Shown piece by piece: positions 1 to 64,000 of a DNA stretch of 64,000 nt. The stretch comes from a virus. Within the stretch, counting starts at the first letter, position 1; every line of letters starts with the position of its first letter. The stretch covers positions 96,001 to 160,000 of the IMG/VR virus record IMGVR_UViG_3300045988_173816. The stretch is one strand, 5' to 3'. The notes under the pieces were generated by a model. That model was not told the DNA's origin, ran no database searches, and saw only the letters and a list, made by a program, of their open reading frames with translations. The translations under genes and the position numbers were made by a program.

Positions 1-935
1 GTGAGTGGTCTACGCGAGAGCAGGAACTTTCAACCTACATTGAGAATTTACGCTCTTACCTAGGTTTAAAAGCTCGCAAAGTGGAACAAACCAAGAAAAC
101 TGATACAGGTACTGAAACTGTTGAGGTAGAAAACCCCAACACCTTTGATAAGCTAGACAATCCAACGTATGATAGTGCGGTATCCTCATGGCTTGAGCTG
201 AAAAAAGTTGAGCCTAGTCCTTATACTTATGCCAACGGTGAAAAGAACCTCGATAAAGTTGTTTCCTATGGGTGGGTTGGCTCAACATACATTGCAAGTA
301 AAGAAAGCGATGCGAAGAGTACAAATGTTCACATTGGTTCAGGAAAATATGAGGATCCAGTCACTTTAGGCACCCCATTTGTTACAAAAATGCAAGATAC
401 ATCAGGTAATTATCAAGATGTTCGAGTGACTGTTACTAAGGTGTTAGTGGGTGATGAAGCCATTAAAGATGTTCAAACCTTTAACGATAAGAACAAAGGC
501 TTTACCAATGTTTCGGACTTGGTTTTAGGTACTGTTCACTTCCAAGTAGAGAACTTGTCTGATAAGGAAATTGAGGTTGACTCTGAGTTTACGTTAGCTG
601 ATCCAGAGCAGAATCTCATTAACCGAACCGGTAATATGTACGGTCTCCCAGAGCGTTCGAAGATTGCAGCACGTGGAACTGCAGAGATGGTCGATTGGTT
701 CAATACTAAGGAAACTAAGACTTTGAATTTAATGTGGGGCAAATCGTTTAACCACAAGCACGAAGCAGTCTATATCAATGCTTTAGGTGATGAGATTTAC
801 GACCAGTATGGACGCAAAATGGAGCGCAATACGAAGAAACTCGTAGAGAACAAAGCCCAAGCAGACCAAAAAGCGTTAGAGCGTTTGGCGAAAGAAGAGC
901 TTGAAGCTCGTAAGAAAGCTGAGTTGGAGGACTAG
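1..935 (+). CDS. hypothetical protein, probably 5'-truncated by the window edge; K/E-rich coiled-coil C-terminus
   Basis: The frame of ORF 81..935 stays open back to nt 3, so GTG-81 need not be the start. No family recognised. Confidence 0.6.
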   Translation, partial: EWSTREQELSTYIENLRSYLGLKARKVEQTKKTDTGTETVEVENPNTFDKLDNPTYDSAVSSWLELKKVEPSPYTYANGEKNLDKVVSYGWVGSTYIASKESDAKSTNVHIGSGKYEDPVTLGTPFVTKMQDTSGNYQDVRVTVTKVLVGDEAIKDVQTFNDKNKGFTNVSDLVLGTVHFQVENLSDKEIEVDSEFTLADPEQNLINRTGNMYGLPERSKIAARGTAEMVDWFNTKETKTLNLMWGKSFNHKHEAVYINALGDEIYDQYGRKMERNTKKLVENKAQADQKALERLAKEELEARKKAELED

Positions 936-938
936 ATT

Positions 939-1367
939 ATGTTTAAACGTAAACAGAAAACCTCTAAACCCAATTCTCTTTCGGTATCCGATACTCAGTA
1001 CGTCAAACAACCAAAAGAACCGTTTTTAAAGCGTTTGGTGTCTTATTTCAAGACTCACAGAAAGACTCGGTTGTTTGTCTTTGGTCTAATTGGTTTAGCT
1101 ATATCCTTGGCTTTACTTTTCGCTTTGTATAAAGTTATCTTGGTAGTGTTAGGAACCATTATGCAGTTTTGGTTCCGATACACTAGTAATGAAATCCTCT
1201 TGTGGGTTTTAACTTTAGTCTGCTTTGCACTCATTTGTGGTTTTTGTTACTTCTTGTGGGTGCGAAGGTCTGAGTACCTTAAAAGAGAAGAGCAAGAAGA
1301 AAAATTAGCAGTGAGCGAAGTCGAAGTAGATGAAGATTGGTTCCAGTCTGATAGTGGTTGGAACTAG
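939..1367 (+). CDS. membrane protein (two TM helices, acidic tail)
   Basis: ATG lies 4 nt after the upstream stop. Hydrophobic stretches LFVFGLIGLAISLALLFALYKVILVVLG and ILLWVLTLVCFALICGFCYFLW. Confidence 0.7.
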   Translation: MFKRKQKTSKPNSLSVSDTQYVKQPKEPFLKRLVSYFKTHRKTRLFVFGLIGLAISLALLFALYKVILVVLGTIMQFWFRYTSNEILLWVLTLVCFALICGFCYFLWVRRSEYLKREEQEEKLAVSEVEVDEDWFQSDSGWN

Positions 1368-1395
1368 GTAGTTTGGAAAGGTGGGTATCTTTCGT

Positions 1396-1509
1396 ATGAT
1401 TCGATTTTTCAAACGTTGGTGGTCGTCCTTGCAAGACCACACTAAAGGGGCTTTGATTTGCTCTGTTGTTGTTTTCGTCCTTTGGTTTTTCTTTAGAAAG
1501 TCTTTTTAA
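1396..1509 (+). CDS. possible 37-aa single-TM mini-protein
   Basis: AAGGTGG SD lies about 11 nt upstream of the ATG. Product MIRFFKRWW...ALICSVVVFVLWFFFRKSF. Too short for the ORF track. Confidence 0.3.
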   Translation: MIRFFKRWWSSLQDHTKGALICSVVVFVLWFFFRKSF

Positions 1510-1518
1510 ATATTAGTG

Positions 1519-1542
1519 GAACGCACTTCGGTGCGTTTTTCG
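1519..1542 (+). terminator. intrinsic terminator
   Basis: Hairpin GAACGCAC-TTCG-GTGCGTT followed by a T-run. Confidence 0.75.
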
Positions 1543-1543
1543 T

Positions 1544-1572
1544 TTGACTTTTTCACTAATTTGTGATAAAAT
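1544..1572 (+). promoter_or_regulatory. sigma-A type promoter
   Basis: TTGACT, 17 bp spacer, TGaTAAAAT (extended -10). Confidence 0.6.
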
Positions 1573-1606
1573 AAAATTATAAAAATTAGAACAAAGGAGA
1601 TATTTT

Positions 1607-2116
1607 ATGTCTGATAACTCACACAAATCAACTTCTTCACAAAATAACGGTAATATACCTAATGGAACTTTTAACATTTTTACACGCAAGCAAGGTCAGT
1701 CTTTGATTAGAGACAACATGGTTTTTGCTCATAACTTGTTACATAGTAAAGACACTATTCCCGGTATCCTCACAGTTGCGACTACACAAGCTAGATTAAC
1801 TGGAGAACTTTCTGGTGAGGGTGTGCTAAATTGCGTACAAGACCAATACTACAGTTTGTTTGTTTCTGCTATTGGTGTTCTTCTTTCTGCAATGGATGAA
1901 GAAGGTGCATTGGCAAGTATTGGAGTAAACAAAGAAGATTTTGGGTTCGCAACTTTAGGTTTCTTATTAGGTTTGATTGAAGAAGCTTTAGGTTTTGAAG
2001 AAGGTACTGAAGAAGAAATTGATAGGTTAGCAGAGAAAGACCCAAATATTTTAAACTTCTTGGATAGACATTACGCTTCAATGTCTCGCCTTGGTTTGCT
2101 TGATGAAGAAGACTAA
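1607..2116 (+). CDS. acidic hypothetical protein, paralog of 2351..2785
   Basis: AAGGAG SD. C-terminus EEEIDRLAEKDPNILNFLDRHYASMSRLGLLDEED aligns with the 2351 ORF. Monocistronic, between its own promoter and the next one. Confidence 0.8.
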   Translation: MSDNSHKSTSSQNNGNIPNGTFNIFTRKQGQSLIRDNMVFAHNLLHSKDTIPGILTVATTQARLTGELSGEGVLNCVQDQYYSLFVSAIGVLLSAMDEEGALASIGVNKEDFGFATLGFLLGLIEEALGFEEGTEEEIDRLAEKDPNILNFLDRHYASMSRLGLLDEED

Positions 2117-2287
2117 ACCTAACAAGGTATCTTCTTGATAAATCAACGCTTTTGTGCTATACTAGATAAGAAGTAAGTGAAAAACTTCAACTCGGTCAAA
2201 GATGCTTGGTGGTGCTTGCTAGACCGAAAAAGAAAACGAACTCACAATTAAACGGTGCAAGAGAAGTCACGAAAGTGGCTTTTCTTG

Positions 2288-2316
2288 TTGACTTAACCAC
2301 TTATTTGTGGTATAAT
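2288..2316 (+). promoter_or_regulatory. sigma-A type promoter
   Basis: TTGACT, 17 bp spacer, TGgTATAAT. Confidence 0.7.
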
Positions 2317-2350
2317 TGAATAAACTTAAAAATTAAGGAGTTAGACATTT

Positions 2351-2785
2351 ATGACTAAAAAGAATGCAGCGTTTGATTTGCAAGAACACAAACGATTTTG
2401 GGATGATCGAGGTGAAGAAACTTTAGAACCTATGTCTTTCGTATCACTTGCAACGTTTGAGCAAGAAGATAAGGTAGGATTTAGTTCAATTCGTGAGTCT
2501 CACGTTCGTAGCGATTCAGTTTATGTGACACTTGATACTATGGTAACTGCTATTACTCGTATCCTTGGTGCAAAAGAAACTTTTGAAAAACTTGGTTTAA
2601 ACGCTGACGACCTCGTTAAGAACACAGTTATGACTTACATCGGTCAAATTGTTGACAAGTTGCCTAAAGATGAGGAAAGCATGCTTGCTTTGATTGAAGA
2701 AAATGAAGATGTTCGCAACTTGCTCGACCTACATTTTGCGAGTGCTGAGCGTTTGCTGGGTGGAAAAGACGAAGAAGAGGTGTAA
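2351..2785 (+). CDS. acidic hypothetical protein, paralog of 1607..2116
   Basis: AAGGAG SD. C-terminus EESMLALIEENEDVRNLLDLHFASAERLLGGKDEEEV. About 22% D+E. Confidence 0.8.
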   Translation: MTKKNAAFDLQEHKRFWDDRGEETLEPMSFVSLATFEQEDKVGFSSIRESHVRSDSVYVTLDTMVTAITRILGAKETFEKLGLNADDLVKNTVMTYIGQIVDKLPKDEESMLALIEENEDVRNLLDLHFASAERLLGGKDEEEV

Positions 2786-2789
2786 GTGT

Positions 2790-2951
2790 ATGGACAACAC
2801 AGATTCAAACATTTTGGAAACTCAACTCTTACTTGGCAAACAAGTCTTAGAAATTCTCTTGGACTTGACAAGTGATAACAACAAAGAAGGTGCAGTCTTA
2901 CCTTTAGACTTGAATGGTAGAAAATTCACTATTACAGTTGAGAAAGACTGA
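2790..2951 (+). CDS. 53-aa hypothetical protein
   Basis: AGAGGTG SD lies 7 nt before ATG-2790. The track ORF 2694..2951 overlaps the previous gene in its 5' part, so it was trimmed. Confidence 0.5.
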   Translation: MDNTDSNILETQLLLGKQVLEILLDLTSDNNKEGAVLPLDLNGRKFTITVEKD

Positions 2952-2994
2952 CTTCCCCATGTACTTGTAATAGCTTGTACGCCCCATAATTCAG

Positions 2995-3035
2995 AAAGAA
3001 AGCACTCTAGGGTCTAATGTGCTTTCTTTTTATTT
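2995..3035 (+). terminator. intrinsic terminator
   Basis: 11-bp stem AAAGAAAGCAC/GTGCTTTCTTT, then a T-rich tail. Confidence 0.75.
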
Positions 3036-3092
3036 TAACTTGTAGTGGTATCCAAAGTTCGCAAACTTTTAGTAAAAAGTCGAAGTTTCTAC

Positions 3093-3121
3093 TTGCAAAA
3101 TTCTAGTTTATTTGATATACT
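3093..3121 (+). promoter_or_regulatory. sigma-A type promoter
   Basis: TTGCAA, 17 bp spacer, TGaTATACT. Confidence 0.6.
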
Positions 3122-3153
3122 ATATTTAACAATAATTAAGGAGAGATATAACA

Positions 3154-3627
3154 ATGGTTGCTCACTATGTAAATGAATTACCAGAGGACTTGCAAGTATT
3201 ATTAGCAATGCGCTCTACATTTCAGGTTTGGTTTGATAACTTTAGGTACTTACAAGAGGTAAGTGTGGAAAATTTTCATGTTGATGGGGTTGATTGGGGT
3301 TGTACTTCTAATACATTTAGTATTACAGTGTTGAGACCTTCTGGACATCCTTTTGTGTCTTTGCATTTCACAGTTGCAGATAACGGCTTAGAATTAACTC
3401 TTGTAGCTCAAAGTTATACCCATGGTAAATTAGTAGACACTAAGATGCTTAAAGGCGTGGCTTTTACGGTGGAAGACTTCAAGGTTCTTCTAAGTGCTAT
3501 ACCTCAAACAGCATATATTTCCATTTTACGTTCTTTACCATTCTTCTTTGCATTGATTGGTTTAGAGTCACAATTCCAAGGGTATCAACATCGTTTTGCA
3601 GCATTAAATGGTTGGATTGAGGGGTAA
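3154..3627 (+). CDS. array-1 small protein (paralog family, function unknown)
   Basis: AAGGAG SD. N-terminal helix with a conserved W/F (LQVLLAMRSTFQVWFDNF), then a beta-like segment SITVLRPSGHPFVSLHFT, as in its neighbours. Confidence 0.85.
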   Translation: MVAHYVNELPEDLQVLLAMRSTFQVWFDNFRYLQEVSVENFHVDGVDWGCTSNTFSITVLRPSGHPFVSLHFTVADNGLELTLVAQSYTHGKLVDTKMLKGVAFTVEDFKVLLSAIPQTAYISILRSLPFFFALIGLESQFQGYQHRFAALNGWIEG

Positions 3628-3633
3628 ATATAA

Positions 3634-4170
3634 ATGGTTCAATCAGATGTAGAAGTATTTAAATTACATAATTTATTTCAAAGAGTTTTGTATAAGTGGT
3701 TGGGGTGTTCTCGATATTTAGATTTTAATATTGAAAAAGAGATTCCTCACTTAACTATATTTGTTAATGGTAACTCATTAGCGGTAGTTTCTTCTCATGA
3801 GAATGGGTTTCCAAGGTGTAGTATATCTTTAAGGAAATTAGTTTCTTGTCCACTTGATTATTGGGAACAAGGGGTTGCTGACTTTACGTTATATTCGAGA
3901 GTTTGTTTTTATGGTAGAGGGGAGCTTCAACATGACTTTAAACGTACTGATATAGGTACTTTAAGTATTGACTGGTATCTTTACATTTCGGATATTTTAG
4001 CACCTTTAAATGAGTCTCAACGATTTGCTTTAGAGTTTACTCTGAAAGAAGTTCTGAAAGAACTAGAAAAAGAACTTGAATATAAACAAAAACAGTATTA
4101 TTCATTAAATACGGATTTTGAGCAATATAAAGGCTTAGAGTTTCAAGAGGGTTTTAAACGTTTAGATTAA
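3634..4170 (+). CDS. array-1 small protein
   Basis: Starts 7 nt after the upstream stop. LHNLFQRVLYKWLG ... LAVVSSHENGFPRCSISL. Confidence 0.85.
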   Translation: MVQSDVEVFKLHNLFQRVLYKWLGCSRYLDFNIEKEIPHLTIFVNGNSLAVVSSHENGFPRCSISLRKLVSCPLDYWEQGVADFTLYSRVCFYGRGELQHDFKRTDIGTLSIDWYLYISDILAPLNESQRFALEFTLKEVLKELEKELEYKQKQYYSLNTDFEQYKGLEFQEGFKRLD

Positions 4171-4197
4171 GATATACTTAAAATTAAAGGACATAAT

Positions 4198-4692
4198 ATG
4201 ACTAGAAATATCGAATTAACAGACTTGTACCAACGACTTAAGTTAGTTGTAAATACTTGGGTTGATTTAATCCCTTTTCAAAACTTTGAATTTAGCTCAG
4301 AGAGTTCGACTTTTGCTTATACTGTAAACTCTAAAGAATTTACTTTAGTAACTTATCGAACTACAGGTTTACCTAGTACAACTCTAGCTATTACAAAGCA
4401 GCCTAAAATAGTCAATGGGGTATCCGCAGGTTTGCTCTTTTCCGCTACATTTTGCTCTTATCGTAATGGTAAAGTAGAGTTTGAGTTTAAAGATTCATCA
4501 CTTGATGTGATTGGTTCTGACTGGTACGAGTTTACTCGACAATTTTATTACCCTATAAGCAATTCACAACGATTAAGTCTTTATGAGTCTTTATTTGATT
4601 TGCAATTGATTTTACAGTATGAACTAAACCGTTTGAACGAAGAGTTCGATCAGTTAATATTCCTTAAGGATTTTAATGGAGGTTTTAAATGA
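4198..4692 (+). CDS. array-1 small protein
   Basis: AAAGGA SD. LYQRLKLVVNTWVDL ... FTLVTYRTTGLPSTTLAIT. Confidence 0.85.
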   Translation: MTRNIELTDLYQRLKLVVNTWVDLIPFQNFEFSSESSTFAYTVNSKEFTLVTYRTTGLPSTTLAITKQPKIVNGVSAGLLFSATFCSYRNGKVEFEFKDSSLDVIGSDWYEFTRQFYYPISNSQRLSLYESLFDLQLILQYELNRLNEEFDQLIFLKDFNGGFK

Positions 4693-5591
4693 TAAACTTA
4701 AAACAATACACAAAAGAACAACGTTTTGCCTTAGTAGCAACTGCTTTGGTTGATACTTGGGAGAAACTTCGACGAGAATTAAACGGACCTGCTACGACTG
4801 AATTTAACGCTGATACCATGATTTTGAACATCGATAATCAAGGTTGCTTTGTAAATGTACTGAGACAGAACTATTTAACTTGGTACACCTTTAGTTTCAC
4901 GTTCAATAAAGATAACAAATTGGCTTTTGCAGTGACTCCGTATGTTAGAAATAACCCTCAATTTAATGAGGTTACACGCGGTATCTTCACGGCTCATAGC
5001 GATTTTGAAAAGTTAGCTTCAGATTTACCTTCTGACTACTTAGCTCCATTTGTAAATAATTTGCTACTTATTTTTAGTGAAGATAACACATGGTCTAAAA
5101 CCTTTAATTATTTCTTATCTAATTCTACTCAGTTTGTTCCTACTACAAAGCAGTTAGCAAAGCGAAAACCAGCTGATAAAGTAAATGTTAGAAAAGAGCT
5201 AAGAACAACTTTTCTCCGCATTTCAGACTTTTATAAGACCTTTTTGCTACATTCTATGTTGGATGAGAAAAGTTACGCAGAAGCAACCTCAACCTCCTTA
5301 TTGACTATCAACAAAGCAGGTCTTTCTTATTCTGTCTTAATTGATAATAAAGCTTACTTTACATTTATGCTTGTACCCACAGATGAGCGAGACTATTATC
5401 TTTATAAACTCTCAAATCAAAATGGAAATTTAGATTCGTTTACTGAAGTTGGGTTGTTTTATGAAGATGCTGATCGTCTTTCAGGCTTAATTTCACGTGA
5501 ATATATGTTAGGGTTCGTTACTGAATTTGAGTCTTTGATAACTAAAGTAGGTCTTTGGTCTGCTTACACAAGTCTTGGTTATGTAAAGTAA
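4689..5591 (+). CDS. array-1 double-length member (two tandem family modules)
   Basis: ATGA overlap with the upstream gene. Module 1 is QRFALVATALVDTWEKL...FVNVLRQNYLTWYTFSFTF. Module 2 is LRTTFLRISDFYKTFLL...SYSVLIDNKAYFTFMLVP. Confidence 0.85.
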   Translation: MINLKQYTKEQRFALVATALVDTWEKLRRELNGPATTEFNADTMILNIDNQGCFVNVLRQNYLTWYTFSFTFNKDNKLAFAVTPYVRNNPQFNEVTRGIFTAHSDFEKLASDLPSDYLAPFVNNLLLIFSEDNTWSKTFNYFLSNSTQFVPTTKQLAKRKPADKVNVRKELRTTFLRISDFYKTFLLHSMLDEKSYAEATSTSLLTINKAGLSYSVLIDNKAYFTFMLVPTDERDYYLYKLSNQNGNLDSFTEVGLFYEDADRLSGLISREYMLGFVTEFESLITKVGLWSAYTSLGYVK

Positions 5592-5601
5592 AGGAGAAAG
5601 C

Positions 5602-6063
5602 ATGTTTCAAACACTAGACAACAGAACACAACTAGCGATTACCATTATGGCAACTGAAAAGGTCTACTCTAATTGGGTGGAAAACTATACGGTGTCTCGA
5701 CCTTTCAAGAGAGATGTTAACGATAAATTTAACCTTTATATTCGCCCAGATGAGTTGACTTTCCATTTATGGAGGAAAGGTAGCGACTGTGCCTTTGCAA
5801 GCATTCTCATGCAACACCAACCTCAGGGTTATTGCTATATTTCTGTAGAGAATTACTTTAGGGGTATCGCTCGTGACACGCTCGACTTGAACAATCCCCA
5901 TGCTACTTTTGATGATTATTTGAGATTAGCAAACAACTTCCCAGAGCAAGCTGTGGAATTAGTGGTTCAAGGATTGTTTAAAGGGTTTGAAACGGTCGGT
6001 TTGCTATCAGAGTTCTCGTACTATGTTGGTGTTGCAACTAATTTGTTGGATTTGAGAGATTGA
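5602..6063 (+). CDS. array-1 small protein
   Basis: AAGGAG SD. TQLAITIMATEKVYSNWVENY ... LTFHLWRKGSDCAFASILM. Confidence 0.85.
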   Translation: MFQTLDNRTQLAITIMATEKVYSNWVENYTVSRPFKRDVNDKFNLYIRPDELTFHLWRKGSDCAFASILMQHQPQGYCYISVENYFRGIARDTLDLNNPHATFDDYLRLANNFPEQAVELVVQGLFKGFETVGLLSEFSYYVGVATNLLDLRD

Positions 6064-6073
6064 GGTGAATACT

Positions 6074-6550
6074 ATGGACGTAACAACAAAACCTTACTAC
6101 AAGTATAAAAAGGACGCGTTTAAGAAACTCTCTGAGACTATTCTTGATATGCTTAAGAGAGTTGAGTCTTTGAAGAATGTTGTTGATTTACAATTTGCAA
6201 CTTATGATGAACTGGAACTCTTTATTGGTTTTTCGGATTCAAAACTTGGTTCGATTGATATTTATTATCTAAACCGAGTCTCATTAGGCACTATTATCCT
6301 ACCTATTTTTGATTATGACCCAATTCGTTTTTATGTGGACCCAGATTTTAGTGATGCTGACTTTTGGATTACTTTGGAAAACAAAGAAGCTAGAGTTGTT
6401 CGAGAAGAGTCACTTGCTTTGTTCAAGTCTTCTCAAAGTTCTTCTGAAATTCGTTCAGATGGTCATGTGATGGCAAATGCTCATACCCTGACAGTTACTT
6501 ACATTGGGTTGGAAGATTCCTCGGTAGACAGTGTTATTTATCGAAGTTAA
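6074..6550 (+). CDS. small hypothetical protein (array-1 neighbourhood)
   Basis: GAGGTG SD overlaps the upstream TGA. ATG-6074 is preferred over the track's GTG-6065. Confidence 0.75.
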   Translation: MDVTTKPYYKYKKDAFKKLSETILDMLKRVESLKNVVDLQFATYDELELFIGFSDSKLGSIDIYYLNRVSLGTIILPIFDYDPIRFYVDPDFSDADFWITLENKEARVVREESLALFKSSQSSSEIRSDGHVMANAHTLTVTYIGLEDSSVDSVIYRS

Positions 6551-6593
6551 CCCTCTCGGCATCTATTAAGGATTTGACCTTTTTGACAATCAA

Positions 6594-6611
6594 AAGGAGC
6601 GATAGCTCCTT
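6594..6611 (+). terminator. weak terminator-like hairpin
   Basis: AAGGAGC-GATA-GCTCCTT. The tail is pyrimidine-rich rather than a clean T-run. Confidence 0.35.
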
Positions 6612-6662
6612 CTCTTGTTCTCTTGGTATCCTAAACGGAGCTTGCTTTTCCTTAGTTTTAAA

Positions 6663-6691
6663 TTGACAAAAACATTTTATTTTGGTATAAT
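6663..6691 (+). promoter_or_regulatory. sigma-A type promoter
   Basis: TTGACA, 17 bp spacer, TGgTATAAT. Confidence 0.75.
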
Positions 6692-6727
6692 AGACTTATT
6701 AAAATAGAAAAAGGAGTTATAAATAAA

Positions 6728-7639
6728 ATGATAGAAAATTGGACAAGATTAACTTATGATTCAAAGTTGAAGTTTATTTTCTCTGCTTTAGTTAAATCTT
6801 GGAAAGAGCTTGGCTCTGTTGAGTCCGAAGAGTTCAAATTAAAGAATGGAACAATACTTGTAAATTCGAAGGGTGTGTATTTGGTGTTGTTACGAGATAC
6901 AGGGTCAATCTTTTTCACACTAACTCTCACTCACTCAGAGAATGAATGTGTACAAGTTACTTTAACACCACATCGGTATCGTCACCCAGATTTTAAAAAT
7001 TCTGTGGTATTAGATTTAGTTGAACTTACTGATTACGAAAAATTTGTTTCTCTTTTGGATAAGAAACAAGTAGACGCTTTAATTATGAATTGTGGTACCG
7101 ATTTGTTCAAGGAAATTCAATATTGGAACAACGTTTATACCACTCATCTTTCTAATGCTGTTTCTGATTACTTAGATGAAATTCAAATAAGTCAGAGACA
7201 GAATAGAAATATTGAAGATGTTGAGTTGGAACTTAGTTTTGCTTTTTCTCGCTTGACTCGTCTGTATGTAGACTGGTTATGGGGTTCTAAGGAGGGTAAA
7301 CTCGATGGTGAGAGCAAAGTAGCTGATACGGAGTTCTCAAGTTTGCTTATCTCTAATGAGCGTTTGGTTTTCCAAACTAAGTTTAATGAAGTAAGTAGTT
7401 ATACCTTTGAATTGCGCCCTCAAGGTGTAGGGTATGGTCATTTGGGTTATTTCTCTCTTGCAGATGACAAGAAATATTTGACTACCTTTGGAGTTTACTT
7501 AGGTGACTTTAAAGAAGGTTCCGTTTTAGTTTCTTCTATATCCAAAGAACATCAACTTTTGTTCTTGCAAGAATTGGAGCTTTGCATTGTATCTCTTGGT
7601 TTGTGGGGTGAATATTATCGCCCTAGTCAAGCTCTTTAA
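6728..7639 (+). CDS. array-1 double-length member
   Basis: AAGGAG SD. Module 1 is LKFIFSALVKSWKEL...VYLVLLRDTGSIFFTLTLT. Module 2 is LSFAFSRLTRLYVDWLWG...LVFQTKFNEVSSYTFELRP. Confidence 0.85.
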   Translation: MIENWTRLTYDSKLKFIFSALVKSWKELGSVESEEFKLKNGTILVNSKGVYLVLLRDTGSIFFTLTLTHSENECVQVTLTPHRYRHPDFKNSVVLDLVELTDYEKFVSLLDKKQVDALIMNCGTDLFKEIQYWNNVYTTHLSNAVSDYLDEIQISQRQNRNIEDVELELSFAFSRLTRLYVDWLWGSKEGKLDGESKVADTEFSSLLISNERLVFQTKFNEVSSYTFELRPQGVGYGHLGYFSLADDKKYLTTFGVYLGDFKEGSVLVSSISKEHQLLFLQELELCIVSLGLWGEYYRPSQAL

Positions 7640-7982
7640 AAGTGAGGTTTACAGAATATCTCCTTACCAGTTCTTTCCAAACATAAGTTTGAGTGAACTT
7701 TCTGAACTCTCGGTATCTTTGCTTTCCAACCAAGAACGGAATAATGTTTTCAGCATTTTAGACTTTGAAGTTCGAGTAAGAAGTCAAATCTCTATGTTTA
7801 GATTTTTCTTCAACTACCACGAAATTAAATCTGAGAAACGCTTTTGGTTTGGGAAAAAGGAGAAGGTTGTGGATAGGTTTCTAACTATTTCTTACGATTA
7901 CGCAACTTTAAAATCAGGTGTCACATCAGATTTAGTTGAATATATTTTTCAGAAAGCTTTATTAAAAGATAACAAAGTTTAA
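7587..7982 (+). CDS. hypothetical protein (start uncertain)
   Basis: TTG start overlaps the previous gene by 53 nt. GGAG lies about 10 nt upstream. No better in-frame start downstream. Confidence 0.4.
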   Translation: MYLLVCGVNIIALVKLFKSEVYRISPYQFFPNISLSELSELSVSLLSNQERNNVFSILDFEVRVRSQISMFRFFFNYHEIKSEKRFWFGKKEKVVDRFLTISYDYATLKSGVTSDLVEYIFQKALLKDNKV

Positions 7983-8012
7983 ACTATGGTCTATAGACCA
8001 TAGTTTTATTTT
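7982..8012 (+). terminator. intrinsic terminator
   Basis: Perfect palindrome ACTATGGTCTA/TAGACCATAGT followed by TTTATTTTT. Confidence 0.8.
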
Positions 8013-8030
8013 TCAAGTACAGTAGTTGAC

Positions 8031-8059
8031 TTGCAAAATTGCTCATTTTGTGTTATAAT
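8031..8059 (+). promoter_or_regulatory. sigma-A type promoter
   Basis: TTGCAA, 17 bp spacer, TGtTATAAT. Confidence 0.65.
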
Positions 8060-8106
8060 AAGTTCTATTGAACGCAGAAAGAAAGGTAGTTTAGATAGAT
8101 TAGATT

Positions 8107-9384
8107 ATGCAAAATTTAGATTTAGACAAATCAAAAATCGTATGGGTGGTTGATTTCAACCATTTGGTACATAAGTATTTCCAAGGAATGCGCGCCAAAG
8201 GAGTTACTTTGACGGCTGATGTAGTGGTTGAGAGAGTAGACTCTATGGGGTCAGTCTATACAGAAAATGTAGTTGTAGATACTACGGTATTGTCTGCAAT
8301 GTTGAAGTTCTTTGCGAACCGACTTTCAGGAGCAGGCTATAACCCAATGGTCATTTGTGCCGACTCTAAGATTTGGTCTCGCAAGGAGTACATTAAAGAC
8401 TTGCTTAAACGAGAAGGTAAAGGTGGTACTTATAAATCAGGTCGTCCTAAGCTCGCACCAGATTGGTGGAACTCTGCTGAGTTGTGTTTAGCTTTGCTGA
8501 AGAAAATCGGTGTTTGTGTCTTGAAGAAAGACAACTATGAAGCAGATGATTTAATTGCAGAAGCAGTAAGGGTCGCTAAAATTCAGTACCCCAACAACCC
8601 TATTTGTGTGTTGACGGGGGACTTGGATATGGTTCCATTGGTTGATGATCAAGTCTCAGTATATATGTACCCAGCAACTCAAACATTAGCAGAGCAGGGG
8701 TACCCAGAGTTGAACAACTATGAGCAAATTACTCCTCGCACTTATAAACGTATTTTAGAGCGTAAAACTTCTGTAAAGAAGTTAGGTGGTTTTGCGGATT
8801 ACAATACTTTGTTAGCAACTAAGATTATCCGAGGAGATAGTTCTGATACGATTCCTTGTATGAAAGGGTTCTTTAGAAAACCTAAACGCTTGGTTGACTT
8901 ATTACAGAAAGTTGCAGAGGAAGAGGGTTTTAAAGAGTTTCGATATGAGCCTTGTGATGTTTTTTACGAATATAAACCAACAGGCAAGTGGTATCCTGTA
9001 CTTCCGTACAAGCGCCAAGTGGATCGATACACTTTACCGAGTTTAGCAGATGTTCCATTCTCAACTGAGGGTTTGTCTCCACTCTTTATGGCGAAAGATT
9101 GGTTTGTAAAGATTGAAGAACCGACTGAAAAGATTGATCAGATGGTTTCTGTGTTGATGAAACACGGTTTAACTGAGGAAGAAGGTCAGCAGTTTAAAGA
9201 CAGATATAGAGCTATGAACTTAAATGGTGCTTTCTTAGAGATGCGCGAGCCAAAACTCCGAAGAAAACCGTATCGACTGTTGGAACCTTCAGAATATGGC
9301 GCTGATTATATCATTCCTCCTATGGACTTAGCTTTATTAAATGTTGAAGCACTTAAGTTCCAAATTCACATTCAAGGGGTGTAA
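8107..9384 (+). CDS. 5'-3' exonuclease / flap endonuclease (PIN-like 53EXO + H3TH)
   Basis: Motifs VVDFNHLVHKYF, YKSGRP, EADDLIAEA, TGDLDMVPLV and IRGDSSDTIPCM match the Pol I 5'-nuclease/FEN family. Confidence 0.85.
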   Translation: MQNLDLDKSKIVWVVDFNHLVHKYFQGMRAKGVTLTADVVVERVDSMGSVYTENVVVDTTVLSAMLKFFANRLSGAGYNPMVICADSKIWSRKEYIKDLLKREGKGGTYKSGRPKLAPDWWNSAELCLALLKKIGVCVLKKDNYEADDLIAEAVRVAKIQYPNNPICVLTGDLDMVPLVDDQVSVYMYPATQTLAEQGYPELNNYEQITPRTYKRILERKTSVKKLGGFADYNTLLATKIIRGDSSDTIPCMKGFFRKPKRLVDLLQKVAEEEGFKEFRYEPCDVFYEYKPTGKWYPVLPYKRQVDRYTLPSLADVPFSTEGLSPLFMAKDWFVKIEEPTEKIDQMVSVLMKHGLTEEEGQQFKDRYRAMNLNGAFLEMREPKLRRKPYRLLEPSEYGADYIIPPMDLALLNVEALKFQIHIQGV

Positions 9385-9388
9385 GATT

Positions 9389-9607
9389 TTGAAATACACA
9401 TTGATTTTTACACCATTAGAGGGTGAAGATGCAGGGTTTGATTTTACCGTTGTAGAGAAAGTTTTTCATAGAGCCTATAGTCGTTTAAAAGATAAAGGTT
9501 TTCCGATTGAGGAACTTACTGAAAATTCGATTGTGACTGGTGTTTATCCCAAGGTCGGCAGTCGATTTGATGGGGTTCGAGGAATGTTTACAAAGGAGTT
9601 GAGTTAA
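9389..9607 (+). CDS. 72-aa hypothetical protein
   Basis: AAGGGG SD lies about 8 nt before TTG-9389, just after the exonuclease stop. The track start 9341 overlaps the upstream gene. Confidence 0.5.
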   Translation: MKYTLIFTPLEGEDAGFDFTVVEKVFHRAYSRLKDKGFPIEELTENSIVTGVYPKVGSRFDGVRGMFTKELS

Positions 9608-9613
9608 CAGATT

Positions 9614-11956
9614 ATGGTGCATTTAAAAGTATTTGAGGCCTTTGCAGGAGTAGGTTCTCAACACATGGCTTTGAGGAATTTAGGTGTTGATTATGAGGTT
9701 GTAGGGGTATCTGAGATTGATAATTTCGCCCATCAGTCTTATGAAGCTATTCACGGAGAAACTAAGAACTTTGGAGACATTTCAAAGTTGCAACCTGAGG
9801 ATTTACCAGACTTTGACTTGTTTACTTACTCTTTCCCTTGTTTCACAGGAGACTCTTTAGTATTTGTAAAGGAAAAAGGATATGTTCCGATTAAGGATAT
9901 TTCTGTAGGTGATTTGGTTTTAACTCACACAGGGGAGTATAAAGAGGTTACTGCTCATTATAATCAAGGGGTAAAACCTATTACAGAAGTATCTACGATG
10001 TTGTCGTCAACTATAAAGACAACCGCTAATCATCAATTTTATGTACGTACTAAAATAAAAGATACTTCTAATAGTTGTGGTTTTTATTTTACACAACCAT
10101 ATTGGAAAGTGGCGGAAGATTTACAGAAATCTGACTATGTGGGTTTTCCAGTAAATTCTGAATCTAAATTACCGACTTGGGAGGGTATTCTTTATACGTG
10201 GTCTGATGGTAGAAAACCTCGTTTAAAGAATAAAATTAAAGATAAATTAACAGATGTTCGATTTTGGTGGTTAATTGGTCGATATATTGCAGATGGTTGG
10301 GTTCGAAGTCAAGGAGGTATTGTTTTAGGTATTGGTAATTCTAAGTTACCTTTAGTTCAAAATCAATTAGCGGGTATTTACAATTATTCAGTTTCGGAAG
10401 AAGGTTCAGTTTCTAAGGTTCATATACCAGATAAGGAGTTAGAAAACTTCTTAGAATCAGTAGGTAAAGGTGCATCTAATAAGGTACTTCCTTATGCTTG
10501 GTTAGATTTACCTGTAAACTATTTACAAGCTCTAGTTGAAGGTTATTTAAGTGGGGACGGTTACGTTCAAGGTACTAGAATTGTAGCTAGTTCTACAAGT
10601 CAATCCTTAATATTAGGTATGGCTCAAGCTATCATGAAGGTTTATAAACGACCCGTAAAAATATATTCTAATAAATTACGTAGTAAACCTCATATAATAG
10701 AGGGTAGATTGATTAAAGAAAATCCTAGTTGGAGTTTAGCTTTTACTAAAGAAGCTCGTAAACATGATCGCTCTTTTTATGAGGATGATTTTGTTTGGGG
10801 TCCAGTACGTTCTGTGGTTTTATCAGAAAATAAAGAATATGTTTACGATATTAGTGTAAAAGATAATCACTCTTTCACAGTTCAAAACTGTATTGTTCAT
10901 AACTGCACAGATTTAAGTTCTGCAGGAAAACAAAGAGGGTTTGAAAAGGGTTCAGGAACGTCCTCTTCCTTGTTGTGGGAGTGTCAACGTATTATTGAAG
11001 GTAAGAAACCAAAAGCCTTGCTCTTAGAGAATGTAAAAGCTCTTACAAGTGTTAAATTTAGAGATGGTTTTCACTCTTGGTTGTCTTTTTTAAGAGGTTT
11101 AGGTTACATGAACTACTATGGGGTTCTCAATGCCAAAGACTTTGGACTTCCTCAGAATAGAGAACGAGTATTTGTTGTTTCAATTTTAGGAAAGCACAAA
11201 CCATATCGTTTTCCAAATGGTTTTGATGATGGTTCTACAATGGCTTCTCTGTTGGGTAGTGAGTTAGACACGAAGAAGTGGCACAAGCAGTACAATATAG
11301 ATCGATTTACTTACGAATTGCGGGATAAAGGGATTGTGCATTACCTTGGTCGCTTCAATGTTCCTATTGACTATAAGTTAGATAAGTTGAAAGAGCAATG
11401 TTTCGAAGATATAGGTCTTTCAACTGTTAAAGAGTCAATAGGAATGCGCACGCAGTGTTTGTTTCCAACAGGAAAAGTAAGCTGCATGTTAGCTTCGGAC
11501 TATAAGTACCCTAAAACAGTAGTTGAGGGTATAGGTTGTGAAGTTCCGTCTAAGTTGTACCCTTCGGATGCAAGTGATCCTCTAGCTCGTCCTTTTGTGG
11601 AATATGAGAGAGGTTTGACCTCTACAAGAGAAGAACTAGCAAAAGACCCAAGTGTATTGTGGTTGTCGGAAAAAACTGCAAACAAACCACAAGGGTTGTT
11701 TAACTTAGCTTTAATGTTGTCTGAGGATCAAGTAGAAGAGCTAGAACCTCTAAGTGGATTTTACTCTATGCGGTATCTGACTGCAGGGGAATGTTGGAAA
11801 TTTATGGGGTTCTCTTATGATGATTATCAAAAAGCAAAAGCAGTAGGTTTATCTGATTTACAACTTTATAAACAAGCGGGTAACTCGATTGCAGTTCCTT
11901 GTTTGGAAGTTTTGTTTAAAGAGATTTATACTTCGCTTGAATTAGAACGTGATTAA
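9614..11956 (+). CDS. C5-cytosine DNA methyltransferase of the SPbeta/SPR phage (multispecific) type, interrupted by an intein
   Basis: Motif I FEAFAGVGS; motif IV YSFP|C TDLSSAGK split by the intein; ENVKAL; QNRERVFVVS; LYKQAGNSIAVP. The N- and C-termini resemble M.SPRI as I remember it (NFGDVSK..LPEFDL; RLTPLECFRLQ..QLYKQAGNSI). Confidence 0.9.
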   Translation: MVHLKVFEAFAGVGSQHMALRNLGVDYEVVGVSEIDNFAHQSYEAIHGETKNFGDISKLQPEDLPDFDLFTYSFPCFTGDSLVFVKEKGYVPIKDISVGDLVLTHTGEYKEVTAHYNQGVKPITEVSTMLSSTIKTTANHQFYVRTKIKDTSNSCGFYFTQPYWKVAEDLQKSDYVGFPVNSESKLPTWEGILYTWSDGRKPRLKNKIKDKLTDVRFWWLIGRYIADGWVRSQGGIVLGIGNSKLPLVQNQLAGIYNYSVSEEGSVSKVHIPDKELENFLESVGKGASNKVLPYAWLDLPVNYLQALVEGYLSGDGYVQGTRIVASSTSQSLILGMAQAIMKVYKRPVKIYSNKLRSKPHIIEGRLIKENPSWSLAFTKEARKHDRSFYEDDFVWGPVRSVVLSENKEYVYDISVKDNHSFTVQNCIVHNCTDLSSAGKQRGFEKGSGTSSSLLWECQRIIEGKKPKALLLENVKALTSVKFRDGFHSWLSFLRGLGYMNYYGVLNAKDFGLPQNRERVFVVSILGKHKPYRFPNGFDDGSTMASLLGSELDTKKWHKQYNIDRFTYELRDKGIVHYLGRFNVPIDYKLDKLKEQCFEDIGLSTVKESIGMRTQCLFPTGKVSCMLASDYKYPKTVVEGIGCEVPSKLYPSDASDPLARPFVEYERGLTSTREELAKDPSVLWLSEKTANKPQGLFNLALMLSEDQVEELEPLSGFYSMRYLTAGECWKFMGFSYDDYQKAKAVGLSDLQLYKQAGNSIAVPCLEVLFKEIYTSLELERD
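9839..10903 (+). mobile_element. intein (355 aa) with LAGLIDADG homing endonuclease domain
   Basis: Starts CFTGDSLV and ends IVHN, followed by the +1 Cys. LAGLIDADG-like blocks LIGRYIADGWV and LVEGYLSGDGYV. Removal restores FPC-TDLS. Confidence 0.85.
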
Positions 11957-11977
11957 ACTAGAAGGGGAGGTACTGAG

Positions 11978-12502
11978 TTGGTTGTGTTAACAGAGTTTAA
12001 AGATTTAGCACAAGGGCGATTGACCGTAGATGAGTTTAGGTTACAGAAGGTTCAATTTGATAGAAGTGCTTTACTAGACACTTTTGATGATTTCGCAAAA
12101 CATAAACTTCTTTGGAAGGTGGTTTCTCGCTCTTCTAAAGATGAAGATATTCATTTAGTAGATTTACTATTTGAAGTGGTTTACCCCGATATAACAGATG
12201 GTATAGTGTTACCTGTAGGTTTTACTCAATCTATGTCTATCTTTTCTAATTCAACAGTTTCTTGCGGTCATGATATAGATTGTATTCGTACTGTTTATGT
12301 CTCTTTATTGGAGTATGTTGAGCTTTATTTTGGAACAGGTTATAGAAATTCTATGAAAATAAAGCAATATCAGAAGAATAAAGCTTTGGTAGAAGGTCAT
12401 GAGGCGGTTGCTAACTTACGAGTAGGTGAAGTAGTTGGGTATCCTCAAACTCTACCAGAAGTCAAAGCAAGTACAAATGAAGAGTTAGAAAGTGAAATTT
12501 AA
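11978..12502 (+). CDS. hypothetical protein
   Basis: TTG start behind an AGGGGAGG SD. 174-aa ORF. Confidence 0.7.
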   Translation: MVVLTEFKDLAQGRLTVDEFRLQKVQFDRSALLDTFDDFAKHKLLWKVVSRSSKDEDIHLVDLLFEVVYPDITDGIVLPVGFTQSMSIFSNSTVSCGHDIDCIRTVYVSLLEYVELYFGTGYRNSMKIKQYQKNKALVEGHEAVANLRVGEVVGYPQTLPEVKASTNEELESEI

Positions 12503-12657
12503 GTTAAATGAGTGAGAAGAATTTTAAAACTGTAAACCAAGATGAAGTGAATCCTCAAGTAGTTAAATTTATTTAGAAGTATAAAAAAGTAAAACATGAT
12601 AAGACTGAAATAGTCTTGGATTGTATAGAAGGTAGTCGCAGTCGCCTCAACTCTGAT

Positions 12658-12681
12658 TCTTGTGCAGTATACTGCACAAGA
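12658..12681. promoter_or_regulatory. 24-bp perfect palindrome (operator candidate or T-less hairpin)
   Basis: TCTTGTGCAGTA|TACTGCACAAGA. No T-run follows. Lies about 150 bp upstream of adhesin gene 1. Confidence 0.4.
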
Positions 12682-12836
12682 ATAAGGTGAGAAACAACTT
12701 ATGTTGGAAACTTTAATTTTGTTAAGAAATTAGAGAACTGTAATTGCTTGATTTCTTTGAGTTTAAATGTTAAAATAAATTTATACTTGACTATGAGTTT
12801 TATTATATTAAAAAATAAAAGAAAGTAGAGATTAAA

Positions 12837-15800
12837 ATGAATAATTTTAATAGCAAACAACGCTTTGGGATTCGAAAGATTCATGGTATTACAGGTTCGG
12901 TACTTTTAGGTCTTTTGGTGTTTTCAATGGCAACTTTAGATAATGTATCTGCAAATGAAGTGTCAGATGTAACTTCTGTAACTTCGTTGGTATCTAATAC
13001 GGATAATGTGATTAATTCAGCAGAATTAAAAGAAGTAGATTCTGGGTCGGAAACAGTTACAAAACCAAAAGTCAAACAATACAATCCTAAGTGGGATACT
13101 GTTGATGAGTCAGGTAATGTAGTTCGTGACTTGAATAAGTATTCTGATACTGAAGCTAATAAGCTAGAAGAGTCAGAAAATCCAGATTCAGGTGAAGTCG
13201 ATAAACCAGACTCAGGAAAAGTCGATAAACCAGACTCAGATGAAGTTGATAAACCAGATGCAGGTAAAGTTATTAAACCTGTAGATAAAGAGTCGTTTAC
13301 TTTTAAAACAACTTGGGAAGATGACTCAACTGAGGATAAGAATGGTGACGGTTCAAACTTAATGAGTAATTCATTAGTCTTTACCTATTCAAATACAGAG
13401 GCTGCGGAGAATTTGTACGTAACTATTTCTAAGGATGATAGATATAATATTATTAAGTCAAGTCAAAGTGAATATGTTGGGTCATTAAAAGATGGTCGTT
13501 CTGTCTATAAAATTAGTTATTTGAATGGGGCATCTCAAGTTGAATTTAAGTCTGATTTCAATAGCACTAGAAAAGATACAACAAAAAAGAGTGGTAAAGT
13601 GATTAGTTTCGACTATTCAGTTTACCAAGTATTATCTCCTACTCAAAATACTAGTCTTCAAACGATGCTTGATAACTCTACTAAACTATATAGTGGACGT
13701 TTAACTTATACTTATGATAAACTAAAATATGCGGGGTATACAATTACAGATAAATTGAATTCTGTAGTTAATACAAATATTGAAGCAACTGACGGTTTAA
13801 GAAAACTTGATGTAGTAGAATATAGTGCAGCGACTGGAAAACTTATTCGTAAAAGTCAAGTGATTTCTGTTGCAACAGGTTTGAATAACGCTGAGTATTC
13901 TAAAAGTTTTACTTATGGTAGGAGTGCTTATGAGTTTTCATTTGAGTATGAAACTCCTAATCATGAAAGAGAAACTATTACTGTATCTGGTATTCCAGAG
14001 GGTTTAACACCTGTTGTTAACCATAAAAAGTTAGCAGATGGATCTTATAAAATTGATATGAGAGACTTGTTGCTACAACCTCATGGTTCAACTACTATTG
14101 ATTTTACAATGAGTGATGAACTGGCTAACAAGGTTATCGAAAATCCTCAAAACTTTAAACCAGAGTATAGGTTGGAAAGATTAAATGATGATGGAACTCA
14201 ATTTATACAAGTAGTTAAAGACCCTTATGGTTTTATACTGCATCCTTACAAGAAACCAGAAGGTGAATTGTTCGAGCATAGTGTAGTTAACCTTAGAGAT
14301 GAATACACTTCCATAGATAGAAAAATATCTTATGGGGAGTATGTTAGCTTAGTAGATGCAAAACATGAACATATTCCTATGGTTGCTAGATATCAACGTT
14401 TACTTGAGGGTAGTAATCCAGCAACGGTTGTTTATGATTTACAAGGTATCGATGCCCATTTCAATAAAGTATCAAATACAGATTCAACGGTATATGCCTA
14501 TGTTAATGGTGCGTGGGTAGAAGTTTCTAACGATGATAAACTTCGTGAAGTTATTTTACCTGCAAATACTAAAAAAGTAGCTTTATCTCACGATGGTCTT
14601 AGTAAGGGTGATATGAAGTCTCCAAAATTTGATGTTTCGTTAGATAATCCAGCTAAGTTTCTTTCTGAGAATAAGAATGTTCGTACATTCTTAGACTTAC
14701 ATGCACGTGTATTCTTTTCTCCAAGTGTTGTTACATATATGGATGATAGTGATATAGACAAAGAAGGGTATATACTCGCTGAACGTGTATTGTTGTTGCC
14801 TAAGGAAAAGTGGGCTTACAATATTAAGATCGAGAGTTCTCGTTACCCTTTACCTTTTGAACGTGGGACAACAGCTATCAATGTTCGAACTAACTGGGAA
14901 ACAGATGGGCCCTCTGATGTTAGACGTGAACACCCAACAACTCATGTAGATTACTTTGTACATTTATCTAAGGATGTGGCAAAACTTAATCCAAAGTTCG
15001 ATAAATCTGTAACTGTTTTATCTGAATCTAAAGTAGATGATGGTGTTGTTTACCGTATTTCCTTTAATACTTCGGAAACTCCAGAATTTAAAATTTCTAT
15101 TGATTCTGATGGTATTACTCCAGTGAATGGAAAAGTTACAGTGGGTAAAATTGATGATTACCCCGGTCAAGATTCTAATCGTTTAATTAGTGAGAGTGGT
15201 TCAACTTACCCTATTGGTGGTTCTAAGATTGATTTTGGTCATGATTTGAAAGGTAAACATATAACCGAGTCTTCCGCTATTGTTGAGTTTAAAGCTCTTC
15301 GTGAAATATTCTCGAAATTAGAGATACTTGAACAAGAGCCTACAGTTGATTCAGTTACTAAGCAGACTACCTTCAATTATAATTTGGTGGGTTCAGTTAA
15401 TGACTACACTGGTACAGGTAAAGCTATAAAAAATGCCATTTTCGGTATCCCTAAAACAAGAAAAGGTACAATTTTAAACCTTAGTAAGGTTTTAGAGAAT
15501 CAGGTTGGAGTCTTATCTTATTCTTATGAGTTAGATAACAGTGGTACTTTTACAAGCTCTATTCAACCTTCTGAGTTATCAAAAGTAACGAAAGTTAAAG
15601 TTACTTATGATAATGCAGTAACTGTAACTGCTGAAAACCCTTGGGTATTTACAATTCCTTTAGTTGTTGATGAAAAATCTAAAGATACTAAAGAAGCTAT
15701 TGGTACTTTGTCATTTGAATATTCAGACGATACATCATTAGTTACAAACAATGTTCAAGTTAGGAAAGCAGCTATTCCACGAGAACGTGAAGATAAGAAA

Positions 15801-18545
15801 CCGTCTATTCCAAAAGAGCGTAAAGATTTTCTGAAGTTTCAATACTTTGAAACTGTCGTTAGCATAGGCAACTATGATGAAACAAATCCTTTGTATAAAC
15901 CTAATAGATTTGAAGCATTGAAGAAATATCTTCAAGAACATCATACTGAGGTTATTCCAAAAAATGGGGAAAATGGTCTTAGTAGTCACATTGTTGGCAG
16001 ATTGGGTGATGAATCTATTGTTAAACGTATTTATACTGGTACAATGGGTAAAGTTACCTTAAATGCTGAGGATATTTTTGAGTATGTTTATGATAAAGAG
16101 ACGCTAAAAGGTAAAATTAAGGAAATAGTACCGTATCATATAAATCCTGAGCCAGACGGGAAGGTTGATCCTAATTCTTATGAAGCTAATACAAATTATG
16201 TGTTACAAGCCATCGTTAAGGTTGACAAAAATGGTAATGAGTCATTTTTACGAAAAGGTGAGACCTTTACAGTTTCAGACATTGATGAAATTAGGGTATA
16301 TTACACCCCTTATACTAAAATAAAATCCAGAGGTTACATTTATACATCAAGGGTAGATAATCCTGATGATTATGTTAGAAATAACCCTATCTCAGACGAG
16401 GGTGTTCCTATTGAGGACTTTATGCGATATGAAGTCACTTCTAATATGATTGGTAAACCATTGTATAATGATGATGTTGAAGGTTTGACTTACGGTTCGT
16501 CAGCTATTGTTAAACCTAAAGAGATACCTTCTCGTACAGAAGTTGAAGAAAATGACCGATTTAAACGTACCGTTACTTATAGTTATACCTACCACCCTTT
16601 AAAAGACATTGATGGGTATAAGGATGATGGAACTCGTCTTGTAGCTTATAATGGTACAAGTACGGATCTTCATGCAGTATTCTTTTATGACGAACATGTT
16701 GATGAGAAGATTGAGTGGAAAACTAATCCACTGAATGTACGTTACATTGATATTGACACTGGCGCTTTGTTAACTTCTTATCAGGTTCAACGATTGAAGG
16801 ATGAACCTATTGGTGACTTTGATCGTGAATATCCTAGTTATACATTTATAAGAGCTGATTTTGAACCTACAGAGTTAATGGGTGATTCTGAGCGTACTGT
16901 TAACTTGTATTTCAAACATCAGAAAGCAACTGTCCGTACTGAAATTTATGTGGATGATGTCTTGGTATCGACTAAAGATAAAGAAGTTGATACCTTATCA
17001 CCAGTTGATAAATCTGTATCTGATCAAGTCATTGAACATGAGAATAAGGTAGCTAAGTACATTAGAACAGAGTCTGACGGTGATTTTGCTAGTGAAGACG
17101 GTTCTATTGTAACAGTTAAACATTATTATGAAACTGTTCGTGAAATAAATGATGTTGAGGTCAATGTTGTGTTCAAATATAAAGACACGGTTGTTGGTTC
17201 AACATTGGCAGATTCTGGAAAACAAGGTAATGATGTCGATTGGAACGTATTGTCAAGCACTTCAGATATTGTAGACATAGTTACTTATAAACCGTTAAAT
17301 GGTACATGGGAAGACCTTAAATTGACAGGTAAATTACCTTATGAAGAAGGTAAACGTATTTATACAGTAGAAATTCCAGTAACTAAGCGTGTTGGTCGTA
17401 TCATTGTGAACCATAAGGATGAATCAGGGGTTGATATTATTCCACAAGAAGTTTATAAAGAACAACCGGTGGGTACTCCTTACGATAAGATTTTGCCATC
17501 TACAAAAATTCCTTTTGAACAAGGATATGTAAATAAAGATGGTAAGTTGTATTTACGAACTACATCTTATATTCGTGTCACAAAAGACGATTTCGGACCA
17601 GGTACACTTGTAGAAGGTGATAATGTCTTTACCTTTGTATTTAAGAAAGCTACTAAAGATATTGAACCTAACATTGTAGGGAAGATACCTAATGATGCTC
17701 CGAAGGTAGAGATTCCAGAATACAACGAACCTATTGGTATCTCTGGAGTTCCAGAAGTTCATGAAAAACTTGACTTTATAGGTGGGGTAGTGCCTCTCAA
17801 TCCTCCTATTGTAACTATTCCAGAATACTTGGAACCTGTCGGTACTGTACCGAATGACGCTCCTAAGTTGGAGATTCCTGAATTTGAAGGTGGTGTAGTA
17901 CCGAACGATGCTCCTAAAGTTGAAATTCCTAGTTATGATGAACCAGTTGGTACTGTCCCAGATGGTGCTCCTAAGGTAGAGATTCCTGAATTTGATGGTG
18001 GTATTCCAGGTATTCCAGAAATTCATGAAAACCCAGAATATATGGGTGGGGTTATTCCTAATAATCCTCCTACTGTGGAATTTCCTGAATTTAAGGGTGG
18101 AGTAGTGCCCAATGATGCTCCTAAAGTGATTATCCCTAGTTACGATGAACCTATTGGTATATCAGGAACGCCAGAAGTTCATGAGAAACCGAGTTATGAT
18201 CGACCAGTTGAGGTTGTTCCTAATGATGCCCCTAAAGTTACAATTCCAGAATTTAACGGAGGTGTATCAGGAATTCCGGAAGTTCATGAAAAACTAGACT
18301 ACAACAAACCAATCGGTCTATCAGGAACACCAGAGGTTCATGAAAAACCAGAATATGAAGGTGGAGTAGTACCAAATGATGCGCCTATTCAGGAAAAACC
18401 TGAATATGTTGAAACTATTTCTTCTGTTAAGGAAACTATGTTACCAAATACAGGTGGTGCTGATTCAAGTATTTTTAGTCTTTTAGGTGGATTGTCATTA
18501 ACATCCATTCTAGGATTTGTTTTTAGACAACGTAAAGAAGAATAA
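12837..18545 (+). CDS. LPXTG-anchored surface adhesin (1902 aa) with YSIRK-type signal peptide, MucBP-like domains and a Pro-rich repeat stalk
   Basis: N-terminus KQRFGIRKIHGITGSVLLG. C-terminus LPNTGG, a hydrophobic stretch, then RQRKEE. MucBP-like VRYIDIDTGALL...NLYFKHQ. Confidence 0.9.
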   Translation: MNNFNSKQRFGIRKIHGITGSVLLGLLVFSMATLDNVSANEVSDVTSVTSLVSNTDNVINSAELKEVDSGSETVTKPKVKQYNPKWDTVDESGNVVRDLNKYSDTEANKLEESENPDSGEVDKPDSGKVDKPDSDEVDKPDAGKVIKPVDKESFTFKTTWEDDSTEDKNGDGSNLMSNSLVFTYSNTEAAENLYVTISKDDRYNIIKSSQSEYVGSLKDGRSVYKISYLNGASQVEFKSDFNSTRKDTTKKSGKVISFDYSVYQVLSPTQNTSLQTMLDNSTKLYSGRLTYTYDKLKYAGYTITDKLNSVVNTNIEATDGLRKLDVVEYSAATGKLIRKSQVISVATGLNNAEYSKSFTYGRSAYEFSFEYETPNHERETITVSGIPEGLTPVVNHKKLADGSYKIDMRDLLLQPHGSTTIDFTMSDELANKVIENPQNFKPEYRLERLNDDGTQFIQVVKDPYGFILHPYKKPEGELFEHSVVNLRDEYTSIDRKISYGEYVSLVDAKHEHIPMVARYQRLLEGSNPATVVYDLQGIDAHFNKVSNTDSTVYAYVNGAWVEVSNDDKLREVILPANTKKVALSHDGLSKGDMKSPKFDVSLDNPAKFLSENKNVRTFLDLHARVFFSPSVVTYMDDSDIDKEGYILAERVLLLPKEKWAYNIKIESSRYPLPFERGTTAINVRTNWETDGPSDVRREHPTTHVDYFVHLSKDVAKLNPKFDKSVTVLSESKVDDGVVYRISFNTSETPEFKISIDSDGITPVNGKVTVGKIDDYPGQDSNRLISESGSTYPIGGSKIDFGHDLKGKHITESSAIVEFKALREIFSKLEILEQEPTVDSVTKQTTFNYNLVGSVNDYTGTGKAIKNAIFGIPKTRKGTILNLSKVLENQVGVLSYSYELDNSGTFTSSIQPSELSKVTKVKVTYDNAVTVTAENPWVFTIPLVVDEKSKDTKEAIGTLSFEYSDDTSLVTNNVQVRKAAIPREREDKKPSIPKERKDFLKFQYFETVVSIGNYDETNPLYKPNRFEALKKYLQEHHTEVIPKNGENGLSSHIVGRLGDESIVKRIYTGTMGKVTLNAEDIFEYVYDKETLKGKIKEIVPYHINPEPDGKVDPNSYEANTNYVLQAIVKVDKNGNESFLRKGETFTVSDIDEIRVYYTPYTKIKSRGYIYTSRVDNPDDYVRNNPISDEGVPIEDFMRYEVTSNMIGKPLYNDDVEGLTYGSSAIVKPKEIPSRTEVEENDRFKRTVTYSYTYHPLKDIDGYKDDGTRLVAYNGTSTDLHAVFFYDEHVDEKIEWKTNPLNVRYIDIDTGALLTSYQVQRLKDEPIGDFDREYPSYTFIRADFEPTELMGDSERTVNLYFKHQKATVRTEIYVDDVLVSTKDKEVDTLSPVDKSVSDQVIEHENKVAKYIRTESDGDFASEDGSIVTVKHYYETVREINDVEVNVVFKYKDTVVGSTLADSGKQGNDVDWNVLSSTSDIVDIVTYKPLNGTWEDLKLTGKLPYEEGKRIYTVEIPVTKRVGRIIVNHKDESGVDIIPQEVYKEQPVGTPYDKILPSTKIPFEQGYVNKDGKLYLRTTSYIRVTKDDFGPGTLVEGDNVFTFVFKKATKDIEPNIVGKIPNDAPKVEIPEYNEPIGISGVPEVHEKLDFIGGVVPLNPPIVTIPEYLEPVGTVPNDAPKLEIPEFEGGVVPNDAPKVEIPSYDEPVGTVPDGAPKVEIPEFDGGIPGIPEIHENPEYMGGVIPNNPPTVEFPEFKGGVVPNDAPKVIIPSYDEPIGISGTPEVHEKPSYDRPVEVVPNDAPKVTIPEFNGGVSGIPEVHEKLDYNKPIGLSGTPEVHEKPEYEGGVVPNDAPIQEKPEYVETISSVKETMLPNTGGADSSIFSLLGGLSLTSILGFVFRQRKEE
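13181..13276 (+). repeat. 4 x 24-nt tandem coding repeat (PDSGxVDK)
   Basis: CCAGAYTCAGGWGAAGTCGATAAA-like units read directly from the sequence. Confidence 0.85.
17677..18410 (+). repeat. degenerate tandem coding repeats (VPNDAPKVEIPEF/Y..GG and GIPEVHEKP units)
   Basis: About 10 or more Pro-rich units in the C-terminal stalk of adhesin 1. They also create the spurious antisense ORF 17553..18026. Confidence 0.85.
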
Positions 18546-18552
18546 GTAAAAA

Positions 18553-18579
18553 AAGAGGTACTAAAGGTATCTCTTTTTA
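18553..18579 (+). terminator. intrinsic terminator
   Basis: 9-bp stem AAGAGGTAC/GTATCTCTT (one G-T pair), then TTT. Confidence 0.65.
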
Positions 18580-18786
18580 ATATTAACCTACATAGTTGTT
18601 ATTTTATCTTTAGTAAGGTTTCAATTTAACAATGAATTGGAGTCCAGTTGTTTTTATTCTGGTATTTTATTTGAAATTTTGTTAATAAGGTGAAATTCAC
18701 TAGTTTAAGCCTGTTGTGATGTATATTTAATGCAATTGTGAATTGGTTTGTTGGAGATTTGAGGTTAATACTGTAATATATAATCG

Positions 18787-18815
18787 TTGACTTATTCAAT
18801 TCGATGTGATAAACT
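18787..18815 (+). promoter_or_regulatory. sigma-A type promoter
   Basis: TTGACT, 17 bp spacer, TGaTAAACT. Confidence 0.6.
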
Positions 18816-21169
18816 AACTTATAGTTGAGGTACTTTAGAGTTTACTTAGATATATTTAAGAGAGCTTCTAAAGGTGCTATAAGGAATTAAATTATTTTAT
18901 AAAGGATGTGTACATGTTAAAGATGTTTAAAGATAAAAAAAGAGTATTATTCTCTAAGAAAATATAAAGGTGTCGGATTAGCTTCTGCGTTAGTAGGTTT
19001 AGCCTTTTTATCACCTAGTGTTATGGCTGATGAGATTGCAACACTTAATACGTCTACAGGTGATGTTAGTGTTGTAAATCTTATGTCAGATACTACTTCG
19101 TTTACTTCTGAGAATACAGTTACTGATACTACAAATACTACACCAGAAGTAGTCAAAGAAGATTCTTTAGCAACTGAAAATGTAGTAGAAAATAGTGCAA
19201 CTACGGTAGTAGTTGATAAACCTACAAAGGTTTCAACTCCAGTTGTTGCTGAACCTCCTAAGGTTGAGTCACCTAAACTAGAAGAAGCGCCTATTGAAAA
19301 GCCATCGAATGAAAGTAGTTTTACTGATAGGTCTAATGAATCTGCTGTTACTGAATCTAATCAACTAACTCGTTTGAGACGTAATAAACGTGATGTTTCA
19401 GGTTCTTCAACTCCAATGAGAACTTACTATTCCACCACAGAATATGTTACAACTGATTCTTCAAATATTCAAGAGGTGAATAAGATTGATTATACAACCT
19501 CTAAAAATCCTTCCCCTGCAGAAGTAGGTAAGGGTATCTACAATAACCAGATTGAAAGTATAGAACAGTTACCTACTAATACTCCAAACGCTTATCGTTT
19601 CAGGATAAAACTAAAGGACGGTGAAAGCCTACCTGATGGTGGGAAGTTGCTCTTATCTTCTTTAGGTTTAAAAGAACCTGTTTCTGCTGACTTGTTTATA
19701 GGTACAGACAAGATTGGTGTTATTAAGACTTATTCTGCAGAATATAATCCAGATTCTATTACTAATCGTCTTAATAAAACTAAAGATGTTGATTCTTACA
19801 TAGCTTTATTTGAGTCTATGAAGCCTACTGATCAACCTCTAACTAGTTTAGTTCTTGAGTTTAATAAAAACTTTTCTACATATAATAAGAACCGATTGGT
19901 TGAGTTTGAGCTGAATTGGTCTAAATATACCGTAGTAGACCATTTAATTAAAAGTAACGGTTCAGAAAAACAAGTAATTACAGGAACTAACGGTGTAGAT
20001 CACGTACCAGAAAAAACACTCAAAGGGTATCTCTTAAATCCTTATGATACTAAAGCTATAACGGCAGGAACTACAGTAAATTTGGTTCAACTCGATAATC
20101 CACCTCAAACGTTCAGCTACGCTAACAACTTGTGGGTATCCTCAGGCTGGGTTGGTGTTACTAAACCTTATTATTTTGATGATTTTTTCATTAGTGCTCC
20201 AAAACAGTTTGAGGTTTTAAACAGAGATTTATCTTCTAGTCCTATTGTCGGTCATGCGAATGACACATTTAAGTTTGAAGTACCAGAAAACTCTTTATTC
20301 GCTACAACAGGGTATAATGTGGGCGATATTGTAGAGTTAGATGGAAGGGATTTTACAACTCCAAAAGAAGAGGTTACTCCAAATCGTTTTACAAACTCGA
20401 ACAAGTTTGCTACTACAAAAACAGGTGAGTATAAGACCCGTAAGATTAAGGTACGTTTCCAGCTTGTAGAAAAAACTGATAGAAGTTATACTTGGAAGTT
20501 AGTGAATGACCTTGTATTAGAAAATGCTCAACTCGATATGGATGTCAAAAAACTTTTTCCATTTCAACCTCGTAGAGACTGGATGTCACGTTTTGGGGAA
20601 AACAAATTGAAAGAGTTCTTGTCAGGAACCTCACGTGATGGTAGTCCTTACTTAACTAATAATCAGTTGCAAAGTACGTTGACCACAAATATTGGTGGAG
20701 TTGAAAAGTCCTCTTCGGGTACAGGAGAAATTCATAAAAACGTAAATATCCTGTTCGGTGAAGCAACTACTGGCTCTGTAAAGGTAGTACATAAAACAGA
20801 TGCAGGTGTTACACTAAAAGAAGAGGTTGTAGCTACCAACAAACCTTGGTACACTCCTATAAATTTAGATCCAGCTACGTTTGAGGGGTATCAATTTGTA
20901 TCTTCTTCTGAAACTTTGTCAACCTTGGTTGGTCAGGGTGATAGAACTATAGAATTAGTTTATGCAAAACCTAGCGAAACTGTAGACCGAGATTATCTCC
21001 CAACTAAGTATATCGTGGATAACACCAAAGATGGAACATATAGAAACATTGTTGAAGGTAGCCCAACAGTTACAACAGTTCGTAAAGAGTATATTTACTC
21101 ACCAATTACAAGAACTTCTACTCCTAAGTATACAACTACTAAGGAAGAAGGTAAACCTATGGTTGTTAC

Positions 21170-23150
21170 TATCGGTTCAAAACCTACAACCGAGGTTACT
21201 TACCAAGATTTCACTACTCGTTATGTAGCAGACCCTACTCGTACTGCGGGTGAGAAGTTCACAGAAACTGCAGGTGTCCGTGGTACAACTACAATCGAAA
21301 CAACTTACTCTGTAAATAAAGAAACTGGGGAAGTAACACCAATGAAAGGTCAATCTGTAGTTGTCGCACCGAAAGAAGCAGTCATTAAAGTGGGTACTAA
21401 ACCAACTATAGTTGAGACTACAATCCCAGTAACAACGACTTACAAAGCTGATAACTCCCTTGATTACGGTAAGGAGTCCGTTGAATCTCAAGGTCAAGCA
21501 GGTACTCGCACTGTTACAACTCCTAAAGTTTTAAACACACAAGATGGTACAGTATCAGATGGTCAACCAACTACTAAAGAAACTCCAATGACACCTAAGG
21601 TTGTCAAGAAGGGTACTAAACCTACGGTAACTGAAAAACCAATCAACTTTACTACAGTTTATGAAGCCGATGAAACTAAAGAAAACGGTGTTCGCACTGA
21701 CAAGGCAGTAGGTGTTCAAGGTAAGGTAATTACTACAACTACTTATACACTTAACGAATCTACTGGTAATATTACTGTAAATACTCCTACTGAACGTAGA
21801 GAAGAGCCAACCAACAAAGTAGTCCTAGTGGGTACAAAACCTAAAGTAGAGACTCAGACAATTGAAATCACAACTAAATACGTTGAAGACACTACTCTTG
21901 AAGCAGGTAAAGAAGTTGAAGTTGAAAAAGGTTCTGTAGGTCGTACTGTTACAACTACGACTTATGTGCTCAATACGGTAGACGGTACGGTAACTGCAAA
22001 TAAACCAACTGTAGAGACTACTCCAATGTTTCAAAGAATCCTTAAAGTAGGTATCAAACCAAAAGTTGATGTTGAGAAAGTAGCTCGTAAGGTAACTTAC
22101 CTAGCAGATGCTACGAAAGAGTTTGGCTTTACTGAGGTTAAAACTGAAGGTTCAGACGGTAGTGTAACCACTACAACAACCTACACCGTTAACAAAGATG
22201 GTTCGGTATCTCCAAACACCCCAACTAAAGAAGTGGTTGAAGCAGTCACTAAGATTGTTGTTATGGGTACTAAACCGAAAGTAACTGTTGAGAAGACAAA
22301 ATACACAACTAGTTACGAAGAAGATGACACTTTGACTAAGGGTGAAACTAAGGTTAAGGTTCAAGGTAAAGAAGGTGTTAAAACAACTACGATTACTTAT
22401 ACTTTGGATACTGAGTTAGGTGTTGTGAAAGAAAACAAACCTACGGTTGAAGAAGTTGAAGTAGTGAATGAAATTATTTCGGTTGGAACGAAACCAGAAG
22501 AGTCTTCTGAACCAATTCCTTACACAACTGAGTATAGACCAAATACGCAAGTTGAAAAAGGTGAAACTTCAGTTAAAACTAAAGGTGAAAACGGTAAGAC
22601 TACAACAACAGTAACCTACAAAGTTGATAAAACAACAGGTAAAGTAACTGAGAAAGACCGTAAGGTTGATATTGTCTCACCTAAGAACGAAGTAGTTGAG
22701 ATTGGTAACAAACCAACTACTGAGGTAGTTGTGATTCCTTCAGTTGTTCGTTATGTACCAGACACTTCTAAGAAAGTTGGTTCTGATAATGAAACAACAA
22801 AAGGTAAAGATGGTTCTAAGTCAACTACTACAACTTACAATGTAGATCCAAAAACAGGTAAGATTACAGAGGTTGTCGGTATCCCCGTGATTACAGACCA
22901 AGTTGAAACTGTGGTTAAAGTTGGTGCTAAACCAAAAGAAGATGTAACTGAGACTCCAGTAGAAACTGAGTATGTTGACACACCTGACCTTTATGTAGGT
23001 GAAGAGAAAGTTATCAGTGAAGGTACGCCAGGTTCAGTGACTAAGACAACAAGCTACACTGTCAATGAAAAGACAGGTGAAGTAACTGAGAATAAACCTT
23101 GGACAACAACAGTTCCTATGAAGAAACGTGTGGTTCACAGAGGTACAAAT
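21170..23150 (+). repeat. about 9 tandem G5-like domain repeats (about 80 aa each)
   Basis: Units are bounded by V(G/I)(T/S/N/A)KP and contain Y..D......G......G..G.......Y.vn..tG.v. Confidence 0.75.
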
Positions 23151-23444
23151 CAGTACAAAGCAAGTGTCGTAGCGAACTACTACTTAGAAGGTACAACTGA
23201 GAAACTTCAAGAGAGCAAAGAGCAGAAAGACTTGGTAGTAGGTACAACCTATAAGACAAGTTCTGAGCTTAATAAAGCGCCAGAGGTGACTAAAGAGGTT
23301 AAAGACGGTAAGGAAACTACCACAACGGTATCTTATGAGTTGGTTTCAACTCCAGAGAACGCTGAAGGTAAGGTTGTTAAAGAAGGTGTTGTAGTAAACT
23401 ATTACTATAAACGTGTGGTCACAACTGTGGTTAAAGATTTGACA

Positions 23445-23560
23445 CCAGAGAAACCACAAACTCCAGAGAAGCCAGAGACTCCGGAAAAACCACAAACACC
23501 AGAGAAACCAGAAGTACCTCAGAAGCCACAGGAAGCTCCAAAACCAACTGAAAAACCAGT
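23445..23560 (+). repeat. Pro-rich wall-spanning repeat (PEKPQT/PEKPET)
   Basis: CCAGAGAAACCACAAACT-type 18-nt units. Confidence 0.8.
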
Positions 23561-23750
23561 TGCAGTAGAAACACCTCAGAAAGAAGAAAAAGCTCTTAGA
23601 GAGGAAACTACGGCTTCTAAACGTGAGTTACCAAACACAGGTACAAGCGAAAGTGCAGGGTTAGGTTTACTAAGTGGTTTGGGTATCTTTAGTGCACTTG
23701 GACTTTTGACAAGAAGAAAATCTTCTGAGGAAGACTAAGAAAATAATGAT

Positions 23751-23786
23751 AAGAGATGGCAATTCCTTGCTATCTCTTTCTTTTTG
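23751..23786 (+). terminator. intrinsic terminator
   Basis: 11-bp stem AAGAGATGGCA/TGCTATCTCTT, then TCTTTTT. Confidence 0.75.
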
Positions 23787-23822
23787 TTCAATTTAAAATT
23801 TATAAATTTGATATAGAAATTG

Positions 23823-23851
23823 TTGATAATTTTTCCAATTTGTGCTATACT
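23823..23851 (+). promoter_or_regulatory. sigma-A type promoter
   Basis: TTGATA, 17 bp spacer, TGcTATACT. Confidence 0.65.
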
Positions 23852-23893
23852 TAATCTATTAAGAATTTCGGAAGAAATAAAGGAGAAGTTGCG

Positions 23894-24637
23894 GTGGCAA
23901 AGAAGAAAAGTCGGAAGAAAAAGGTTAAAAAGTCTTCTAAGTTTTTAAAACAACTAGGTTTGCTAACTTTGGTAGGGGTATCCTTTCTAGGTGGTGCACT
24001 TTATGTTTTAACTACACCAGATGCAAAAGCAGAAGAGGCAGTTCATTTAACTGATGTAACAGGTGATTTTATCAATCGAATTGGTGGGGTTTCTCAGGAG
24101 TTGGCAAATCAATATGACTTGTTTCCTTCTGTCATGATTGCACAAGCTATTTTAGAGTCTCGCTCTGGAACATCAGGTTTATCGGATGCTCCAAATTACA
24201 ATTTATTTGGTATTAAAGGTTCTTATAATGGAAATAGTGTAGTCCTTGAAACTTGGGAAGATGATGGTGTAGGGAACACTTATACAATGAATGATGCTTT
24301 TCGTCAGTACCCTTCTTGGAGAGCTTCTTTGGAAGACTATGCTCAACTGTTGCAGCAACCAATATACCAAGGAGCGCATCGCTCAGTAGCGGGTTCTTAT
24401 GATGTTGCAACTGCGCATTTAACAGGTCGTTACGCAACTGATACAAACTATGCTAACAAGCTCAATAACTTGATTGTGACGTACAATTTAACTCGTTTTG
24501 ATGGTGGCTCTGCGGTATCCACAACTTCCACAGAAGTTTCAAACGGTTGGGTATGGAACCCACATCGTAGGTCATTCACAAGTCAAGCGATTTTAGACCA
24601 AGATAATGCTTGGTTATCTTATGTGAGAGGGGAGTAG
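23894..24637 (+). CDS. secreted/membrane-anchored peptidoglycan hydrolase (glucosaminidase/FlgJ-type domain)
   Basis: Lys-rich N-terminus plus TM LGLLTLVGVSFLGGALYVL. MIAQAILESRSGTSGLSDAPNYNLFGIKG is the glucosaminidase-family signature. Confidence 0.8.
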   Translation: MAKKKSRKKKVKKSSKFLKQLGLLTLVGVSFLGGALYVLTTPDAKAEEAVHLTDVTGDFINRIGGVSQELANQYDLFPSVMIAQAILESRSGTSGLSDAPNYNLFGIKGSYNGNSVVLETWEDDGVGNTYTMNDAFRQYPSWRASLEDYAQLLQQPIYQGAHRSVAGSYDVATAHLTGRYATDTNYANKLNNLIVTYNLTRFDGGSAVSTTSTEVSNGWVWNPHRRSFTSQAILDQDNAWLSYVRGE

Positions 24638-24640
24638 CTT

Positions 24641-25093
24641 ATGTTATCTGATAAAGATTTTTGTCATCTTCGTTTAGGTTTAGATGCTCTTATTCAAGAC
24701 TTCTTAAGTAGCAAAGTATTGAACAAACATTTACCTAAGATGAAGCTCACAAGTGAAGGTAAGATAATTGGTTCTATTTATAATGACCCAGTTAGACTGA
24801 ATCCAACTCTCCATTTACGTTTTTATAACCGAAGTAAACGGATGACTTTCCAGTTGGTTGTTACAAACTACTTAGATGTTTTAGCTGAACCAACTGAGCC
24901 TTATATCGTATATGTAGAAGGTCACCATCTTAATTCAGTCAGAGAGATTGTAGAAGCCAACCAATTCGCAATTTCTCCAAATGGGAGACTTGAAGGTTTA
25001 GTTGGTCTATTGGAGTTCATGAAGTACGATTACTTAGGGGAAGCACTTTTGGGGTATCTCTACTTGTTGTACCCAGATTTGAAAGATATGTGA
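24641..25093 (+). CDS. array-2 small protein (function unknown)
   Basis: Starts 4 nt after the upstream stop. 150 aa. Confidence 0.8.
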   Translation: MLSDKDFCHLRLGLDALIQDFLSSKVLNKHLPKMKLTSEGKIIGSIYNDPVRLNPTLHLRFYNRSKRMTFQLVVTNYLDVLAEPTEPYIVYVEGHHLNSVREIVEANQFAISPNGRLEGLVGLLEFMKYDYLGEALLGYLYLLYPDLKDM

Positions 25094-25103
25094 GGTAGTC
25101 TTT

Positions 25104-25514
25104 ATGGTAAAAGAAATTAAAGAACTCTTAGCAGAGGATTTAAAAGCTTTAACTTTGAAGTTTGATTTTATAACTGATACTAGCGAAGATATTTGGTATC
25201 CAATCAATCTTTCTTGGTCTGTAGGTTTTTCAAAATTGACTACGGAGAAGTATTCGTATATGGTATTTAAGTTACAGAACCGAAAAACAGGTTACGTTGT
25301 GAGAAATGTCTTTATCCGTAGAGAATTTAATGGAATACAGAACTTTTATGGATACAATCTTTTATGTGAAATGTTGTATGGAGGTAAGGTTCAAGAGTCT
25401 TCTACTTTAGTTAACTTTGATGATTTGCCTTACAACGATTTGGAATATTTTTTAGATTATTTTTTAACTGAGACTCAGCAGTGGGTTTTACATCATGCTT
25501 TGGGTAGGTTGTAA
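25104..25514 (+). CDS. array-2 small protein, close paralog of 25539..25952
   Basis: LAEDLKALTLKFDFITDTSEDIWYPINLSWSVGFSKLTTEKYSYMVFKLQNRKTGYVVRNVF aligns with the next gene. Confidence 0.85.
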   Translation: MVKEIKELLAEDLKALTLKFDFITDTSEDIWYPINLSWSVGFSKLTTEKYSYMVFKLQNRKTGYVVRNVFIRREFNGIQNFYGYNLLCEMLYGGKVQESSTLVNFDDLPYNDLEYFLDYFLTETQQWVLHHALGRL

Positions 25515-25538
25515 GATTAGTTATATTGTGAGGTAATT

Positions 25539-25952
25539 ATGACAAAAGATTTAAACAAACAGGTAGCGGATAAATTATTAGATTTACTGACTCAGTTTGA
25601 ATACTTCCCAGATACAAAGAAAGATATACATTTTATGTCAAATTCTACTTGGGATTTTGGTTATTCAAAATTAACCGCAGAAGACTATACTTATATGCGT
25701 TTTTACTTAACAAACCTTAGTACAGGCTATGTAGTCCGTGAGCTATTTGTTCTTCGTAAATTTGATGCAGAACGTGGTTTGTTTACCTTTTCCCTTAAGT
25801 GTACTAGATGTTCTAAGGGGTTTGTTCAAAAGGTTTCAATTTTAGAGAGCTTAGCAGACGCAAGACTTTTAGAAGTAGCAGAGTTCTTGTCTGACTGTTT
25901 AACAGAACCTCAAATGCAAGCCTTATTTAAAGGTTTAGATAATTTTGTTTAG
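25539..25952 (+). CDS. array-2 small protein, close paralog of 25104..25514
   Basis: VADKLLDLLTQFEYFPDTKKDIHFMSNSTWDFGYSKLTAEDYTYMRFYLTNLSTGYVVRELF. Confidence 0.85.
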   Translation: MTKDLNKQVADKLLDLLTQFEYFPDTKKDIHFMSNSTWDFGYSKLTAEDYTYMRFYLTNLSTGYVVRELFVLRKFDAERGLFTFSLKCTRCSKGFVQKVSILESLADARLLEVAEFLSDCLTEPQMQALFKGLDNFV

Positions 25953-25963
25953 GAGATTCAATT

Positions 25964-26444
25964 TTGACTAAAAGACAATCAAAAGAAGAAAAACTAGCTA
26001 GAATAGCAGATAGATTACTGCGGTTATACTTTTAACTTTCTCTAAGTTTTCAAAAGAGGAAACCCTTTGAAATTCCATTTAAGTTAAAAAAAATATGAAA
26101 ACTACAAAGGTCTTATAGAGTTCAGTAGAACTGAAACCACAATAACTTTCGGTATCACCTTGTTAACTTCAAATGATGCACCTTTACATCGTTTTGAGGT
26201 TAGTCATATTCTAGGAACATTTGAGAAACCGTTTAGTTATTGTGCCTTTACAAGTTTACCTTACAAAAGAGGCCAAGCTTTAGAGAATTTGAAAGTAGGT
26301 TTTACACACCAAATTCCGTTTGAAGCTTACATTCGTCAAATGGTTATGACAAGCTGTAAAAGAGATAATTTGCTTATGCCATTAGTTGCTTATTTGGAAC
26401 GAGCGGTTGGTTTGATTGAGTACAATAAGATGTTCAAGGATTGA
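25964..26444 (+). pseudogene. decayed array-2 member (multiple frameshifts)
   Basis: AGGAG SD and TTG-25964 give a 23-aa helix (LARIADRLLRLYF*). The rest continues in other frames, and the final frame is ORF 26160..26444. An A8 run at 26086-26093 sits at one break. Confidence 0.45.
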
Positions 26445-26454
26445 GAGGTTAGTA

Positions 26455-26997
26455 ATGAGTAAACGAACACTATTTATAGAAGAGAAACAGGGTTATTTTA
26501 TAACTACGTTAGAACAGTGTTACAAAGTTTTAGAAACTTTAGCTAATCAAAAGTTTGAAGGTCTTTATACTACATCCTTGGACTGCAACTCTAAATACAC
26601 CTTAGATGTTATTTTGACTGCAACAGATAATAGTTCTTATATTTCTTATGACTTAGGTTTAACCTTATACAAGAAAGAAAATGGTGTAGCACAACATTCT
26701 TTGAGATTAGCTTTAGATTATCCGAAAGGTACTTTAGGTAATTCAGTTGAACCTATTTATACAGGTTATAGTACACCTTGTTTCAGAGGTAAACCGAAAA
26801 CAGAACAAGCAACTAGTTTCAAACGAACTTGGTTGTCTCCTAAAGGGATTTATTATTTAGTAGTAGATGGTATCCCCAAAGAAGAATTACTTTCCGCTTA
26901 CTTTGATGGTACAAATGCGTTGACAGATTTTATGACCAAAGTTGTAACAAAAGCTCAGTATCCACATTTAAAAGTTGAAGGTTTAGAAGATGATTAA
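26455..26997 (+). CDS. array-2 protein (180 aa)
   Basis: GAGAGG SD before ATG-26455. The track start 26416 overlaps the previous ORF. Confidence 0.8.
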   Translation: MSKRTLFIEEKQGYFITTLEQCYKVLETLANQKFEGLYTTSLDCNSKYTLDVILTATDNSSYISYDLGLTLYKKENGVAQHSLRLALDYPKGTLGNSVEPIYTGYSTPCFRGKPKTEQATSFKRTWLSPKGIYYLVVDGIPKEELLSAYFDGTNALTDFMTKVVTKAQYPHLKVEGLEDD

Positions 26998-27433
26998 AAA
27001 CCAACGTGAAGAATTAAATTTGCAATTAGCTAGTCAACTCTTACAATTTTCAAACTTGATAAAAGAGTCCGCAGATTCATTGAGTTTTGCTAATCCATAT
27101 ACGTTTTCAGTCTCTAACACTAGCTATTTTGAGATTTCTAAGTTGGTTGAACCTCAGTATTTCACAACTTATGAATTTATGCTGTATGATGCAGAAAAAC
27201 AAACTCCCACTTACTTAATTCGATTAACTTATGGGGTGGATTTTGTAGAAACAGAATTGAGACGCTACAAACGAAAAGAAGGTGTCTTTGTAGAGCTATA
27301 TTTAGTGAGAGGTGGTCTCGTAGCACCAAGCTTAACTACTTTGAAAGTTTTGGTAAGTAATATTCACACCGCCTCTGTGGTATCCCTCTTCTCGGAGGGT
27401 TTCCGTTTGCTAGGTTTCGAAGGGGAGTTTTAA
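26990..27433 (+). CDS. array-2 small protein
   Basis: 8-nt overlap with the upstream gene. 147 aa. Confidence 0.8.
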   Translation: MIKNQREELNLQLASQLLQFSNLIKESADSLSFANPYTFSVSNTSYFEISKLVEPQYFTTYEFMLYDAEKQTPTYLIRLTYGVDFVETELRRYKRKEGVFVELYLVRGGLVAPSLTTLKVLVSNIHTASVVSLFSEGFRLLGFEGEF

Positions 27434-27441
27434 AAGTTATT

Positions 27442-27883
27442 ATGAATACGATAGAGAGACGAGAACTAGTAACTCATGTTTGTTCTCAACTTAGTTTTTT
27501 TAGTTTCAAATATGGGAAACTCTAATGTAATTACTTTACTTAAAGCCACACCAAGTAAAGAATATGGTGCGTACAGTTGCAGTATTGTGCTTGAAGGTAA
27601 TTCTCTTTATCTAAGTCTAAAAACTAAGAGAGCTAAACAATCCGTTTATTCTGCTTACTTAAAACATGATTATATTCGCAGTTTAGGTAAGTTTGGTTGG
27701 TACCTTCAAAGTTGACCGTATAAAAACGGTAAGAAATACCGCTTTTTAGAAGTTAGTTTATATGTGGAAGGGTTAGATACTAGTTGTTTTGCGTTGTTAT
27801 TGCAAGTTGTATCAAAAGATACTCATTTACAAGCTCTTAGTAAGTTACTTGATATGTGGGTTGAAGATATAAAAGGGGTTTAA
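27442..27883 (+). pseudogene. decayed array-2 member (one frameshift at a T7 run plus one in-frame TGA)
   Basis: Frame 1 gives MNTIERRELVTHVCSQLSFF.. up to the T7 run at 27495-27501. It then continues as ORF 27476..27715. After TGA at 27713 the same frame stays open to TAA at 27881, 1 nt before the next ATG. Confidence 0.5.
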
Positions 27884-27884
27884 G

Positions 27885-28298
27885 ATGAAATTAACAAAGA
27901 ACAGACAAGCATTAAGTGATTATTTAGTAAAACTTCTCCGTAAAGAGTGGAAGCAAGCTCCATATACAAAAGGGGTAGTTTTTGATACTTCACTTATTTA
28001 TGAGTTTCGTTTTCTAAGAGATGGTTCTGAAATTGAACTTGCTTTATATACCTATAATGTAGGTAGAGAACACGTTTTAAACTTTGACCTTGAGCATGGT
28101 TGTGTTTTTTGCCGAAGTATTCGCAAAGGGTATACTAAAGATGGCAACTATCAAGAAGTTCGTTTTTCTTTAGATTATGAGGAGTTTATGTCTAAGAACT
28201 TGAGTAAGTTCGAAGATTTAATTGAGTTTATTAGCTCAGATGAAATGGCTCGGGTATTGTTGCATGCTTTGAAAGAGTATAAAGGTGATGTAAACTAA
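27885..28298 (+). CDS. array-2 small protein
   Basis: 137 aa. C-terminal helix SSDEMARVLLHALKEYKG resembles its neighbours. Confidence 0.85.
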   Translation: MKLTKNRQALSDYLVKLLRKEWKQAPYTKGVVFDTSLIYEFRFLRDGSEIELALYTYNVGREHVLNFDLEHGCVFCRSIRKGYTKDGNYQEVRFSLDYEEFMSKNLSKFEDLIEFISSDEMARVLLHALKEYKGDVN

Positions 28299-28726
28299 TG
28301 AATTTAACAGAGAAAGAAGTAAATAGATTTAGAGCAGCAGTTAATCATATACTAGAGGAACTACCTAAACTTGTTCCTTATGAAGATAAAGAATTTCCGT
28401 TGAATAATAGGAAGTATACTTACTCTTACACTCAATTTCCTAATGAACTCTATGTAACCTTATATTGTAAAGGTGCCCCAGCTTATTATTTTAAAGTAGA
28501 AGAATCTGGTGATGGATACACGTTGAGTGGTTGGTCATACTACAACAATGCTCCAATGGTGGGTTTGTTGTTTACGGTCTATGTAGGTAAAAACTCTCTA
28601 CAAGTAAATGATTCTGAGTTAAATGCTATTATTAAGTCTATTTCTTCTAAAGAGCGTTTTGTAAACTTGTACACTACTTTGTGTTTAATTGTTCAAACCA
28701 ATACGTTCCTTGAGTGGGAAGATTGA
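28298..28726 (+). CDS. array-2 small protein
   Basis: TAATG overlap with the upstream gene. Ends ..FLEWED. Confidence 0.85.
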   Translation: MNLTEKEVNRFRAAVNHILEELPKLVPYEDKEFPLNNRKYTYSYTQFPNELYVTLYCKGAPAYYFKVEESGDGYTLSGWSYYNNAPMVGLLFTVYVGKNSLQVNDSELNAIIKSISSKERFVNLYTTLCLIVQTNTFLEWED

Positions 28727-28735
28727 GGTTTTATC

Positions 28736-29209
28736 GTGGATTCTAAAGATGGTTTCCTAATATTATCGGACGGAACTACTTTTCCGTATAACCCTTATAT
28801 TTTTAATAGGGACTCTATACTAGCTCACTCTATTCGTGATGGTAAGTGGGGAGTTACAGAGGAAGTTCTGTTGGAGTTGATTCCTTTACTACAAATTGTA
28901 GAAGTTAACTTTGTAGGTAAAAGTCAAGTTGTAGTTAAAAGCAGAGAAAATTTCTATACTGAGGTTAAGTTTACAGAGCAAAAGATTACTTCAGTTAGGG
29001 TTATTCAATTCTTTAAGTGTCAAACTCAAGGTTTTGAGTTAGTACCATATAAAACTATGAGAGGGTATCTTCCTTGTGATGAGCTTCCAGTTTCGATTGA
29101 AGAGAGGGTTTCAATACCTTTATCTCAATTAGAGATGGAATTAGGTGCTTTAATTTCTGTTATGCTGACTAAGTTTCATGGGTTTAAATTTGAGATGAGT
29201 TTAGAATAA
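28736..29209 (+). CDS. hypothetical protein
   Basis: GTG start behind a TGAGG SD that overlaps the upstream stop. Confidence 0.75.
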   Translation: MDSKDGFLILSDGTTFPYNPYIFNRDSILAHSIRDGKWGVTEEVLLELIPLLQIVEVNFVGKSQVVVKSRENFYTEVKFTEQKITSVRVIQFFKCQTQGFELVPYKTMRGYLPCDELPVSIEERVSIPLSQLEMELGALISVMLTKFHGFKFEMSLE

Positions 29210-29220
29210 GGGGTATATTT

Positions 29221-29847
29221 ATGACAAAAACCGATATTGTAAAGGTTCGCAAACGTTTAGTGGGTTTTAAGAGAGTACCTACTTTGATTGAAATTGGTAA
29301 TTACAGTGACTCTGTTCCTATGTATTATGTATTTCAATTAGATCCTATAACACAAAATACTAAATTGTTATCTCTTACTGTGACAGATGAGTTAGGTATT
29401 CTTTTAACCTCTGATATATACTATAAATTGGGTATTAACATGGGTTCTAGGAAAGAAACTAGTTTAGTTATTATATTAGCAGACTTAGTTTTAGCTAATA
29501 AATCGAAGATTGTCTACCCTAAAGGTACGTTATCCAATATGTATAAGATTACTTTAGAGTTGGGTAGTTTCGAGCAAGGTAGAGTGACTTATAAACTATT
29601 TGCGGAGAATAATTTTTATGCTTATCTTAATTTAGAATATAAGGGTTTAGACCAATTAGGATATAACACTTTAGGTTTAGATGATACTGTTTCTGATACA
29701 TTAAAAGATGCTATAAATCTTATTTACTCTATCTTATTGAAAGATTATAGTAGTGAGAAAGGGTTAGTTTACTTATGTGAGAAATTAAGTAAATATTATA
29801 CTCCTACGCTTTATTCCCAATTAAGGTCTGAAAAAATTCAGTGGTGA
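29221..29847 (+). CDS. hypothetical protein, paralog of 31258..31866
   Basis: FKRVPTLIEIGNYSD...LGINMGSRKETSL...YPKGTLSNMYKITLELG aligns with FKVPYLLEIGSPQE...YGLNLGSKSNVSL...YKLGTLSSEFGFELEV. Confidence 0.85.
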   Translation: MTKTDIVKVRKRLVGFKRVPTLIEIGNYSDSVPMYYVFQLDPITQNTKLLSLTVTDELGILLTSDIYYKLGINMGSRKETSLVIILADLVLANKSKIVYPKGTLSNMYKITLELGSFEQGRVTYKLFAENNFYAYLNLEYKGLDQLGYNTLGLDDTVSDTLKDAINLIYSILLKDYSSEKGLVYLCEKLSKYYTPTLYSQLRSEKIQW

Positions 29848-29853
29848 TAATAT

Positions 29854-30711
29854 ATGCAAACAAGAATTATTTTAACTGTTGGATGTGTAGGTAAAACCTA
29901 CCTAGATAAAACTTATTCGAACGTTTATGACTTCGATAAACATACCTTAGATTATAAGTATGATAAGACAGGTTATGAACATCTATCTAACGAAGAGTTC
30001 AAGAGTATTCCCAATCGCAAAATCAATGACGGTTGGTTTGAACGATATATGGAAGATTGGTGTAAGGTTATTGATTCTAACCAATATGATGTAGTAACAG
30101 GTTGGTTGCAAGAAGATTGTCTTAATTACTTAGTAGATAAGGGGTATCCTATAGAAGTTATAGTTGTCAGTGTTGGTGATAACGAGTCTGTTTACAAGGA
30201 ACGTAGTCAACGAAGAGGAAATAACGCTCAATATTGGACAAACTTGCGAGGTTATTACGATAAAACACTGGAATTGTACAAGAATAGAAAAGATATTAAG
30301 GTAACGATTTTCGACCAACCTTATTATCTAAGTGAATATCTTACATTTTCGGGTATCATTTTAAAACAAACTAATCGATTTGGAGATACTTATATCCATA
30401 AAGTTGCTGAAAAAATTGGTTCCGAATTTAGAACTGAATATTCTTCACTTTCGGAAATATTTATACCATTTTATACTCAACTTATTTTAACTGCTTTATC
30501 ATTAAATACTGACATTACAGATGAAATGGTTCACGATGCTTGGTCAGTAGCAATGTACAATAGAGATGATGCAGATATTCACAAGTCAATGATTCCTTTC
30601 AATAACTTATCTAAAGAAGTTCAAATTTTAGATACTCTTTACGCTGATAAGCTTAATGATGTATTGAGTTATTTCAAAGGTCTGCGAAATTTAACTAGAG
30701 GTGAAGGTTAG
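29854..30711 (+). CDS. P-loop NTPase/kinase-like N-domain fused to a RyR-like C-terminal domain (tentative)
   Basis: Walker A-like ILTVGCVGKTYLDK. C-terminal HDAWSVAMYNRDDADIHKSMIPFNNLSKEVQILDT resembles the RyR (PF02026) repeat seen in phages. Confidence 0.5.
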   Translation: MQTRIILTVGCVGKTYLDKTYSNVYDFDKHTLDYKYDKTGYEHLSNEEFKSIPNRKINDGWFERYMEDWCKVIDSNQYDVVTGWLQEDCLNYLVDKGYPIEVIVVSVGDNESVYKERSQRRGNNAQYWTNLRGYYDKTLELYKNRKDIKVTIFDQPYYLSEYLTFSGIILKQTNRFGDTYIHKVAEKIGSEFRTEYSSLSEIFIPFYTQLILTALSLNTDITDEMVHDAWSVAMYNRDDADIHKSMIPFNNLSKEVQILDTLYADKLNDVLSYFKGLRNLTRGEG

Positions 30712-30712
30712 T

Positions 30713-30826
30713 ATGAGAGTCCCAGCTTTATTAGAGGTTACTGAAATTCCAATAGAATATGTTGGTTTGTTCTTGTTAATCGTTTTGTGTGTAATTCTCC
30801 AAATAATAGATGGCAATAGAGATTAG
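30713..30826 (+). CDS. possible 37-aa TM mini-protein
   Basis: GAGGTGAAGG SD. Product MRVPALLEVTEIPIEYVGLFLLIVLCVILQIIDGNRD. Confidence 0.35.
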   Translation: MRVPALLEVTEIPIEYVGLFLLIVLCVILQIIDGNRD

Positions 30827-30835
30827 GGGTATTAT

Positions 30836-31258
30836 ATGTTCGATTTACAACTATTAAACAAAGTAAATGAGGTGGAGAAACAGACAGGTCAATCACTACC
30901 TAGTTTGTTATCAAAAGTTCCTTTGGGAAATGTCTTAACTGCTTTTAAGGAGTTACAAGTTGCTGATTTAGTTGAGATGGTAAGTAGTGTTTCAATCTCA
31001 AAATTGACTCATGGTTTAACTATTATCACTCCAGATGAAATTTCTCAAATTTCTGCTGAGAAATTAAAGATTGTGTTGAAACATGGAAATATGTTTACTA
31101 TCGAAAGACTTCAATCGAAGTTTGGCAGTAGAAGTATTATCATTGCAATAAATAAATTGACTGAGAATGAGTTGCAGTCTTTGCTAACTGAAGATAATTT
31201 TGAAGTCATGTCAAACATTATTGATAAACTTGCATTTGCAAGTGAGAGGGGTATCTAA
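30836..31258 (+). CDS. hypothetical protein
   Basis: 140 aa. AGGGG SD. Confidence 0.75.
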   Translation: MFDLQLLNKVNEVEKQTGQSLPSLLSKVPLGNVLTAFKELQVADLVEMVSSVSISKLTHGLTIITPDEISQISAEKLKIVLKHGNMFTIERLQSKFGSRSIIIAINKLTENELQSLLTEDNFEVMSNIIDKLAFASERGI

Positions 31259-31866
31259 TGCCAACAAACGACTTAATTAAACTTTCAACTTACAAAAACG
31301 ATTTTGGGTTTAAAGTACCTTATCTATTAGAAATAGGAAGTCCTCAAGAAACTAACTATACAGCAATTTGCTATCCAATAGGAAGTTCAATCTTTGGAGG
31401 GACTTTCGCTTTAGATTTTGAGTTTATTTCTCCTGAGGGTATTTTTATTAACCCTTATACTAGCTATGGTTTAAATTTAGGTTCTAAATCAAATGTTTCT
31501 CTTACAAAAGAAATTGTAAAGATGCTTTTTGATAAAAAGCTAAAGAGAAAGTATAAATTAGGTACGCTTTCTAGTGAGTTTGGTTTTGAACTTGAAGTAA
31601 AGACTTTAACTGCTTCAAATTGCGGTATTGAATTATCAGTTAGTGATGGATCTAAATTATTTGTAAACTTGAACTTCTACTCGATAGTTGACGTACTTAA
31701 GTGGGACGATACTTTCCCTGTAAAGAGTCTTTACTTAAAATTACTATCTGATAATTTTTCAACTAAGGAAGATTTATTGGATTGTGCAAAACAACTTTAT
31801 AGTGTTAAAAACTTTTCACTGGCACAAGGTAAAAATTTAGGTGGTGTATCTAGTGTCAACAAATAA
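31258..31866 (+). CDS. hypothetical protein, paralog of 29221..29847
   Basis: TAATG overlap with the upstream gene. See 29221 for the alignment. Confidence 0.85.
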   Translation: MPTNDLIKLSTYKNDFGFKVPYLLEIGSPQETNYTAICYPIGSSIFGGTFALDFEFISPEGIFINPYTSYGLNLGSKSNVSLTKEIVKMLFDKKLKRKYKLGTLSSEFGFELEVKTLTASNCGIELSVSDGSKLFVNLNFYSIVDVLKWDDTFPVKSLYLKLLSDNFSTKEDLLDCAKQLYSVKNFSLAQGKNLGGVSSVNK

Positions 31867-33199
31867 ACCTTGGACTCGTCAAAAACTGACACAAATGCTT
31901 TACCATGCTTTTATTGGCTCATTAGCGGATAATGCGATTGAAATTGGTTGGGTATTATGTTTCAGCTTACTAGCGGATAAGAACTTGGTGGAGAGAATAA
32001 CTGTTCTATTTGGAGTAAATGATGCTTTTTGGGTTATTCTTTCTTCGACTTATTACACTGCTCGTACTTCAATGACTGCAACATTGCCTAAATTGATTGA
32101 GCAACAAGGTTTGAGCATAGAGTCTAAAGTAGTTAAAAATCATATCTACTTATTTTATCTGATGCTCTTACCGTCAGCAGTTGGTAGTTTTATGTTTCTA
32201 CCTAAATTACTGCTCATTCTAGGTGTGCCTCCAACAGATTTACCGTTCTACATACCTTATTTTCAATTATCGATTGTTTCGATTTTAATTGCAGCGCCTT
32301 GGTCAATATTTATCCCATCGTATCTTAGAACTAGAGGTAGAAGTAAAGAAGCTACGGTTTTAGACCACGCTAATGCTTGGTTTATGTTATTCGGTATTTT
32401 CTTCACAACTCATATCTTACATTTGGGTGTAAATACCGCTTTAGTTGTAAATATGATAACTAATGCCATTCCTTTGTATTGGTTCTTGTGGAAGAAGCCT
32501 ATACCTCAGTTCTTCTCTAAAGGTTTTGAGTTTTCTTGGAAAGAAATTAAAACCTATTGGAAAATCGTTAAATGGGAACTTGTCAGACGACTTGCTCCAA
32601 GGGTATCCGCTATTATTGGGGTAGGTCTTACAATTACAATCAATCCAATTTACGCAGCCATTAAATATTGGATTTCAAACCTAATGATGTTACCTGAAGG
32701 TTGGGTAGACTCAATGGCTGGGTTGCTCAATAGTCACGTTTCTCGAAATGCCGGTCTGAATGAATCAATTCCATATAAAGATAATAAATTTGTCTTTTGG
32801 AAAGCTTCTATTGGAGCAATTCTTTCGATAGGTCTTATTTACCTAATTGCTTATTTTGGGTTATCTTGGCTACCAGAGTCGATTTATCAAGGTATTATAT
32901 CTCCAATTATTTGGTTATTATTACCTATTGAGATTATAACTAAACTCCGTTACTACATGTGGCTTTCTATTAGTCGTTCATACCGACATGATTTAAATGG
33001 GGTTGCTCAACTTATTTATGCAATTCCAACTGCAATATTAACTCCTACTTTGTTATGGTTGTTCCTACATCACTTACAATTTAGTTTTGAGTCTATTTTC
33101 GCCGTTGGAGCTATTATCGGAACAGTTCAGTGGTTAGGTACAGAGATTTATTTTAGAGCTAAGTTATCGAAAGGAGATTTATGCACTCAGCAGATTTAA
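31841..33199 (+). CDS. polytopic membrane protein (about 12 TM, MATE/MOP-flippase-like)
   Basis: About 450 aa of alternating hydrophobic helices. The start may be GTG-31853, behind AGGTGG. Confidence 0.6.
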   Translation: MVYLVSTNKPWTRQKLTQMLYHAFIGSLADNAIEIGWVLCFSLLADKNLVERITVLFGVNDAFWVILSSTYYTARTSMTATLPKLIEQQGLSIESKVVKNHIYLFYLMLLPSAVGSFMFLPKLLLILGVPPTDLPFYIPYFQLSIVSILIAAPWSIFIPSYLRTRGRSKEATVLDHANAWFMLFGIFFTTHILHLGVNTALVVNMITNAIPLYWFLWKKPIPQFFSKGFEFSWKEIKTYWKIVKWELVRRLAPRVSAIIGVGLTITINPIYAAIKYWISNLMMLPEGWVDSMAGLLNSHVSRNAGLNESIPYKDNKFVFWKASIGAILSIGLIYLIAYFGLSWLPESIYQGIISPIIWLLLPIEIITKLRYYMWLSISRSYRHDLNGVAQLIYAIPTAILTPTLLWLFLHHLQFSFESIFAVGAIIGTVQWLGTEIYFRAKLSKGDLCTQQI

Positions 33200-34167
33200 C
33201 TTGCGCATCTTTCTTTGCAGGAGTAGGTGGTATTGATTTAGGGTTTAAAGAGCAAGGTTTTCGTACAATTTATGCAAATGAATTTGATGCGAAAGCAAGA
33301 GAAACCTTTTCTTTGAATTTTCCTCATGTTCAGTTGGATGGTAGAGATATTCGAGAAGTGTCTGCTTCTGAGGTTCCTACTGTAGATGTTATTGTTGGTG
33401 GCTTTCCTTGTCAAGCTTTCTCTATTGAGGGGTATCGGCAAGGTTTCCGTGATGAAAAAGGTCGAGGAACTTTGTTCTTTGAGTTAGCTCGTATTATAGA
33501 AGAAAAGCAACCGCAAGCTATTTTCTTGGAAAATGTAAAGAATTTAGTGAACCATGATAAAGGAAATACTTTTAAAGTAATTTTAAAGACTTTAGAAGAC
33601 TTAGGTTATTATGTGACTTATAAAGTGATGAACGCTGCTGAGTTTGGCAATATTCCACAAGGTCGCGAGCGTATTTACATTGTAGGGTTTAAAGATAAGG
33701 CGGTATCCGAATCTTTTCAATTTCCTGAGAAAATCCCTTTATCTAAGACTGTCTTTGATGTTATTGATTTCAAAACTCAAGTAGATGAGCAGTATTACTA
33801 CAGAGAAGATAAGCATTATTATCCTTTGTTGAGAGATAATATTGTATCTGTAGGTGGTATTTATGAGTACCGCAGAGGACTTACAATTAGAGAGAACAAA
33901 AGCGGTGTAGTTCCTACCTTGTTAGCTTCTATGGGTACAGGTGGTAATAATGTACCCTTGATTTTGACAGAGAGTGGTGAAATTCGGAAACTGACACCAA
34001 GAGAGTGTTTCAATACTCAAGGTTTTCCTGGTTCTTATCAATTTCCAGAGAAAATGGCTAATAGTCACTTATACAAACAAGCAGGAAATAGCGTAGCAGT
34101 TCCAGTGGTATCAAGAATTGCGAAGCAGATTAAATTGGATTTAGAAAGTGAGCAAGTAGATGAGTAA
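33181..34167 (+). CDS. C5-cytosine DNA methyltransferase (orphan)
   Basis: FFAGVGGIDLGF (motif I), GGFPCQAFS (IV), ENVKNL (VI), QGRERIYIVGF (VIII), YKQAGNSVAVPV (X). Confidence 0.9.
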   Translation: MHSADLTCASFFAGVGGIDLGFKEQGFRTIYANEFDAKARETFSLNFPHVQLDGRDIREVSASEVPTVDVIVGGFPCQAFSIEGYRQGFRDEKGRGTLFFELARIIEEKQPQAIFLENVKNLVNHDKGNTFKVILKTLEDLGYYVTYKVMNAAEFGNIPQGRERIYIVGFKDKAVSESFQFPEKIPLSKTVFDVIDFKTQVDEQYYYREDKHYYPLLRDNIVSVGGIYEYRRGLTIRENKSGVVPTLLASMGTGGNNVPLILTESGEIRKLTPRECFNTQGFPGSYQFPEKMANSHLYKQAGNSVAVPVVSRIAKQIKLDLESEQVDE

Positions 34168-34567
34168 AAATAAAAGAAAACAACTTCAACAAGCTTTAGA
34201 GAAGACTTTTGATAAAGTTATTGGTTTAGCAGATAGTGTAAATGGTGAAACTATTGAGGTTTCTGCTAAATATTTGGTTTATGTAGAACTTGCAAAAGAC
34301 TTAATTTATTTATCTTTAGAAAACAAAAAGTCAGGTAAAAGAGTTCATGACTTGCATATTTCAGTATCAAAAGACTTGGATGTTTTCTTCGCAGGTAGTG
34401 TTTATAGACCAGAAAGTTCTTTACCTGCAAGTTCAAGGGAGCACATAGTTCCATATTCTGCTAAAGATACTCGATTTTTCACATACGGTTTTGAACTTTT
34501 GGTAGAGTCTATTACAACAGACTTCCAAGTAGCTTGTTTCTTGAGTGCTTTGGAAGAGTTTATCTAA
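34160..34567 (+). CDS. array-3 small protein
   Basis: 8-nt overlap with the MTase gene. 135 aa. Confidence 0.8.
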   Translation: MSKNKRKQLQQALEKTFDKVIGLADSVNGETIEVSAKYLVYVELAKDLIYLSLENKKSGKRVHDLHISVSKDLDVFFAGSVYRPESSLPASSREHIVPYSAKDTRFFTYGFELLVESITTDFQVACFLSALEEFI

Positions 34568-34584
34568 TTACGGAGGGTTTTGGT

Positions 34585-35060
34585 ATGGCTTACGGAAAGA
34601 GTAGGTACAATGCGTATAGAAAACGCAGTTTTAACAGAAGTGATACTCAACGAAGGGTTTACGCACAAGCTATGGATGAGCTAGAACAATCAATCATTTG
34701 AGTTATTAGCACAAGAGGGTTGGTCAATATCGAGTCATTTAGATAGTGCTTACAAGAATTATGAGTATTTTCAAGTACGCTTGTCCAACCACTCAGCAGA
34801 TAATCAATATCATGATATTCATGAAGGTTATTTGATTATCAATATTAAAGCTAGTAAACAAGATTTCGTATGGCTTATTGAGAGTTATTTAGACCATTTG
34901 TTGTCATACATAGATACGTTGGGACTTAAGTAAATATAGGTTTATCAATGTAACTAATAGAGGTAAGAAAATTACGTGCTATTACAGAGATTTTAAAACT
35001 AAGAAAGACGTAATCGACAAAAGGTATGGGTTTGATTTTAAAGAACACGCTGAGGATTAA
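34585..35060 (+). pseudogene. small siphophage-type protein (motif RLSNHSADNxYHD) broken by two +1 frameshifts
   Basis: Three consecutive frames give MAYGKSRYNAYRKRSFNRSDTQRRVYAQAMDELEQSII*, then ELLAQEGW..YFQVRLSNHSADNQYHDIHEGYLIINIKASK..LGLK*, then KYRFINVTNRGKKITCYYRDFKTKKDVI... Together these resemble, from memory, a conserved staphylococcal/streptococcal phage protein. Confidence 0.5.
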
Positions 35061-35092
35061 ACTATGAAAGATATAATTGAGGTTTAAGTGAA

Positions 35093-35557
35093 ATGGTAAA
35101 ACTAGCAAACAAACAGACAATTGAGTTATGGAACCACTTAAGACAAGGTTTTGAAGAGACTTTGAATTTTGATGAGAACCGTTTACCAGTAAAGTCAGTT
35201 AATCAAGTTTCTTCTAGGTATAAGTGTTCTGTTTTATTGAGTGGTTATGTTTTTCAAATAAGACTATTGAAAAACACACTTGAAACTAATTTAGATACGG
35301 ATTTAGTTCACGAAATTGAGCTTTATTACGATAGAGAGTTAGGTAGAATTTCCTTTAAGAGTGTTACGTGTAACCAAAAGACAGGTAAACGGAACGTGGT
35401 ATCTGCGCAAGCTTACTTACCTAGTTTAGTTGAATATACTATCTTTAAACAGATTTTAACTGATTTAGTTGAAAATATAGCAACAATTAAGCAAGTTGAT
35501 TACTTAAACTTAGGTGTTCAGTTATCAGGTTTTGGTTTTGATGTGATAGAGGGTTAA
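35093..35557 (+). CDS. array-3 small protein, close paralog of 35561..36034
   Basis: ELWNHLRQGFEETLNFDENRLPVKSVNQVSSRYKCSVLLSG..DLVHEIELYYD aligns with the next gene. Confidence 0.85.
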   Translation: MVKLANKQTIELWNHLRQGFEETLNFDENRLPVKSVNQVSSRYKCSVLLSGYVFQIRLLKNTLETNLDTDLVHEIELYYDRELGRISFKSVTCNQKTGKRNVVSAQAYLPSLVEYTIFKQILTDLVENIATIKQVDYLNLGVQLSGFGFDVIEG

Positions 35558-35560
35558 GGT

Positions 35561-36034
35561 ATGATTAATTTTAAATCTCATCAACGAGAAGAACTTTGGC
35601 GGACTTTGATGAATGCGTGTGACTTAATTCTCGATTCGGAGAAGAATAAAGAGCCTTGCAAAGCGGTATCTGAGGTTTCGCCTAAGTATAGTTGTTCGGT
35701 TGAACTTTCAGGGAAACATATTCAGTTACAATTATTGAAATACAATCCACAAACAAAATTGAACTCAGACTTGATTCACGAAATCGAAATTCGATTGGAT
35801 GTGGAAAGGGATAGTATATTTTTTAGAAGTCACCGTCCTTTTGTAAAAACAAATTATTCTGGATTGTCTTCTGGGCTTTCCGTATCTGAAATGACTTCTT
35901 CTCAGTTGGCTAACTCAGTAACTCAACTTGTAAACCATATTCCAACGGTTGAGCTGGTTGAGCGATTCAATTCAGGACTACAGAGCTTTATGTGGAGCAA
36001 AGAATATTTTAATGCAGCTATAGGAAAGAAGTAG
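35561..36034 (+). CDS. array-3 small protein, close paralog of 35093..35557
   Basis: ELWRTLMNACDLILDSEKNKEPCKAVSEVSPKYSCSVELSG..DLIHEIEIRLD. Confidence 0.85.
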   Translation: MINFKSHQREELWRTLMNACDLILDSEKNKEPCKAVSEVSPKYSCSVELSGKHIQLQLLKYNPQTKLNSDLIHEIEIRLDVERDSIFFRSHRPFVKTNYSGLSSGLSVSEMTSSQLANSVTQLVNHIPTVELVERFNSGLQSFMWSKEYFNAAIGKK

Positions 36035-36041
36035 GTAGTTT

Positions 36042-36491
36042 ATGAGCAAATACAATGGTTTAAAAAGAGACCAATTAGAGAAGTTGGTTTTAGAAAGGTT
36101 AACTTGGTTTTTTAAGTATTTAGAGGGTCAGTCGTCTTATCCTATGGGTAAGTTCTCCACGGGTATCCCTTCTCCGAATGGGGGAGAATATTTAGTTTGG
36201 GTAGGTTGCTCTGAGGGTACGATTTCTTTTACTTTGCAAGATACTACTGGAGTTGATTATCACAATATCAAGATTGATAAGTTTGGTGGTGCTAGACAAG
36301 TTGTAGAGATTGCAAGTAGACCTTTTAGAGAAACAGGTGTTATTTGGTTTGGTAAAAGTTTCAGTCTTCGTTGTGATTGGGATGACTTGAAGAGCAGCCC
36401 AACTATGTTCCTAACACAAGCTCTACGTGTGGTTAGAAAGAAAGACCAAGTATTAGCTTATTGGTTAGGGTTGGTTCACATTTTACAATAA
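36042..36491 (+). CDS. array-3 small protein
   Basis: 149 aa. N-terminal helix LEKLVLERLTWFFKYL. Confidence 0.8.
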   Translation: MSKYNGLKRDQLEKLVLERLTWFFKYLEGQSSYPMGKFSTGIPSPNGGEYLVWVGCSEGTISFTLQDTTGVDYHNIKIDKFGGARQVVEIASRPFRETGVIWFGKSFSLRCDWDDLKSSPTMFLTQALRVVRKKDQVLAYWLGLVHILQ

Positions 36492-36584
36492 TGAGGAGAT
36501 GCCTTAAAGCCTTTTTGCTACAACGTAGGATGAAAATTCAAGCGTGAAGGTAGCGAAAGCAGAAAGAAGAAACAGGATGTTGAT

Positions 36585-36950
36585 ACAACTTAGTAGTTGA
36601 TACAAAAGTGAACGGTTATAAAGCTGAAATAAAAGCTAATCAGTGTCTAGTAAATAAAATAGTGACTGCTAGAAAACGTTAGTGCTAAGTCAATACAAAC
36701 AAGGGTAAGTTTCGGTAGGAATGTCCTAAGTTTCAAAAAAAATGAGATATGGTTAACCTCTAACGACTATCTTCTGATGGGGGAGTAAAGCCACAAGCTA
36801 AAGGTGGAAGAAAAATCTTTGGTCTAACTACTCATAAAAGTTGTGTTAGAGTAGTTCAGATTGACATATAGTCTGCGCACAGTTTGTAATGGAAGTGTCT
36901 AGGAATTGACCTAGCTGTTAGGGGTTGCGCCTTAATGGAAACTATCAAAA
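36585..36950 (+). ncRNA. group I intron catalytic core (IA2-like)
   Basis: R-like CTAACGACTATC (36760-36771) and S-like ATATAGTCTGC (36866-36876) can form P7 GACTAT/ATAGTC. GGGGAGTA follows P7, as in the T4 td intron. A P8-like hairpin AACTACTC/GAGTAGTT lies at 36826-36856. The segment is 540 nt with no ORF. Confidence 0.6.
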
Positions 36951-36994
36951 GTACGAAAAGCACATTGAAAACTGAATAACACGATAAAAATTTG

Positions 36995-37023
36995 TTGCAT
37001 TAAATTCAATAATATGATACAAT
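36995..37023 (+). promoter_or_regulatory. sigma-A type promoter for RHH-tnpB
   Basis: TTGCAT, 17 bp spacer, TGaTACAAT. Confidence 0.6.
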
Positions 37024-37055
37024 AGGTTTATCAAATGTTTAAGGAGAAAATCGAT

Positions 37056-37232
37056 ATGACAGGAAGACCTAAATCTAAAAAGGGAGTTAAGGTACATACT
37101 GCTTTCAAAATTTATCCAAAGGATAAAGAAAGAGCACAAGTTATGGCAGATAAACTTGATATGAGTCTGTCAGCGTACATTAATAAAGCTGTTTTGGAGA
37201 AGTTAGACTATGATGAGAAGTCAGAAGCTTAG
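37056..37232 (+). CDS. ribbon-helix-helix (CopG/Arc-like) DNA-binding protein, 58 aa
   Basis: AAGGAG SD lies 9 nt before ATG-37056. A basic N-terminal strand VKVHTAFKIYP is followed by helices KERAQVMADKLDMSLSAYINKAVLEKL. The gene overlaps the tnpB start. Confidence 0.6.
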   Translation: MTGRPKSKKGVKVHTAFKIYPKDKERAQVMADKLDMSLSAYINKAVLEKLDYDEKSEA

Positions 37233-38451
37233 ACTAAAACTAACCATGGAGCAAGAAAGTCTTGCATGGTGGTATAGTAAGGTCTCACGCAACTATTGGA
37301 ACCTCTTAGTTGATATTGATAAACGTAATAATAAAGGTGAATTTGATGAAATTTTGAGTAGAAATGGGAATAAAACTTATTACTCAAAATTCTATGATAG
37401 AGATATTTATAGTCTCAGTCAATCCGATTATCTCAACCTTGCTAAGATTGTTGTCGCTAAAAACTATGATGAAGATGATGAAGCATGGTCTTGGTATTAT
37501 CAACCGAATCAATCGTTTATCTATGCTTTTCTTGTTAAAGAATTAGTAAAAATTAAGATACAAAATAAAGGTAGATTAAAATTTAGAAGTATCGATAAGA
37601 TTCGACCAAGCTTCAATGTTCGTTGTGATATTTCAGCTGATAAGAAACGCTCTAGTCGTATTTATCTAAAAGATAACGGTAAACTTCAAATTCCGACTCT
37701 CGGAGATGTTAATTTCGGTTCCACTAGAAAAGATTTCGATTTATCAGGTAAGAAACAAGTTGCTAATATTTCCTTTGATGGGAAGTATTGGTACTTGTCA
37801 TACATGGTAGAGATTGAAGTTCAAGTTACTGATTTACCAGATTATACAGATGGTGTTGGAGTGGATTTAGGTATTAAAACTCTTGCGACTGTTTCTGATG
37901 GTACTATTGTGCCTAATATCAAGACATTCAGACGAGTTCGTATCTTAAACAAGCGCTTGAAACGATTACAACGTAAAGTTTCTCGTAAATACCTTATCAA
38001 TAAATGCAACAAACACAATAAAACAAAGAACATTATTAAGCTAGAAAGAGAAATTAAATTGATACACCGTTCACTAAGGAACATTCGTATCAATCATATT
38101 CGTAAATTTGTCTCAGAGTTGGTTAAGAAACAACCACAATATATTGCAATCGAGGACTTGAACGTAAAAGGAATGATGAAGAACAAACGTCTTGCAAAAG
38201 ATATTGCGAATTGTTCCTTTTATACTATCAGAGAACACCTTATTAGAAAGGCGAAAGAGCGCCAAATAGCGGTTAGGTTGGTAGATAGGTTTTATCCTTC
38301 TAGTAAGACTTGTTCAAAGTGTGGTAGTTACAAACAGGATTTAAAACTCAGTCAAAGAGTGTATCCTTGTAATAACTGCCAAGAGAAGATAGATAGAGAT
38401 TTCAACGCTTCGATAAATATTGCAAGAACAGACAGATATATCCTAGCTTAA
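37210..38451 (+). CDS. tnpB: TnpB (IS200/IS605-family OrfB) RNA-guided endonuclease, catalytic residues intact
   Basis: RuvC-I GVDLGIKTLATVSDG, RuvC-II YIAIEDLNVKGM, zinc finger CSKCG..CNNCQ, RuvC-III DRDFNASINIA. Confidence 0.9.
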   Translation: MMRSQKLRLKLTMEQESLAWWYSKVSRNYWNLLVDIDKRNNKGEFDEILSRNGNKTYYSKFYDRDIYSLSQSDYLNLAKIVVAKNYDEDDEAWSWYYQPNQSFIYAFLVKELVKIKIQNKGRLKFRSIDKIRPSFNVRCDISADKKRSSRIYLKDNGKLQIPTLGDVNFGSTRKDFDLSGKKQVANISFDGKYWYLSYMVEIEVQVTDLPDYTDGVGVDLGIKTLATVSDGTIVPNIKTFRRVRILNKRLKRLQRKVSRKYLINKCNKHNKTKNIIKLEREIKLIHRSLRNIRINHIRKFVSELVKKQPQYIAIEDLNVKGMMKNKRLAKDIANCSFYTIREHLIRKAKERQIAVRLVDRFYPSSKTCSKCGSYKQDLKLSQRVYPCNNCQEKIDRDFNASINIARTDRYILA

Positions 38452-38687
38452 TTGATTTGTTTTATTGCCTTTGGAAACTAGAGGTAACTAGTTTCAGTGG
38501 TAGGTCAGCCGTAAAGCCGAACCACTATAATACACACGCCCTGAAAATTATGAGTATAGCAAACAAAGAGTAGCTTTGGCAAAATTTGGCTCAATATGGG
38601 AATGTCAACTGTGTTATTCAATTTTTGATTTTTAGCACTTTTGACTGACGGTTAACTTATCGAACTTCACAAAGCGAAAACGCTTTG
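38452..38687 (+). ncRNA. candidate omega-RNA scaffold / right end of the element
   Basis: 236-nt non-coding tail directly 3' of tnpB, with stems AGTGGT..ACCACT at 38496-38526 and the terminal hairpin at 38670-38687. The position fits established TnpB omega-RNA biology. Confidence 0.35.
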
Positions 38688-38945
38688 TATATAGACTTAG
38701 TTACGTTAGATAACCAAGCCCTTCAACCGTTTACTATTCAAGTGTATGTGAAGGATAATATTCCTTGGGTGCATTTGTACTATTTTGATAAGAATAAGGT
38801 AAATAAAACAGTGGATGAACCTCTAACTGAGGTTCAAACTACTTTGGCAGATTTAATTAGTGGTATACCAAGTCAAAGTCGTGTGGTAGCTTTTAGAGAC
38901 GCATTATATCTCAATTTAAGAAGTTTTGTTTATTGGGAAGATTAG
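38685..38945 (+). pseudogene. N-terminally truncated small protein abutting the element's right end (paralog of the next gene)
   Basis: LYIDLVTLDNQALQPFTIQVYV...RDALYLNLRSFVYWED aligns with the C-terminal two thirds of 38955..39386. There is no SD, and the N-terminal helix is missing. Confidence 0.5.
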
Positions 38946-38954
38946 AGGTGTAAA

Positions 38955-39386
38955 GTTAGGGTATTCAAAAGCAAAGTAAAAGAAGAATTATTACAAGAGC
39001 TTAAAGATTTTATCTTTTGGTATCGATCTCAACTCGCAAAGGATTTAGTAGGACCTGTATATATTGACGAACCTTTAACTCGTCAAACAGTAGCTAGTGT
39101 AACGGTTTATAATGATTTTTCTGTATCTGTGGGTTTAACTGACCTTAAAGAAAATCCGTTATTTGAATTTGAGATTGATTTTAGGACTACTCTCAATTCA
39201 GAGTATGTAGTTATTAAATACTGTAGTGAAGAAGGGTTGAGTTCTGTTGATACTTTAAGGTTAACTGACACTGAGGGTATCGACCGTTTTCTAGTTCAAG
39301 CTATTAAGGTTATTCCGTCTGAAACTTACATCAAGCATTACTTGAATATTTTCCAAAACCACATTCGTGGTTGGTTAGTTTTATAA
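38955..39386 (+). CDS. small protein, paralog of 38685..38945. No canonical start codon for the full-length reading.
   Basis: The frame is open from 38946 and encodes a family-type N-terminal helix (KSKVKEELLQELKDFIFWYRSQLAKDL) behind an AGAGGTG SD. The first ATG/GTG/TTG is GTG-39129, which is the track ORF. Confidence 0.45.
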   Translation, partial: VRVFKSKVKEELLQELKDFIFWYRSQLAKDLVGPVYIDEPLTRQTVASVTVYNDFSVSVGLTDLKENPLFEFEIDFRTTLNSEYVVIKYCSEEGLSSVDTLRLTDTEGIDRFLVQAIKVIPSETYIKHYLNIFQNHIRGWLVL

Positions 39387-39406
39387 ATAGAATTGAGGTA
39401 AAAACA

Positions 39407-39685
39407 ATGGAAAATCAAACAATTTCAACACGCGGAGTAAGATTGAAGTACAAAGATAGTTATGTCCAAGCAGTCATTCTTCCAGATGGTCGCAAACTAG
39501 CGATTACAGGTAGCACTTATGGTATGGGTGCTCCAATCTCAGCTTTGACAGATATTGCATTGGCTAAGAAGTCAGATTTGAAGTGGGTGTTAAGTGATTT
39601 ATTGACTTATGGGTATCAGGAAGTTGATGGCTCTGCGCATTATGAAGAATTGCGAAATATCGGTAACACTTTACCTTGGAACTAA
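39407..39685 (+). CDS. small protein, paralog of 39707..39985
   Basis: GAGGT SD before ATG-39407. VQAVILPDGRKLAITG aligns with VQFVILDDGRKFAIKG. Confidence 0.8.
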   Translation: MENQTISTRGVRLKYKDSYVQAVILPDGRKLAITGSTYGMGAPISALTDIALAKKSDLKWVLSDLLTYGYQEVDGSAHYEELRNIGNTLPWN

Positions 39686-39706
39686 GTAAAGAAAGTAGGT
39701 AAATAT

Positions 39707-39985
39707 ATGAACAACATTCAATTTCGTTTTGAAACTTCATACGGTTATGATTTTGTCCAATTTGTGATTTTGGATGACGGTCGTAAGTTTGCAATTAAAG
39801 GGCAGATGGGAGTAGGTTTTGCTATTCACCCTAGTTACACAATTTATGTGAAGAAGAAGTCCGAATTGAAAGATTTCTTGGATAAAGCTATTCAATATGA
39901 TGGATATGTTTTAAAAGATAATTACACTGATAGATTAGAACTTCAAACATACGAAGACCATGTTTTTCGTTTCTCATCTAACTAG
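39707..39985 (+). CDS. small protein, paralog of 39407..39685
   Basis: See 39407 for the alignment. Confidence 0.8.
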   Translation: MNNIQFRFETSYGYDFVQFVILDDGRKFAIKGQMGVGFAIHPSYTIYVKKKSELKDFLDKAIQYDGYVLKDNYTDRLELQTYEDHVFRFSSN

Positions 39986-40000
39986 AAAAGGCGGTATCCT

Positions 40001-40210
40001 ATGCGAAATTTTGCCTTATATAATCCGAGTAATGATTTATATGTGTCTTATGTCGTTTTCAATCGTAAGACAAAGAGTTATGATATTGAGTTTACACGTG
40101 ACTTACACTCTATTCGTTTTTGGAAGATTAAGTCAAGTGCAGAAGCTCAGGCACAACGTGTTTTCGATTGGAATAGGAATGTTGCTTTAGAAGTGAGAGA
40201 GCTTCGTTAA
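40001..40210 (+). CDS. 69-aa hypothetical protein
   Basis: ATG follows AAAAGGCGG. The overlapping ORF 39960..40190 was judged spurious. Confidence 0.6.
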   Translation: MRNFALYNPSNDLYVSYVVFNRKTKSYDIEFTRDLHSIRFWKIKSSAEAQAQRVFDWNRNVALEVRELR

Positions 40211-40217
40211 AATGGGC

Positions 40218-40246
40218 TTGACACATTTAGTTTTATTTGTTAAACT
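40218..40246 (+). promoter_or_regulatory. sigma-A type promoter
   Basis: TTGACA, 17 bp spacer, TGtTAAACT. Confidence 0.7.
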
Positions 40247-40395
40247 AATAAAAGTAAAAAACTTAGCTTATTAGGTCTATAACCTAATGGTTGTAGGTCT
40301 ACATAAACTAAGTTTAGTTTATTCTATTCTATTTTATTCTATTCACACTAAACCTTAGTAAAAAATAATATTTTTATTCTAAGGAGGTTTATCTT
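40247..40395 (+). promoter_or_regulatory. 150-nt structured/repetitive 5' leader
   Basis: Hairpin ATTAGGT-CTATA-ACCTAAT (about 40268-40286). ACTTAG/CTAAGT long-range pairing. Direct repeats TTATTCTATTC x2. Confidence 0.35.
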
Positions 40396-41460
40396 ATGGA
40401 TAAACAACAGTTCACAGTGCGTAGGTTCTCACACCTTGTACCTTTACTCAAAACATCTGAGTTGGTTCAAGGGGTTTCACCTTTTAGCCCATTTTCTAGG
40501 TCTACACCGAGCAATGGGTTTCCAAAACCAAGGTTCAATCCTTCAGTACATAAACCTATTTACCTTATGGAGTATGGTGGTCGAACTTATTACTCTAAAA
40601 ACTATACTAGATTTGGTATTTTAGGAACTAAGGTTGTTTTCGGACACCCAGTCGACCTAAAACATAAAGAGTTGAGTTTCTTGGTTCATGACTTTTTGGA
40701 AGTTGATGATGATTTAACCGCTGAAAACATAAAACCACTCACATGGTTCGGTATCCACTCGTTGAATGTAGTCAATAATTTGAGAAGTTTAATTTCGCCT
40801 TTATTTGCTTTGTTAAATTTCTTTAGTAACCTTATTGGGTATCGAGGTTTTGAAGATGCCTTTCTAATTTTTGCCTTGGGTTATTTATATAATTACTATA
40901 TTGGGTTAACTGAACTTTCCATTTGGATTTTTGGTATTTTCTTTGGTTTAAACCTTTTGATAAATTTATTGAATAAGTTTTCTTGGCTTAGAGCTATTAC
41001 TTATTTCCAAGCGTATTTAAACCTTAGAAGTAACCGATTTAAAGAATTTGTAGATAGTCCATTTAATTTAGGTTCAAGTCATAGTTACGTTTCATTTGGG
41101 ACAAATGCTACTTTCCGTAAACCTTGGTATAACTCTACATCAATAATTTCGACTGAGTTGAGCGTTTATGCTTTGGAAGAACAGTTATTCCATACAGTAG
41201 ATTATTACACACACCCTTATAAAGCAACGAAAGATGATTACATAAAAGCCTTTTCTAACTATGAAACTGGGTTTACTCATCTTAATCTTTCAGATTGGTC
41301 TGAGGTTTCATACGTTCTTGAAAAAGCTTTTCAATCAAGAGATTCTGAGTTATTTGGTGCTTTCTTAGAACACTTAGGTCTACCACAAGATGATGAAAAC
41401 TTTAAAACGTGCTTAGTAAATCTAAGAAAGATTGCAGGTTATAAGAGAACAGATGATTAG
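40396..41460 (+). CDS. membrane protein (central TM cluster)
   Basis: AAGGAGG SD. TM helices LISPLFALLNFFSNLIGY, FLIFALGYLYNYYIGL and IWIFGIFFGLNLLINLL. Confidence 0.8.
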   Translation: MDKQQFTVRRFSHLVPLLKTSELVQGVSPFSPFSRSTPSNGFPKPRFNPSVHKPIYLMEYGGRTYYSKNYTRFGILGTKVVFGHPVDLKHKELSFLVHDFLEVDDDLTAENIKPLTWFGIHSLNVVNNLRSLISPLFALLNFFSNLIGYRGFEDAFLIFALGYLYNYYIGLTELSIWIFGIFFGLNLLINLLNKFSWLRAITYFQAYLNLRSNRFKEFVDSPFNLGSSHSYVSFGTNATFRKPWYNSTSIISTELSVYALEEQLFHTVDYYTHPYKATKDDYIKAFSNYETGFTHLNLSDWSEVSYVLEKAFQSRDSELFGAFLEHLGLPQDDENFKTCLVNLRKIAGYKRTDD

Positions 41461-41473
41461 AAATGAGGTTAAG

Positions 41474-41677
41474 GTGACTTTGAAATATAGAACAAAACAT
41501 GTTTCTTCTAAGTCTTCTGACCTTTTAACAGAGCGACTTGATGAAGCTTTTGCAGATGTACAAGATAGAGGTGGTGTTCCTGACTTATCTAGTCTTACGA
41601 TAACGTACACACCGAACCGACTTGAGGGTGAGCAAGGGTATATTGATGCTTACTTTGTTTACATTTTAGAAGATTAG
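41474..41677 (+). CDS. small hypothetical protein (start uncertain)
   Basis: GAGGT SD before GTG-41474 or TTG-41480. Ends ..YFVYILED. Confidence 0.55.
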   Translation: MTLKYRTKHVSSKSSDLLTERLDEAFADVQDRGGVPDLSSLTITYTPNRLEGEQGYIDAYFVYILED

Positions 41678-41764
41678 AACGGAGTCTTGATTATCAAGCA
41701 AACACTCAATAATCAAGACTTCTTTTGCTATACTGAATACAATAAAAATTTGAGGTACAAAATT

Positions 41765-42220
41765 ATGCTCGAAACAAATCGAACAAATGCAAATAATTTT
41801 ATCATTTCCCAAGCGGTATCCGAAGCGGTGGCTTATACTCTTGGTATTGAGGGTTTGACTTTACTTCGAACTGACGTTGGTGGACTGAATGGTTACACTC
41901 AAGTTTATTATTTCTCAAATAATATTCTTTCTCAACTACCAGTTAAGTCTAGTGATAAAACTTTGTTTGATGTTAAACTAATCTTTTTACGACGCGAAGA
42001 TTTAAACATTGAAGAAACATGGAACGGTGAACCTTTATATCTTTATGGAACGGAGCATTACGTTCTTTCTCAAACTTATGTGGACAATCAAGTGGCGGCA
42101 ACTTCTTTCTTTGATACTTTGTATAAGAGTGTAGAACACGAGGTTCTTGCTGAGTTTTATATCTATGACAACGTACTTTATTTAAGTTATGAAGCACTTT
42201 TGGTAGCGAACCAACATTAA
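41765..42220 (+). CDS. hypothetical protein
   Basis: TGAGGT SD lies 9 nt before ATG-41765. The track start TTG-41687 lacks usable SD spacing. Confidence 0.6.
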   Translation: MLETNRTNANNFIISQAVSEAVAYTLGIEGLTLLRTDVGGLNGYTQVYYFSNNILSQLPVKSSDKTLFDVKLIFLRREDLNIEETWNGEPLYLYGTEHYVLSQTYVDNQVAATSFFDTLYKSVEHEVLAEFYIYDNVLYLSYEALLVANQH

Positions 42221-42307
42221 TAGAAAACACACCTCTAAAACCTCTCAGATTGCCTCAGATTTAATTTTAAATGCTTATTCGATAATTTTATAAGGTTTAA
42301 ATTTAAA

Positions 42308-42613
42308 ATGGAGCAGAGAGCGTTTTATGAGGTTTTAGAAAGTTGGTTTAAAATGGTTGGTTCCTACATTGAAATAAAGTATAAAACCAAAGGTGGAGAG
42401 ATTTATTATTCTACTCAAGAAGTCCTTCAGTATGGTTACAGTGAACATTATGGCTGTAAAGTAGCGGTAGTAGATAAAGATTCACCTATGTACTTCTCGT
42501 ATCCCTCTGGTAAATTGTTACTTTCTTTGAACTATGAGTCACAAATTGCAAAGGCACGTGTTACCTCATGGTCTGTTTCTCATAGAGATTTATACGATGC
42601 TTATTACTATTAA
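42308..42613 (+). CDS. hypothetical protein (101 aa)
   Basis: ORF followed directly by a terminator. Confidence 0.65.
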   Translation: MEQRAFYEVLESWFKMVGSYIEIKYKTKGGEIYYSTQEVLQYGYSEHYGCKVAVVDKDSPMYFSYPSGKLLLSLNYESQIAKARVTSWSVSHRDLYDAYYY

Positions 42614-42619
42614 ATCAGT

Positions 42620-42646
42620 AAACTCCTTGACTTTCGAGGAGTTTTG
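42620..42646 (+). terminator. intrinsic terminator overlapping the next promoter
   Basis: AAACTCCT ... AGGAGTTT stem. The -35 TTGACT of the next promoter lies in the loop. Confidence 0.6.
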
Positions 42647-42655
42647 TGTTATACT
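42627..42655 (+). promoter_or_regulatory. sigma-A type promoter
   Basis: TTGACT, 17 bp spacer, TGtTATACT. Confidence 0.7.
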
Positions 42656-42687
42656 AAAAGAAATTTAGATAGGTGGTTTAGACTTAA

Positions 42688-43128
42688 ATGACAAAGAAGT
42701 TTGTTGAAAATGAAGTATTGAAACATCCAAGTCGATATAATGAGAATAAAGTTGAAGCATGGGATTTCACGACTTTTTCTTTGTTCCCTCATACGATTGG
42801 AACAGTCGTTGAATATGTAATTCGTTACAAACATAAAGGTGGTATCCAAGATTTAGAGAAAGCTAAACGTTGGTTGAAGAAAGCTAAACAGTCTTATAAG
42901 TACCTAGCATTGTGTGCTCCTAAACTGAGTGTAACTGAATATTTAGAACTAGCACCAGAGGTGACTAAAGAAAACTTTGCAGATTTGTCTGAGTACCAGT
43001 TGGGTATTTTACGGACTGCTCAAACTTTAACTATGGACTTAGGTAATGAACGATTTTTCAATGAGTGCGTTGGTATTATCGATAATTATTTGAACTTGTT
43101 GATTAAGGTGGAGAAAGAGGGTATTTGA
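42688..43128 (+). CDS. DUF3310-like phage protein
   Basis: VEAWDFTTF...IGTVVEYVIRYKHKGGIQDLEKAKRWLKKA matches the DUF3310 core (..KY..R...K....DL.KA..Y). Confidence 0.55.
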   Translation: MTKKFVENEVLKHPSRYNENKVEAWDFTTFSLFPHTIGTVVEYVIRYKHKGGIQDLEKAKRWLKKAKQSYKYLALCAPKLSVTEYLELAPEVTKENFADLSEYQLGILRTAQTLTMDLGNERFFNECVGIIDNYLNLLIKVEKEGI

Positions 43129-43421
43129 TGTTTCTAGCTTTACTTCAATTTATGGTTGTTTTTATCTACTGCGCGCATGGTTTTGCTTTAGCTTTTGGTT
43201 TAATTGCTCGAAGAGATTCTTTGATTGAGTTGGGTTTAGGTGTCCGTCCAGTTTCGATGTGGTTACTTGCCTTTGCTCTTTACACTGTATTGCTAATTGG
43301 TGTAGATTTCCTTTTAAGTCAACTTCAAATCTCAGATTTGATTTTCTTTCTTACACTGAACGGTTCTGTGTTTTTATTTATGGCTTTGTTGGATATTTGG
43401 TTATTTAAGAAGGTACGGTAA
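43128..43421 (+). CDS. small 3-TM membrane protein (cluster member 1)
   Basis: TGATG overlap with the upstream gene. About 97 aa, highly hydrophobic. Confidence 0.75.
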   Translation: MFLALLQFMVVFIYCAHGFALAFGLIARRDSLIELGLGVRPVSMWLLAFALYTVLLIGVDFLLSQLQISDLIFFLTLNGSVFLFMALLDIWLFKKVR

Positions 43422-43422
43422 C

Positions 43423-43716
43423 ATGATTCAAGTTTTATCCAGTGGTATCGCTATTTTGTACCTAACCAATTTCTTTATTTTAGCTTTTGTTTATGTAAGT
43501 CCATATTTGCAAACTAAGTTTAAGGTGTCTTCAAAAGATGTGTTTAATGCGATTCTTGTTACTATTCTTTACACACTTAGTTTAGTAACTTTGTTTTATG
43601 TAGTGAAAGAATTAGGAATATCAGAGTCTAAGTTGCTTTACACATTTGACGGATTATTATGGTTTTATTTAGTTTGCTTATACGGTTGGTTTATGTTAAG
43701 AGAGGAAAAGAAATGA
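43423..43716 (+). CDS. small 3-TM membrane protein (cluster member 2)
   Basis: Starts 2 nt after the upstream stop. Confidence 0.75.
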   Translation: MIQVLSSGIAILYLTNFFILAFVYVSPYLQTKFKVSSKDVFNAILVTILYTLSLVTLFYVVKELGISESKLLYTFDGLLWFYLVCLYGWFMLREEKK

Positions 43717-43916
43717 ACGTTTCAGAATTGATAGCTTATTTATCACAATTTCCACCAACTAGTTCTGTGGAAGTAAAGATTTCAGGGTTTGATGACTCTG
43801 AGGATGGTCGTCTAAATTTATTTGGAATGGTACATGGTGCTATAAAAACAGAGATTGGGCATCCTCAGTTGATTGCAGAGTTTGATACCTCTGAGCCTTA
43901 TGACTGGAGTAATTAA
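43713..43916 (+). CDS. 67-aa soluble hypothetical protein
   Basis: ATGA overlap. GAGAGG SD. The track start 43659 is internal to the previous gene. Confidence 0.6.
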   Translation: MNVSELIAYLSQFPPTSSVEVKISGFDDSEDGRLNLFGMVHGAIKTEIGHPQLIAEFDTSEPYDWSN

Positions 43917-43917
43917 A

Positions 43918-44235
43918 ATGTTTAGTGATTATTTTAAACATAGATTTAATACTTTTAAGAGTTCTTTAATAGGCTCCTTTTTGTATATTTTACTATCATA
44001 CTTTATGTTGCGTATCTTAGTTAGCTCAAGGTTTTTGTTTACAACTATTTCCTTTGTTTATAACTTTTTAGTAATTGGGTTATTACTCTTCCTTATTCTC
44101 AGTTCTACTGTGTTTTGTGTTGGTTTCCTATACATAATATTTGGTGATGGGGTTCGACAAGACTTTTACGGTGAGGTTGAAATCGATTTTATGAACCTTT
44201 TTAATCTATATGTTTCTATAGTTTTTCCAAAGTAA
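43918..44235 (+). CDS. small membrane protein (cluster member 3)
   Basis: ATG lies 2 nt after the stop. LIGSFLYILLSYFMLRILV.. and LVIGLLLFLILSSTVFCVGFLYIIF. Confidence 0.7.
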   Translation: MFSDYFKHRFNTFKSSLIGSFLYILLSYFMLRILVSSRFLFTTISFVYNFLVIGLLLFLILSSTVFCVGFLYIIFGDGVRQDFYGEVEIDFMNLFNLYVSIVFPK

Positions 44236-44273
44236 TTTAATGAGTCTATTAAGTTTTTAGAGAAGGATTTATA

Positions 44274-44609
44274 ATGTTTACATGGTTTTTATTACTGAGA
44301 GCAATCCACATAACTGTTGTAGCTTTCTTTTATTTTGTTTGCTGGGCATTTATGTTTTGGACAGATACTAAAGGGTACTTTCGATATTATAGTAAAGTCA
44401 GATTTACGTTAAAATCGCTCTTATCTATCCTTTACTTTGTAGATTTCTCTGAACTCCACTCTGTATCTGAGGTTTCAAGTTTCCATATTTGGGTATCCGC
44501 TTTGCTAGTTCTGCTTGACATTGCTGAAATGTGGTCTAGGAGTTATCGAACACTTGGTTTCAAAGAGTTTAAGAAAAACTTTGGTAAAGCAGCTTACTTT
44601 TTCATTTGA
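44274..44609 (+). CDS. small membrane protein (cluster member 4)
   Basis: AGAAGGA SD. 3 TM helices. Confidence 0.75.
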   Translation: MFTWFLLLRAIHITVVAFFYFVCWAFMFWTDTKGYFRYYSKVRFTLKSLLSILYFVDFSELHSVSEVSSFHIWVSALLVLLDIAEMWSRSYRTLGFKEFKKNFGKAAYFFI

Positions 44610-44626
44610 TATAGAAAGTTGGTATT

Positions 44627-44869
44627 TTGGTTATGATTCATGAGTTAAAAATCGCTCCTAACTACTTTGAGAAAGTTGTCTCTAAAGAAAAATCTTTTGA
44701 AGTCCGTTATAATGATAGAAATTTCCAAGTTGGGGATATTCTAAAGTTGATGGAATATACTGAGGGTTCTTATACAGGACGTTCTGTTTATGCTAAAGTA
44801 ACCTATATTCTTCAAGATTTTGAGGGTCTACAACCAAATTTTGTAGCTCTTTCGATTGAATTGATTTAG
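44627..44869 (+). CDS. DUF3850 / ASCH-like (PUA-fold) protein
   Basis: HELKIAPNYFEKVVSKEKSFEVRYNDRNFQVGDILKLMEY..YTGRSV..VTYI matches the DUF3850 consensus. The start is 44627 or ATG-44633. Confidence 0.6.
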   Translation: MVMIHELKIAPNYFEKVVSKEKSFEVRYNDRNFQVGDILKLMEYTEGSYTGRSVYAKVTYILQDFEGLQPNFVALSIELI

Positions 44870-44883
44870 AAAAGAGGTTTTAC

Positions 44884-45210
44884 ATGAATTTCAATTCTGA
44901 GTTAAATACTATTCTCAATGCTGGTTTATTCATTGGTTTTGCTAGTCTTTGGATTTTCCACGTGCTATGTTTTTATATTCCTCTTCTTGTTCCTTCTTGT
45001 AGAGACTTAATTAAACTTAAAGACAGCGATTTGAATACAATTTCAAATTTCACAAGTGAAGTAGGAGTTGGGTTTATTATAGGTTTAGGTACAGTTTCTT
45101 CATTGTCTTCTAAAGTTTATGATGCTTCAGGTTACATTTACGCACTCGTTTCCACTCTAGCTTTTTGCTTAATTTGGAGATACGTTAGAGGACATTGGGT
45201 TTCTGATTAG
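44884..45210 (+). CDS. small membrane protein (cluster member 5)
   Basis: AGAGG SD. 3 TM helices. Confidence 0.75.
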   Translation: MNFNSELNTILNAGLFIGFASLWIFHVLCFYIPLLVPSCRDLIKLKDSDLNTISNFTSEVGVGFIIGLGTVSSLSSKVYDASGYIYALVSTLAFCLIWRYVRGHWVSD

Positions 45211-45213
45211 AGG

Positions 45214-45576
45214 ATGAGGTATCTAATGATTATTTTAGGTTTATTTTGGATTTATTGGTTTGCTGTCTTGTTTACTCTAATGAGAAGTCCAGAATTACAA
45301 CATTATTTAAGACTTAGTGATATTCAAGCAACTAAATCTTTAACTTTCAGTTTAGTTTTTGTAGGTTTGTCTTGCTTAAGTTTGTTAGTGGTTACTAGTA
45401 TAGGCTTAACTTATTACTTAGAGTTTATAGCTCTTAGTTTAACTGTAATAGGTTCTCTAATTTCTCTATTGGTTTTACAAACAGGAGGTTGTAAATGGCA
45501 CAAAAGAAAAAGAAATACTACGCAGTCAGAAACACTAATCAAATCTTCGAAGATTGGTCTGATTGTGAGAAAGTAG
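45214..45576 (+). CDS. small membrane protein (cluster member 6) with a basic tail overlapping the RNase H start
   Basis: 3 TM helices. The last 80 nt overlap the next gene in another frame. Confidence 0.65.
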   Translation: MRYLMIILGLFWIYWFAVLFTLMRSPELQHYLRLSDIQATKSLTFSLVFVGLSCLSLLVVTSIGLTYYLEFIALSLTVIGSLISLLVLQTGGCKWHKRKRNTTQSETLIKSSKIGLIVRK

Positions 45577-46223
45577 TAAAAGGGGTTAAGGGTGTTGAGT
45601 TCAAAAGTTTTCCTACAAGAGAACAAGCTGAAGCTTATTTGAGAGGTGAGGAACCAGTATTGTCCACAAAGAAAACCTCCGAAGTTGTTCCTTATGTCTC
45701 AGATTGTGGGATAAAAGGTACAATTCGTATGGCAGAAGACTCTGACCCACTCCTTTGGGGTATCGAGGGTTTCGTTTATTCGATTGACGGCTCTTTCAAT
45801 ACACAAACTCAAACTTACGGTGGTGCTTTTGCTTGCTATGAAAATAGTGTATTGTTAGATGCTCAAGCAGTTGCAAATAATAAACCAAATTTCGCTGCTT
45901 CAAGAAATGTAGCAGGAGAGGTTTGTGGTTTTGGTTTGGCGATTGAAGATGCGATTAAGCGCCAACTTAGTAAAGTAACTATTGTTTGTGACTATGAGGG
46001 TATCTTTCGTTGGTCTGCACCTAAGTCTGTAAAGGTTAATGAACAAGCTTGTTGGGGAACATCATTGAAGAAATCAGTTGGGAAGTACCATGCTTATATC
46101 TTGCAAAGAGCCAAAGAACATGGAATTGAAGAGGTTGATTTCATTTGGGTTAGGGGACATAGGGGTTTAAAAATCAATCAAACAGTTGATAAGTTGGTGA
46201 AGAAAGTTGTCGGATTGAAGTAA
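45495..46223 (+). CDS. RNase H1 with N-terminal hybrid-binding (viroplasmin/RNase H1 N-terminal) domain
   Basis: AGGAGG SD. The N-terminal KKYYAVRNTNQIFEDWSDCEKVVKGVKGVEFKSFPTREQAEAYL is followed by IDGSFN, AGEVCG, VCDYEG and WVRGHRG..NQTVDKLVKK. Confidence 0.8.
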   Translation: MAQKKKKYYAVRNTNQIFEDWSDCEKVVKGVKGVEFKSFPTREQAEAYLRGEEPVLSTKKTSEVVPYVSDCGIKGTIRMAEDSDPLLWGIEGFVYSIDGSFNTQTQTYGGAFACYENSVLLDAQAVANNKPNFAASRNVAGEVCGFGLAIEDAIKRQLSKVTIVCDYEGIFRWSAPKSVKVNEQACWGTSLKKSVGKYHAYILQRAKEHGIEEVDFIWVRGHRGLKINQTVDKLVKKVVGLK

Positions 46224-46265
46224 AAGGGATAGGTGTTCTTTTGTTATCTACTAAATCATACAGTC

Positions 46266-46294
46266 TTGTCATTTTGGGTTATTTCTGATATAAT
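46266..46294 (+). promoter_or_regulatory. sigma-A type promoter for the second tnpB
   Basis: TTGTCA, 17 bp spacer, TGaTATAAT. Confidence 0.6.
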
Positions 46295-46326
46295 ATAAAT
46301 ATGTTAAAAAGAAAGGAGTTACCGAT

Positions 46327-47691
46327 GTGAAAATACTGTCTAGCTATAGAATTAAGTTAACTGGCGATTTGAACGCTTTAGATAATTCTATTGCTATCTA
46401 TCGTGAAGCACTTCATTTTATTATCCCTATTGTAAGTACGCATTGGGATGAAATGAAAGATTTTAAGTATGTGAACCAACGTATGAGTTATATTGAGAAA
46501 CTGATTCATTCCACCAAAGTAAGTCATTCTCTTTATAACTTCGACAAGGATTTTCCTAAATTTCCTTCTTATTTACGTAGAGCGGTTATTATGAAGTCAG
46601 TGGGTATCGTCTCTTCTTATCACAGTAACTTAGCAAATTGGGAAGAAAAGAAAGTAGAACTAGAGGTAAATGGTGAGAAAATACCTCAACGTCCTCGTTT
46701 GGAGACTCATCATTTTGACTATCCAGCTTATTACAAAGGAAACCTTTTCCGCAATTTCAACCCTATCACCCAAACTATTGATCTCAAAGTCTTTAAAAGG
46801 GGAGACTGGGTTTATGAAACTTATACTTTAAAAACTTCTGATTGTAATTACTATCAGAAAAACCTTGCAAATAAGAAACAAAATGTTCCAGTAATTACGA
46901 AGAGAGGTCGTCGTTTTTACGCTACTTTCTCTTATGAGGAAAACGTTCCTTTAATAGCAGAGGATAAGATTGAAAAGATTTGCGCTATTGATTTAGGTTT
47001 GACTACAGATGCTACTTGTTGCATTATGGGTGCCGATGGTACGGTTTACGCTCGAAAGTTCATTCAGTTCAGCGAAGAACACGACCAATTAAATACTCAG
47101 TTGGGTCGCATTAAGCGAAATCAAAAACGAGGTAACAAGAAGAATACTCGGCTTTGGAAGAGAGTTTCCGGTATCTCTCAAAATATTGCAGATAAAACTG
47201 CTCAAGCTATTTTTGAGTTTGGAAGTCAATATGGAGTTGATGTTTTCGTACTTGAGTTTTTAGACTTTAAAGGAAAACAAACGGTTAAACGCGCGCATTT
47301 TTGGCGCTATAAACGTATCTTTTCTGTTTTGGGTATGAAAGCTCACAGACATGGTTTACGGATTTCGAGAGTTTGTGCTTATAACACCAGTCGCTTGGCT
47401 TTTGACGGTTCAGGATTTGTAAAACGGGGGTGTAAACTCAGTAAGGAAACCCCTTATAGCATTATCCAGTTTGCAAGTGGTAAAGTCTATAATGCAGATT
47501 TAAATGCTACATATAACATCGGTGCGCGTTATTGGATACGACACCTATTAAAAACCGTTACGGTGACGCAACGGTTAGCACTTGAGGCAAAAGTTCCTCA
47601 AGTAGCTAAGAGGAACACCTGCACCTTGTCTCACCTCATTAGTCTAAGAAGTGAACTTCTTGCGTTAAACGTGAAGAGAAATCAGGTTTAG
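46327..47691 (+). CDS. tnpB: divergent TnpB-like RuvC nuclease lacking the CxxC zinc finger. No tnpA nearby.
   Basis: GTG start behind AAAGGAG. RuvC-I ICAIDLGLTTDATC, RuvC-II VFVLEFLDFKG, RuvC-III YNADLNATYNIGARY. The segment between II and III (AYNTSRLAFDGSGFVKRG..) has no Cys pairs. Confidence 0.75.
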   Translation: MKILSSYRIKLTGDLNALDNSIAIYREALHFIIPIVSTHWDEMKDFKYVNQRMSYIEKLIHSTKVSHSLYNFDKDFPKFPSYLRRAVIMKSVGIVSSYHSNLANWEEKKVELEVNGEKIPQRPRLETHHFDYPAYYKGNLFRNFNPITQTIDLKVFKRGDWVYETYTLKTSDCNYYQKNLANKKQNVPVITKRGRRFYATFSYEENVPLIAEDKIEKICAIDLGLTTDATCCIMGADGTVYARKFIQFSEEHDQLNTQLGRIKRNQKRGNKKNTRLWKRVSGISQNIADKTAQAIFEFGSQYGVDVFVLEFLDFKGKQTVKRAHFWRYKRIFSVLGMKAHRHGLRISRVCAYNTSRLAFDGSGFVKRGCKLSKETPYSIIQFASGKVYNADLNATYNIGARYWIRHLLKTVTVTQRLALEAKVPQVAKRNTCTLSHLISLRSELLALNVKRNQV

Positions 47692-47800
47692 ACTGTATGG
47701 AGAGAAAAGGAGTCAATACCGGGCAGAGGTTGAAACACCGAACCTGTTATTGAAGCTCCATTTAAACGTAGTTTAGGTGGTGAGGTTTCACCCGTTTGAG
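47692..47800 (+). ncRNA. possible omega-RNA tail of the second tnpB
   Basis: GC-richer non-coding stretch with small stems (GGTTGAAACACCGAACC; GGTGAGGTTTCACC). The call rests on position only. Confidence 0.25.
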
Positions 47801-47943
47801 TTGAAATTTGTTTGGAGAACATTTATACTTAATGAGAATGATAGAATTTTATTCAATGGCAACTCTTATCAGTTGGTTACTCAGAACTATCAAAGTGGTT
47901 GGTATGCTGCAACTCCAAAGTTAGCGAAAACTAAAGCTAAGAA

Positions 47944-47959
47944 ATATATATATATATAT
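47944..47959. repeat. (AT)8 microsatellite
   Basis: ATATATATATATATAT read directly from the sequence. Confidence 0.9.
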
Positions 47960-48063
47960 TAAACAAGGGTATCTCGTAGAAGGGTCAAAAACTCAAAGTC
48001 ATGGAATTCCTATGATTTATTATCGTTTCACAGGTTGTCCAAAAGATTAGAGTTATAGTTTAG

Positions 48064-48086
48064 AAGAGAGGTGTAGACCTCTTTTT
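48064..48086 (+). terminator. intrinsic terminator
   Basis: AAGAGAGGT-GTAG-ACCTCTTTT, then T. Confidence 0.75.
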
Positions 48087-48089
48087 ATC

Positions 48090-48118
48090 TTGACAAAAAT
48101 AACTTATTTTGTTATAAT
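48090..48118 (+). promoter_or_regulatory. sigma-A type promoter
   Basis: TTGACA, 17 bp spacer, TGtTATAAT. Confidence 0.75.
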
Positions 48119-48150
48119 AAAGAAAATGAATGATTTGAGGTAAAAATTAG

Positions 48151-48588
48151 ATGGATTTAACTCACTTAAACGAAGAGGGGTATAACTTAGCATTACTTGG
48201 TTCGTTTTTACAGACGACAATTATAGAGCCTACTTCAATATCTGCATCTTTGTACGATGATGAACTTACTGAAGGTTTTAAACGAGTTGACTCAAATTGG
48301 ACGCAATATCAAGTATTATATTTAGCTTTAAGTGAGTTTAACACTTTATACTTAACTACTTCAACTGAGGGTGCTATTGCTTATATTCCAGTTACAAATA
48401 TCTATGAGTATTCTTTCCCAAGGGACGGTGAAATCCGAGAGGAAATGAACCGTATGGCAAGAGAATATTTTAGGGAACTAAAACAATTTGTATTTAATCA
48501 TACACACAAATTTAGTGTGGCATTGGCTTATGGTGGTGTCGAAGAAGTTGGTGTAGTTTTCGCAAAAGAGAACAAAGGTGGTAAGTAG
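48151..48588 (+). CDS. hypothetical protein, paralog of 48590..49042
   Basis: YQVLYLALSEFNTLYLTTSTEGAIAYIPVTNIYEYSFPRDGEIREEMNRMAREY aligns with the next gene. Confidence 0.85.
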   Translation: MDLTHLNEEGYNLALLGSFLQTTIIEPTSISASLYDDELTEGFKRVDSNWTQYQVLYLALSEFNTLYLTTSTEGAIAYIPVTNIYEYSFPRDGEIREEMNRMAREYFRELKQFVFNHTHKFSVALAYGGVEEVGVVFAKENKGGK

Positions 48589-48589
48589 T

Positions 48590-49042
48590 ATGGTTAAACT
48601 ATTTAAAACAAAAGAAGAGCGTGATTTAGCGTTCGTTTCAAATATGTGGGAGAGACTTAAGCGAAAGGATAAATTACGGGAAGTTTTGAGTTATTCTCAG
48701 ACACCTTATGAGATTAAAGCTTACTTATCTGACCCAGAGTTGAATAAAAGTTTCCGTTATATTGGTTGGGGTCACAAGTACCAAGTCCTTTATTTGGCGG
48801 TAGATGAGACTTATAATTTAGTTTTGACAACATCATGCTCAGGGTATCAAGCTTGGTTTCCGATTTCCGTAATTTATTCTGAGTTCTTCCCTCAACATGG
48901 CACTTTGAGAAGACGTATGGAAAAGTTGGCAAGTCGGTATCTTTTTGAGTTCAACCAATTATTGAGTGAAGTTTCTCCTTTGGAGTTGAAGGTTTATAGT
49001 TCTAACTTAAATCATGTTATTTTAAAGTTTGACTGCTTATAA
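48590..49042 (+). CDS. hypothetical protein, paralog of 48151..48588
   Basis: AAAGGTGG SD. YQVLYLAVDETYNLVLTTSCSGYQAWFPISVIYSEFFPQHGTLRRRMEKLASRY. Confidence 0.85.
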   Translation: MVKLFKTKEERDLAFVSNMWERLKRKDKLREVLSYSQTPYEIKAYLSDPELNKSFRYIGWGHKYQVLYLAVDETYNLVLTTSCSGYQAWFPISVIYSEFFPQHGTLRRRMEKLASRYLFEFNQLLSEVSPLELKVYSSNLNHVILKFDCL

Positions 49043-49066
49043 TGGTTGATACTAAGTTTCTGCTTC

Positions 49067-49095
49067 TTGATAATTTAGTGTAATTATGTTAAAAT
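49067..49095 (+). promoter_or_regulatory. sigma-A type promoter
   Basis: TTGATA, 17 bp spacer, TGtTAAAAT. Confidence 0.6.
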
Positions 49096-49140
49096 AGATT
49101 TACTTTAAGTTAGAGTTTTAAGAGAAAGAGGTTTATTGTT

Positions 49141-49827
49141 ATGGTGAATTTATTTCAACAATATGTTTCAGATAATCGCTTGGAATTAGTTCGTAGGTCT
49201 ACGGTCTTAGAAGGGTATATGTTATCCAAGTTAGATACTGAAACGATTATAAATAAAGGGGTTGTGCAAAAACTTGGGTTTGTACAAATGAAAGAAGTAG
49301 TGAACTTAAATCGAGCTTGGGATTGGGTTTGTCAACCACATACCTTCACCAAAACTATATTAGAAGATTTACATGAAATTATTTCAGATGAAGTAACTAA
49401 TTATAGATATTTAGAGGGTTACTTTAGGTCTGAGACTTATGAAGTCAAAATATCAGGATCTTCTTATGTACCTCCATGCATGAGTAGAAATGACGCCTTA
49501 AATGAGTTCGGGTATCACCTTGAACACTTACTTCCTTTTCTTAATTCTTCTAACTCTATAGAGCAGAAAAGAGATAAATGTTTACAATTTTATCTATATT
49601 TGATGAAACGGCAGTTCTTCCATGATTGTAATAAGCGGACTTCTTACTTGTTTTTAAATTATCTGTTTAATGCTTTTGATTTAGGTTGTATTATGTATTT
49701 ACCTAAACTTTCAGCAGAAGGTACATATTTGAAACATTTGAAGAATTTTTATGAAAGTGAGGATAATCAATATGTCCAACAATTTGTCACTTACCTCAAA
49801 AAATACTATGTCAAATCAGTACATTGA
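49141..49827 (+). CDS. Fic/Fido-like protein with a degenerate active-site motif (tentative)
   Basis: RQFFHDCNKRTSYLFLNYL aligns with HPFxDGNGR, but Q replaces the catalytic His. Confidence 0.35.
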   Translation: MVNLFQQYVSDNRLELVRRSTVLEGYMLSKLDTETIINKGVVQKLGFVQMKEVVNLNRAWDWVCQPHTFTKTILEDLHEIISDEVTNYRYLEGYFRSETYEVKISGSSYVPPCMSRNDALNEFGYHLEHLLPFLNSSNSIEQKRDKCLQFYLYLMKRQFFHDCNKRTSYLFLNYLFNAFDLGCIMYLPKLSAEGTYLKHLKNFYESEDNQYVQQFVTYLKKYYVKSVH

Positions 49828-50200
49828 AGATAATACGGTATATGAGGATGTTGTACCTAACACTTCTCATGTTGAAGTTTCTCAGTTGAGTTTACCTTCT
49901 CAAATTGCTTATTTTAGTGGGTTATCTTATGATTTAGTTGTTACTTTTTTACATAATGAAACTAGTTTTGATTTACCTTATGAAAGTTTAGCGTTAGATT
50001 ACTCTAAGTTTAATTTAGTTAAACAAGCACTGACAACAGACTTAGTGAAGAAACATTTCTCTTTCTTTAAAGAGTGGTATATTCAGGTTTTTGGTATTGG
50101 TTCTTCTCTTGTTGAAAAAAGTTCATTGGTTCAGTTTTTAACGAAAGGTAAACTAACAGTAAGTGATTACTTTAGATGCACACAACTTAAGTTTTTGTAG
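49772..50200 (+). CDS. hypothetical protein (start uncertain)
   Basis: GTGAGGA SD lies 8 nt before ATG-49772, which overlaps the 3' end of the previous gene. ATG-49808 is an alternative start. Confidence 0.55.
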   Translation: MSNNLSLTSKNTMSNQYIEDNTVYEDVVPNTSHVEVSQLSLPSQIAYFSGLSYDLVVTFLHNETSFDLPYESLALDYSKFNLVKQALTTDLVKKHFSFFKEWYIQVFGIGSSLVEKSSLVQFLTKGKLTVSDYFRCTQLKFL

Positions 50201-50218
50201 AAGTATTTTAAACATTAG

Positions 50219-50245
50219 TAAACCCTTGAAAGTCAAGGGTTTTTG
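50219..50245 (+). terminator. intrinsic terminator overlapping the next promoter
   Basis: TAAACCCTTGA-AAG-TCAAGGGTTTT. The -35 TTGAAA of the next promoter lies inside the stem. Confidence 0.7.
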
Positions 50246-50254
50246 TGATATACT
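50226..50254 (+). promoter_or_regulatory. sigma-A type promoter
   Basis: TTGAAA, 17 bp spacer, TGaTATACT. Confidence 0.6.
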
Positions 50255-50286
50255 AAAGGAAATTTACATGAGAAATGGAGTACAAA

Positions 50287-50610
50287 ATGGACATAAACTA
50301 TTGCAAATATCTAACAACTTTACCTTTGATGATTCGTCCTTTGAGTGGTTACGGTTCTTGGCGAGGTATCTACGCTGAACCAGCCTTGTTTTTTGATTTG
50401 GATTCTGACTATGTACCTATTTCAACATTAGCAGATGCACTTGATGATTTAAGTTCTGGAAGACCGTTTGACGGTTATAAGGGTGGTCGTTACTTGTACA
50501 ACGATAGCTCTCCTTTACACTTTGAAAGTAGTTATAGAAGTTGTTCTGACAATCCTCTTTCACTCTATTTGTCGCCAGAGTCGGTTGCATCTTTGAATGG
50601 TATGGTTTAA
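50287..50610 (+). CDS. hypothetical protein (107 aa)
   Basis: TGGAG SD lies 6 nt before ATG-50287. ATG-50275 from the track has poorer spacing. Confidence 0.65.
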   Translation: MDINYCKYLTTLPLMIRPLSGYGSWRGIYAEPALFFDLDSDYVPISTLADALDDLSSGRPFDGYKGGRYLYNDSSPLHFESSYRSCSDNPLSLYLSPESVASLNGMV

Positions 50611-50613
50611 CTT

Positions 50614-51438
50614 ATGACTTCCATTGATTTACAACAAGGCGACTGCTTAGAGTTGATGAAGGGCATCCCAAGCAAAAGTATCGACTTAATTTTGTGTGAT
50701 TTACCTTACGGAACGACAAGAAACAAGTGGGATAGCGTTATTGACTTAGAGTTGTTGTGGGAACAGTATAACCGTGTTATTAAAGACTGTGGGGCGATTC
50801 TTTTATTCGCACAAACTCCATTTGATAAGGTCTTAGGGTATTCTAATCTTAAACACCTAAGATATGAGATTATTTGGCAAAAGACTGCCCCAACAGGATT
50901 TCTAAATGCAAAGAAAATGCCCATGAAGGCTCATGAGAATATTTTAGTGTTTTACAAGAAATTACCAACTTACAATCCTCAAATGACTCAGGGTCATCCA
51001 AGAAAGGTTTCAAGTAAATCTAGTAGGAAGAACTCTGTAGAAAGACATCAAGGGAAGTCAGAAGTATTAGCTTCTAACTATAATTCGTATGGTGAAAGTC
51101 GAGTTGATTACGACTCAACAGAGCGATATCCACTAAGCGTTCAAGTTTTCGCAAAGGACCAGCAAAAAGAAAATTACCATCCTACTCAAAAACCCGTTGC
51201 TTTGTTGGAGTGGTTAATTAAAACCTATACTAATGAAGGTGACTTGGTTTTAGATAATTGTATGGGTTCAGGTTCAACAGGAGTAGCTTGCGTAAATACT
51301 AATCGTAATTTTATTGGTATGGAGTTAACTGAGCAATATTTTGAGATTGCCAAAGAAAGAATAGGGAAAGTATTAGAGAAGAAAGATGAACAAAAGACAG
51401 AAAAAGAAGATAGGTCTCATTCTTCCAAAGAAGATTAA
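50614..51438 (+). CDS. N6-adenine/N4-cytosine DNA methyltransferase (beta class, orphan)
   Basis: Catalytic motif LILCDLPYGT (a DPPY variant) precedes HPTQKP and the AdoMet motif VLDNCMGSGSTGVAC. Confidence 0.85.
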   Translation: MTSIDLQQGDCLELMKGIPSKSIDLILCDLPYGTTRNKWDSVIDLELLWEQYNRVIKDCGAILLFAQTPFDKVLGYSNLKHLRYEIIWQKTAPTGFLNAKKMPMKAHENILVFYKKLPTYNPQMTQGHPRKVSSKSSRKNSVERHQGKSEVLASNYNSYGESRVDYDSTERYPLSVQVFAKDQQKENYHPTQKPVALLEWLIKTYTNEGDLVLDNCMGSGSTGVACVNTNRNFIGMELTEQYFEIAKERIGKVLEKKDEQKTEKEDRSHSSKED

Positions 51439-51847
51439 GAGCTTGGTACGAAGATATTCTACCTTGCACTTGAACCAAGATGAATTAGGTGGTACATTCG
51501 AGTATGGGTATTCTTTTAATTCTGAGGGTTTCGGAAATGGTTTAGCTCCGTATAGCACTTTGACTGACCAAACTAATACGCAGATTTATAACGAGTGTGC
51601 TACTTTGTACGACTATGTGAGTCATTTGATAGGTACTTGGTACGGAGATTACTCTTGCGGTTCTGTTGAGAATTGTAGGAATTATCGGATTGTCAAAGAG
51701 TTTGAAACACAAGTTGTTTTTGTAGAACAAACTCCACCTTCGGTATCCTATTATGTCCACCAAACAGGTTTTGAAGACTATTACAGCGGTACTATTTATA
51801 TTCCACTACGAAATGGTAAGTTCTTGGCTTACGATTTTAATTGTTAA
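51386..51847 (+). CDS. hypothetical protein with a basic MNKRQKKK N-terminus
   Basis: Overlaps the MTase 3' end by 53 nt. The N-terminus resembles those of 53340 and 57227. Confidence 0.6.
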   Translation: MNKRQKKKIGLILPKKIKSLVRRYSTLHLNQDELGGTFEYGYSFNSEGFGNGLAPYSTLTDQTNTQIYNECATLYDYVSHLIGTWYGDYSCGSVENCRNYRIVKEFETQVVFVEQTPPSVSYYVHQTGFEDYYSGTIYIPLRNGKFLAYDFNC

Positions 51848-51862
51848 TGAGGTTTTTATATT

Positions 51863-52153
51863 ATGTTTTATGTTATTAGCTTAGAAAAACTAACCGATTT
51901 GCGTTTAAACTTATGGTCTCATGATGTTTTAGGTGTAGTATCGTCAACACATGCAGTCCCTAAAGTCTTATTAGACCTTACATTACAACAATTCCCTGAA
52001 TATGTAGAGTCTGAGTTTCACTTGGATTTGCTATTGCGTTTGCAAAACGCTTTTTGGAATAGAAAAGATAAGAATTATTTCAAATATACGGTAGAAGATA
52101 ATAATTCATTTAAAGGTAACTTCTACGTTGAACTTGTTCCGAAACTAGACTAG
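51863..52153 (+). CDS. hypothetical protein (96 aa)
   Basis: TGAGG SD. Followed by a terminator. Confidence 0.7.
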   Translation: MFYVISLEKLTDLRLNLWSHDVLGVVSSTHAVPKVLLDLTLQQFPEYVESEFHLDLLLRLQNAFWNRKDKNYFKYTVEDNNSFKGNFYVELVPKLD

Positions 52154-52158
52154 ATTGA

Positions 52159-52186
52159 AAAAAGTAGGTGTCAAGCCTACTTTTTA
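52159..52186 (+). terminator. intrinsic terminator
   Basis: AAAAAGTAGG-TGTCAAG-CCTACTTTTT. Confidence 0.8.
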
Positions 52187-52187
52187 T

Positions 52188-52216
52188 TTGACAAAATTTA
52201 TTATTTTTGATATAAT
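52188..52216 (+). promoter_or_regulatory. sigma-A type promoter
   Basis: TTGACA, 17 bp spacer, TGaTATAAT. Confidence 0.8.
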
Positions 52217-52249
52217 AAAGAAAATAAATTAGAAAAGGGTTGAATAATT

Positions 52250-52645
52250 ATGTCAGAAAAACAAGCGAAATACACAAAGAAAGACTTTCAAGTAGGGCAG
52301 ACTGTTTATATTGAACAAATTGGAGCTTCAGTACATTACTTAAAAGATACTATAGGTAAAGTAACTGAGGAAATAATTGAGAAAATTGGGGTCAAGTTCG
52401 TAACGACCAACAAAGGTCGGTATCGTTTAGATGATGGCTTGGATGATTGTGATACAAGTAAGGATTTTTTACTTCACTTAACGGAACAAGAAGCTAAGGA
52501 TAGTGCATTAGAGCGAAAATTGAAGAAAGAAATTTTATCTAAAGTAAAGTTTGATTTAGTTAAAACTTTAACTTTAGAGGAACTACAAACGATAGGATCA
52601 ATTTTAACTGATGCAGAAGAACGCTTGAACGGAGGTCTTAAATGA
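52250..52645 (+). CDS. hypothetical protein
   Basis: 131 aa. First gene of a 5-gene operon. Confidence 0.75.
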   Translation: MSEKQAKYTKKDFQVGQTVYIEQIGASVHYLKDTIGKVTEEIIEKIGVKFVTTNKGRYRLDDGLDDCDTSKDFLLHLTEQEAKDSALERKLKKEILSKVKFDLVKTLTLEELQTIGSILTDAEERLNGGLK

Positions 52646-52953
52646 AACCAATAGAATTTACATTAGCACCTACCGTGGTAATTGAAACGCCACAAACACT
52701 TGAGGATTTACTTAAAGAATTAGGACTTTTCACTTATACAGTTCAAATTTTGGAATTTAAGTCTTTAGAACAAGTTAGTGCTTACCGTATTCAAAAAGCA
52801 CACTTAGAACGTGAAGATAAAGTTTATCTACTTAACAAAGAGACCTTAGAGTTGGCTTACATTCCAAAGGTTGGGGTAGATGCTATGACATTGCTACTCA
52901 GCACCAAGGGTATCTTAGTTCTCGAAACCCTCGAAGCAAATCCAGTTATTTAA
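52642..52953 (+). CDS. hypothetical protein
   Basis: ATGA overlap with the upstream gene. Confidence 0.75.
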   Translation: MKPIEFTLAPTVVIETPQTLEDLLKELGLFTYTVQILEFKSLEQVSAYRIQKAHLEREDKVYLLNKETLELAYIPKVGVDAMTLLLSTKGILVLETLEANPVI

Positions 52954-52965
52954 AGGAGTCTCAGT

Positions 52966-53328
52966 ATGAAATTAGAGGAAATTAAACAGTACAAAGTTGG
53001 CTCAAAGGTTTTTGAAACGAAAGAGGAAGCAGAAGCTTACCTAAAAGAACAAGAAATAGAAAAACTTCGCCAAAACAATCCTCAAGTTAACTTTCCATTT
53101 ACTTCGACTGTTTATTATGAAAACCTTGTCTCTACAGATGACCGTGGAAATCTGCAAATTAAGGCTCGTTGGTTTAGTTTGGACGATGCTATAGCTGCTA
53201 TGGACGATTATGCAGATTATTTCCGAGAAAAAGGGACTGGTTCTATTAGAAAAGTTACAATCTCTTTATCTGATAACCCATCTCAAGGTACTGTTTCAGT
53301 CCATTTCGAGACAGTGGTAAGAAAGTAG
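52966..53328 (+). CDS. hypothetical protein
   Basis: AAGGAG SD. Confidence 0.75.
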   Translation: MKLEEIKQYKVGSKVFETKEEAEAYLKEQEIEKLRQNNPQVNFPFTSTVYYENLVSTDDRGNLQIKARWFSLDDAIAAMDDYADYFREKGTGSIRKVTISLSDNPSQGTVSVHFETVVRK

Positions 53329-53339
53329 GTAAAAATTAA

Positions 53340-54233
53340 ATGAACAAACGAATTAAGCGAAAACACATAGCAAAACAAAACAAAAACATGATAGAAAGCA
53401 CATTGAAGTATTTAAAGCAATTAGGTCTTACTCCATTTAATATTGAATATCCTAACGGTTACTTTGTTTTTGAAAATAAAAACTCTTATGAAATGATGCA
53501 CTTCCAACTCAAAGAGAACCCGGATTTCTTATTTGGTGTATGGTACAAGGAATATACTCTTGAAAATCCAAGTCGAGTAGTAAAATTGCCCCTTATTTTT
53601 GGTGAACGTTTGAGTATTTTGGATAAGTTCAAACCTTCACGTGCAGAGTGGTCTCCACTTTACAACACTTACATTGATAAGAATTTAGAGTATGACTTAT
53701 CAGAGTATTGGTCTATTTTGCGTTTGTTACCTGATTTCGTAAAAGCTCCTTGGCGCTATATTCCTTATGAGTCAGAAGAAGAGTTCCAAAAGCTAGAGAA
53801 CTACTTTGAGTTGACAGCTAAGTACACGGAGGGAGTTTTAAAAGCTCTTTGCACTAAGGTAGAACACAAGTTCAAAGAGTTACATATCCCTTTCGGTATC
53901 CTTGTAAAAGATCCTTATTGGTCTCACAAAAATTTGTATTTGATTTTTGAAGAGGGTACTCCTCAAGAGCAAATTGACTTAGTTTTTGAGAGTTTGGATA
54001 AGTTTGTTCGATTTGATTTGGATGATGAAGTGAAAGAGTTAACTAAATCTTTGAATTGCACGGAATACGTTAATGGTTATGAATATGATTTTAATTGGCA
54101 TTTAGATTATTATTGGACAGCTTCAAAAGAAACGCTCAAAAAAGCCAAATCTATGAACTTCATGGAGTTGAACAAAGCGTTTAAAGAGATGAACCTCAAA
54201 GGTTCAAATTTCACACGATTGATTGGAGATTAA
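53340..54233 (+). CDS. hypothetical protein with a basic MNKRIKRKH N-terminus
   Basis: 297 aa. Confidence 0.75.
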   Translation: MNKRIKRKHIAKQNKNMIESTLKYLKQLGLTPFNIEYPNGYFVFENKNSYEMMHFQLKENPDFLFGVWYKEYTLENPSRVVKLPLIFGERLSILDKFKPSRAEWSPLYNTYIDKNLEYDLSEYWSILRLLPDFVKAPWRYIPYESEEEFQKLENYFELTAKYTEGVLKALCTKVEHKFKELHIPFGILVKDPYWSHKNLYLIFEEGTPQEQIDLVFESLDKFVRFDLDDEVKELTKSLNCTEYVNGYEYDFNWHLDYYWTASKETLKKAKSMNFMELNKAFKEMNLKGSNFTRLIGD

Positions 54234-54235
54234 GC

Positions 54236-54574
54236 ATGGAAAAGAGATATGACAGCGAAATTTTTCAGATTTTGCACTATTTCAACAATTACCTAGACAC
54301 TAAATCTAAGGTAGAACTTAGAAAAGCAGAAGTTTGGGTATCCTTGCTACAAAAATCGGTTGAAGAATTGGATATTTTCACTGAGTTTTATGTAGATGTT
54401 TTCTACCGTTCTGTTCTATATAGGTTCTTAAATGAATCGAATATTGAACTGACAGACACCCAAGTTTCTTTGATTCAACGTATTCATGCAAAACGCAGAG
54501 TTTCGTCTTATACTGATTACATTTTGTTAGCTAACTTACTTTCTGAGCTATACAAAAGATTTTCTAACAGATAA
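54236..54574 (+). CDS. hypothetical protein
   Basis: Starts 3 nt after the upstream stop. Confidence 0.7.
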   Translation: MEKRYDSEIFQILHYFNNYLDTKSKVELRKAEVWVSLLQKSVEELDIFTEFYVDVFYRSVLYRFLNESNIELTDTQVSLIQRIHAKRRVSSYTDYILLANLLSELYKRFSNR

Positions 54575-54581
54575 AATACAT

Positions 54582-54613
54582 GAGAGAATATTTTGGGGTA
54601 TTCTCTCTTTTTA
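54582..54613 (+). terminator. intrinsic terminator
   Basis: GAGAGAATA-TTTTGGGG-TATTCTCTC, then TTTTT. Confidence 0.8.
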
Positions 54614-54614
54614 T

Positions 54615-54643
54615 TTGACAAAACGAGCAAGTTTTAGTATAAT
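54615..54643 (+). promoter_or_regulatory. sigma-A type promoter
   Basis: TTGACA, 17 bp spacer, TATAAT (no TG extension). Confidence 0.75.
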
Positions 54644-54674
54644 AAAGAAAATTGATGAGAGAGTAGTAAATGAT

Positions 54675-55496
54675 ATGAACACAGTGACAGTAAAACAATC
54701 TGACATTCAAGAGCTTCTATTTTATGCTCAACAAAATAAAATTGATTTCTTTATCGCAGGGTATGGAAAGAACCCCTTAATTGCCTTTTTGGAACAGTAC
54801 GCAAATTACTTCACCTTTAAAACTTATAAGATTGGTGATTTATATTGTACTGAGAAATCAGATTTTAAATCCACTTTTTACAAAGGATTTTGCACCTTTG
54901 AAGAATTTCAAGCAGAGCGCCAACAGGCTGAGGATTCTAAATTTGGTGTAACTGAGATTATAGACTTCGAGGATTACTCTTACTTGACCAGAGATGAAAC
55001 AGGTACTTTCCTTATTGACTTTTACGACAGTGGTATCCAAAACTCCAATGAGTTCGCTGAAATTCCAGTTGCGGACTTAGAAAGTTTAGTTAGTTTTGCA
55101 GAGAAAAGTAGCACTCCAAAATACCTAGTTTTGGAAGATGGTAGTTTCGCTTTAAATGTGTTCTTCGCATTTGTTTCTGCATATACTCCAAGAGAGTTGC
55201 ATTATTGTACAGTAGAGTCTACAGATAAAACTACAGGTTTCACTACTCAAACCGTCTCACTTATGTCTTTAGCTAAGTTCAAAGAGATGTGGTACAAACT
55301 AGATCGAAAATATGAGTGTGAATGTAAGCATGATTGGGGGCGAAACTGTGACTGTGACGGTTACGAAGACGGTTATGATTTAACTTATATTCGCAAAGTT
55401 AAGTCATTAAAAGATGGTCACACCTTTAACTTCGAGAATCCTACAACTTTAGGGAAGTACACTCATTGGGTATCTTTACCTTCTGAGTTGTCCTAA
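54675..55496 (+). CDS. hypothetical protein with a Cys-rich C-terminal patch (CECKHDWGRNCDCDG)
   Basis: The track ORF begins at the TTG of the -35 box, so it was trimmed to ATG-54675. Confidence 0.65.
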   Translation: MNTVTVKQSDIQELLFYAQQNKIDFFIAGYGKNPLIAFLEQYANYFTFKTYKIGDLYCTEKSDFKSTFYKGFCTFEEFQAERQQAEDSKFGVTEIIDFEDYSYLTRDETGTFLIDFYDSGIQNSNEFAEIPVADLESLVSFAEKSSTPKYLVLEDGSFALNVFFAFVSAYTPRELHYCTVESTDKTTGFTTQTVSLMSLAKFKEMWYKLDRKYECECKHDWGRNCDCDGYEDGYDLTYIRKVKSLKDGHTFNFENPTTLGKYTHWVSLPSELS

Positions 55497-55654
55497 TTCG
55501 TTCTCAGACTGTCCTAATTTGCCCCAGTTTCGTCTTAGTTTAGTCTGAGGTAGAAATATACTTTAAAGATTTAAAATGCGATACGGAGCAAATTAGAGGG
55601 TTTTAAGATTAAGTTTTAAAAATACAAATAAACAAATAAAAGGGAGATTTTATT

Positions 55655-56098
55655 ATGCAAAAATATTCACAGGTTTCTATAGCAGGTTTACTGTCAGAGT
55701 CAGACTTTTTAGATTTTCTAACTTCACATGGAGTTGAAATCATTGAAGGTTCTATTGCAAATGTGGATTTAGAGTTAGAACGTCAGAGAAATTCTTGTAA
55801 AGAGCTTCATCGTACAGAGTTAAAAGGGGTTATATCAGGTAAATACCTAGTTCGGTATCGAGGTAAGAAGTTTGCTCTGTCTTACTTTTACGAAGACACT
55901 TCTTATGTTGATAAAACTAAATTTCAATTTACTAGTGCTGAGGAAGATTCGCATTTTGTTTCGTCAAGAGCTTACATTAGTGCCTTGACACATGAAGTTA
56001 CGATAGACTTATTGAGAAAGTTGGCTTTGCATTTTGATGCTTACATTTTTGAAAACTTTGACAACTCTGTTGAAAGAGTCTTTCGTAAGGTTAAATAA
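55655..56098 (+). CDS. hypothetical protein
   Basis: AAGGGAG SD. 147 aa. Confidence 0.75.
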   Translation: MQKYSQVSIAGLLSESDFLDFLTSHGVEIIEGSIANVDLELERQRNSCKELHRTELKGVISGKYLVRYRGKKFALSYFYEDTSYVDKTKFQFTSAEEDSHFVSSRAYISALTHEVTIDLLRKLALHFDAYIFENFDNSVERVFRKVK

Positions 56099-56115
56099 AA
56101 ATTTTTAGTTATTAA

Positions 56116-56143
56116 GAAAAACAAGCATTGCGCTTGTTTTCTG
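56116..56143 (+). terminator. intrinsic terminator overlapping the next promoter
   Basis: GAAAAACAAGC-ATTGC-GCTTGTTTTC. Confidence 0.7.
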
Positions 56144-56156
56144 TTTGTGGTAAACT
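56128..56156 (+). promoter_or_regulatory. sigma-A type promoter (weak -35)
   Basis: TTGCGC, 17 bp spacer, TGgTAAACT. Confidence 0.5.
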
Positions 56157-56185
56157 AAACTAAAAGACAGTAAAGAGGTTTCAGT

Positions 56186-56434
56186 ATGTCGGAGTTGAGT
56201 CTAATCGAAAAAATGCGCCTAATTCTAAGGCACGAAGTTCTTTATTTTTCTTTGGATAAACCAAGGCAAGAAGAGACGCTTGATGCTTTAGAGTGGCTTG
56301 AGTCTGAGGAGAATTGTAGATTGGTTTCAGAGGATTTTGTAGGTTTACCAAAGAGAATTTGGGTAACAAGAACCGTAGCAATAAAGGGGAGGTATAAAGA
56401 TGTTTTTAGGCTTACCAACGTTGTCTCTTTCTAA
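56186..56434 (+). CDS. 82-aa hypothetical protein
   Basis: AAGAGG SD. The 3' end overlaps the next gene by 35 nt. Confidence 0.55.
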   Translation: MSELSLIEKMRLILRHEVLYFSLDKPRQEETLDALEWLESEENCRLVSEDFVGLPKRIWVTRTVAIKGRYKDVFRLTNVVSF

Positions 56435-57131
56435 TATTTTAGAGAACTTAAAGTCTTTAAATGAACACTTACAAGGGCTAGGTCAAACTGCTAAAATTAT
56501 TATAACAGGTGGTTCAGCGGTATCCATACTTTCCGGAGGTTTGCGACAAACCTCTGATATTGATTACCTTGGGTCTCTGCCTTTGACAGAAAAAGAACTA
56601 TATCAATTTCAGATGTCCAATGACGTAGAAAAGATTTTCGTAGTCCCAGATATTTCTGAGGTCTCATTCGATAAAGAATTGAACTATTCAAACTTAACTG
56701 TTTTGGTTTTATCTTGGGAAGATTTAGCAATTATGAAATTCTACTCAACACGTGAAAAAGACCTCCAAGATTTGAAAAACTTTATCTTGCCTAATATCTA
56801 TGACTTCAAGAAATTGAAAACTAGGTTGGATTACTATAAAGCTGACTACATTTTTGACTTGGATAACCCAGATTTGAACTTAAATCAATATATTCAAATT
56901 TTAGCTGAGTTAAAACAATTACATCATATCTTGGTAGTAGACCCAACTCAAACTTTAGAACAAGTCTTGAAAACAAATAGGCTCTACAGTAAGTTTATCA
57001 GATTTGCTGACAACTATGTTATCCCTCTAAACTTAGAGGTTTGGCTCCCCAATTCGGTATCTTTTTGCCTATCCGATTATGGTTTTGCTGAGTTCTTTCA
57101 AGCAGCGACAACTTATCAACTTAGAATTTAA
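56400..57131 (+). CDS. nucleotidyltransferase-fold protein (DUF6036/MNT-like, tentative)
   Basis: GGGGAGG SD. IIITGGSAVSIL..RQTSDIDYLG fits the GS..DxD NTase signature. WEDLAIMKFYSTREKDLQDL fits the downstream helix. Confidence 0.45.
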   Translation: MFLGLPTLSLSNILENLKSLNEHLQGLGQTAKIIITGGSAVSILSGGLRQTSDIDYLGSLPLTEKELYQFQMSNDVEKIFVVPDISEVSFDKELNYSNLTVLVLSWEDLAIMKFYSTREKDLQDLKNFILPNIYDFKKLKTRLDYYKADYIFDLDNPDLNLNQYIQILAELKQLHHILVVDPTQTLEQVLKTNRLYSKFIRFADNYVIPLNLEVWLPNSVSFCLSDYGFAEFFQAATTYQLRI

Positions 57132-57134
57132 CTA

Positions 57135-57182
57135 GAAAAGCGAAGAAAGTCCTTATAATTATTGACTTTCTTTTCGTTTTTT
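57135..57182 (+). terminator. terminator hairpin overlapping the next promoter
   Basis: GAAGAAAGTC ... GACTTTCTTT stem plus a T-run. The -35 TTGACT lies in the 3' arm. Confidence 0.6.
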
Positions 57183-57190
57183 GGTACAAT
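57162..57190 (+). promoter_or_regulatory. sigma-A type promoter
   Basis: TTGACT, 17 bp spacer, TGgTACAAT. Confidence 0.7.
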
Positions 57191-57226
57191 AATAACAATA
57201 AAACATGAAAGTTAGGTTTAGGTGAT

Positions 57227-57658
57227 TTGAAAAGACAAACTAAGAGAAAGCATAATATTTTAGGTAGAGACTGGCGCAAAGAGTTGGATCAAAAGTTTGC
57301 AAAACTACCTCGAAATGTTGAGCAAGAAAAAGTTGAAATTGGACATTTAGATGCTTATTTTACCGATTTCCAAGATACAGAGTTTACAACTGTATTCTCT
57401 GCGTTCGGGTATCATACAACTTTTGATGGGTTTAGTTTCCGACCAGAAGCAGAAGTGTCTCTTTTGCATACAGATAAAGATTTTTATTTAAAAATTCGTG
57501 GGTTTTTTGAAACCTTTGAGTTTACTGATTCTGATAAAGCAGAATTATGGTTATTAAGAAGAGCTGAAACTGCTTACTTCATGAAAAAGAAGTTGGTTGA
57601 AAATTACTTACTTTCTCTAGTTGTGATGATTCGTAGTATGAAAGCTCGCAGAGGGTAG
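57227..57658 (+). CDS. hypothetical protein with a basic MKRQTKRKH N-terminus
   Basis: TTG start close behind AGGTGA. 143 aa. Confidence 0.6.
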   Translation: MKRQTKRKHNILGRDWRKELDQKFAKLPRNVEQEKVEIGHLDAYFTDFQDTEFTTVFSAFGYHTTFDGFSFRPEAEVSLLHTDKDFYLKIRGFFETFEFTDSDKAELWLLRRAETAYFMKKKLVENYLLSLVVMIRSMKARRG

Positions 57659-57661
57659 TAT

Positions 57662-59428
57662 ATGCTTTATTTAGTTGGAGATTCCAATACTGCTAAGAGT
57701 TTTGTCTTAATTGATGCTAAGTCTCAGCACTATTATAAATCAAATATGCAAACAACTTGGAAGTCTTTAGATGCTTACCTTTACTCAGTAAATCCCTACA
57801 ACTTAAGTAAACTTTACAAGCTGAGAGAACAAGTTGAATTAGGTTTGGAAGTATTGTTTTTACCTATTGAGCCTTATGTAACAGGACAAGCTAAGTATTT
57901 AGCTCTAGAAAAGTTCAGGAACTATTATGTGTATAAACCTTGGGAGGGTGTTCCTAGCTTTATTTTCTTAGATAAGTTCATTGACCTTTGGGTATCCCAA
58001 GGTGGTTGCACTCACGAAGAGTTGCAGAACTTTTTAAAGCAGTCTTATGTAAAGTTGGATTCTAAGTCTTTTGACCCTTATGAATACGAAAATAAGAAGA
58101 CAGAGAAACGCCCAAATTCCTCTGTTTCAGGTCAATCGAAGGATTCCACTGTGATTGATGAGTTTCAACGAACTCGTCAACTAAAACTATTGAGGAACGG
58201 TCTGAAGAATATAGTTTCAAAAAGAACTGCACAAGTCGAATTAGAGATACAAAAGAGTCTTGAAAAAGCCGAGGAGACTAAACGACTTAAGCAAGCATCT
58301 GAGAACAAAAGACTGCGGTATCAACGAAAAGCTGAGAGAGGTTTACGTTCTACTATTGAGAATAAGCTCAATCGTTTGAGTAGTTACACTATTCGTAAGA
58401 ACAGAGATATAGAAACTGCGGTATTCACTAATATCAAAGGTGAAGTAGTTTCTGTGAAAGACTTCTTACTAAGTGAATTTGGTTCTAGTTACTTAAATGT
58501 GCCATTTACAACTCATGAGATTGTAATTGGAAGTGAGGTTATAGGTGGTCTTTTAACTTTAAATTTAACTGAGTTATCACGTACAAAGATTACAGATTTT
58601 GTTTACTATTACTATAATATGTACCTCTATACTTTCAAGTATGAAAGATTTTCTTTCAAGGATTTAAAGGACTCTGAGTTCAAACGTTTACAGACTATGT
58701 TTGATTTTAGATGTGAGTTTGACCACTTTAAAGATAGCGGTTTATTCTTCAAGTTAGGTTTAGTAAATAATCATAACCCTTTTGCAAAGTGGGATGATAC
58801 GGCAGAACGTTATGAAAATACAGTATTTACTATATGTGAACTTAGCAGAGAACTGACAAAAACGGATATTTACTTTTCCGTATCTTATTGGTTTGAAAGA
58901 CACACTGATACTGTGACTTCTGTTAAATACAAAGAACGCCAATGGTTGAACAGAGAAGTGATTGAGTCAGAAATTCCTAAGAACAACACTAATATTGTCT
59001 ATGTTTGTTATTTACCAGATAGCCAAGTTATAAAAGTTGGTAGAACTGAGAATTGGGTATCTCGAAGAGGGGTATACACTCGTTCTAGTGGTAACAATCC
59101 TAAAACAAATGGTCGTATGAGACTCTGTTACTTTTGGGAAACGTTTAAAACAGGAGATTCTGTGATTGATAAATACATAATGTTCTGCGCAGAAGACCAT
59201 TTAAAGCGTTTGGCTAATGAGAAGATGAGTTTGGTTGAAGGTAAAGAATACTTTGAGGGTTGTGATATAAATGAGTTTGTAACCTTAGTGAAAGATTATT
59301 TCTCTAAACTTGATTTAGAGACTCTTTTACAGATTAGAAGTTTAAGTAAACTCAAGCACTTTGCACAAAATGAACGTTATAATACAGAATGCCTAATTGT
59401 CGAGTTAAGACGATTAGCGAACTTATAA
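57662..59428 (+). CDS. 588-aa protein with a C-terminal T5orf172/GIY-YIG-superfamily-like domain (tentative)
   Basis: IVYVCYLPDSQVIKVGRTENWVSRRGVY ... AEDHLKRLAN ... EGKEYFEG resembles the T5orf172 (PF10544) pattern. The central region is K/E/R-rich. Confidence 0.5.
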   Translation: MLYLVGDSNTAKSFVLIDAKSQHYYKSNMQTTWKSLDAYLYSVNPYNLSKLYKLREQVELGLEVLFLPIEPYVTGQAKYLALEKFRNYYVYKPWEGVPSFIFLDKFIDLWVSQGGCTHEELQNFLKQSYVKLDSKSFDPYEYENKKTEKRPNSSVSGQSKDSTVIDEFQRTRQLKLLRNGLKNIVSKRTAQVELEIQKSLEKAEETKRLKQASENKRLRYQRKAERGLRSTIENKLNRLSSYTIRKNRDIETAVFTNIKGEVVSVKDFLLSEFGSSYLNVPFTTHEIVIGSEVIGGLLTLNLTELSRTKITDFVYYYYNMYLYTFKYERFSFKDLKDSEFKRLQTMFDFRCEFDHFKDSGLFFKLGLVNNHNPFAKWDDTAERYENTVFTICELSRELTKTDIYFSVSYWFERHTDTVTSVKYKERQWLNREVIESEIPKNNTNIVYVCYLPDSQVIKVGRTENWVSRRGVYTRSSGNNPKTNGRMRLCYFWETFKTGDSVIDKYIMFCAEDHLKRLANEKMSLVEGKEYFEGCDINEFVTLVKDYFSKLDLETLLQIRSLSKLKHFAQNERYNTECLIVELRRLANL

Positions 59429-59449
59429 ATTTAGAGAGATGATAAAAAC

Positions 59450-59893
59450 ATGGCAAACAAACTAAGAGAGATGGGTTCTCTTTCAGCGGGTAAACGCGAG
59501 GAAAACATTTATAAGGTCTTCGCTTACTTGCATACAAGGGAACAATTTCACCCAGTAAACTTACGAAGTAAGGTTCAGGTTTCGGATAGGACAATTCTAT
59601 CTTATCTAAACCAAATTCAAGAAGCGCAGCTTTTAACTGAGTCTTATCGAGAACGGTTATTAGAGTTGAAAGCAACAGAACAGTTCCGTCAAGGGTCTAA
59701 AACTGATAAAGAGCTTTCTATTTTGGATCAGTTGGAAAATAAGTGGCTTTCACTTGCTGAAAACACCAAGGGTATCAAGGAAGAACGTAAGCGCCAATTA
59801 GAGCAGTTTGTGTTTACACGTGAAAATGAATTAGAAATGTTGTGGCAGCGTTTGGAGTTCTCTATCTTGTTTTTTGAGATGGTAAAGGGGTAG
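59450..59893 (+). CDS. hypothetical protein, possible winged-helix/HTH N-domain
   Basis: IYKVFAYLHTREQFHPVNLRSKVQVSDRTILSYLNQIQEAQLL is HTH-like. The call is weak. Confidence 0.3.
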   Translation: MANKLREMGSLSAGKREENIYKVFAYLHTREQFHPVNLRSKVQVSDRTILSYLNQIQEAQLLTESYRERLLELKATEQFRQGSKTDKELSILDQLENKWLSLAENTKGIKEERKRQLEQFVFTRENELEMLWQRLEFSILFFEMVKG

Positions 59894-59897
59894 CCGA

Positions 59898-60587
59898 GTG
59901 GAAGATAAAGTGTTTGAAACTGTAGAAACTAAAGATTCGGTTTTGATTGAAGAAATACCTAACGATTTAGGTTCTTTTTGGTCTCAATTCAATTTGAATT
60001 TACCTTATACTTTTTGGATTTGTTTCGGTTTAAGTATACTTGCGTTACTGTTTGTTTTACCTTATGTTTTTTATGGGAGGGAATTACTTTGGTATTTAGT
60101 AGGTCTTTGGGTACTTGTTACGATATACTTAGTTCTTGCAATTAGGTTGAGCTTTTCCTTTACAAGCTCTAAGCTTGTCAAAATTTCAATTATCCCACTG
60201 TCTATTGTAGTTTTAGGTTTAGGTTTTAGAATGTTGAACTTAGATGCTCATGTTAAAGTGAATTATCAGGAGCAAGTTGCGGGGTTTCCTTACGATATTA
60301 TAACTAGTGAAATTGCTAATCCACTTGTAGGAGATAGTGAGTCATTCACTATTTCAGTAAAATCTGAAGACTTTAAATTTAAAGGTCCAGATTTTGAAAG
60401 TTTAGCTACTAAGGTTCGTAGTGGTTCAAAAGAGTATTATAAGGGTTCACTCGAAGAATTTAAACCATTCACGATTTACTATGGTTTAGACGCTCAAGGT
60501 AAAGTTGGCGACATTAGAGGTAAACGTACAGTTTACGGTTGGTTCGGTTCAACCTCTACGGATTTTGTAATTGAGTTAGAAAGGTAA
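59898..60587 (+). CDS. membrane protein (3 TM) with a soluble C-terminal domain
   Basis: GTG start. TM helices FWICFGLSILALLFVLPYVF, LLWYLVGLWVLVTIYLVLAI and ISIIPLSIVVLGLGF. Confidence 0.7.
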   Translation: MEDKVFETVETKDSVLIEEIPNDLGSFWSQFNLNLPYTFWICFGLSILALLFVLPYVFYGRELLWYLVGLWVLVTIYLVLAIRLSFSFTSSKLVKISIIPLSIVVLGLGFRMLNLDAHVKVNYQEQVAGFPYDIITSEIANPLVGDSESFTISVKSEDFKFKGPDFESLATKVRSGSKEYYKGSLEEFKPFTIYYGLDAQGKVGDIRGKRTVYGWFGSTSTDFVIELER

Positions 60588-60592
60588 ATAAT

Positions 60593-60922
60593 ATGAGTAA
60601 GCAACTTATTATTTCCTTTGATGTTTCCTCTATACCAATCACAAGTGAGTTTTTAGCTTTATCTTTCTTACACGCATTTGAGAAAGAACTTAAAGAACCT
60701 ATTCCGAAATTGGAGAGCTTTAGAGTTACTTCAGTCTACAAAGTATTAACTTGGTTAGAGTTTCATTACTTAAATGATTTATTTTTAACAGAAGACGAGC
60801 GGTATCACTTACGTTACGTACACTTTATGTTATACAATCTTAACCGAAGTGGTGCAATAACTGAGGTTCATTTTCGAGTCTTGCAAAACGATTTTACACA
60901 TGAAATTACAATTAGAAAGTGA
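60593..60922 (+). CDS. hypothetical protein (109 aa)
   Basis: Starts 6 nt after the upstream stop. Confidence 0.7.
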   Translation: MSKQLIISFDVSSIPITSEFLALSFLHAFEKELKEPIPKLESFRVTSVYKVLTWLEFHYLNDLFLTEDERYHLRYVHFMLYNLNRSGAITEVHFRVLQNDFTHEITIRK

Positions 60923-63917
60923 GAATGATTTGACACAAGAAACAGAATACTACAAAGCTATAAACTGGAACGCCATTGAGGATGTAGTCGATAAGGCGAC
61001 TTGGGAGAAACTAACTGAACAGTTTTGGTTAGACACTCGTATTCCTTTATCTAATGATTTAGATGATTGGCGCAGATTATCTGAGAAAGAGCGAGACTTG
61101 GTAGGTAAAGTATTTGGTGGGTTGACTTTGCTTGACACTTTGCAGTCGGTGGATGGGGTATCTGCAATAAAACCTGATGTTCGCACTCAACATGAAGAAG
61201 CAGTGTTGAACAATATTGAGTTTATGGAGTGTTATACGAAAGACCATAAACTTCTAACGATTGATAGAGGTTGGGTTCCTGTAAATCAGATTAAAGAAGG
61301 AGACATTGTTTTAGCTTATAATAAAGAGACTGAGACAACTCGATTTGAGAGAGTAAGTCAAACTTCTAGTCATTTTGCGGAGTCTATTTACCATATTCAT
61401 GCGAAGAATTTTGATTTGAGAGTTTCAGGCGGTCACCGTATGTTATTTGAGAAAGCCCAGAACTCTCGTTACCGTAAAGATTCGTGGGATACTTATACTT
61501 CTCATGTATTAGAAGCGCGAGAGTTTGCAGATTTACCTAAAAACCCCTCTAGACGTTTGGTGTTAGCTCGCTCCTTTGAATCTGAAAAGAAGATTCCTTT
61601 AAGCTTACAGGAACAATTCTATATTCTATTAAGAGAGCGTTCCCACATTAACCCTACAGATCAGATTAGAATCAATCGCTATATAGAGAATAAAGGTAAG
61701 GTTCGAGCAAACACTTGTACAGTTATATTTACTTTTCAGTCAGAAGATAAGATTCAAAATTTGTATAATTTGTGTGAGGCTTTAGGTTATTCAGTTAAAT
61801 TAAGTTCCTTAGAGGTGAGGTCTGAGACTTATAAAAGATTTCTGGTATCAATTCCTTTGGAGGATTATATAAAGAACCACTATGACATTTTAACTTACCA
61901 AGACTTCTTTTCTTTAGATGACTTTGATAGTAATAAAGCAGATTCTTTTATTCAATATTTAACTTATTGGTGTACTCGACAAGAAGTTGGAGTTGAGGGT
62001 ACTTTGAGGAGAGTTCTCTACTATACACGAAGTTATGAAGATTGGAATTTTGTACAAGCACTTGCAACTTTAGCGGGTCATGCTTTCAGAAAAATGATTA
62101 CAGATTCCACATCTAAGTTATCGAAAGCTAAATTGTACACAGTTGGAATCTGTATGACTGAGAAACAGAACTATCTGCAGTTGACAAGAGTAAAAACAGA
62201 TATACTTGAAGGAGAGCAAGTTTACGGTATCGAGGTTCCGTCTAGTTTCTTGGTGGTCTTAGCGGGAGATAAACCTGTAATTTCAGGCAACTGTGTCCAC
62301 GCTAAATCTTACTCATCAATTTTCTCCACTTTGAACACAAAATCAGAAATTGAAGAAATTTTTGAGTGGACTGCAAACAATCAACACCTCCAAAAGAAAG
62401 CTGAAATTATCAAGCGTATTTATGACACAGGAACGCCTTTACAGAAGAAAGTCGCAAGTGTGTTTTTAGAGTCTTTCCTTTTCTATTCAGGTTTCTTTAC
62501 ACCTTTGTGGTACTTAGGAAACAATAAACTTCCGAATGTAGCTGAGATTATTAAGCTTATTATTCGAGATGAGTGTCTGACAAAAGACCAAGAGGTACTA
62601 ACCCCTAAAGGTTGGGTATCCGTTGCGGATATTCGCCTTCAAGACTTGGTTTTGCAATTCGATAGAGAAACTCGCAGAACAAACTTCGCCCCAGTTTTAA
62701 CAATTTCCACAGACTATGCTCCTAAGCTTTACAATTTCAAATCTCAACTTGGTTATGTCGATTTGACTTGTAGCCCTAAGCATAGATTGATTCGGAAAGC
62801 CATTACAAGTGACGGTTTAGTAACTCGAACTGCTGAGACAAATTTCGGACAAACTTCTTCTTGGTTACATTCAACCCCTTTGCTTACAAAGGTTGACGGA
62901 GCAACTTCGCTAACGGATTGGGAGAAGTTCTACCTCCTTATGTCTCGTTATGGTACACTCACTCAACAAGCTCAACAGATTGATTTAGTTGTAAGTAGTG
63001 GTAAGGCGGATGAGATTGAACGCTTTAAAGCTCTATTTGACCGTTTAGGTTTAGACTATGTAGCTTATAATTACAAATACGGAAACGGCAATATGATTCG
63101 TATTTCTGATGTTCCTAATCAGGGTATCGACATAAACAAGCTCAAATTGCTACCTAAAAGAAATTTAAACGAAGTTACTTTAGAGTGGTGCCAAGATTAT
63201 CTGAATACTTTATTTGAGTGGGTAGGTTCAAATGAGTGTGAAACTTCTCTCAACTACTATTCAACACATAAGCAGTACATTGATTATGTTCAAAGCTTGT
63301 GTACACTGGTTGGGTATAAAACAAGAATTTCTGTTGTAAAAGGTAGTGACCCTTATACAGTTGAGGGTGTTAAGAACTACTGTCTTCACGTTATTAAAAA
63401 CTGTTCACTCACTGCAGGAACCTCAGTTGTTCGTACTGAGGTTAAAGGTGCGCAAGTCTACGGTATCCAAGTTCCGTCAGGGTATTTGGTAACACGTGGA
63501 AAAGGTGGTTCTGTAGTTATAACAGGTAATAGTGTCCACGGAACCTACATTGGTTACAAGTTCCAATTAGCCTTTAATGAGTTGTCTGAGGAAGAGCAAG
63601 AAGAGTTAAAAGCTTGGACTTATGATTTACTTTACGAACTTTATGAGAATGAAGAAAAATACACCGAAGAGCTATATGATGATATTGGTTGGACAGAAGA
63701 AGTGAAGACTTTCCTTCGTTACAATGCTAACAAAGCACTTATGAATTTAGGACTTGACCCTCTGTTCCCAGAGAGTGCAGAAGATGTCAATCCAATTATC
63801 ATGAATGGTATTTCGACAGGAACTTCTAACCATGATTTCTTCTCACAAGTTGGGAATGGGTATCTGTTGGGGCAAGTGGAAGCTATGACCGATGAGGATT
63901 ACACTGTTGGTTTATAA
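60900..63917 (+). CDS. nrdF: ribonucleotide reductase beta subunit (NrdF/R2) interrupted by two inteins. Mature protein about 332 aa.
   Basis: Exteins are AINWN..FWLDTRIPLSNDL..HEEAVLNNIEFME | CVHAKSYSSIFSTL...IIKLIIRDE | SVHGTYIGYKFQ. Both EXXH diiron-ligand motifs are present once the inteins are removed. The start could be TTG-60930. Confidence 0.95.
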   Translation: MKLQLESENDLTQETEYYKAINWNAIEDVVDKATWEKLTEQFWLDTRIPLSNDLDDWRRLSEKERDLVGKVFGGLTLLDTLQSVDGVSAIKPDVRTQHEEAVLNNIEFMECYTKDHKLLTIDRGWVPVNQIKEGDIVLAYNKETETTRFERVSQTSSHFAESIYHIHAKNFDLRVSGGHRMLFEKAQNSRYRKDSWDTYTSHVLEAREFADLPKNPSRRLVLARSFESEKKIPLSLQEQFYILLRERSHINPTDQIRINRYIENKGKVRANTCTVIFTFQSEDKIQNLYNLCEALGYSVKLSSLEVRSETYKRFLVSIPLEDYIKNHYDILTYQDFFSLDDFDSNKADSFIQYLTYWCTRQEVGVEGTLRRVLYYTRSYEDWNFVQALATLAGHAFRKMITDSTSKLSKAKLYTVGICMTEKQNYLQLTRVKTDILEGEQVYGIEVPSSFLVVLAGDKPVISGNCVHAKSYSSIFSTLNTKSEIEEIFEWTANNQHLQKKAEIIKRIYDTGTPLQKKVASVFLESFLFYSGFFTPLWYLGNNKLPNVAEIIKLIIRDECLTKDQEVLTPKGWVSVADIRLQDLVLQFDRETRRTNFAPVLTISTDYAPKLYNFKSQLGYVDLTCSPKHRLIRKAITSDGLVTRTAETNFGQTSSWLHSTPLLTKVDGATSLTDWEKFYLLMSRYGTLTQQAQQIDLVVSSGKADEIERFKALFDRLGLDYVAYNYKYGNGNMIRISDVPNQGIDINKLKLLPKRNLNEVTLEWCQDYLNTLFEWVGSNECETSLNYYSTHKQYIDYVQSLCTLVGYKTRISVVKGSDPYTVEGVKNYCLHVIKNCSLTAGTSVVRTEVKGAQVYGIQVPSGYLVTRGKGGSVVITGNSVHGTYIGYKFQLAFNELSEEEQEELKAWTYDLLYELYENEEKYTEELYDDIGWTEEVKTFLRYNANKALMNLGLDPLFPESAEDVNPIIMNGISTGTSNHDFFSQVGNGYLLGQVEAMTDEDYTVGL
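61230..62291 (+). mobile_element. NrdF intein 1 (354 aa)
   Basis: Starts CYTKDHKLLTIDRGWVPV and ends VISGN, followed by the +1 Cys. Large enough for an endonuclease domain, but no clear LAGLIDADG or HNH motif was seen. Confidence 0.85.
62574..63530 (+). mobile_element. NrdF intein 2 (319 aa), paralogous to intein 1
   Basis: Starts CLTKDQEVLTPKGWVSV and ends VVITGN, followed by the +1 Ser. The C-block AQVYGIQVPSGYLV aligns with EQVYGIEVPSSFLV of intein 1. Confidence 0.85.
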
Positions 63918-63941
63918 AATGACTTAAATTAAAGTTTCCCC

Positions 63942-63970
63942 TTGACAACTCCTCTAATTTGTGCTATACT
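63942..63970 (+). promoter_or_regulatory. sigma-A type promoter (reads out of the window)
   Basis: TTGACA, 17 bp spacer, TGcTATACT. Confidence 0.7.
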
Positions 63971-64000
63971 ATAAACATACTTGGCATAAGGGTGTTCCTT

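Follow-up and report, generated by a model that had tools for sequence, protein, structure and literature searches.

SGGTATC, a strand-polar heptamer maintained by selection in a family of giant plasmid-like elements of oral streptococci

Selection maintains a short asymmetric word, the heptamer SGGTATC (S = G or C), as a DNA-level polar signal that is independent of coding throughout a family of uncultivated, plasmid-like elements of oral mitis-group streptococci. The window in which the word was analyzed (64,000 nucleotides, positions 96,001 to 160,000 of IMG/VR record IMGVR_UViG_3300045988_173816) belongs to a member of this family and comes from a human oral metagenome contig of 284,100 bp. 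Few sequence signals organize whole bacterial chromosomes; Chi and KOPS/SRS belong to them, and to our knowledge the described polar oligomers of these kinds are all owned by the cell and read by host enzymes. Here, the same formal properties are found in stronger form and are private to very abundant, uncultivated giant elements of human oral streptococci.

Form and occurrence of the motif in the window

An exact recount gave 94 copies of GGTATC on the + strand of the window, with a mean spacing of 685 bp, and five copies of the reverse complement. An earlier, sequence-only reading had claimed about 93 forward copies; the excess is real and stronger than it claimed, two of its forward positions were 10 too high (the copies start at 5863 and 7712 rather than at 5873 and 7722), and its five reverse copies were exact in number and position. 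The forward copies start at 179, 983, 1384, 1763, 2126, 3047, 3581, 3974, 4419, 4980, 5863, 6625, 6975, 7712, 8990, 9706, 11772, 12438, 12989, 14445, 15444, 16964, 17736, 18566, 19533, 20026, 20135, 20887, 22050, 22205, 22878, 23327, 23682, 23977, 24514, 25053, 25195, 26151, 26869, 27379, 29064, 30143, 30352, 31250, 32602, 33431, 33702, 34107, 35398, 35665, 36162, 39019, 39276, 39612, 39993, 40750, 40838, 41815, 42841, 43444, 44492, 45218, 45759, 45999, 46603, 47170, 47968, 48843, 48936, 49511, 50365, 51742, 52419, 52909, 53895, 54337, 55032, 55469, 55854, 56519, 57056, 57408, 57991, 58317, 59056, 59771, 60801, 61157, 61844, 62226, 62615, 63123, 63462, and 63859. The reverse copies, read as GATACC on the + strand, start at 4812, 16523, 16989, 17684, and 43884 (span, 4812 to 43889).

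The strand polarity of the hexamer is 95% in the window, and the strand that carries it is the G-rich strand and the sense strand of essentially every gene; all convincing open reading frames of ≥100 amino acids (aa) lie on the + strand. The sister hexamers GGTATT, GGTATA, and GGTATG numbered 44, 25, and 12. The base 3′ of GGTATC was mostly C (33) or T (32) rather than G (15) or A (14), a bias that had been noticed before, and the base 5′ of it was G in 41 copies, C in 30, T in 17, and A in 6. The real core of the motif is SGGTATC, a heptamer that usually has C or T as its next base; 71 of the 94 copies carry it in full.

Copies occur in all three codon phases (31, 25, and 30) and in intergenic DNA (8), in keeping with the earlier claim, at a density of 1.40/kb in noncoding and 1.48/kb in coding sequence, and no position preference within genes was found. 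The impression of roughly one copy per gene turned out to be a by-product: because the spacing is set by distance, copies per gene track gene length, with nine in a gene of 1571 aa and seven in one of 1005 aa.

The copies at 2126, 3047, 6625, 18566, and 47968 had been assigned to intergenic DNA and terminator stems. All five are intergenic, and a hairpin was found only at 18566, where folding of the RNA over ±45 nt places the motif (18566 to 18571, +) within the 3′ arm of a stem-loop that resembles a terminator and leads into a run of Ts, downstream of a gene for a 1902-aa surface protein. The copy at 2126 to 2131 (+) directly precedes the −35 hexamer of a promoter of the sigma-A type, TTGATA-N17-TATACT (repeat families D8 and D10); none of the remaining intergenic copies (1384, 3047, 6625, 26151, 39019, and 47968, all +) stands in a convincing terminator stem. 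A terminator component was ruled out, with a hairpin at one of the eight intergenic copies, as was a promoter or other two-part element, since no second conserved block was found at a fixed distance from the motif.

Controls for coding and composition

Synonymous-codon shuffles within genes predicted 29.9 ± 4.2 copies of GGTATC (maximum of 41 in 500 shuffles) and 8.9 ± 2.8 copies of GATACC, compared with the 94 and 5 present, and codon-order shuffles predicted 19.8 ± 3.3 copies of GGTATC. Coding bias accounts for a skew of about 3.4:1 but not for the roughly 3- to 5-fold excess. Among the hexamers of the window, GGTATC ranked first for strand skew, for excess over a maximal-order Markov model, and for excess over the synonymous shuffle (z = 11.8), and at the heptamer level CGGTATC occurred 30 times versus 2.9 expected and GGGTATC 41 times versus 7.9. 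The k-mer check that the sequence-only reading had proposed, with a Markov null and a codon-preserving shuffle, thus put GGTATC on top, and the shuffles reproduced neither its count nor its skew. Codon or dipeptide bias was ruled out as the cause by the two kinds of shuffle, and the use of all phases and the noncoding copies agree with the earlier claim to that effect. Avoidance of GATACC was not significant in the window (5 versus 8.9 expected); pooled over 156 kb from two lineages, 10 copies were found versus 16.9 expected (P about 0.04).

Distribution among relatives, hosts, and other genomes

The relatives measure 175 to 477 kb (the family is put at about 200 to 480 kb), and the reference relative, of 255.5 kb, is apparently circular, as judged from gene order. 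A surface protease is 85 to 87% identical to S. mitis and S. infantis genes. Two element-specific proteins had no match among 185,579 species genomes, 20 kb of the window had no megablast match in PLSDB plasmids or GenBank phages, and tblastn of two proteins against phages returned remote matches only.

Across the family, 3723 forward and 116 reverse copies were counted at 111 overlapping loci (2.08 Mb, redundant), i.e., 97% forward, and the polarity was kept in every relative sampled. The forward-to-reverse ratio ranged from 19:1 in the window to 32:1 in the family, and copies were spaced at about one per 450 to 700 bases. In lineages down to 55 to 60% protein identity, GGTATC was still a leading polar over-represented hexamer, ranking first in the two closest lineages and second and third in the two most divergent. 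The mitis-group chromosomes differ: SGGTATC occurred 216:2 (forward to reverse) in 156 kb of element versus 141:72 in 1.54 Mb of chromosome, a 15-fold higher density in the element, and the hexamer reached 0.35/kb on the sense strand of the same 1.54 Mb, with a skew of 3.7:1, versus 1.4 to 2.4/kb in the element. Low-GC tuf-gene loci from unrelated genomes had 0.39/kb, and other giant oral elements, which were retrieved as negative controls by GyrA alignment and include none of the family studied, had 2 to 3 forward versus 1 to 3 reverse copies per 21 kb. The recount on hosts and relatives that had been suggested earlier therefore shows a motif and polarity kept by the relatives, with no enrichment in host chromosomes or unrelated low-GC genomes. 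The signal is restricted to the element family, and its reader is therefore probably encoded by the element.

Spacing and conservation of individual sites

Gaps between copies in the window were more even than random, with a coefficient of variation (CV) of 0.63 versus 0.98 (0 of 5000 simulations as low), and only 4 were shorter than 150 bp, versus 18 expected. Three data sets were likewise underdispersed, with mean spacings of 653, 492, and 431 bp, CVs of 0.60, 0.62, and 0.47, and 6, 9, and 4 pairs less than 150 bp apart, versus 26, 27, and 14 expected. Even spacing is what a coverage requirement predicts.

The sites themselves are also conserved: of 27 that could be aligned at 80% nucleotide identity, 22 were retained, compared with about 26% by chance, and at 68% identity the figures were 23 of 50 and about 10%. 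As these alignments show, individual sites are under purifying selection and are kept at 3 to 5 times the chance rate. Even spacing and site conservation together would be equally expected of any function that needs coverage, including a Chi-like or translocase-loading function. Compensatory gain of sites near lost ones looked plausible in two genes and was unsupported over 33 ortholog pairs. A comparison of the C-terminal 2.7 kb of the IgA1-protease gene was meant to show creation of the motif by synonymous change; the four sites found there in the element's gene also occur in the closest host genes, all four in two of these genes and three in the other two, which makes the comparison uninformative.

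Genome organization and the origin-like region

Neither the genes, the GC skew, nor the motif changes orientation over at least 131 kb (51%) of the 255.5-kb relative, the iteron region included. The sequence-only reading had looked to a flip of the motif at an origin or terminus; none was seen over this distance, even across the iteron-rich region. GC skew is +0.08 to +0.22 throughout on the strand bearing the motif, and from this skew alone the + strand would be the leading strand. Because all genes are co-oriented with the motif, the polarities of transcription and replication are inseparable.

In the relatives, the iteron region is a noncoding stretch of 2.7 kb with 4 to 5 forward copies and 0 reverse copies in every lineage, and it is origin-like. 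A noncoding tandem array of seven degenerate units of 127 to 150 bp follows the iterons at a distance of about 4 kb, just ahead of a gene for a UvrD/PcrA-like helicase; within the units, only G-GGGTATC and a downstream AAATTTT are invariant. If forks leave the iterons rightwards, the array is on the strand and on the side expected of a first priming or loading zone. We infer from the sequence the direction and the mode of replication and the strand that templates discontinuous synthesis. Because the motif occurs in all codon phases, in intergenic DNA, in the 2.7-kb noncoding origin-like region, and in the noncoding tandem array, the signal acts below the level of translation.

The family resembles the Inocles (PMC12340149) and the 224-kb Streptococcus “plasmid-like element” of Yahara et al. 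(PMC7782811) in its source (human saliva), its Streptococcus host, its size (>200 kb), its absence from isolate genomes, its LPXTG surface proteins, its many ORFans, its partition-type gene, and its being called viral by automatic tools. Like the Inocles, it consists of giant circular extrachromosomal oral Streptococcus elements found in no isolate genome, with circularity drawn from the gene order of one relative. The Inocles have an origin and a terminus marked by GC skew, with ORF orientation switching at both, as well as the marker InoC and a gyrase (Kiguchi et al. 2025; PMC12340149). In the part of the present family that was sampled, by contrast, no two-replichore layout, InoC, or gyrase was seen: a single orientation and a positive GC skew extend over 131 kb (51%) of the 255.5-kb relative, and Replic_Relax (PF13814), the N-terminal domain of the approximately 454-aa InoC, was not among the Pfam hits in the ~150 kb covered, a comparison made by domain only. 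A polar oligomer is reported in neither paper (PMC12340149 and PMC7782811).

A possible priming site

We tentatively favor the reading that the copies are regularly spaced initiation or loading sites of discontinuous synthesis, recognized by an element-encoded primase or primosome component. With genes, GC skew, and motif all pointing one way, the G-rich sense strand that bears the motif would be the template of discontinuous DNA synthesis, either of the lagging strand in unidirectional vegetative replication or of the second strand on DNA displaced by nick-initiated (rolling-circle or conjugative) replication, and the evenly spaced SGGTATC would be the word recognized. By analogy with T7 and its cryptic 3′ C, 5′-GGTATC-3′ would template a primer 5′-pppAUACC. 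A primase site was among the hypotheses of the sequence-only reading, and it best fits the 450- to 700-bp spacing, the element specificity, the strand, and the array near the origin-like region; against it, no primase gene was found in ~150 kb.

The G-rich strand suits a lagging-strand template if forks move with transcription, a direction that is itself read from the sequence. The spacing of the motif is comparable to the length of Okazaki fragments, and primase sites are predicted on the template of discontinuous synthesis. In theta plasmids, ssiA or pas sites lie just downstream of the origin, as the array lies just downstream of the origin-like region; ssi and sso signals, unlike the motif, are single, structured loci. 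Known primase sites also differ from the motif in length, being trinucleotides, or five bases in T7 (3 to 5 nt), and in having no reported genome-wide enrichment, and we know of no described primase that needs a 6- to 7-nt site or drives genome-wide enrichment of its own site. The T7 gp4 sites on the lagging-strand template are 5′-GTC-3′ and 5′-TGGTC-3′, with a cryptic 3′ C (PMC9198812 and PMC2978363), the longer form being 5′-(G/T)(G/T)GTC in general, and host-type Firmicute DnaG uses d(CTA) and d(TTA) (PMC2978363). The motif contains neither d(CTA) nor d(TTA); its ATC end would be compatible with primase sites such as the GTC of T7, which likewise end in TC with a cryptic C.

The search for a reader covered ~150 kb, about half of the genome. 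The elements encode a PcrA/UvrD-type helicase (a 735-aa SF1 UvrD-like protein in which no nuclease domain was detected), a RecJ-like exonuclease, a FEN-type 5′-3′ exonuclease, RNase H, and a protein with sigma-70 region 4. Helicases of the PcrA type power the replication of plasmids and ICEs that starts from a nick. The search for a primase and helicase that had been proposed earlier thus yielded the helicase, while no primase (TOPRIM/DnaG, AEP/PrimPol, or gp4-like) was found by Pfam, PHROGs, and NCBIfam in roughly 150 kb of the family. Four conserved ORFans had no phmmer match in the PDB, and a conserved 413-aa protein beside the iterons gave a poor AlphaFold model (pLDDT 59) with no Foldseek match at E ≤ 0.001. 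The literature searched contained no report of GGTATC as a phage or polar motif, and no described Chi, KOPS/SRS, uptake, or primase signal in it matched, in line with the sequence-only reading, which had recognized none.

Other readings of the signal

We consider it rather unlikely that SGGTATC is Chi-like, i.e., read in single-stranded form by an element-encoded helicase-nuclease that then passes from degradation to repair, so that the motif marks the element's own DNA as “self” and protects broken forks and ends; if the enzyme entered from the other side, the recognized word would be the complement, GATACCS. At 6 to 7 nt, the motif has a length typical of known Chi sites (5 to 8 nt); it is asymmetric, over-represented 3- to 5-fold or more (94 versus 30 expected), spread over the whole replicon, and borne by the G-rich strand that is co-oriented with genes. 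Chi sites have been summarized as short, asymmetric, over-represented, biased to the G-rich strand, and co-oriented with genes (PMC3384302). The candidate host-type Chi GCGCGTG occurs 0:1 in 156 kb of element versus 75:21 in 1.54 Mb of host, and without it the element would therefore need another way to survive host RexAB; the UvrD-like helicase and several exonucleases are encoded by the element. The host chromosome, however, is not enriched in the motif (0.35/kb versus 1.4 to 2.4/kb for the hexamer, 15-fold for the heptamer; 141:72 in 1.54 Mb), as it would be for a host Chi, and host RexAB/AddAB is therefore unlikely to be the reader, in which respect the Chi-like attenuator proposed by the sequence-only reading is unlikely. 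About 150 kb of the family yielded no protein resembling AddA/AddB or RecB/RecC, and the helicase lacks a detected nuclease domain. Unlike Chi, to which it is unrelated in sequence, the motif is confined to an extrachromosomal family; it is denser (one per 0.45 to 0.7 kb, high for a 7-mer Chi), more even, and better conserved site by site, and strong site conservation and regular spacing are not known Chi features. The host's own Chi or KOPS was ruled out, as host chromosomes show no SGGTATC enrichment or skew and the candidate host words differ.

It is unlikely that the motif orients a translocase in the manner of KOPS/SRS or the TRS of Streptomyces TraB, such that a pump encoded by the element and serving conjugation, segregation, or packaging would load at SGGTATC and so be set in a single direction over the full length of the molecule. 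The skew of 95% in the window and 97% in the family is of the level seen for KOPS/SRS (above about 85 to 90%, on the leading strand, here assigned from GC skew only), a single polarity extends over at least 131 kb, the seven-copy array could serve as a loading zone, and reverse copies are slightly below expectation (10 versus 16.9, P about 0.04). KOPS/SRS are likewise polar 7- to 8-mers with a skew of >90% that are read on DNA irrespective of coding, and the Lactococcus KOPS, GAAGAAG, is an asymmetric heptamer of the same length (PMC3384302); the related 224-kb Streptococcus element is reported to have remote homologues of type IV secretion proteins (PMC7782811). Against this reading, the motif is not the signal of host FtsK, as the host has no SGGTATC skew, and it is not purine-rich, unlike the heptamers that are candidate streptococcal KOPS (PMC3384302). 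It also shows no inversion at an origin or convergence at dif, as KOPS do, over at least 51% of the apparently circular relative (131 of 255.5 kb, iterons included), its density is 3 to 20 times above that of known KOPS/SRS, avoidance of the reverse orientation is weak, and the ~150 kb examined yielded no FtsK/HerA-like ATPase.

A signal in transcription or RNA, whether read on the nontemplate strand by an elongation, antitermination, or pause factor or as GGUAUC in mRNA by an RNA-binding protein or nuclease, would fit the strand data equally well, every gene being co-oriented, and we nevertheless consider it quite improbable. The motif is always on the sense strand, the family has the sigma-70 region 4 protein, and the window encodes a phage ProQ-C-like protein (52250 to 52645, +). 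Its density, however, is the same in intergenic DNA, including DNA upstream of promoters and downstream of terminators, and in the 2.7-kb iteron region and the noncoding array; there is no position preference within genes and no second promoter-like element at a fixed distance, and we know of no elongation signal that recurs every 500 to 700 nt inside genes.

The DNA uptake sequences of Neisseria (DUS) and Pasteurellaceae (USS) resemble the motif in occurring about once per kb, within genes in every frame as well as between genes, and with a spacing more regular than chance. They differ in occurring in both orientations, compared with 19:1 to 32:1 here, and in being enriched in the chromosomes of species with sequence-specific uptake, whereas the host chromosome is not enriched in SGGTATC; we know of no uptake specificity in streptococci.

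Restriction avoidance is evident in the window DNA, in which GATC, CAATTG, and ATTAAT are depleted. Such avoidance clearly acts on this DNA, and coding bias alone gives a skew of about 3.4:1 (3.7:1 in the host), yet it is very improbable that the pattern has no function, either as a side effect of codon or dipeptide usage or of a bias in mutation or repair that differs between the strands or as one-sidedness selected for escape from Type III restriction (as with the EcoP15I sites of phage T7, where the enzyme needs inversely oriented sites): this reading is largely refuted by the shuffles, which miss the count (z about 15) and the skew, by site conservation 3 to 5 times above prediction from flanking sequence, and by the host comparison, the phases are used equally and noncoding copies stand at full density, and Type III evasion would cover the missing orientation but not the 5- to 15-fold excess of the other, with reverse copies barely depleted.

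A private address code

We speculate that SGGTATC may be a private 7-nt “address code,” whereby an element-encoded primase or primosome, or a Chi-recognizing nuclease, restricts its action to DNA that bears the word on one strand at intervals of ~500 nt, and the circle of 250 kb or more is a single unidirectional unit. If so, the DNA synthesis or end protection of the element would be insulated from the host chromosome, and the motif would be the first polar signal of the Chi/KOPS class that is private to a replicon. A primase as its reader would be the first with a long site that reshaped a whole genome, proteins included, and a primase or Chi-type nuclease with a private code would represent a new principle of self-recognition for a mobile replicon. 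In practice, the motif offers a handle on replication or movement, through the unidirectional layout and two candidate start zones (the iterons and the array), a defined oligonucleotide with which to fish for the reading protein, and a sequence signature for fragments of the family in metagenomes and for recent insertions, which lack it.

Motif-free stretches in the window

The longest motif-free gap (2857 bp; 36168 to 39018, +) contains an IS200/IS605-type TnpB gene (37210 to 38451, +; Pfam OrfB_IS605 and Cas12f1-like_TNB; NCBIfam guided_TnpB), which is probably a recent insertion that does not yet carry the motif; when two TnpB proteins were looked up for further copies, only the window copies came back. 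The second-longest gap (2066 bp; 9712 to 11771, +) coincides with an intein, with Hint and LAGLIDADG domains, in a C5 cytosine methyltransferase gene (9614 to 11956, +; Pfam Intein_splicing, LAGLIDADG_3, and DNA_methylase). The TnpB insertion and the intein are thus free of the motif, and unrelated insert genes carry it at the same density.

Excess and form of the motif

A recount placed 94 copies of GGTATC on the + strand of the window and five of GATACC; the sequence-only reading had reported 93 and five, and its list of positions was correct overall, with two entries off by ten and one copy absent. The window has a G+C content of 34.9%, its GC skew is positive in every 4-kb bin, and all of its credible open reading frames (ORFs) lie on the + strand, so coding by itself should yield strand-skewed words, and the counts call for controls. 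When synonymous codons were permuted gene by gene, which preserves both the proteins and the codon usage, the expectations were 29.9 ± 4.2 GGTATC and 8.9 ± 2.8 GATACC; with codon order permuted, the expectation was 19.8 ± 3.3 GGTATC. Coding accounts for a skew of about 3.4:1 but not for the GGTATC count (z about 15); the earlier claim that coding bias is insufficient thus withstood a codon-preserving shuffle, which reproduced neither the count nor the skew.

GGTATC ranked first among all hexamers in strand skew and in its excess over both a maximal-order Markov model and the synonymous shuffle. Among 7-nt words in the window, the signal was concentrated in two, CGGTATC with 30 copies (2.9 expected) and GGGTATC with 41 (7.9 expected), and a logo of 279 sites showed S (G or C) at −1, G or T at −2, and a pyrimidine at +1, with no signal further out. 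The copies were spread over the three codon phases (31, 25, and 30, with 8 more in intergenic DNA), had no favored position inside genes, and were equally dense in non-coding (1.40 per kb) and coding (1.48 per kb) DNA. Among the copies previously cited as lying in terminator stems, only that at 18566 sits in a terminator-like hairpin.

A trait private to one family of elements

Each locus sampled in each relative shows the motif with its polarity, typically with 33 to 49 forward and 0 to 3 reverse copies per 21 kb, and 111 loci (2.08 Mb in all, with partial redundancy) gave a family total of 3723:116. Across four lineages, which diverge to 55 to 60% protein identity, GGTATC is strongly polar and within the top three over-represented hexamers, ranking first in two. 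Low-GC bacteria (535 kb around tuf) had 0.39 forward and 0.18 reverse copies per kb, and mitis-group streptococci and allies (80 loci, 1.54 Mb) had 0.35 sense and 0.095 antisense copies per kb. For SGGTATC, the counts were 216:2 in the element (156 kb) versus 141:72 in the host sample (1.54 Mb), a 15-fold difference in density. Because these controls lack the enrichment, the comparison with unrelated genomes of similar composition, named in the sequence-only reading as a possible refutation, does not refute the signal.

The window corresponds to positions ~108,341 to 172,340 of a 284,100-bp human oral metagenome contig (ENA ERZ989696, k127_141467). Dozens of relatives of 175 to 477 kb are present in IMG/VR and metagenome collections, among them ODVO01000004.1 (255,703 bp), IMGVR_UViG_3300008756_000002, and BNJT01000212.1 (477,247 bp); GenBank phages and PLSDB plasmids gave no close match to the window, and two window proteins had no relative among 185,579 species (one genome per species). 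In a 255,541-bp relative, two marker genes lie 70 kb apart, as they do in other relatives, only when the sequence is read as circular, from which we infer a circular genome.

Of the elements described in the literature, those that come closest are the Inocles, which are giant and plasmid-like and occur in oral Streptococcus (PMC12340149), and a “plasmid-like element” of 224 kb from Streptococcus (PMC7782811). The relative BNJU01003638.1, from a BNJ*-series assembly, possibly comes from the same study as the 224-kb element, the paper on which mentions the BNJU prefix (PMC7782811). Neither an InoC domain nor gyrase was found in the family sequence examined, and the two-replichore architecture described for Inocles was not seen over 131 kb of the 255.5-kb relative; the family is only a possible member of the Inocles. 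Four other giant oral IMG/VR elements (L199, L200, L214, and L225; 238 to 263 kb, 28 to 32% G+C, with bacterial-type GyrA) are strongly GC-skewed, but none shows an excess of GGTATC or a polar hexamer comparable to it; they may be the gyrase-bearing Inocles proper. In these controls, whose genes are co-oriented, GGTATC had 2 to 3 forward versus 1 to 3 reverse copies per 21 kb. A polar word is reported neither in the Inocle paper (PMC12340149) nor in the earlier oral long-read study (PMC7782811), and full-text literature searches for GGTATC returned no report.

Over-represented words with a strand polarity are a known class of signal. The known ones belong to the cell, whereas SGGTATC belongs to a mobile element; it is also far denser, more polar, and regularly spaced, and it keeps one orientation throughout half of the genome (131 kb).

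Spacing and conservation of sites

Spacing of GGTATC in the window is under-dispersed (coefficient of variation of 0.63 versus 0.98 for random placement), with 4 gaps shorter than 150 bp versus 18 expected, and the pattern was repeated in two further data sets. When the window lineage was compared with a relative of 80% nucleotide identity, 22 of 27 alignable sites were kept while their flanks varied (chance, ~26%), and segments unique to one of these two genomes had the motif at its normal density. For the two main lineages, compared over 33 ortholog pairs at 68% nucleotide identity, 23 of 50 sites were kept exactly (chance, ~10%), and nearby replacement of lost sites was no more frequent than expected. 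The reverse orientation was weakly avoided (10 versus 16.9 expected; P about 0.04).

The two longest motif-free gaps of the window correspond to a TnpB insertion sequence and to an intein. A gene for a 413-aa TnpB-family RNA-guided nuclease (37210-38451) lies inside the longest gap; GGTATC occurs twice in a second such gene (454 aa, 46327-47691), suggesting that this one was inserted earlier. A C5 DNA methyltransferase gene (9614-11956) is interrupted by an intein with Hint and LAGLIDADG domains. An intein is also present in the 1005-aa class I ribonucleotide reductase small subunit, NrdF (60900-63917), in which Ribonuc_red_sm matched in three stretches and the Hint matches were weak, and the gene after NrdF in a relative (1066 aa) may encode the large subunit with an intein.

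Non-coding copies and genome architecture

Relatives carry a 2.7-kb non-coding, origin-like region (L056:2840-3550 in IMGVR_UViG_3300008474_000001; L054:4639-4958) ~31 kb beyond the left end of the window. It contains ~20 iteron-like repeats of TTTGTC(A/C)TAAA at 21-bp spacing, a 17-fold GAGGTYT tandem, three copies of the 19-mer GAGGAACGCCCAAYTCCGT, and 4 to 5 forward and 0 reverse copies of GCGGTATCC. This region is a candidate replication origin or centromere, and four independent IMG/VR contigs or assemblies end at it. A non-coding tandem array of seven degenerate 127- to 150-bp units (L056:7510-8620) lies ~4 kb to its right, directly upstream of the UvrD/PcrA-like helicase gene; G-GGGTATC and an AAATTTT ~15 nt downstream are all that is invariant among its units. 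The array was seen in the window-like lineage and is not obvious in the G lineage. Because the motif is kept in both non-coding regions, any translational explanation is excluded, and the heptamer itself is the constrained element.

Gene orientation, GC skew, and motif orientation are unchanged across the iteron region and the whole 131 kb (51%) of the 255.5-kb relative, so the flip at an origin or terminus that the sequence-only reading had proposed to look for does not occur there. The element is not built as two equal replichores, and replication would be unidirectional if the iterons are the vegetative origin.

Possible function of the motif

SGGTATC is a polar heptamer acting at the level of the DNA, and it is selected, evenly spaced, private to the element, and placed on the G-rich sense strand of a giant replicon with unidirectional organization. 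The polar signals known or proposed for the host are of other kinds, namely, purine-rich KOPS candidates and the Lactococcus-type Chi GCGCGTG, which is polar in the host sample (75:21 in 1.54 Mb), is probably the host Chi, and is not used by the element (0:1 in 156 kb). These differences, together with the lack of enrichment in the host chromosome, argue for an element-encoded reader of the motif.

We tentatively propose that the copies mark, at regular intervals, sites of priming or primosome loading on the strand that templates discontinuous synthesis. They would lie on the lagging-strand template of unidirectional replication or, equally, on the strand displaced by nick-initiated replication or transfer. 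Such a role would be in keeping with the Okazaki-scale, under-dispersed spacing and strong per-site conservation, with a motif array lying a short way downstream of the origin-like region, and with the PcrA-type helicase, FEN, and RNase H that the element encodes. By analogy, the form of the motif may also fit, as the T7 gp4 sites 5′-GTC and 5′-TGGTC have a cryptic C. Weighing against priming, no primase was detected in ~150 kb of the family, and we know of no precedent for so long a primase site.

It is less probable that a helicase-nuclease encoded by the element reads the motif as a private Chi-like signal, and somewhat less probable again that the motif orients or loads a translocase. A signal read during transcription or in mRNA is inseparable by strand from the replication readings, but it fits poorly with the full motif density in non-coding, probably untranscribed DNA, and we consider it doubtful. 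That the motif has no function, or serves restriction evasion only, is largely refuted and very improbable. A function other than these is also possible.

Gene content and other features of the element

The window has host-type sigma-A promoters and encodes at least three C5 DNA methyltransferases and one N6/N4 DNA methyltransferase, a FEN-type exonuclease, RNase H, NrdF with inteins, two TnpB proteins, many ORFans, and giant surface proteins of the YSIRK/LPXTG type. Flanking regions in relatives encode a RecJ-like DHH protein, an actin-like partition protein, a 735-aa UvrD/PcrA-like helicase, a sigma-70-type protein, a J-domain protein, GmrSD_N, an antigen I/II adhesin, and an IgA1 protease. 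The large surface proteins are a YSIRK-type protein of 1902 aa with C-terminal repeats (window 12837-18545), a 1571-aa protein with PEKP repeats (window 19023-23738), and the adhesin and protease (L005:21970-23018 and L151:5141-10786). The IgA1 protease is 85 to 87% identical to genes on the chromosomes of S. mitis and S. infantis, which identifies the host as a mitis-group Streptococcus. The closest host protease genes carry the motif at unusually high density (4 to 6 in 2.7 kb) and have GGTATC sites in common with the element; both features hint at gene exchange between element and chromosome.

Near the origin-like region, a domain scan of A5, an alignment of family loci (L151, L069, L054, L044, L017, and L025 regions), detected sigma-70 region 4, GmrSD_N, J-domain, and DUF2325 alignment-wide rather than in individual ORFs. 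An uncharacterised block (L307:10671-20639, in ODVO01000004.1), ~20 kb rightward of the region equivalent to the window, holds eleven co-oriented ORFs of 125 to 529 aa, ten of which (152 to 528 aa) were scanned and gave zero Pfam or PHROG matches. An IS605-orfB-II RNA (strong Rfam match, 150 bits; window 12595-12741, +) is flanked by a 174-aa ORF and by the gene for the 1902-aa surface protein, and neither of the window's TnpB genes adjoins it.

In the window, small ORFs (~100 to 300 aa) of no known function form many neighboring pairs of diverged paralogs (3154-7639, 25104-25952, 35093-36034, 39371-39985, and 48151-49042); BLAST links neighbors only, and the pattern looks like repeated local tandem duplication. 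Several words are depleted in the window: GATC is strongly avoided (AGATC, 9 versus 49 expected; GATCT, 6 versus 56; AGATCT, 0 versus 19), as are CAATTG (4 versus 31), ATTAAT (4 versus 27), CTGGT (18 versus 69), and TCTGG (14 versus 48), and runs of A and T are rarer too. This depletion probably reflects avoidance of restriction, for example, by the DpnII-type systems of streptococci.
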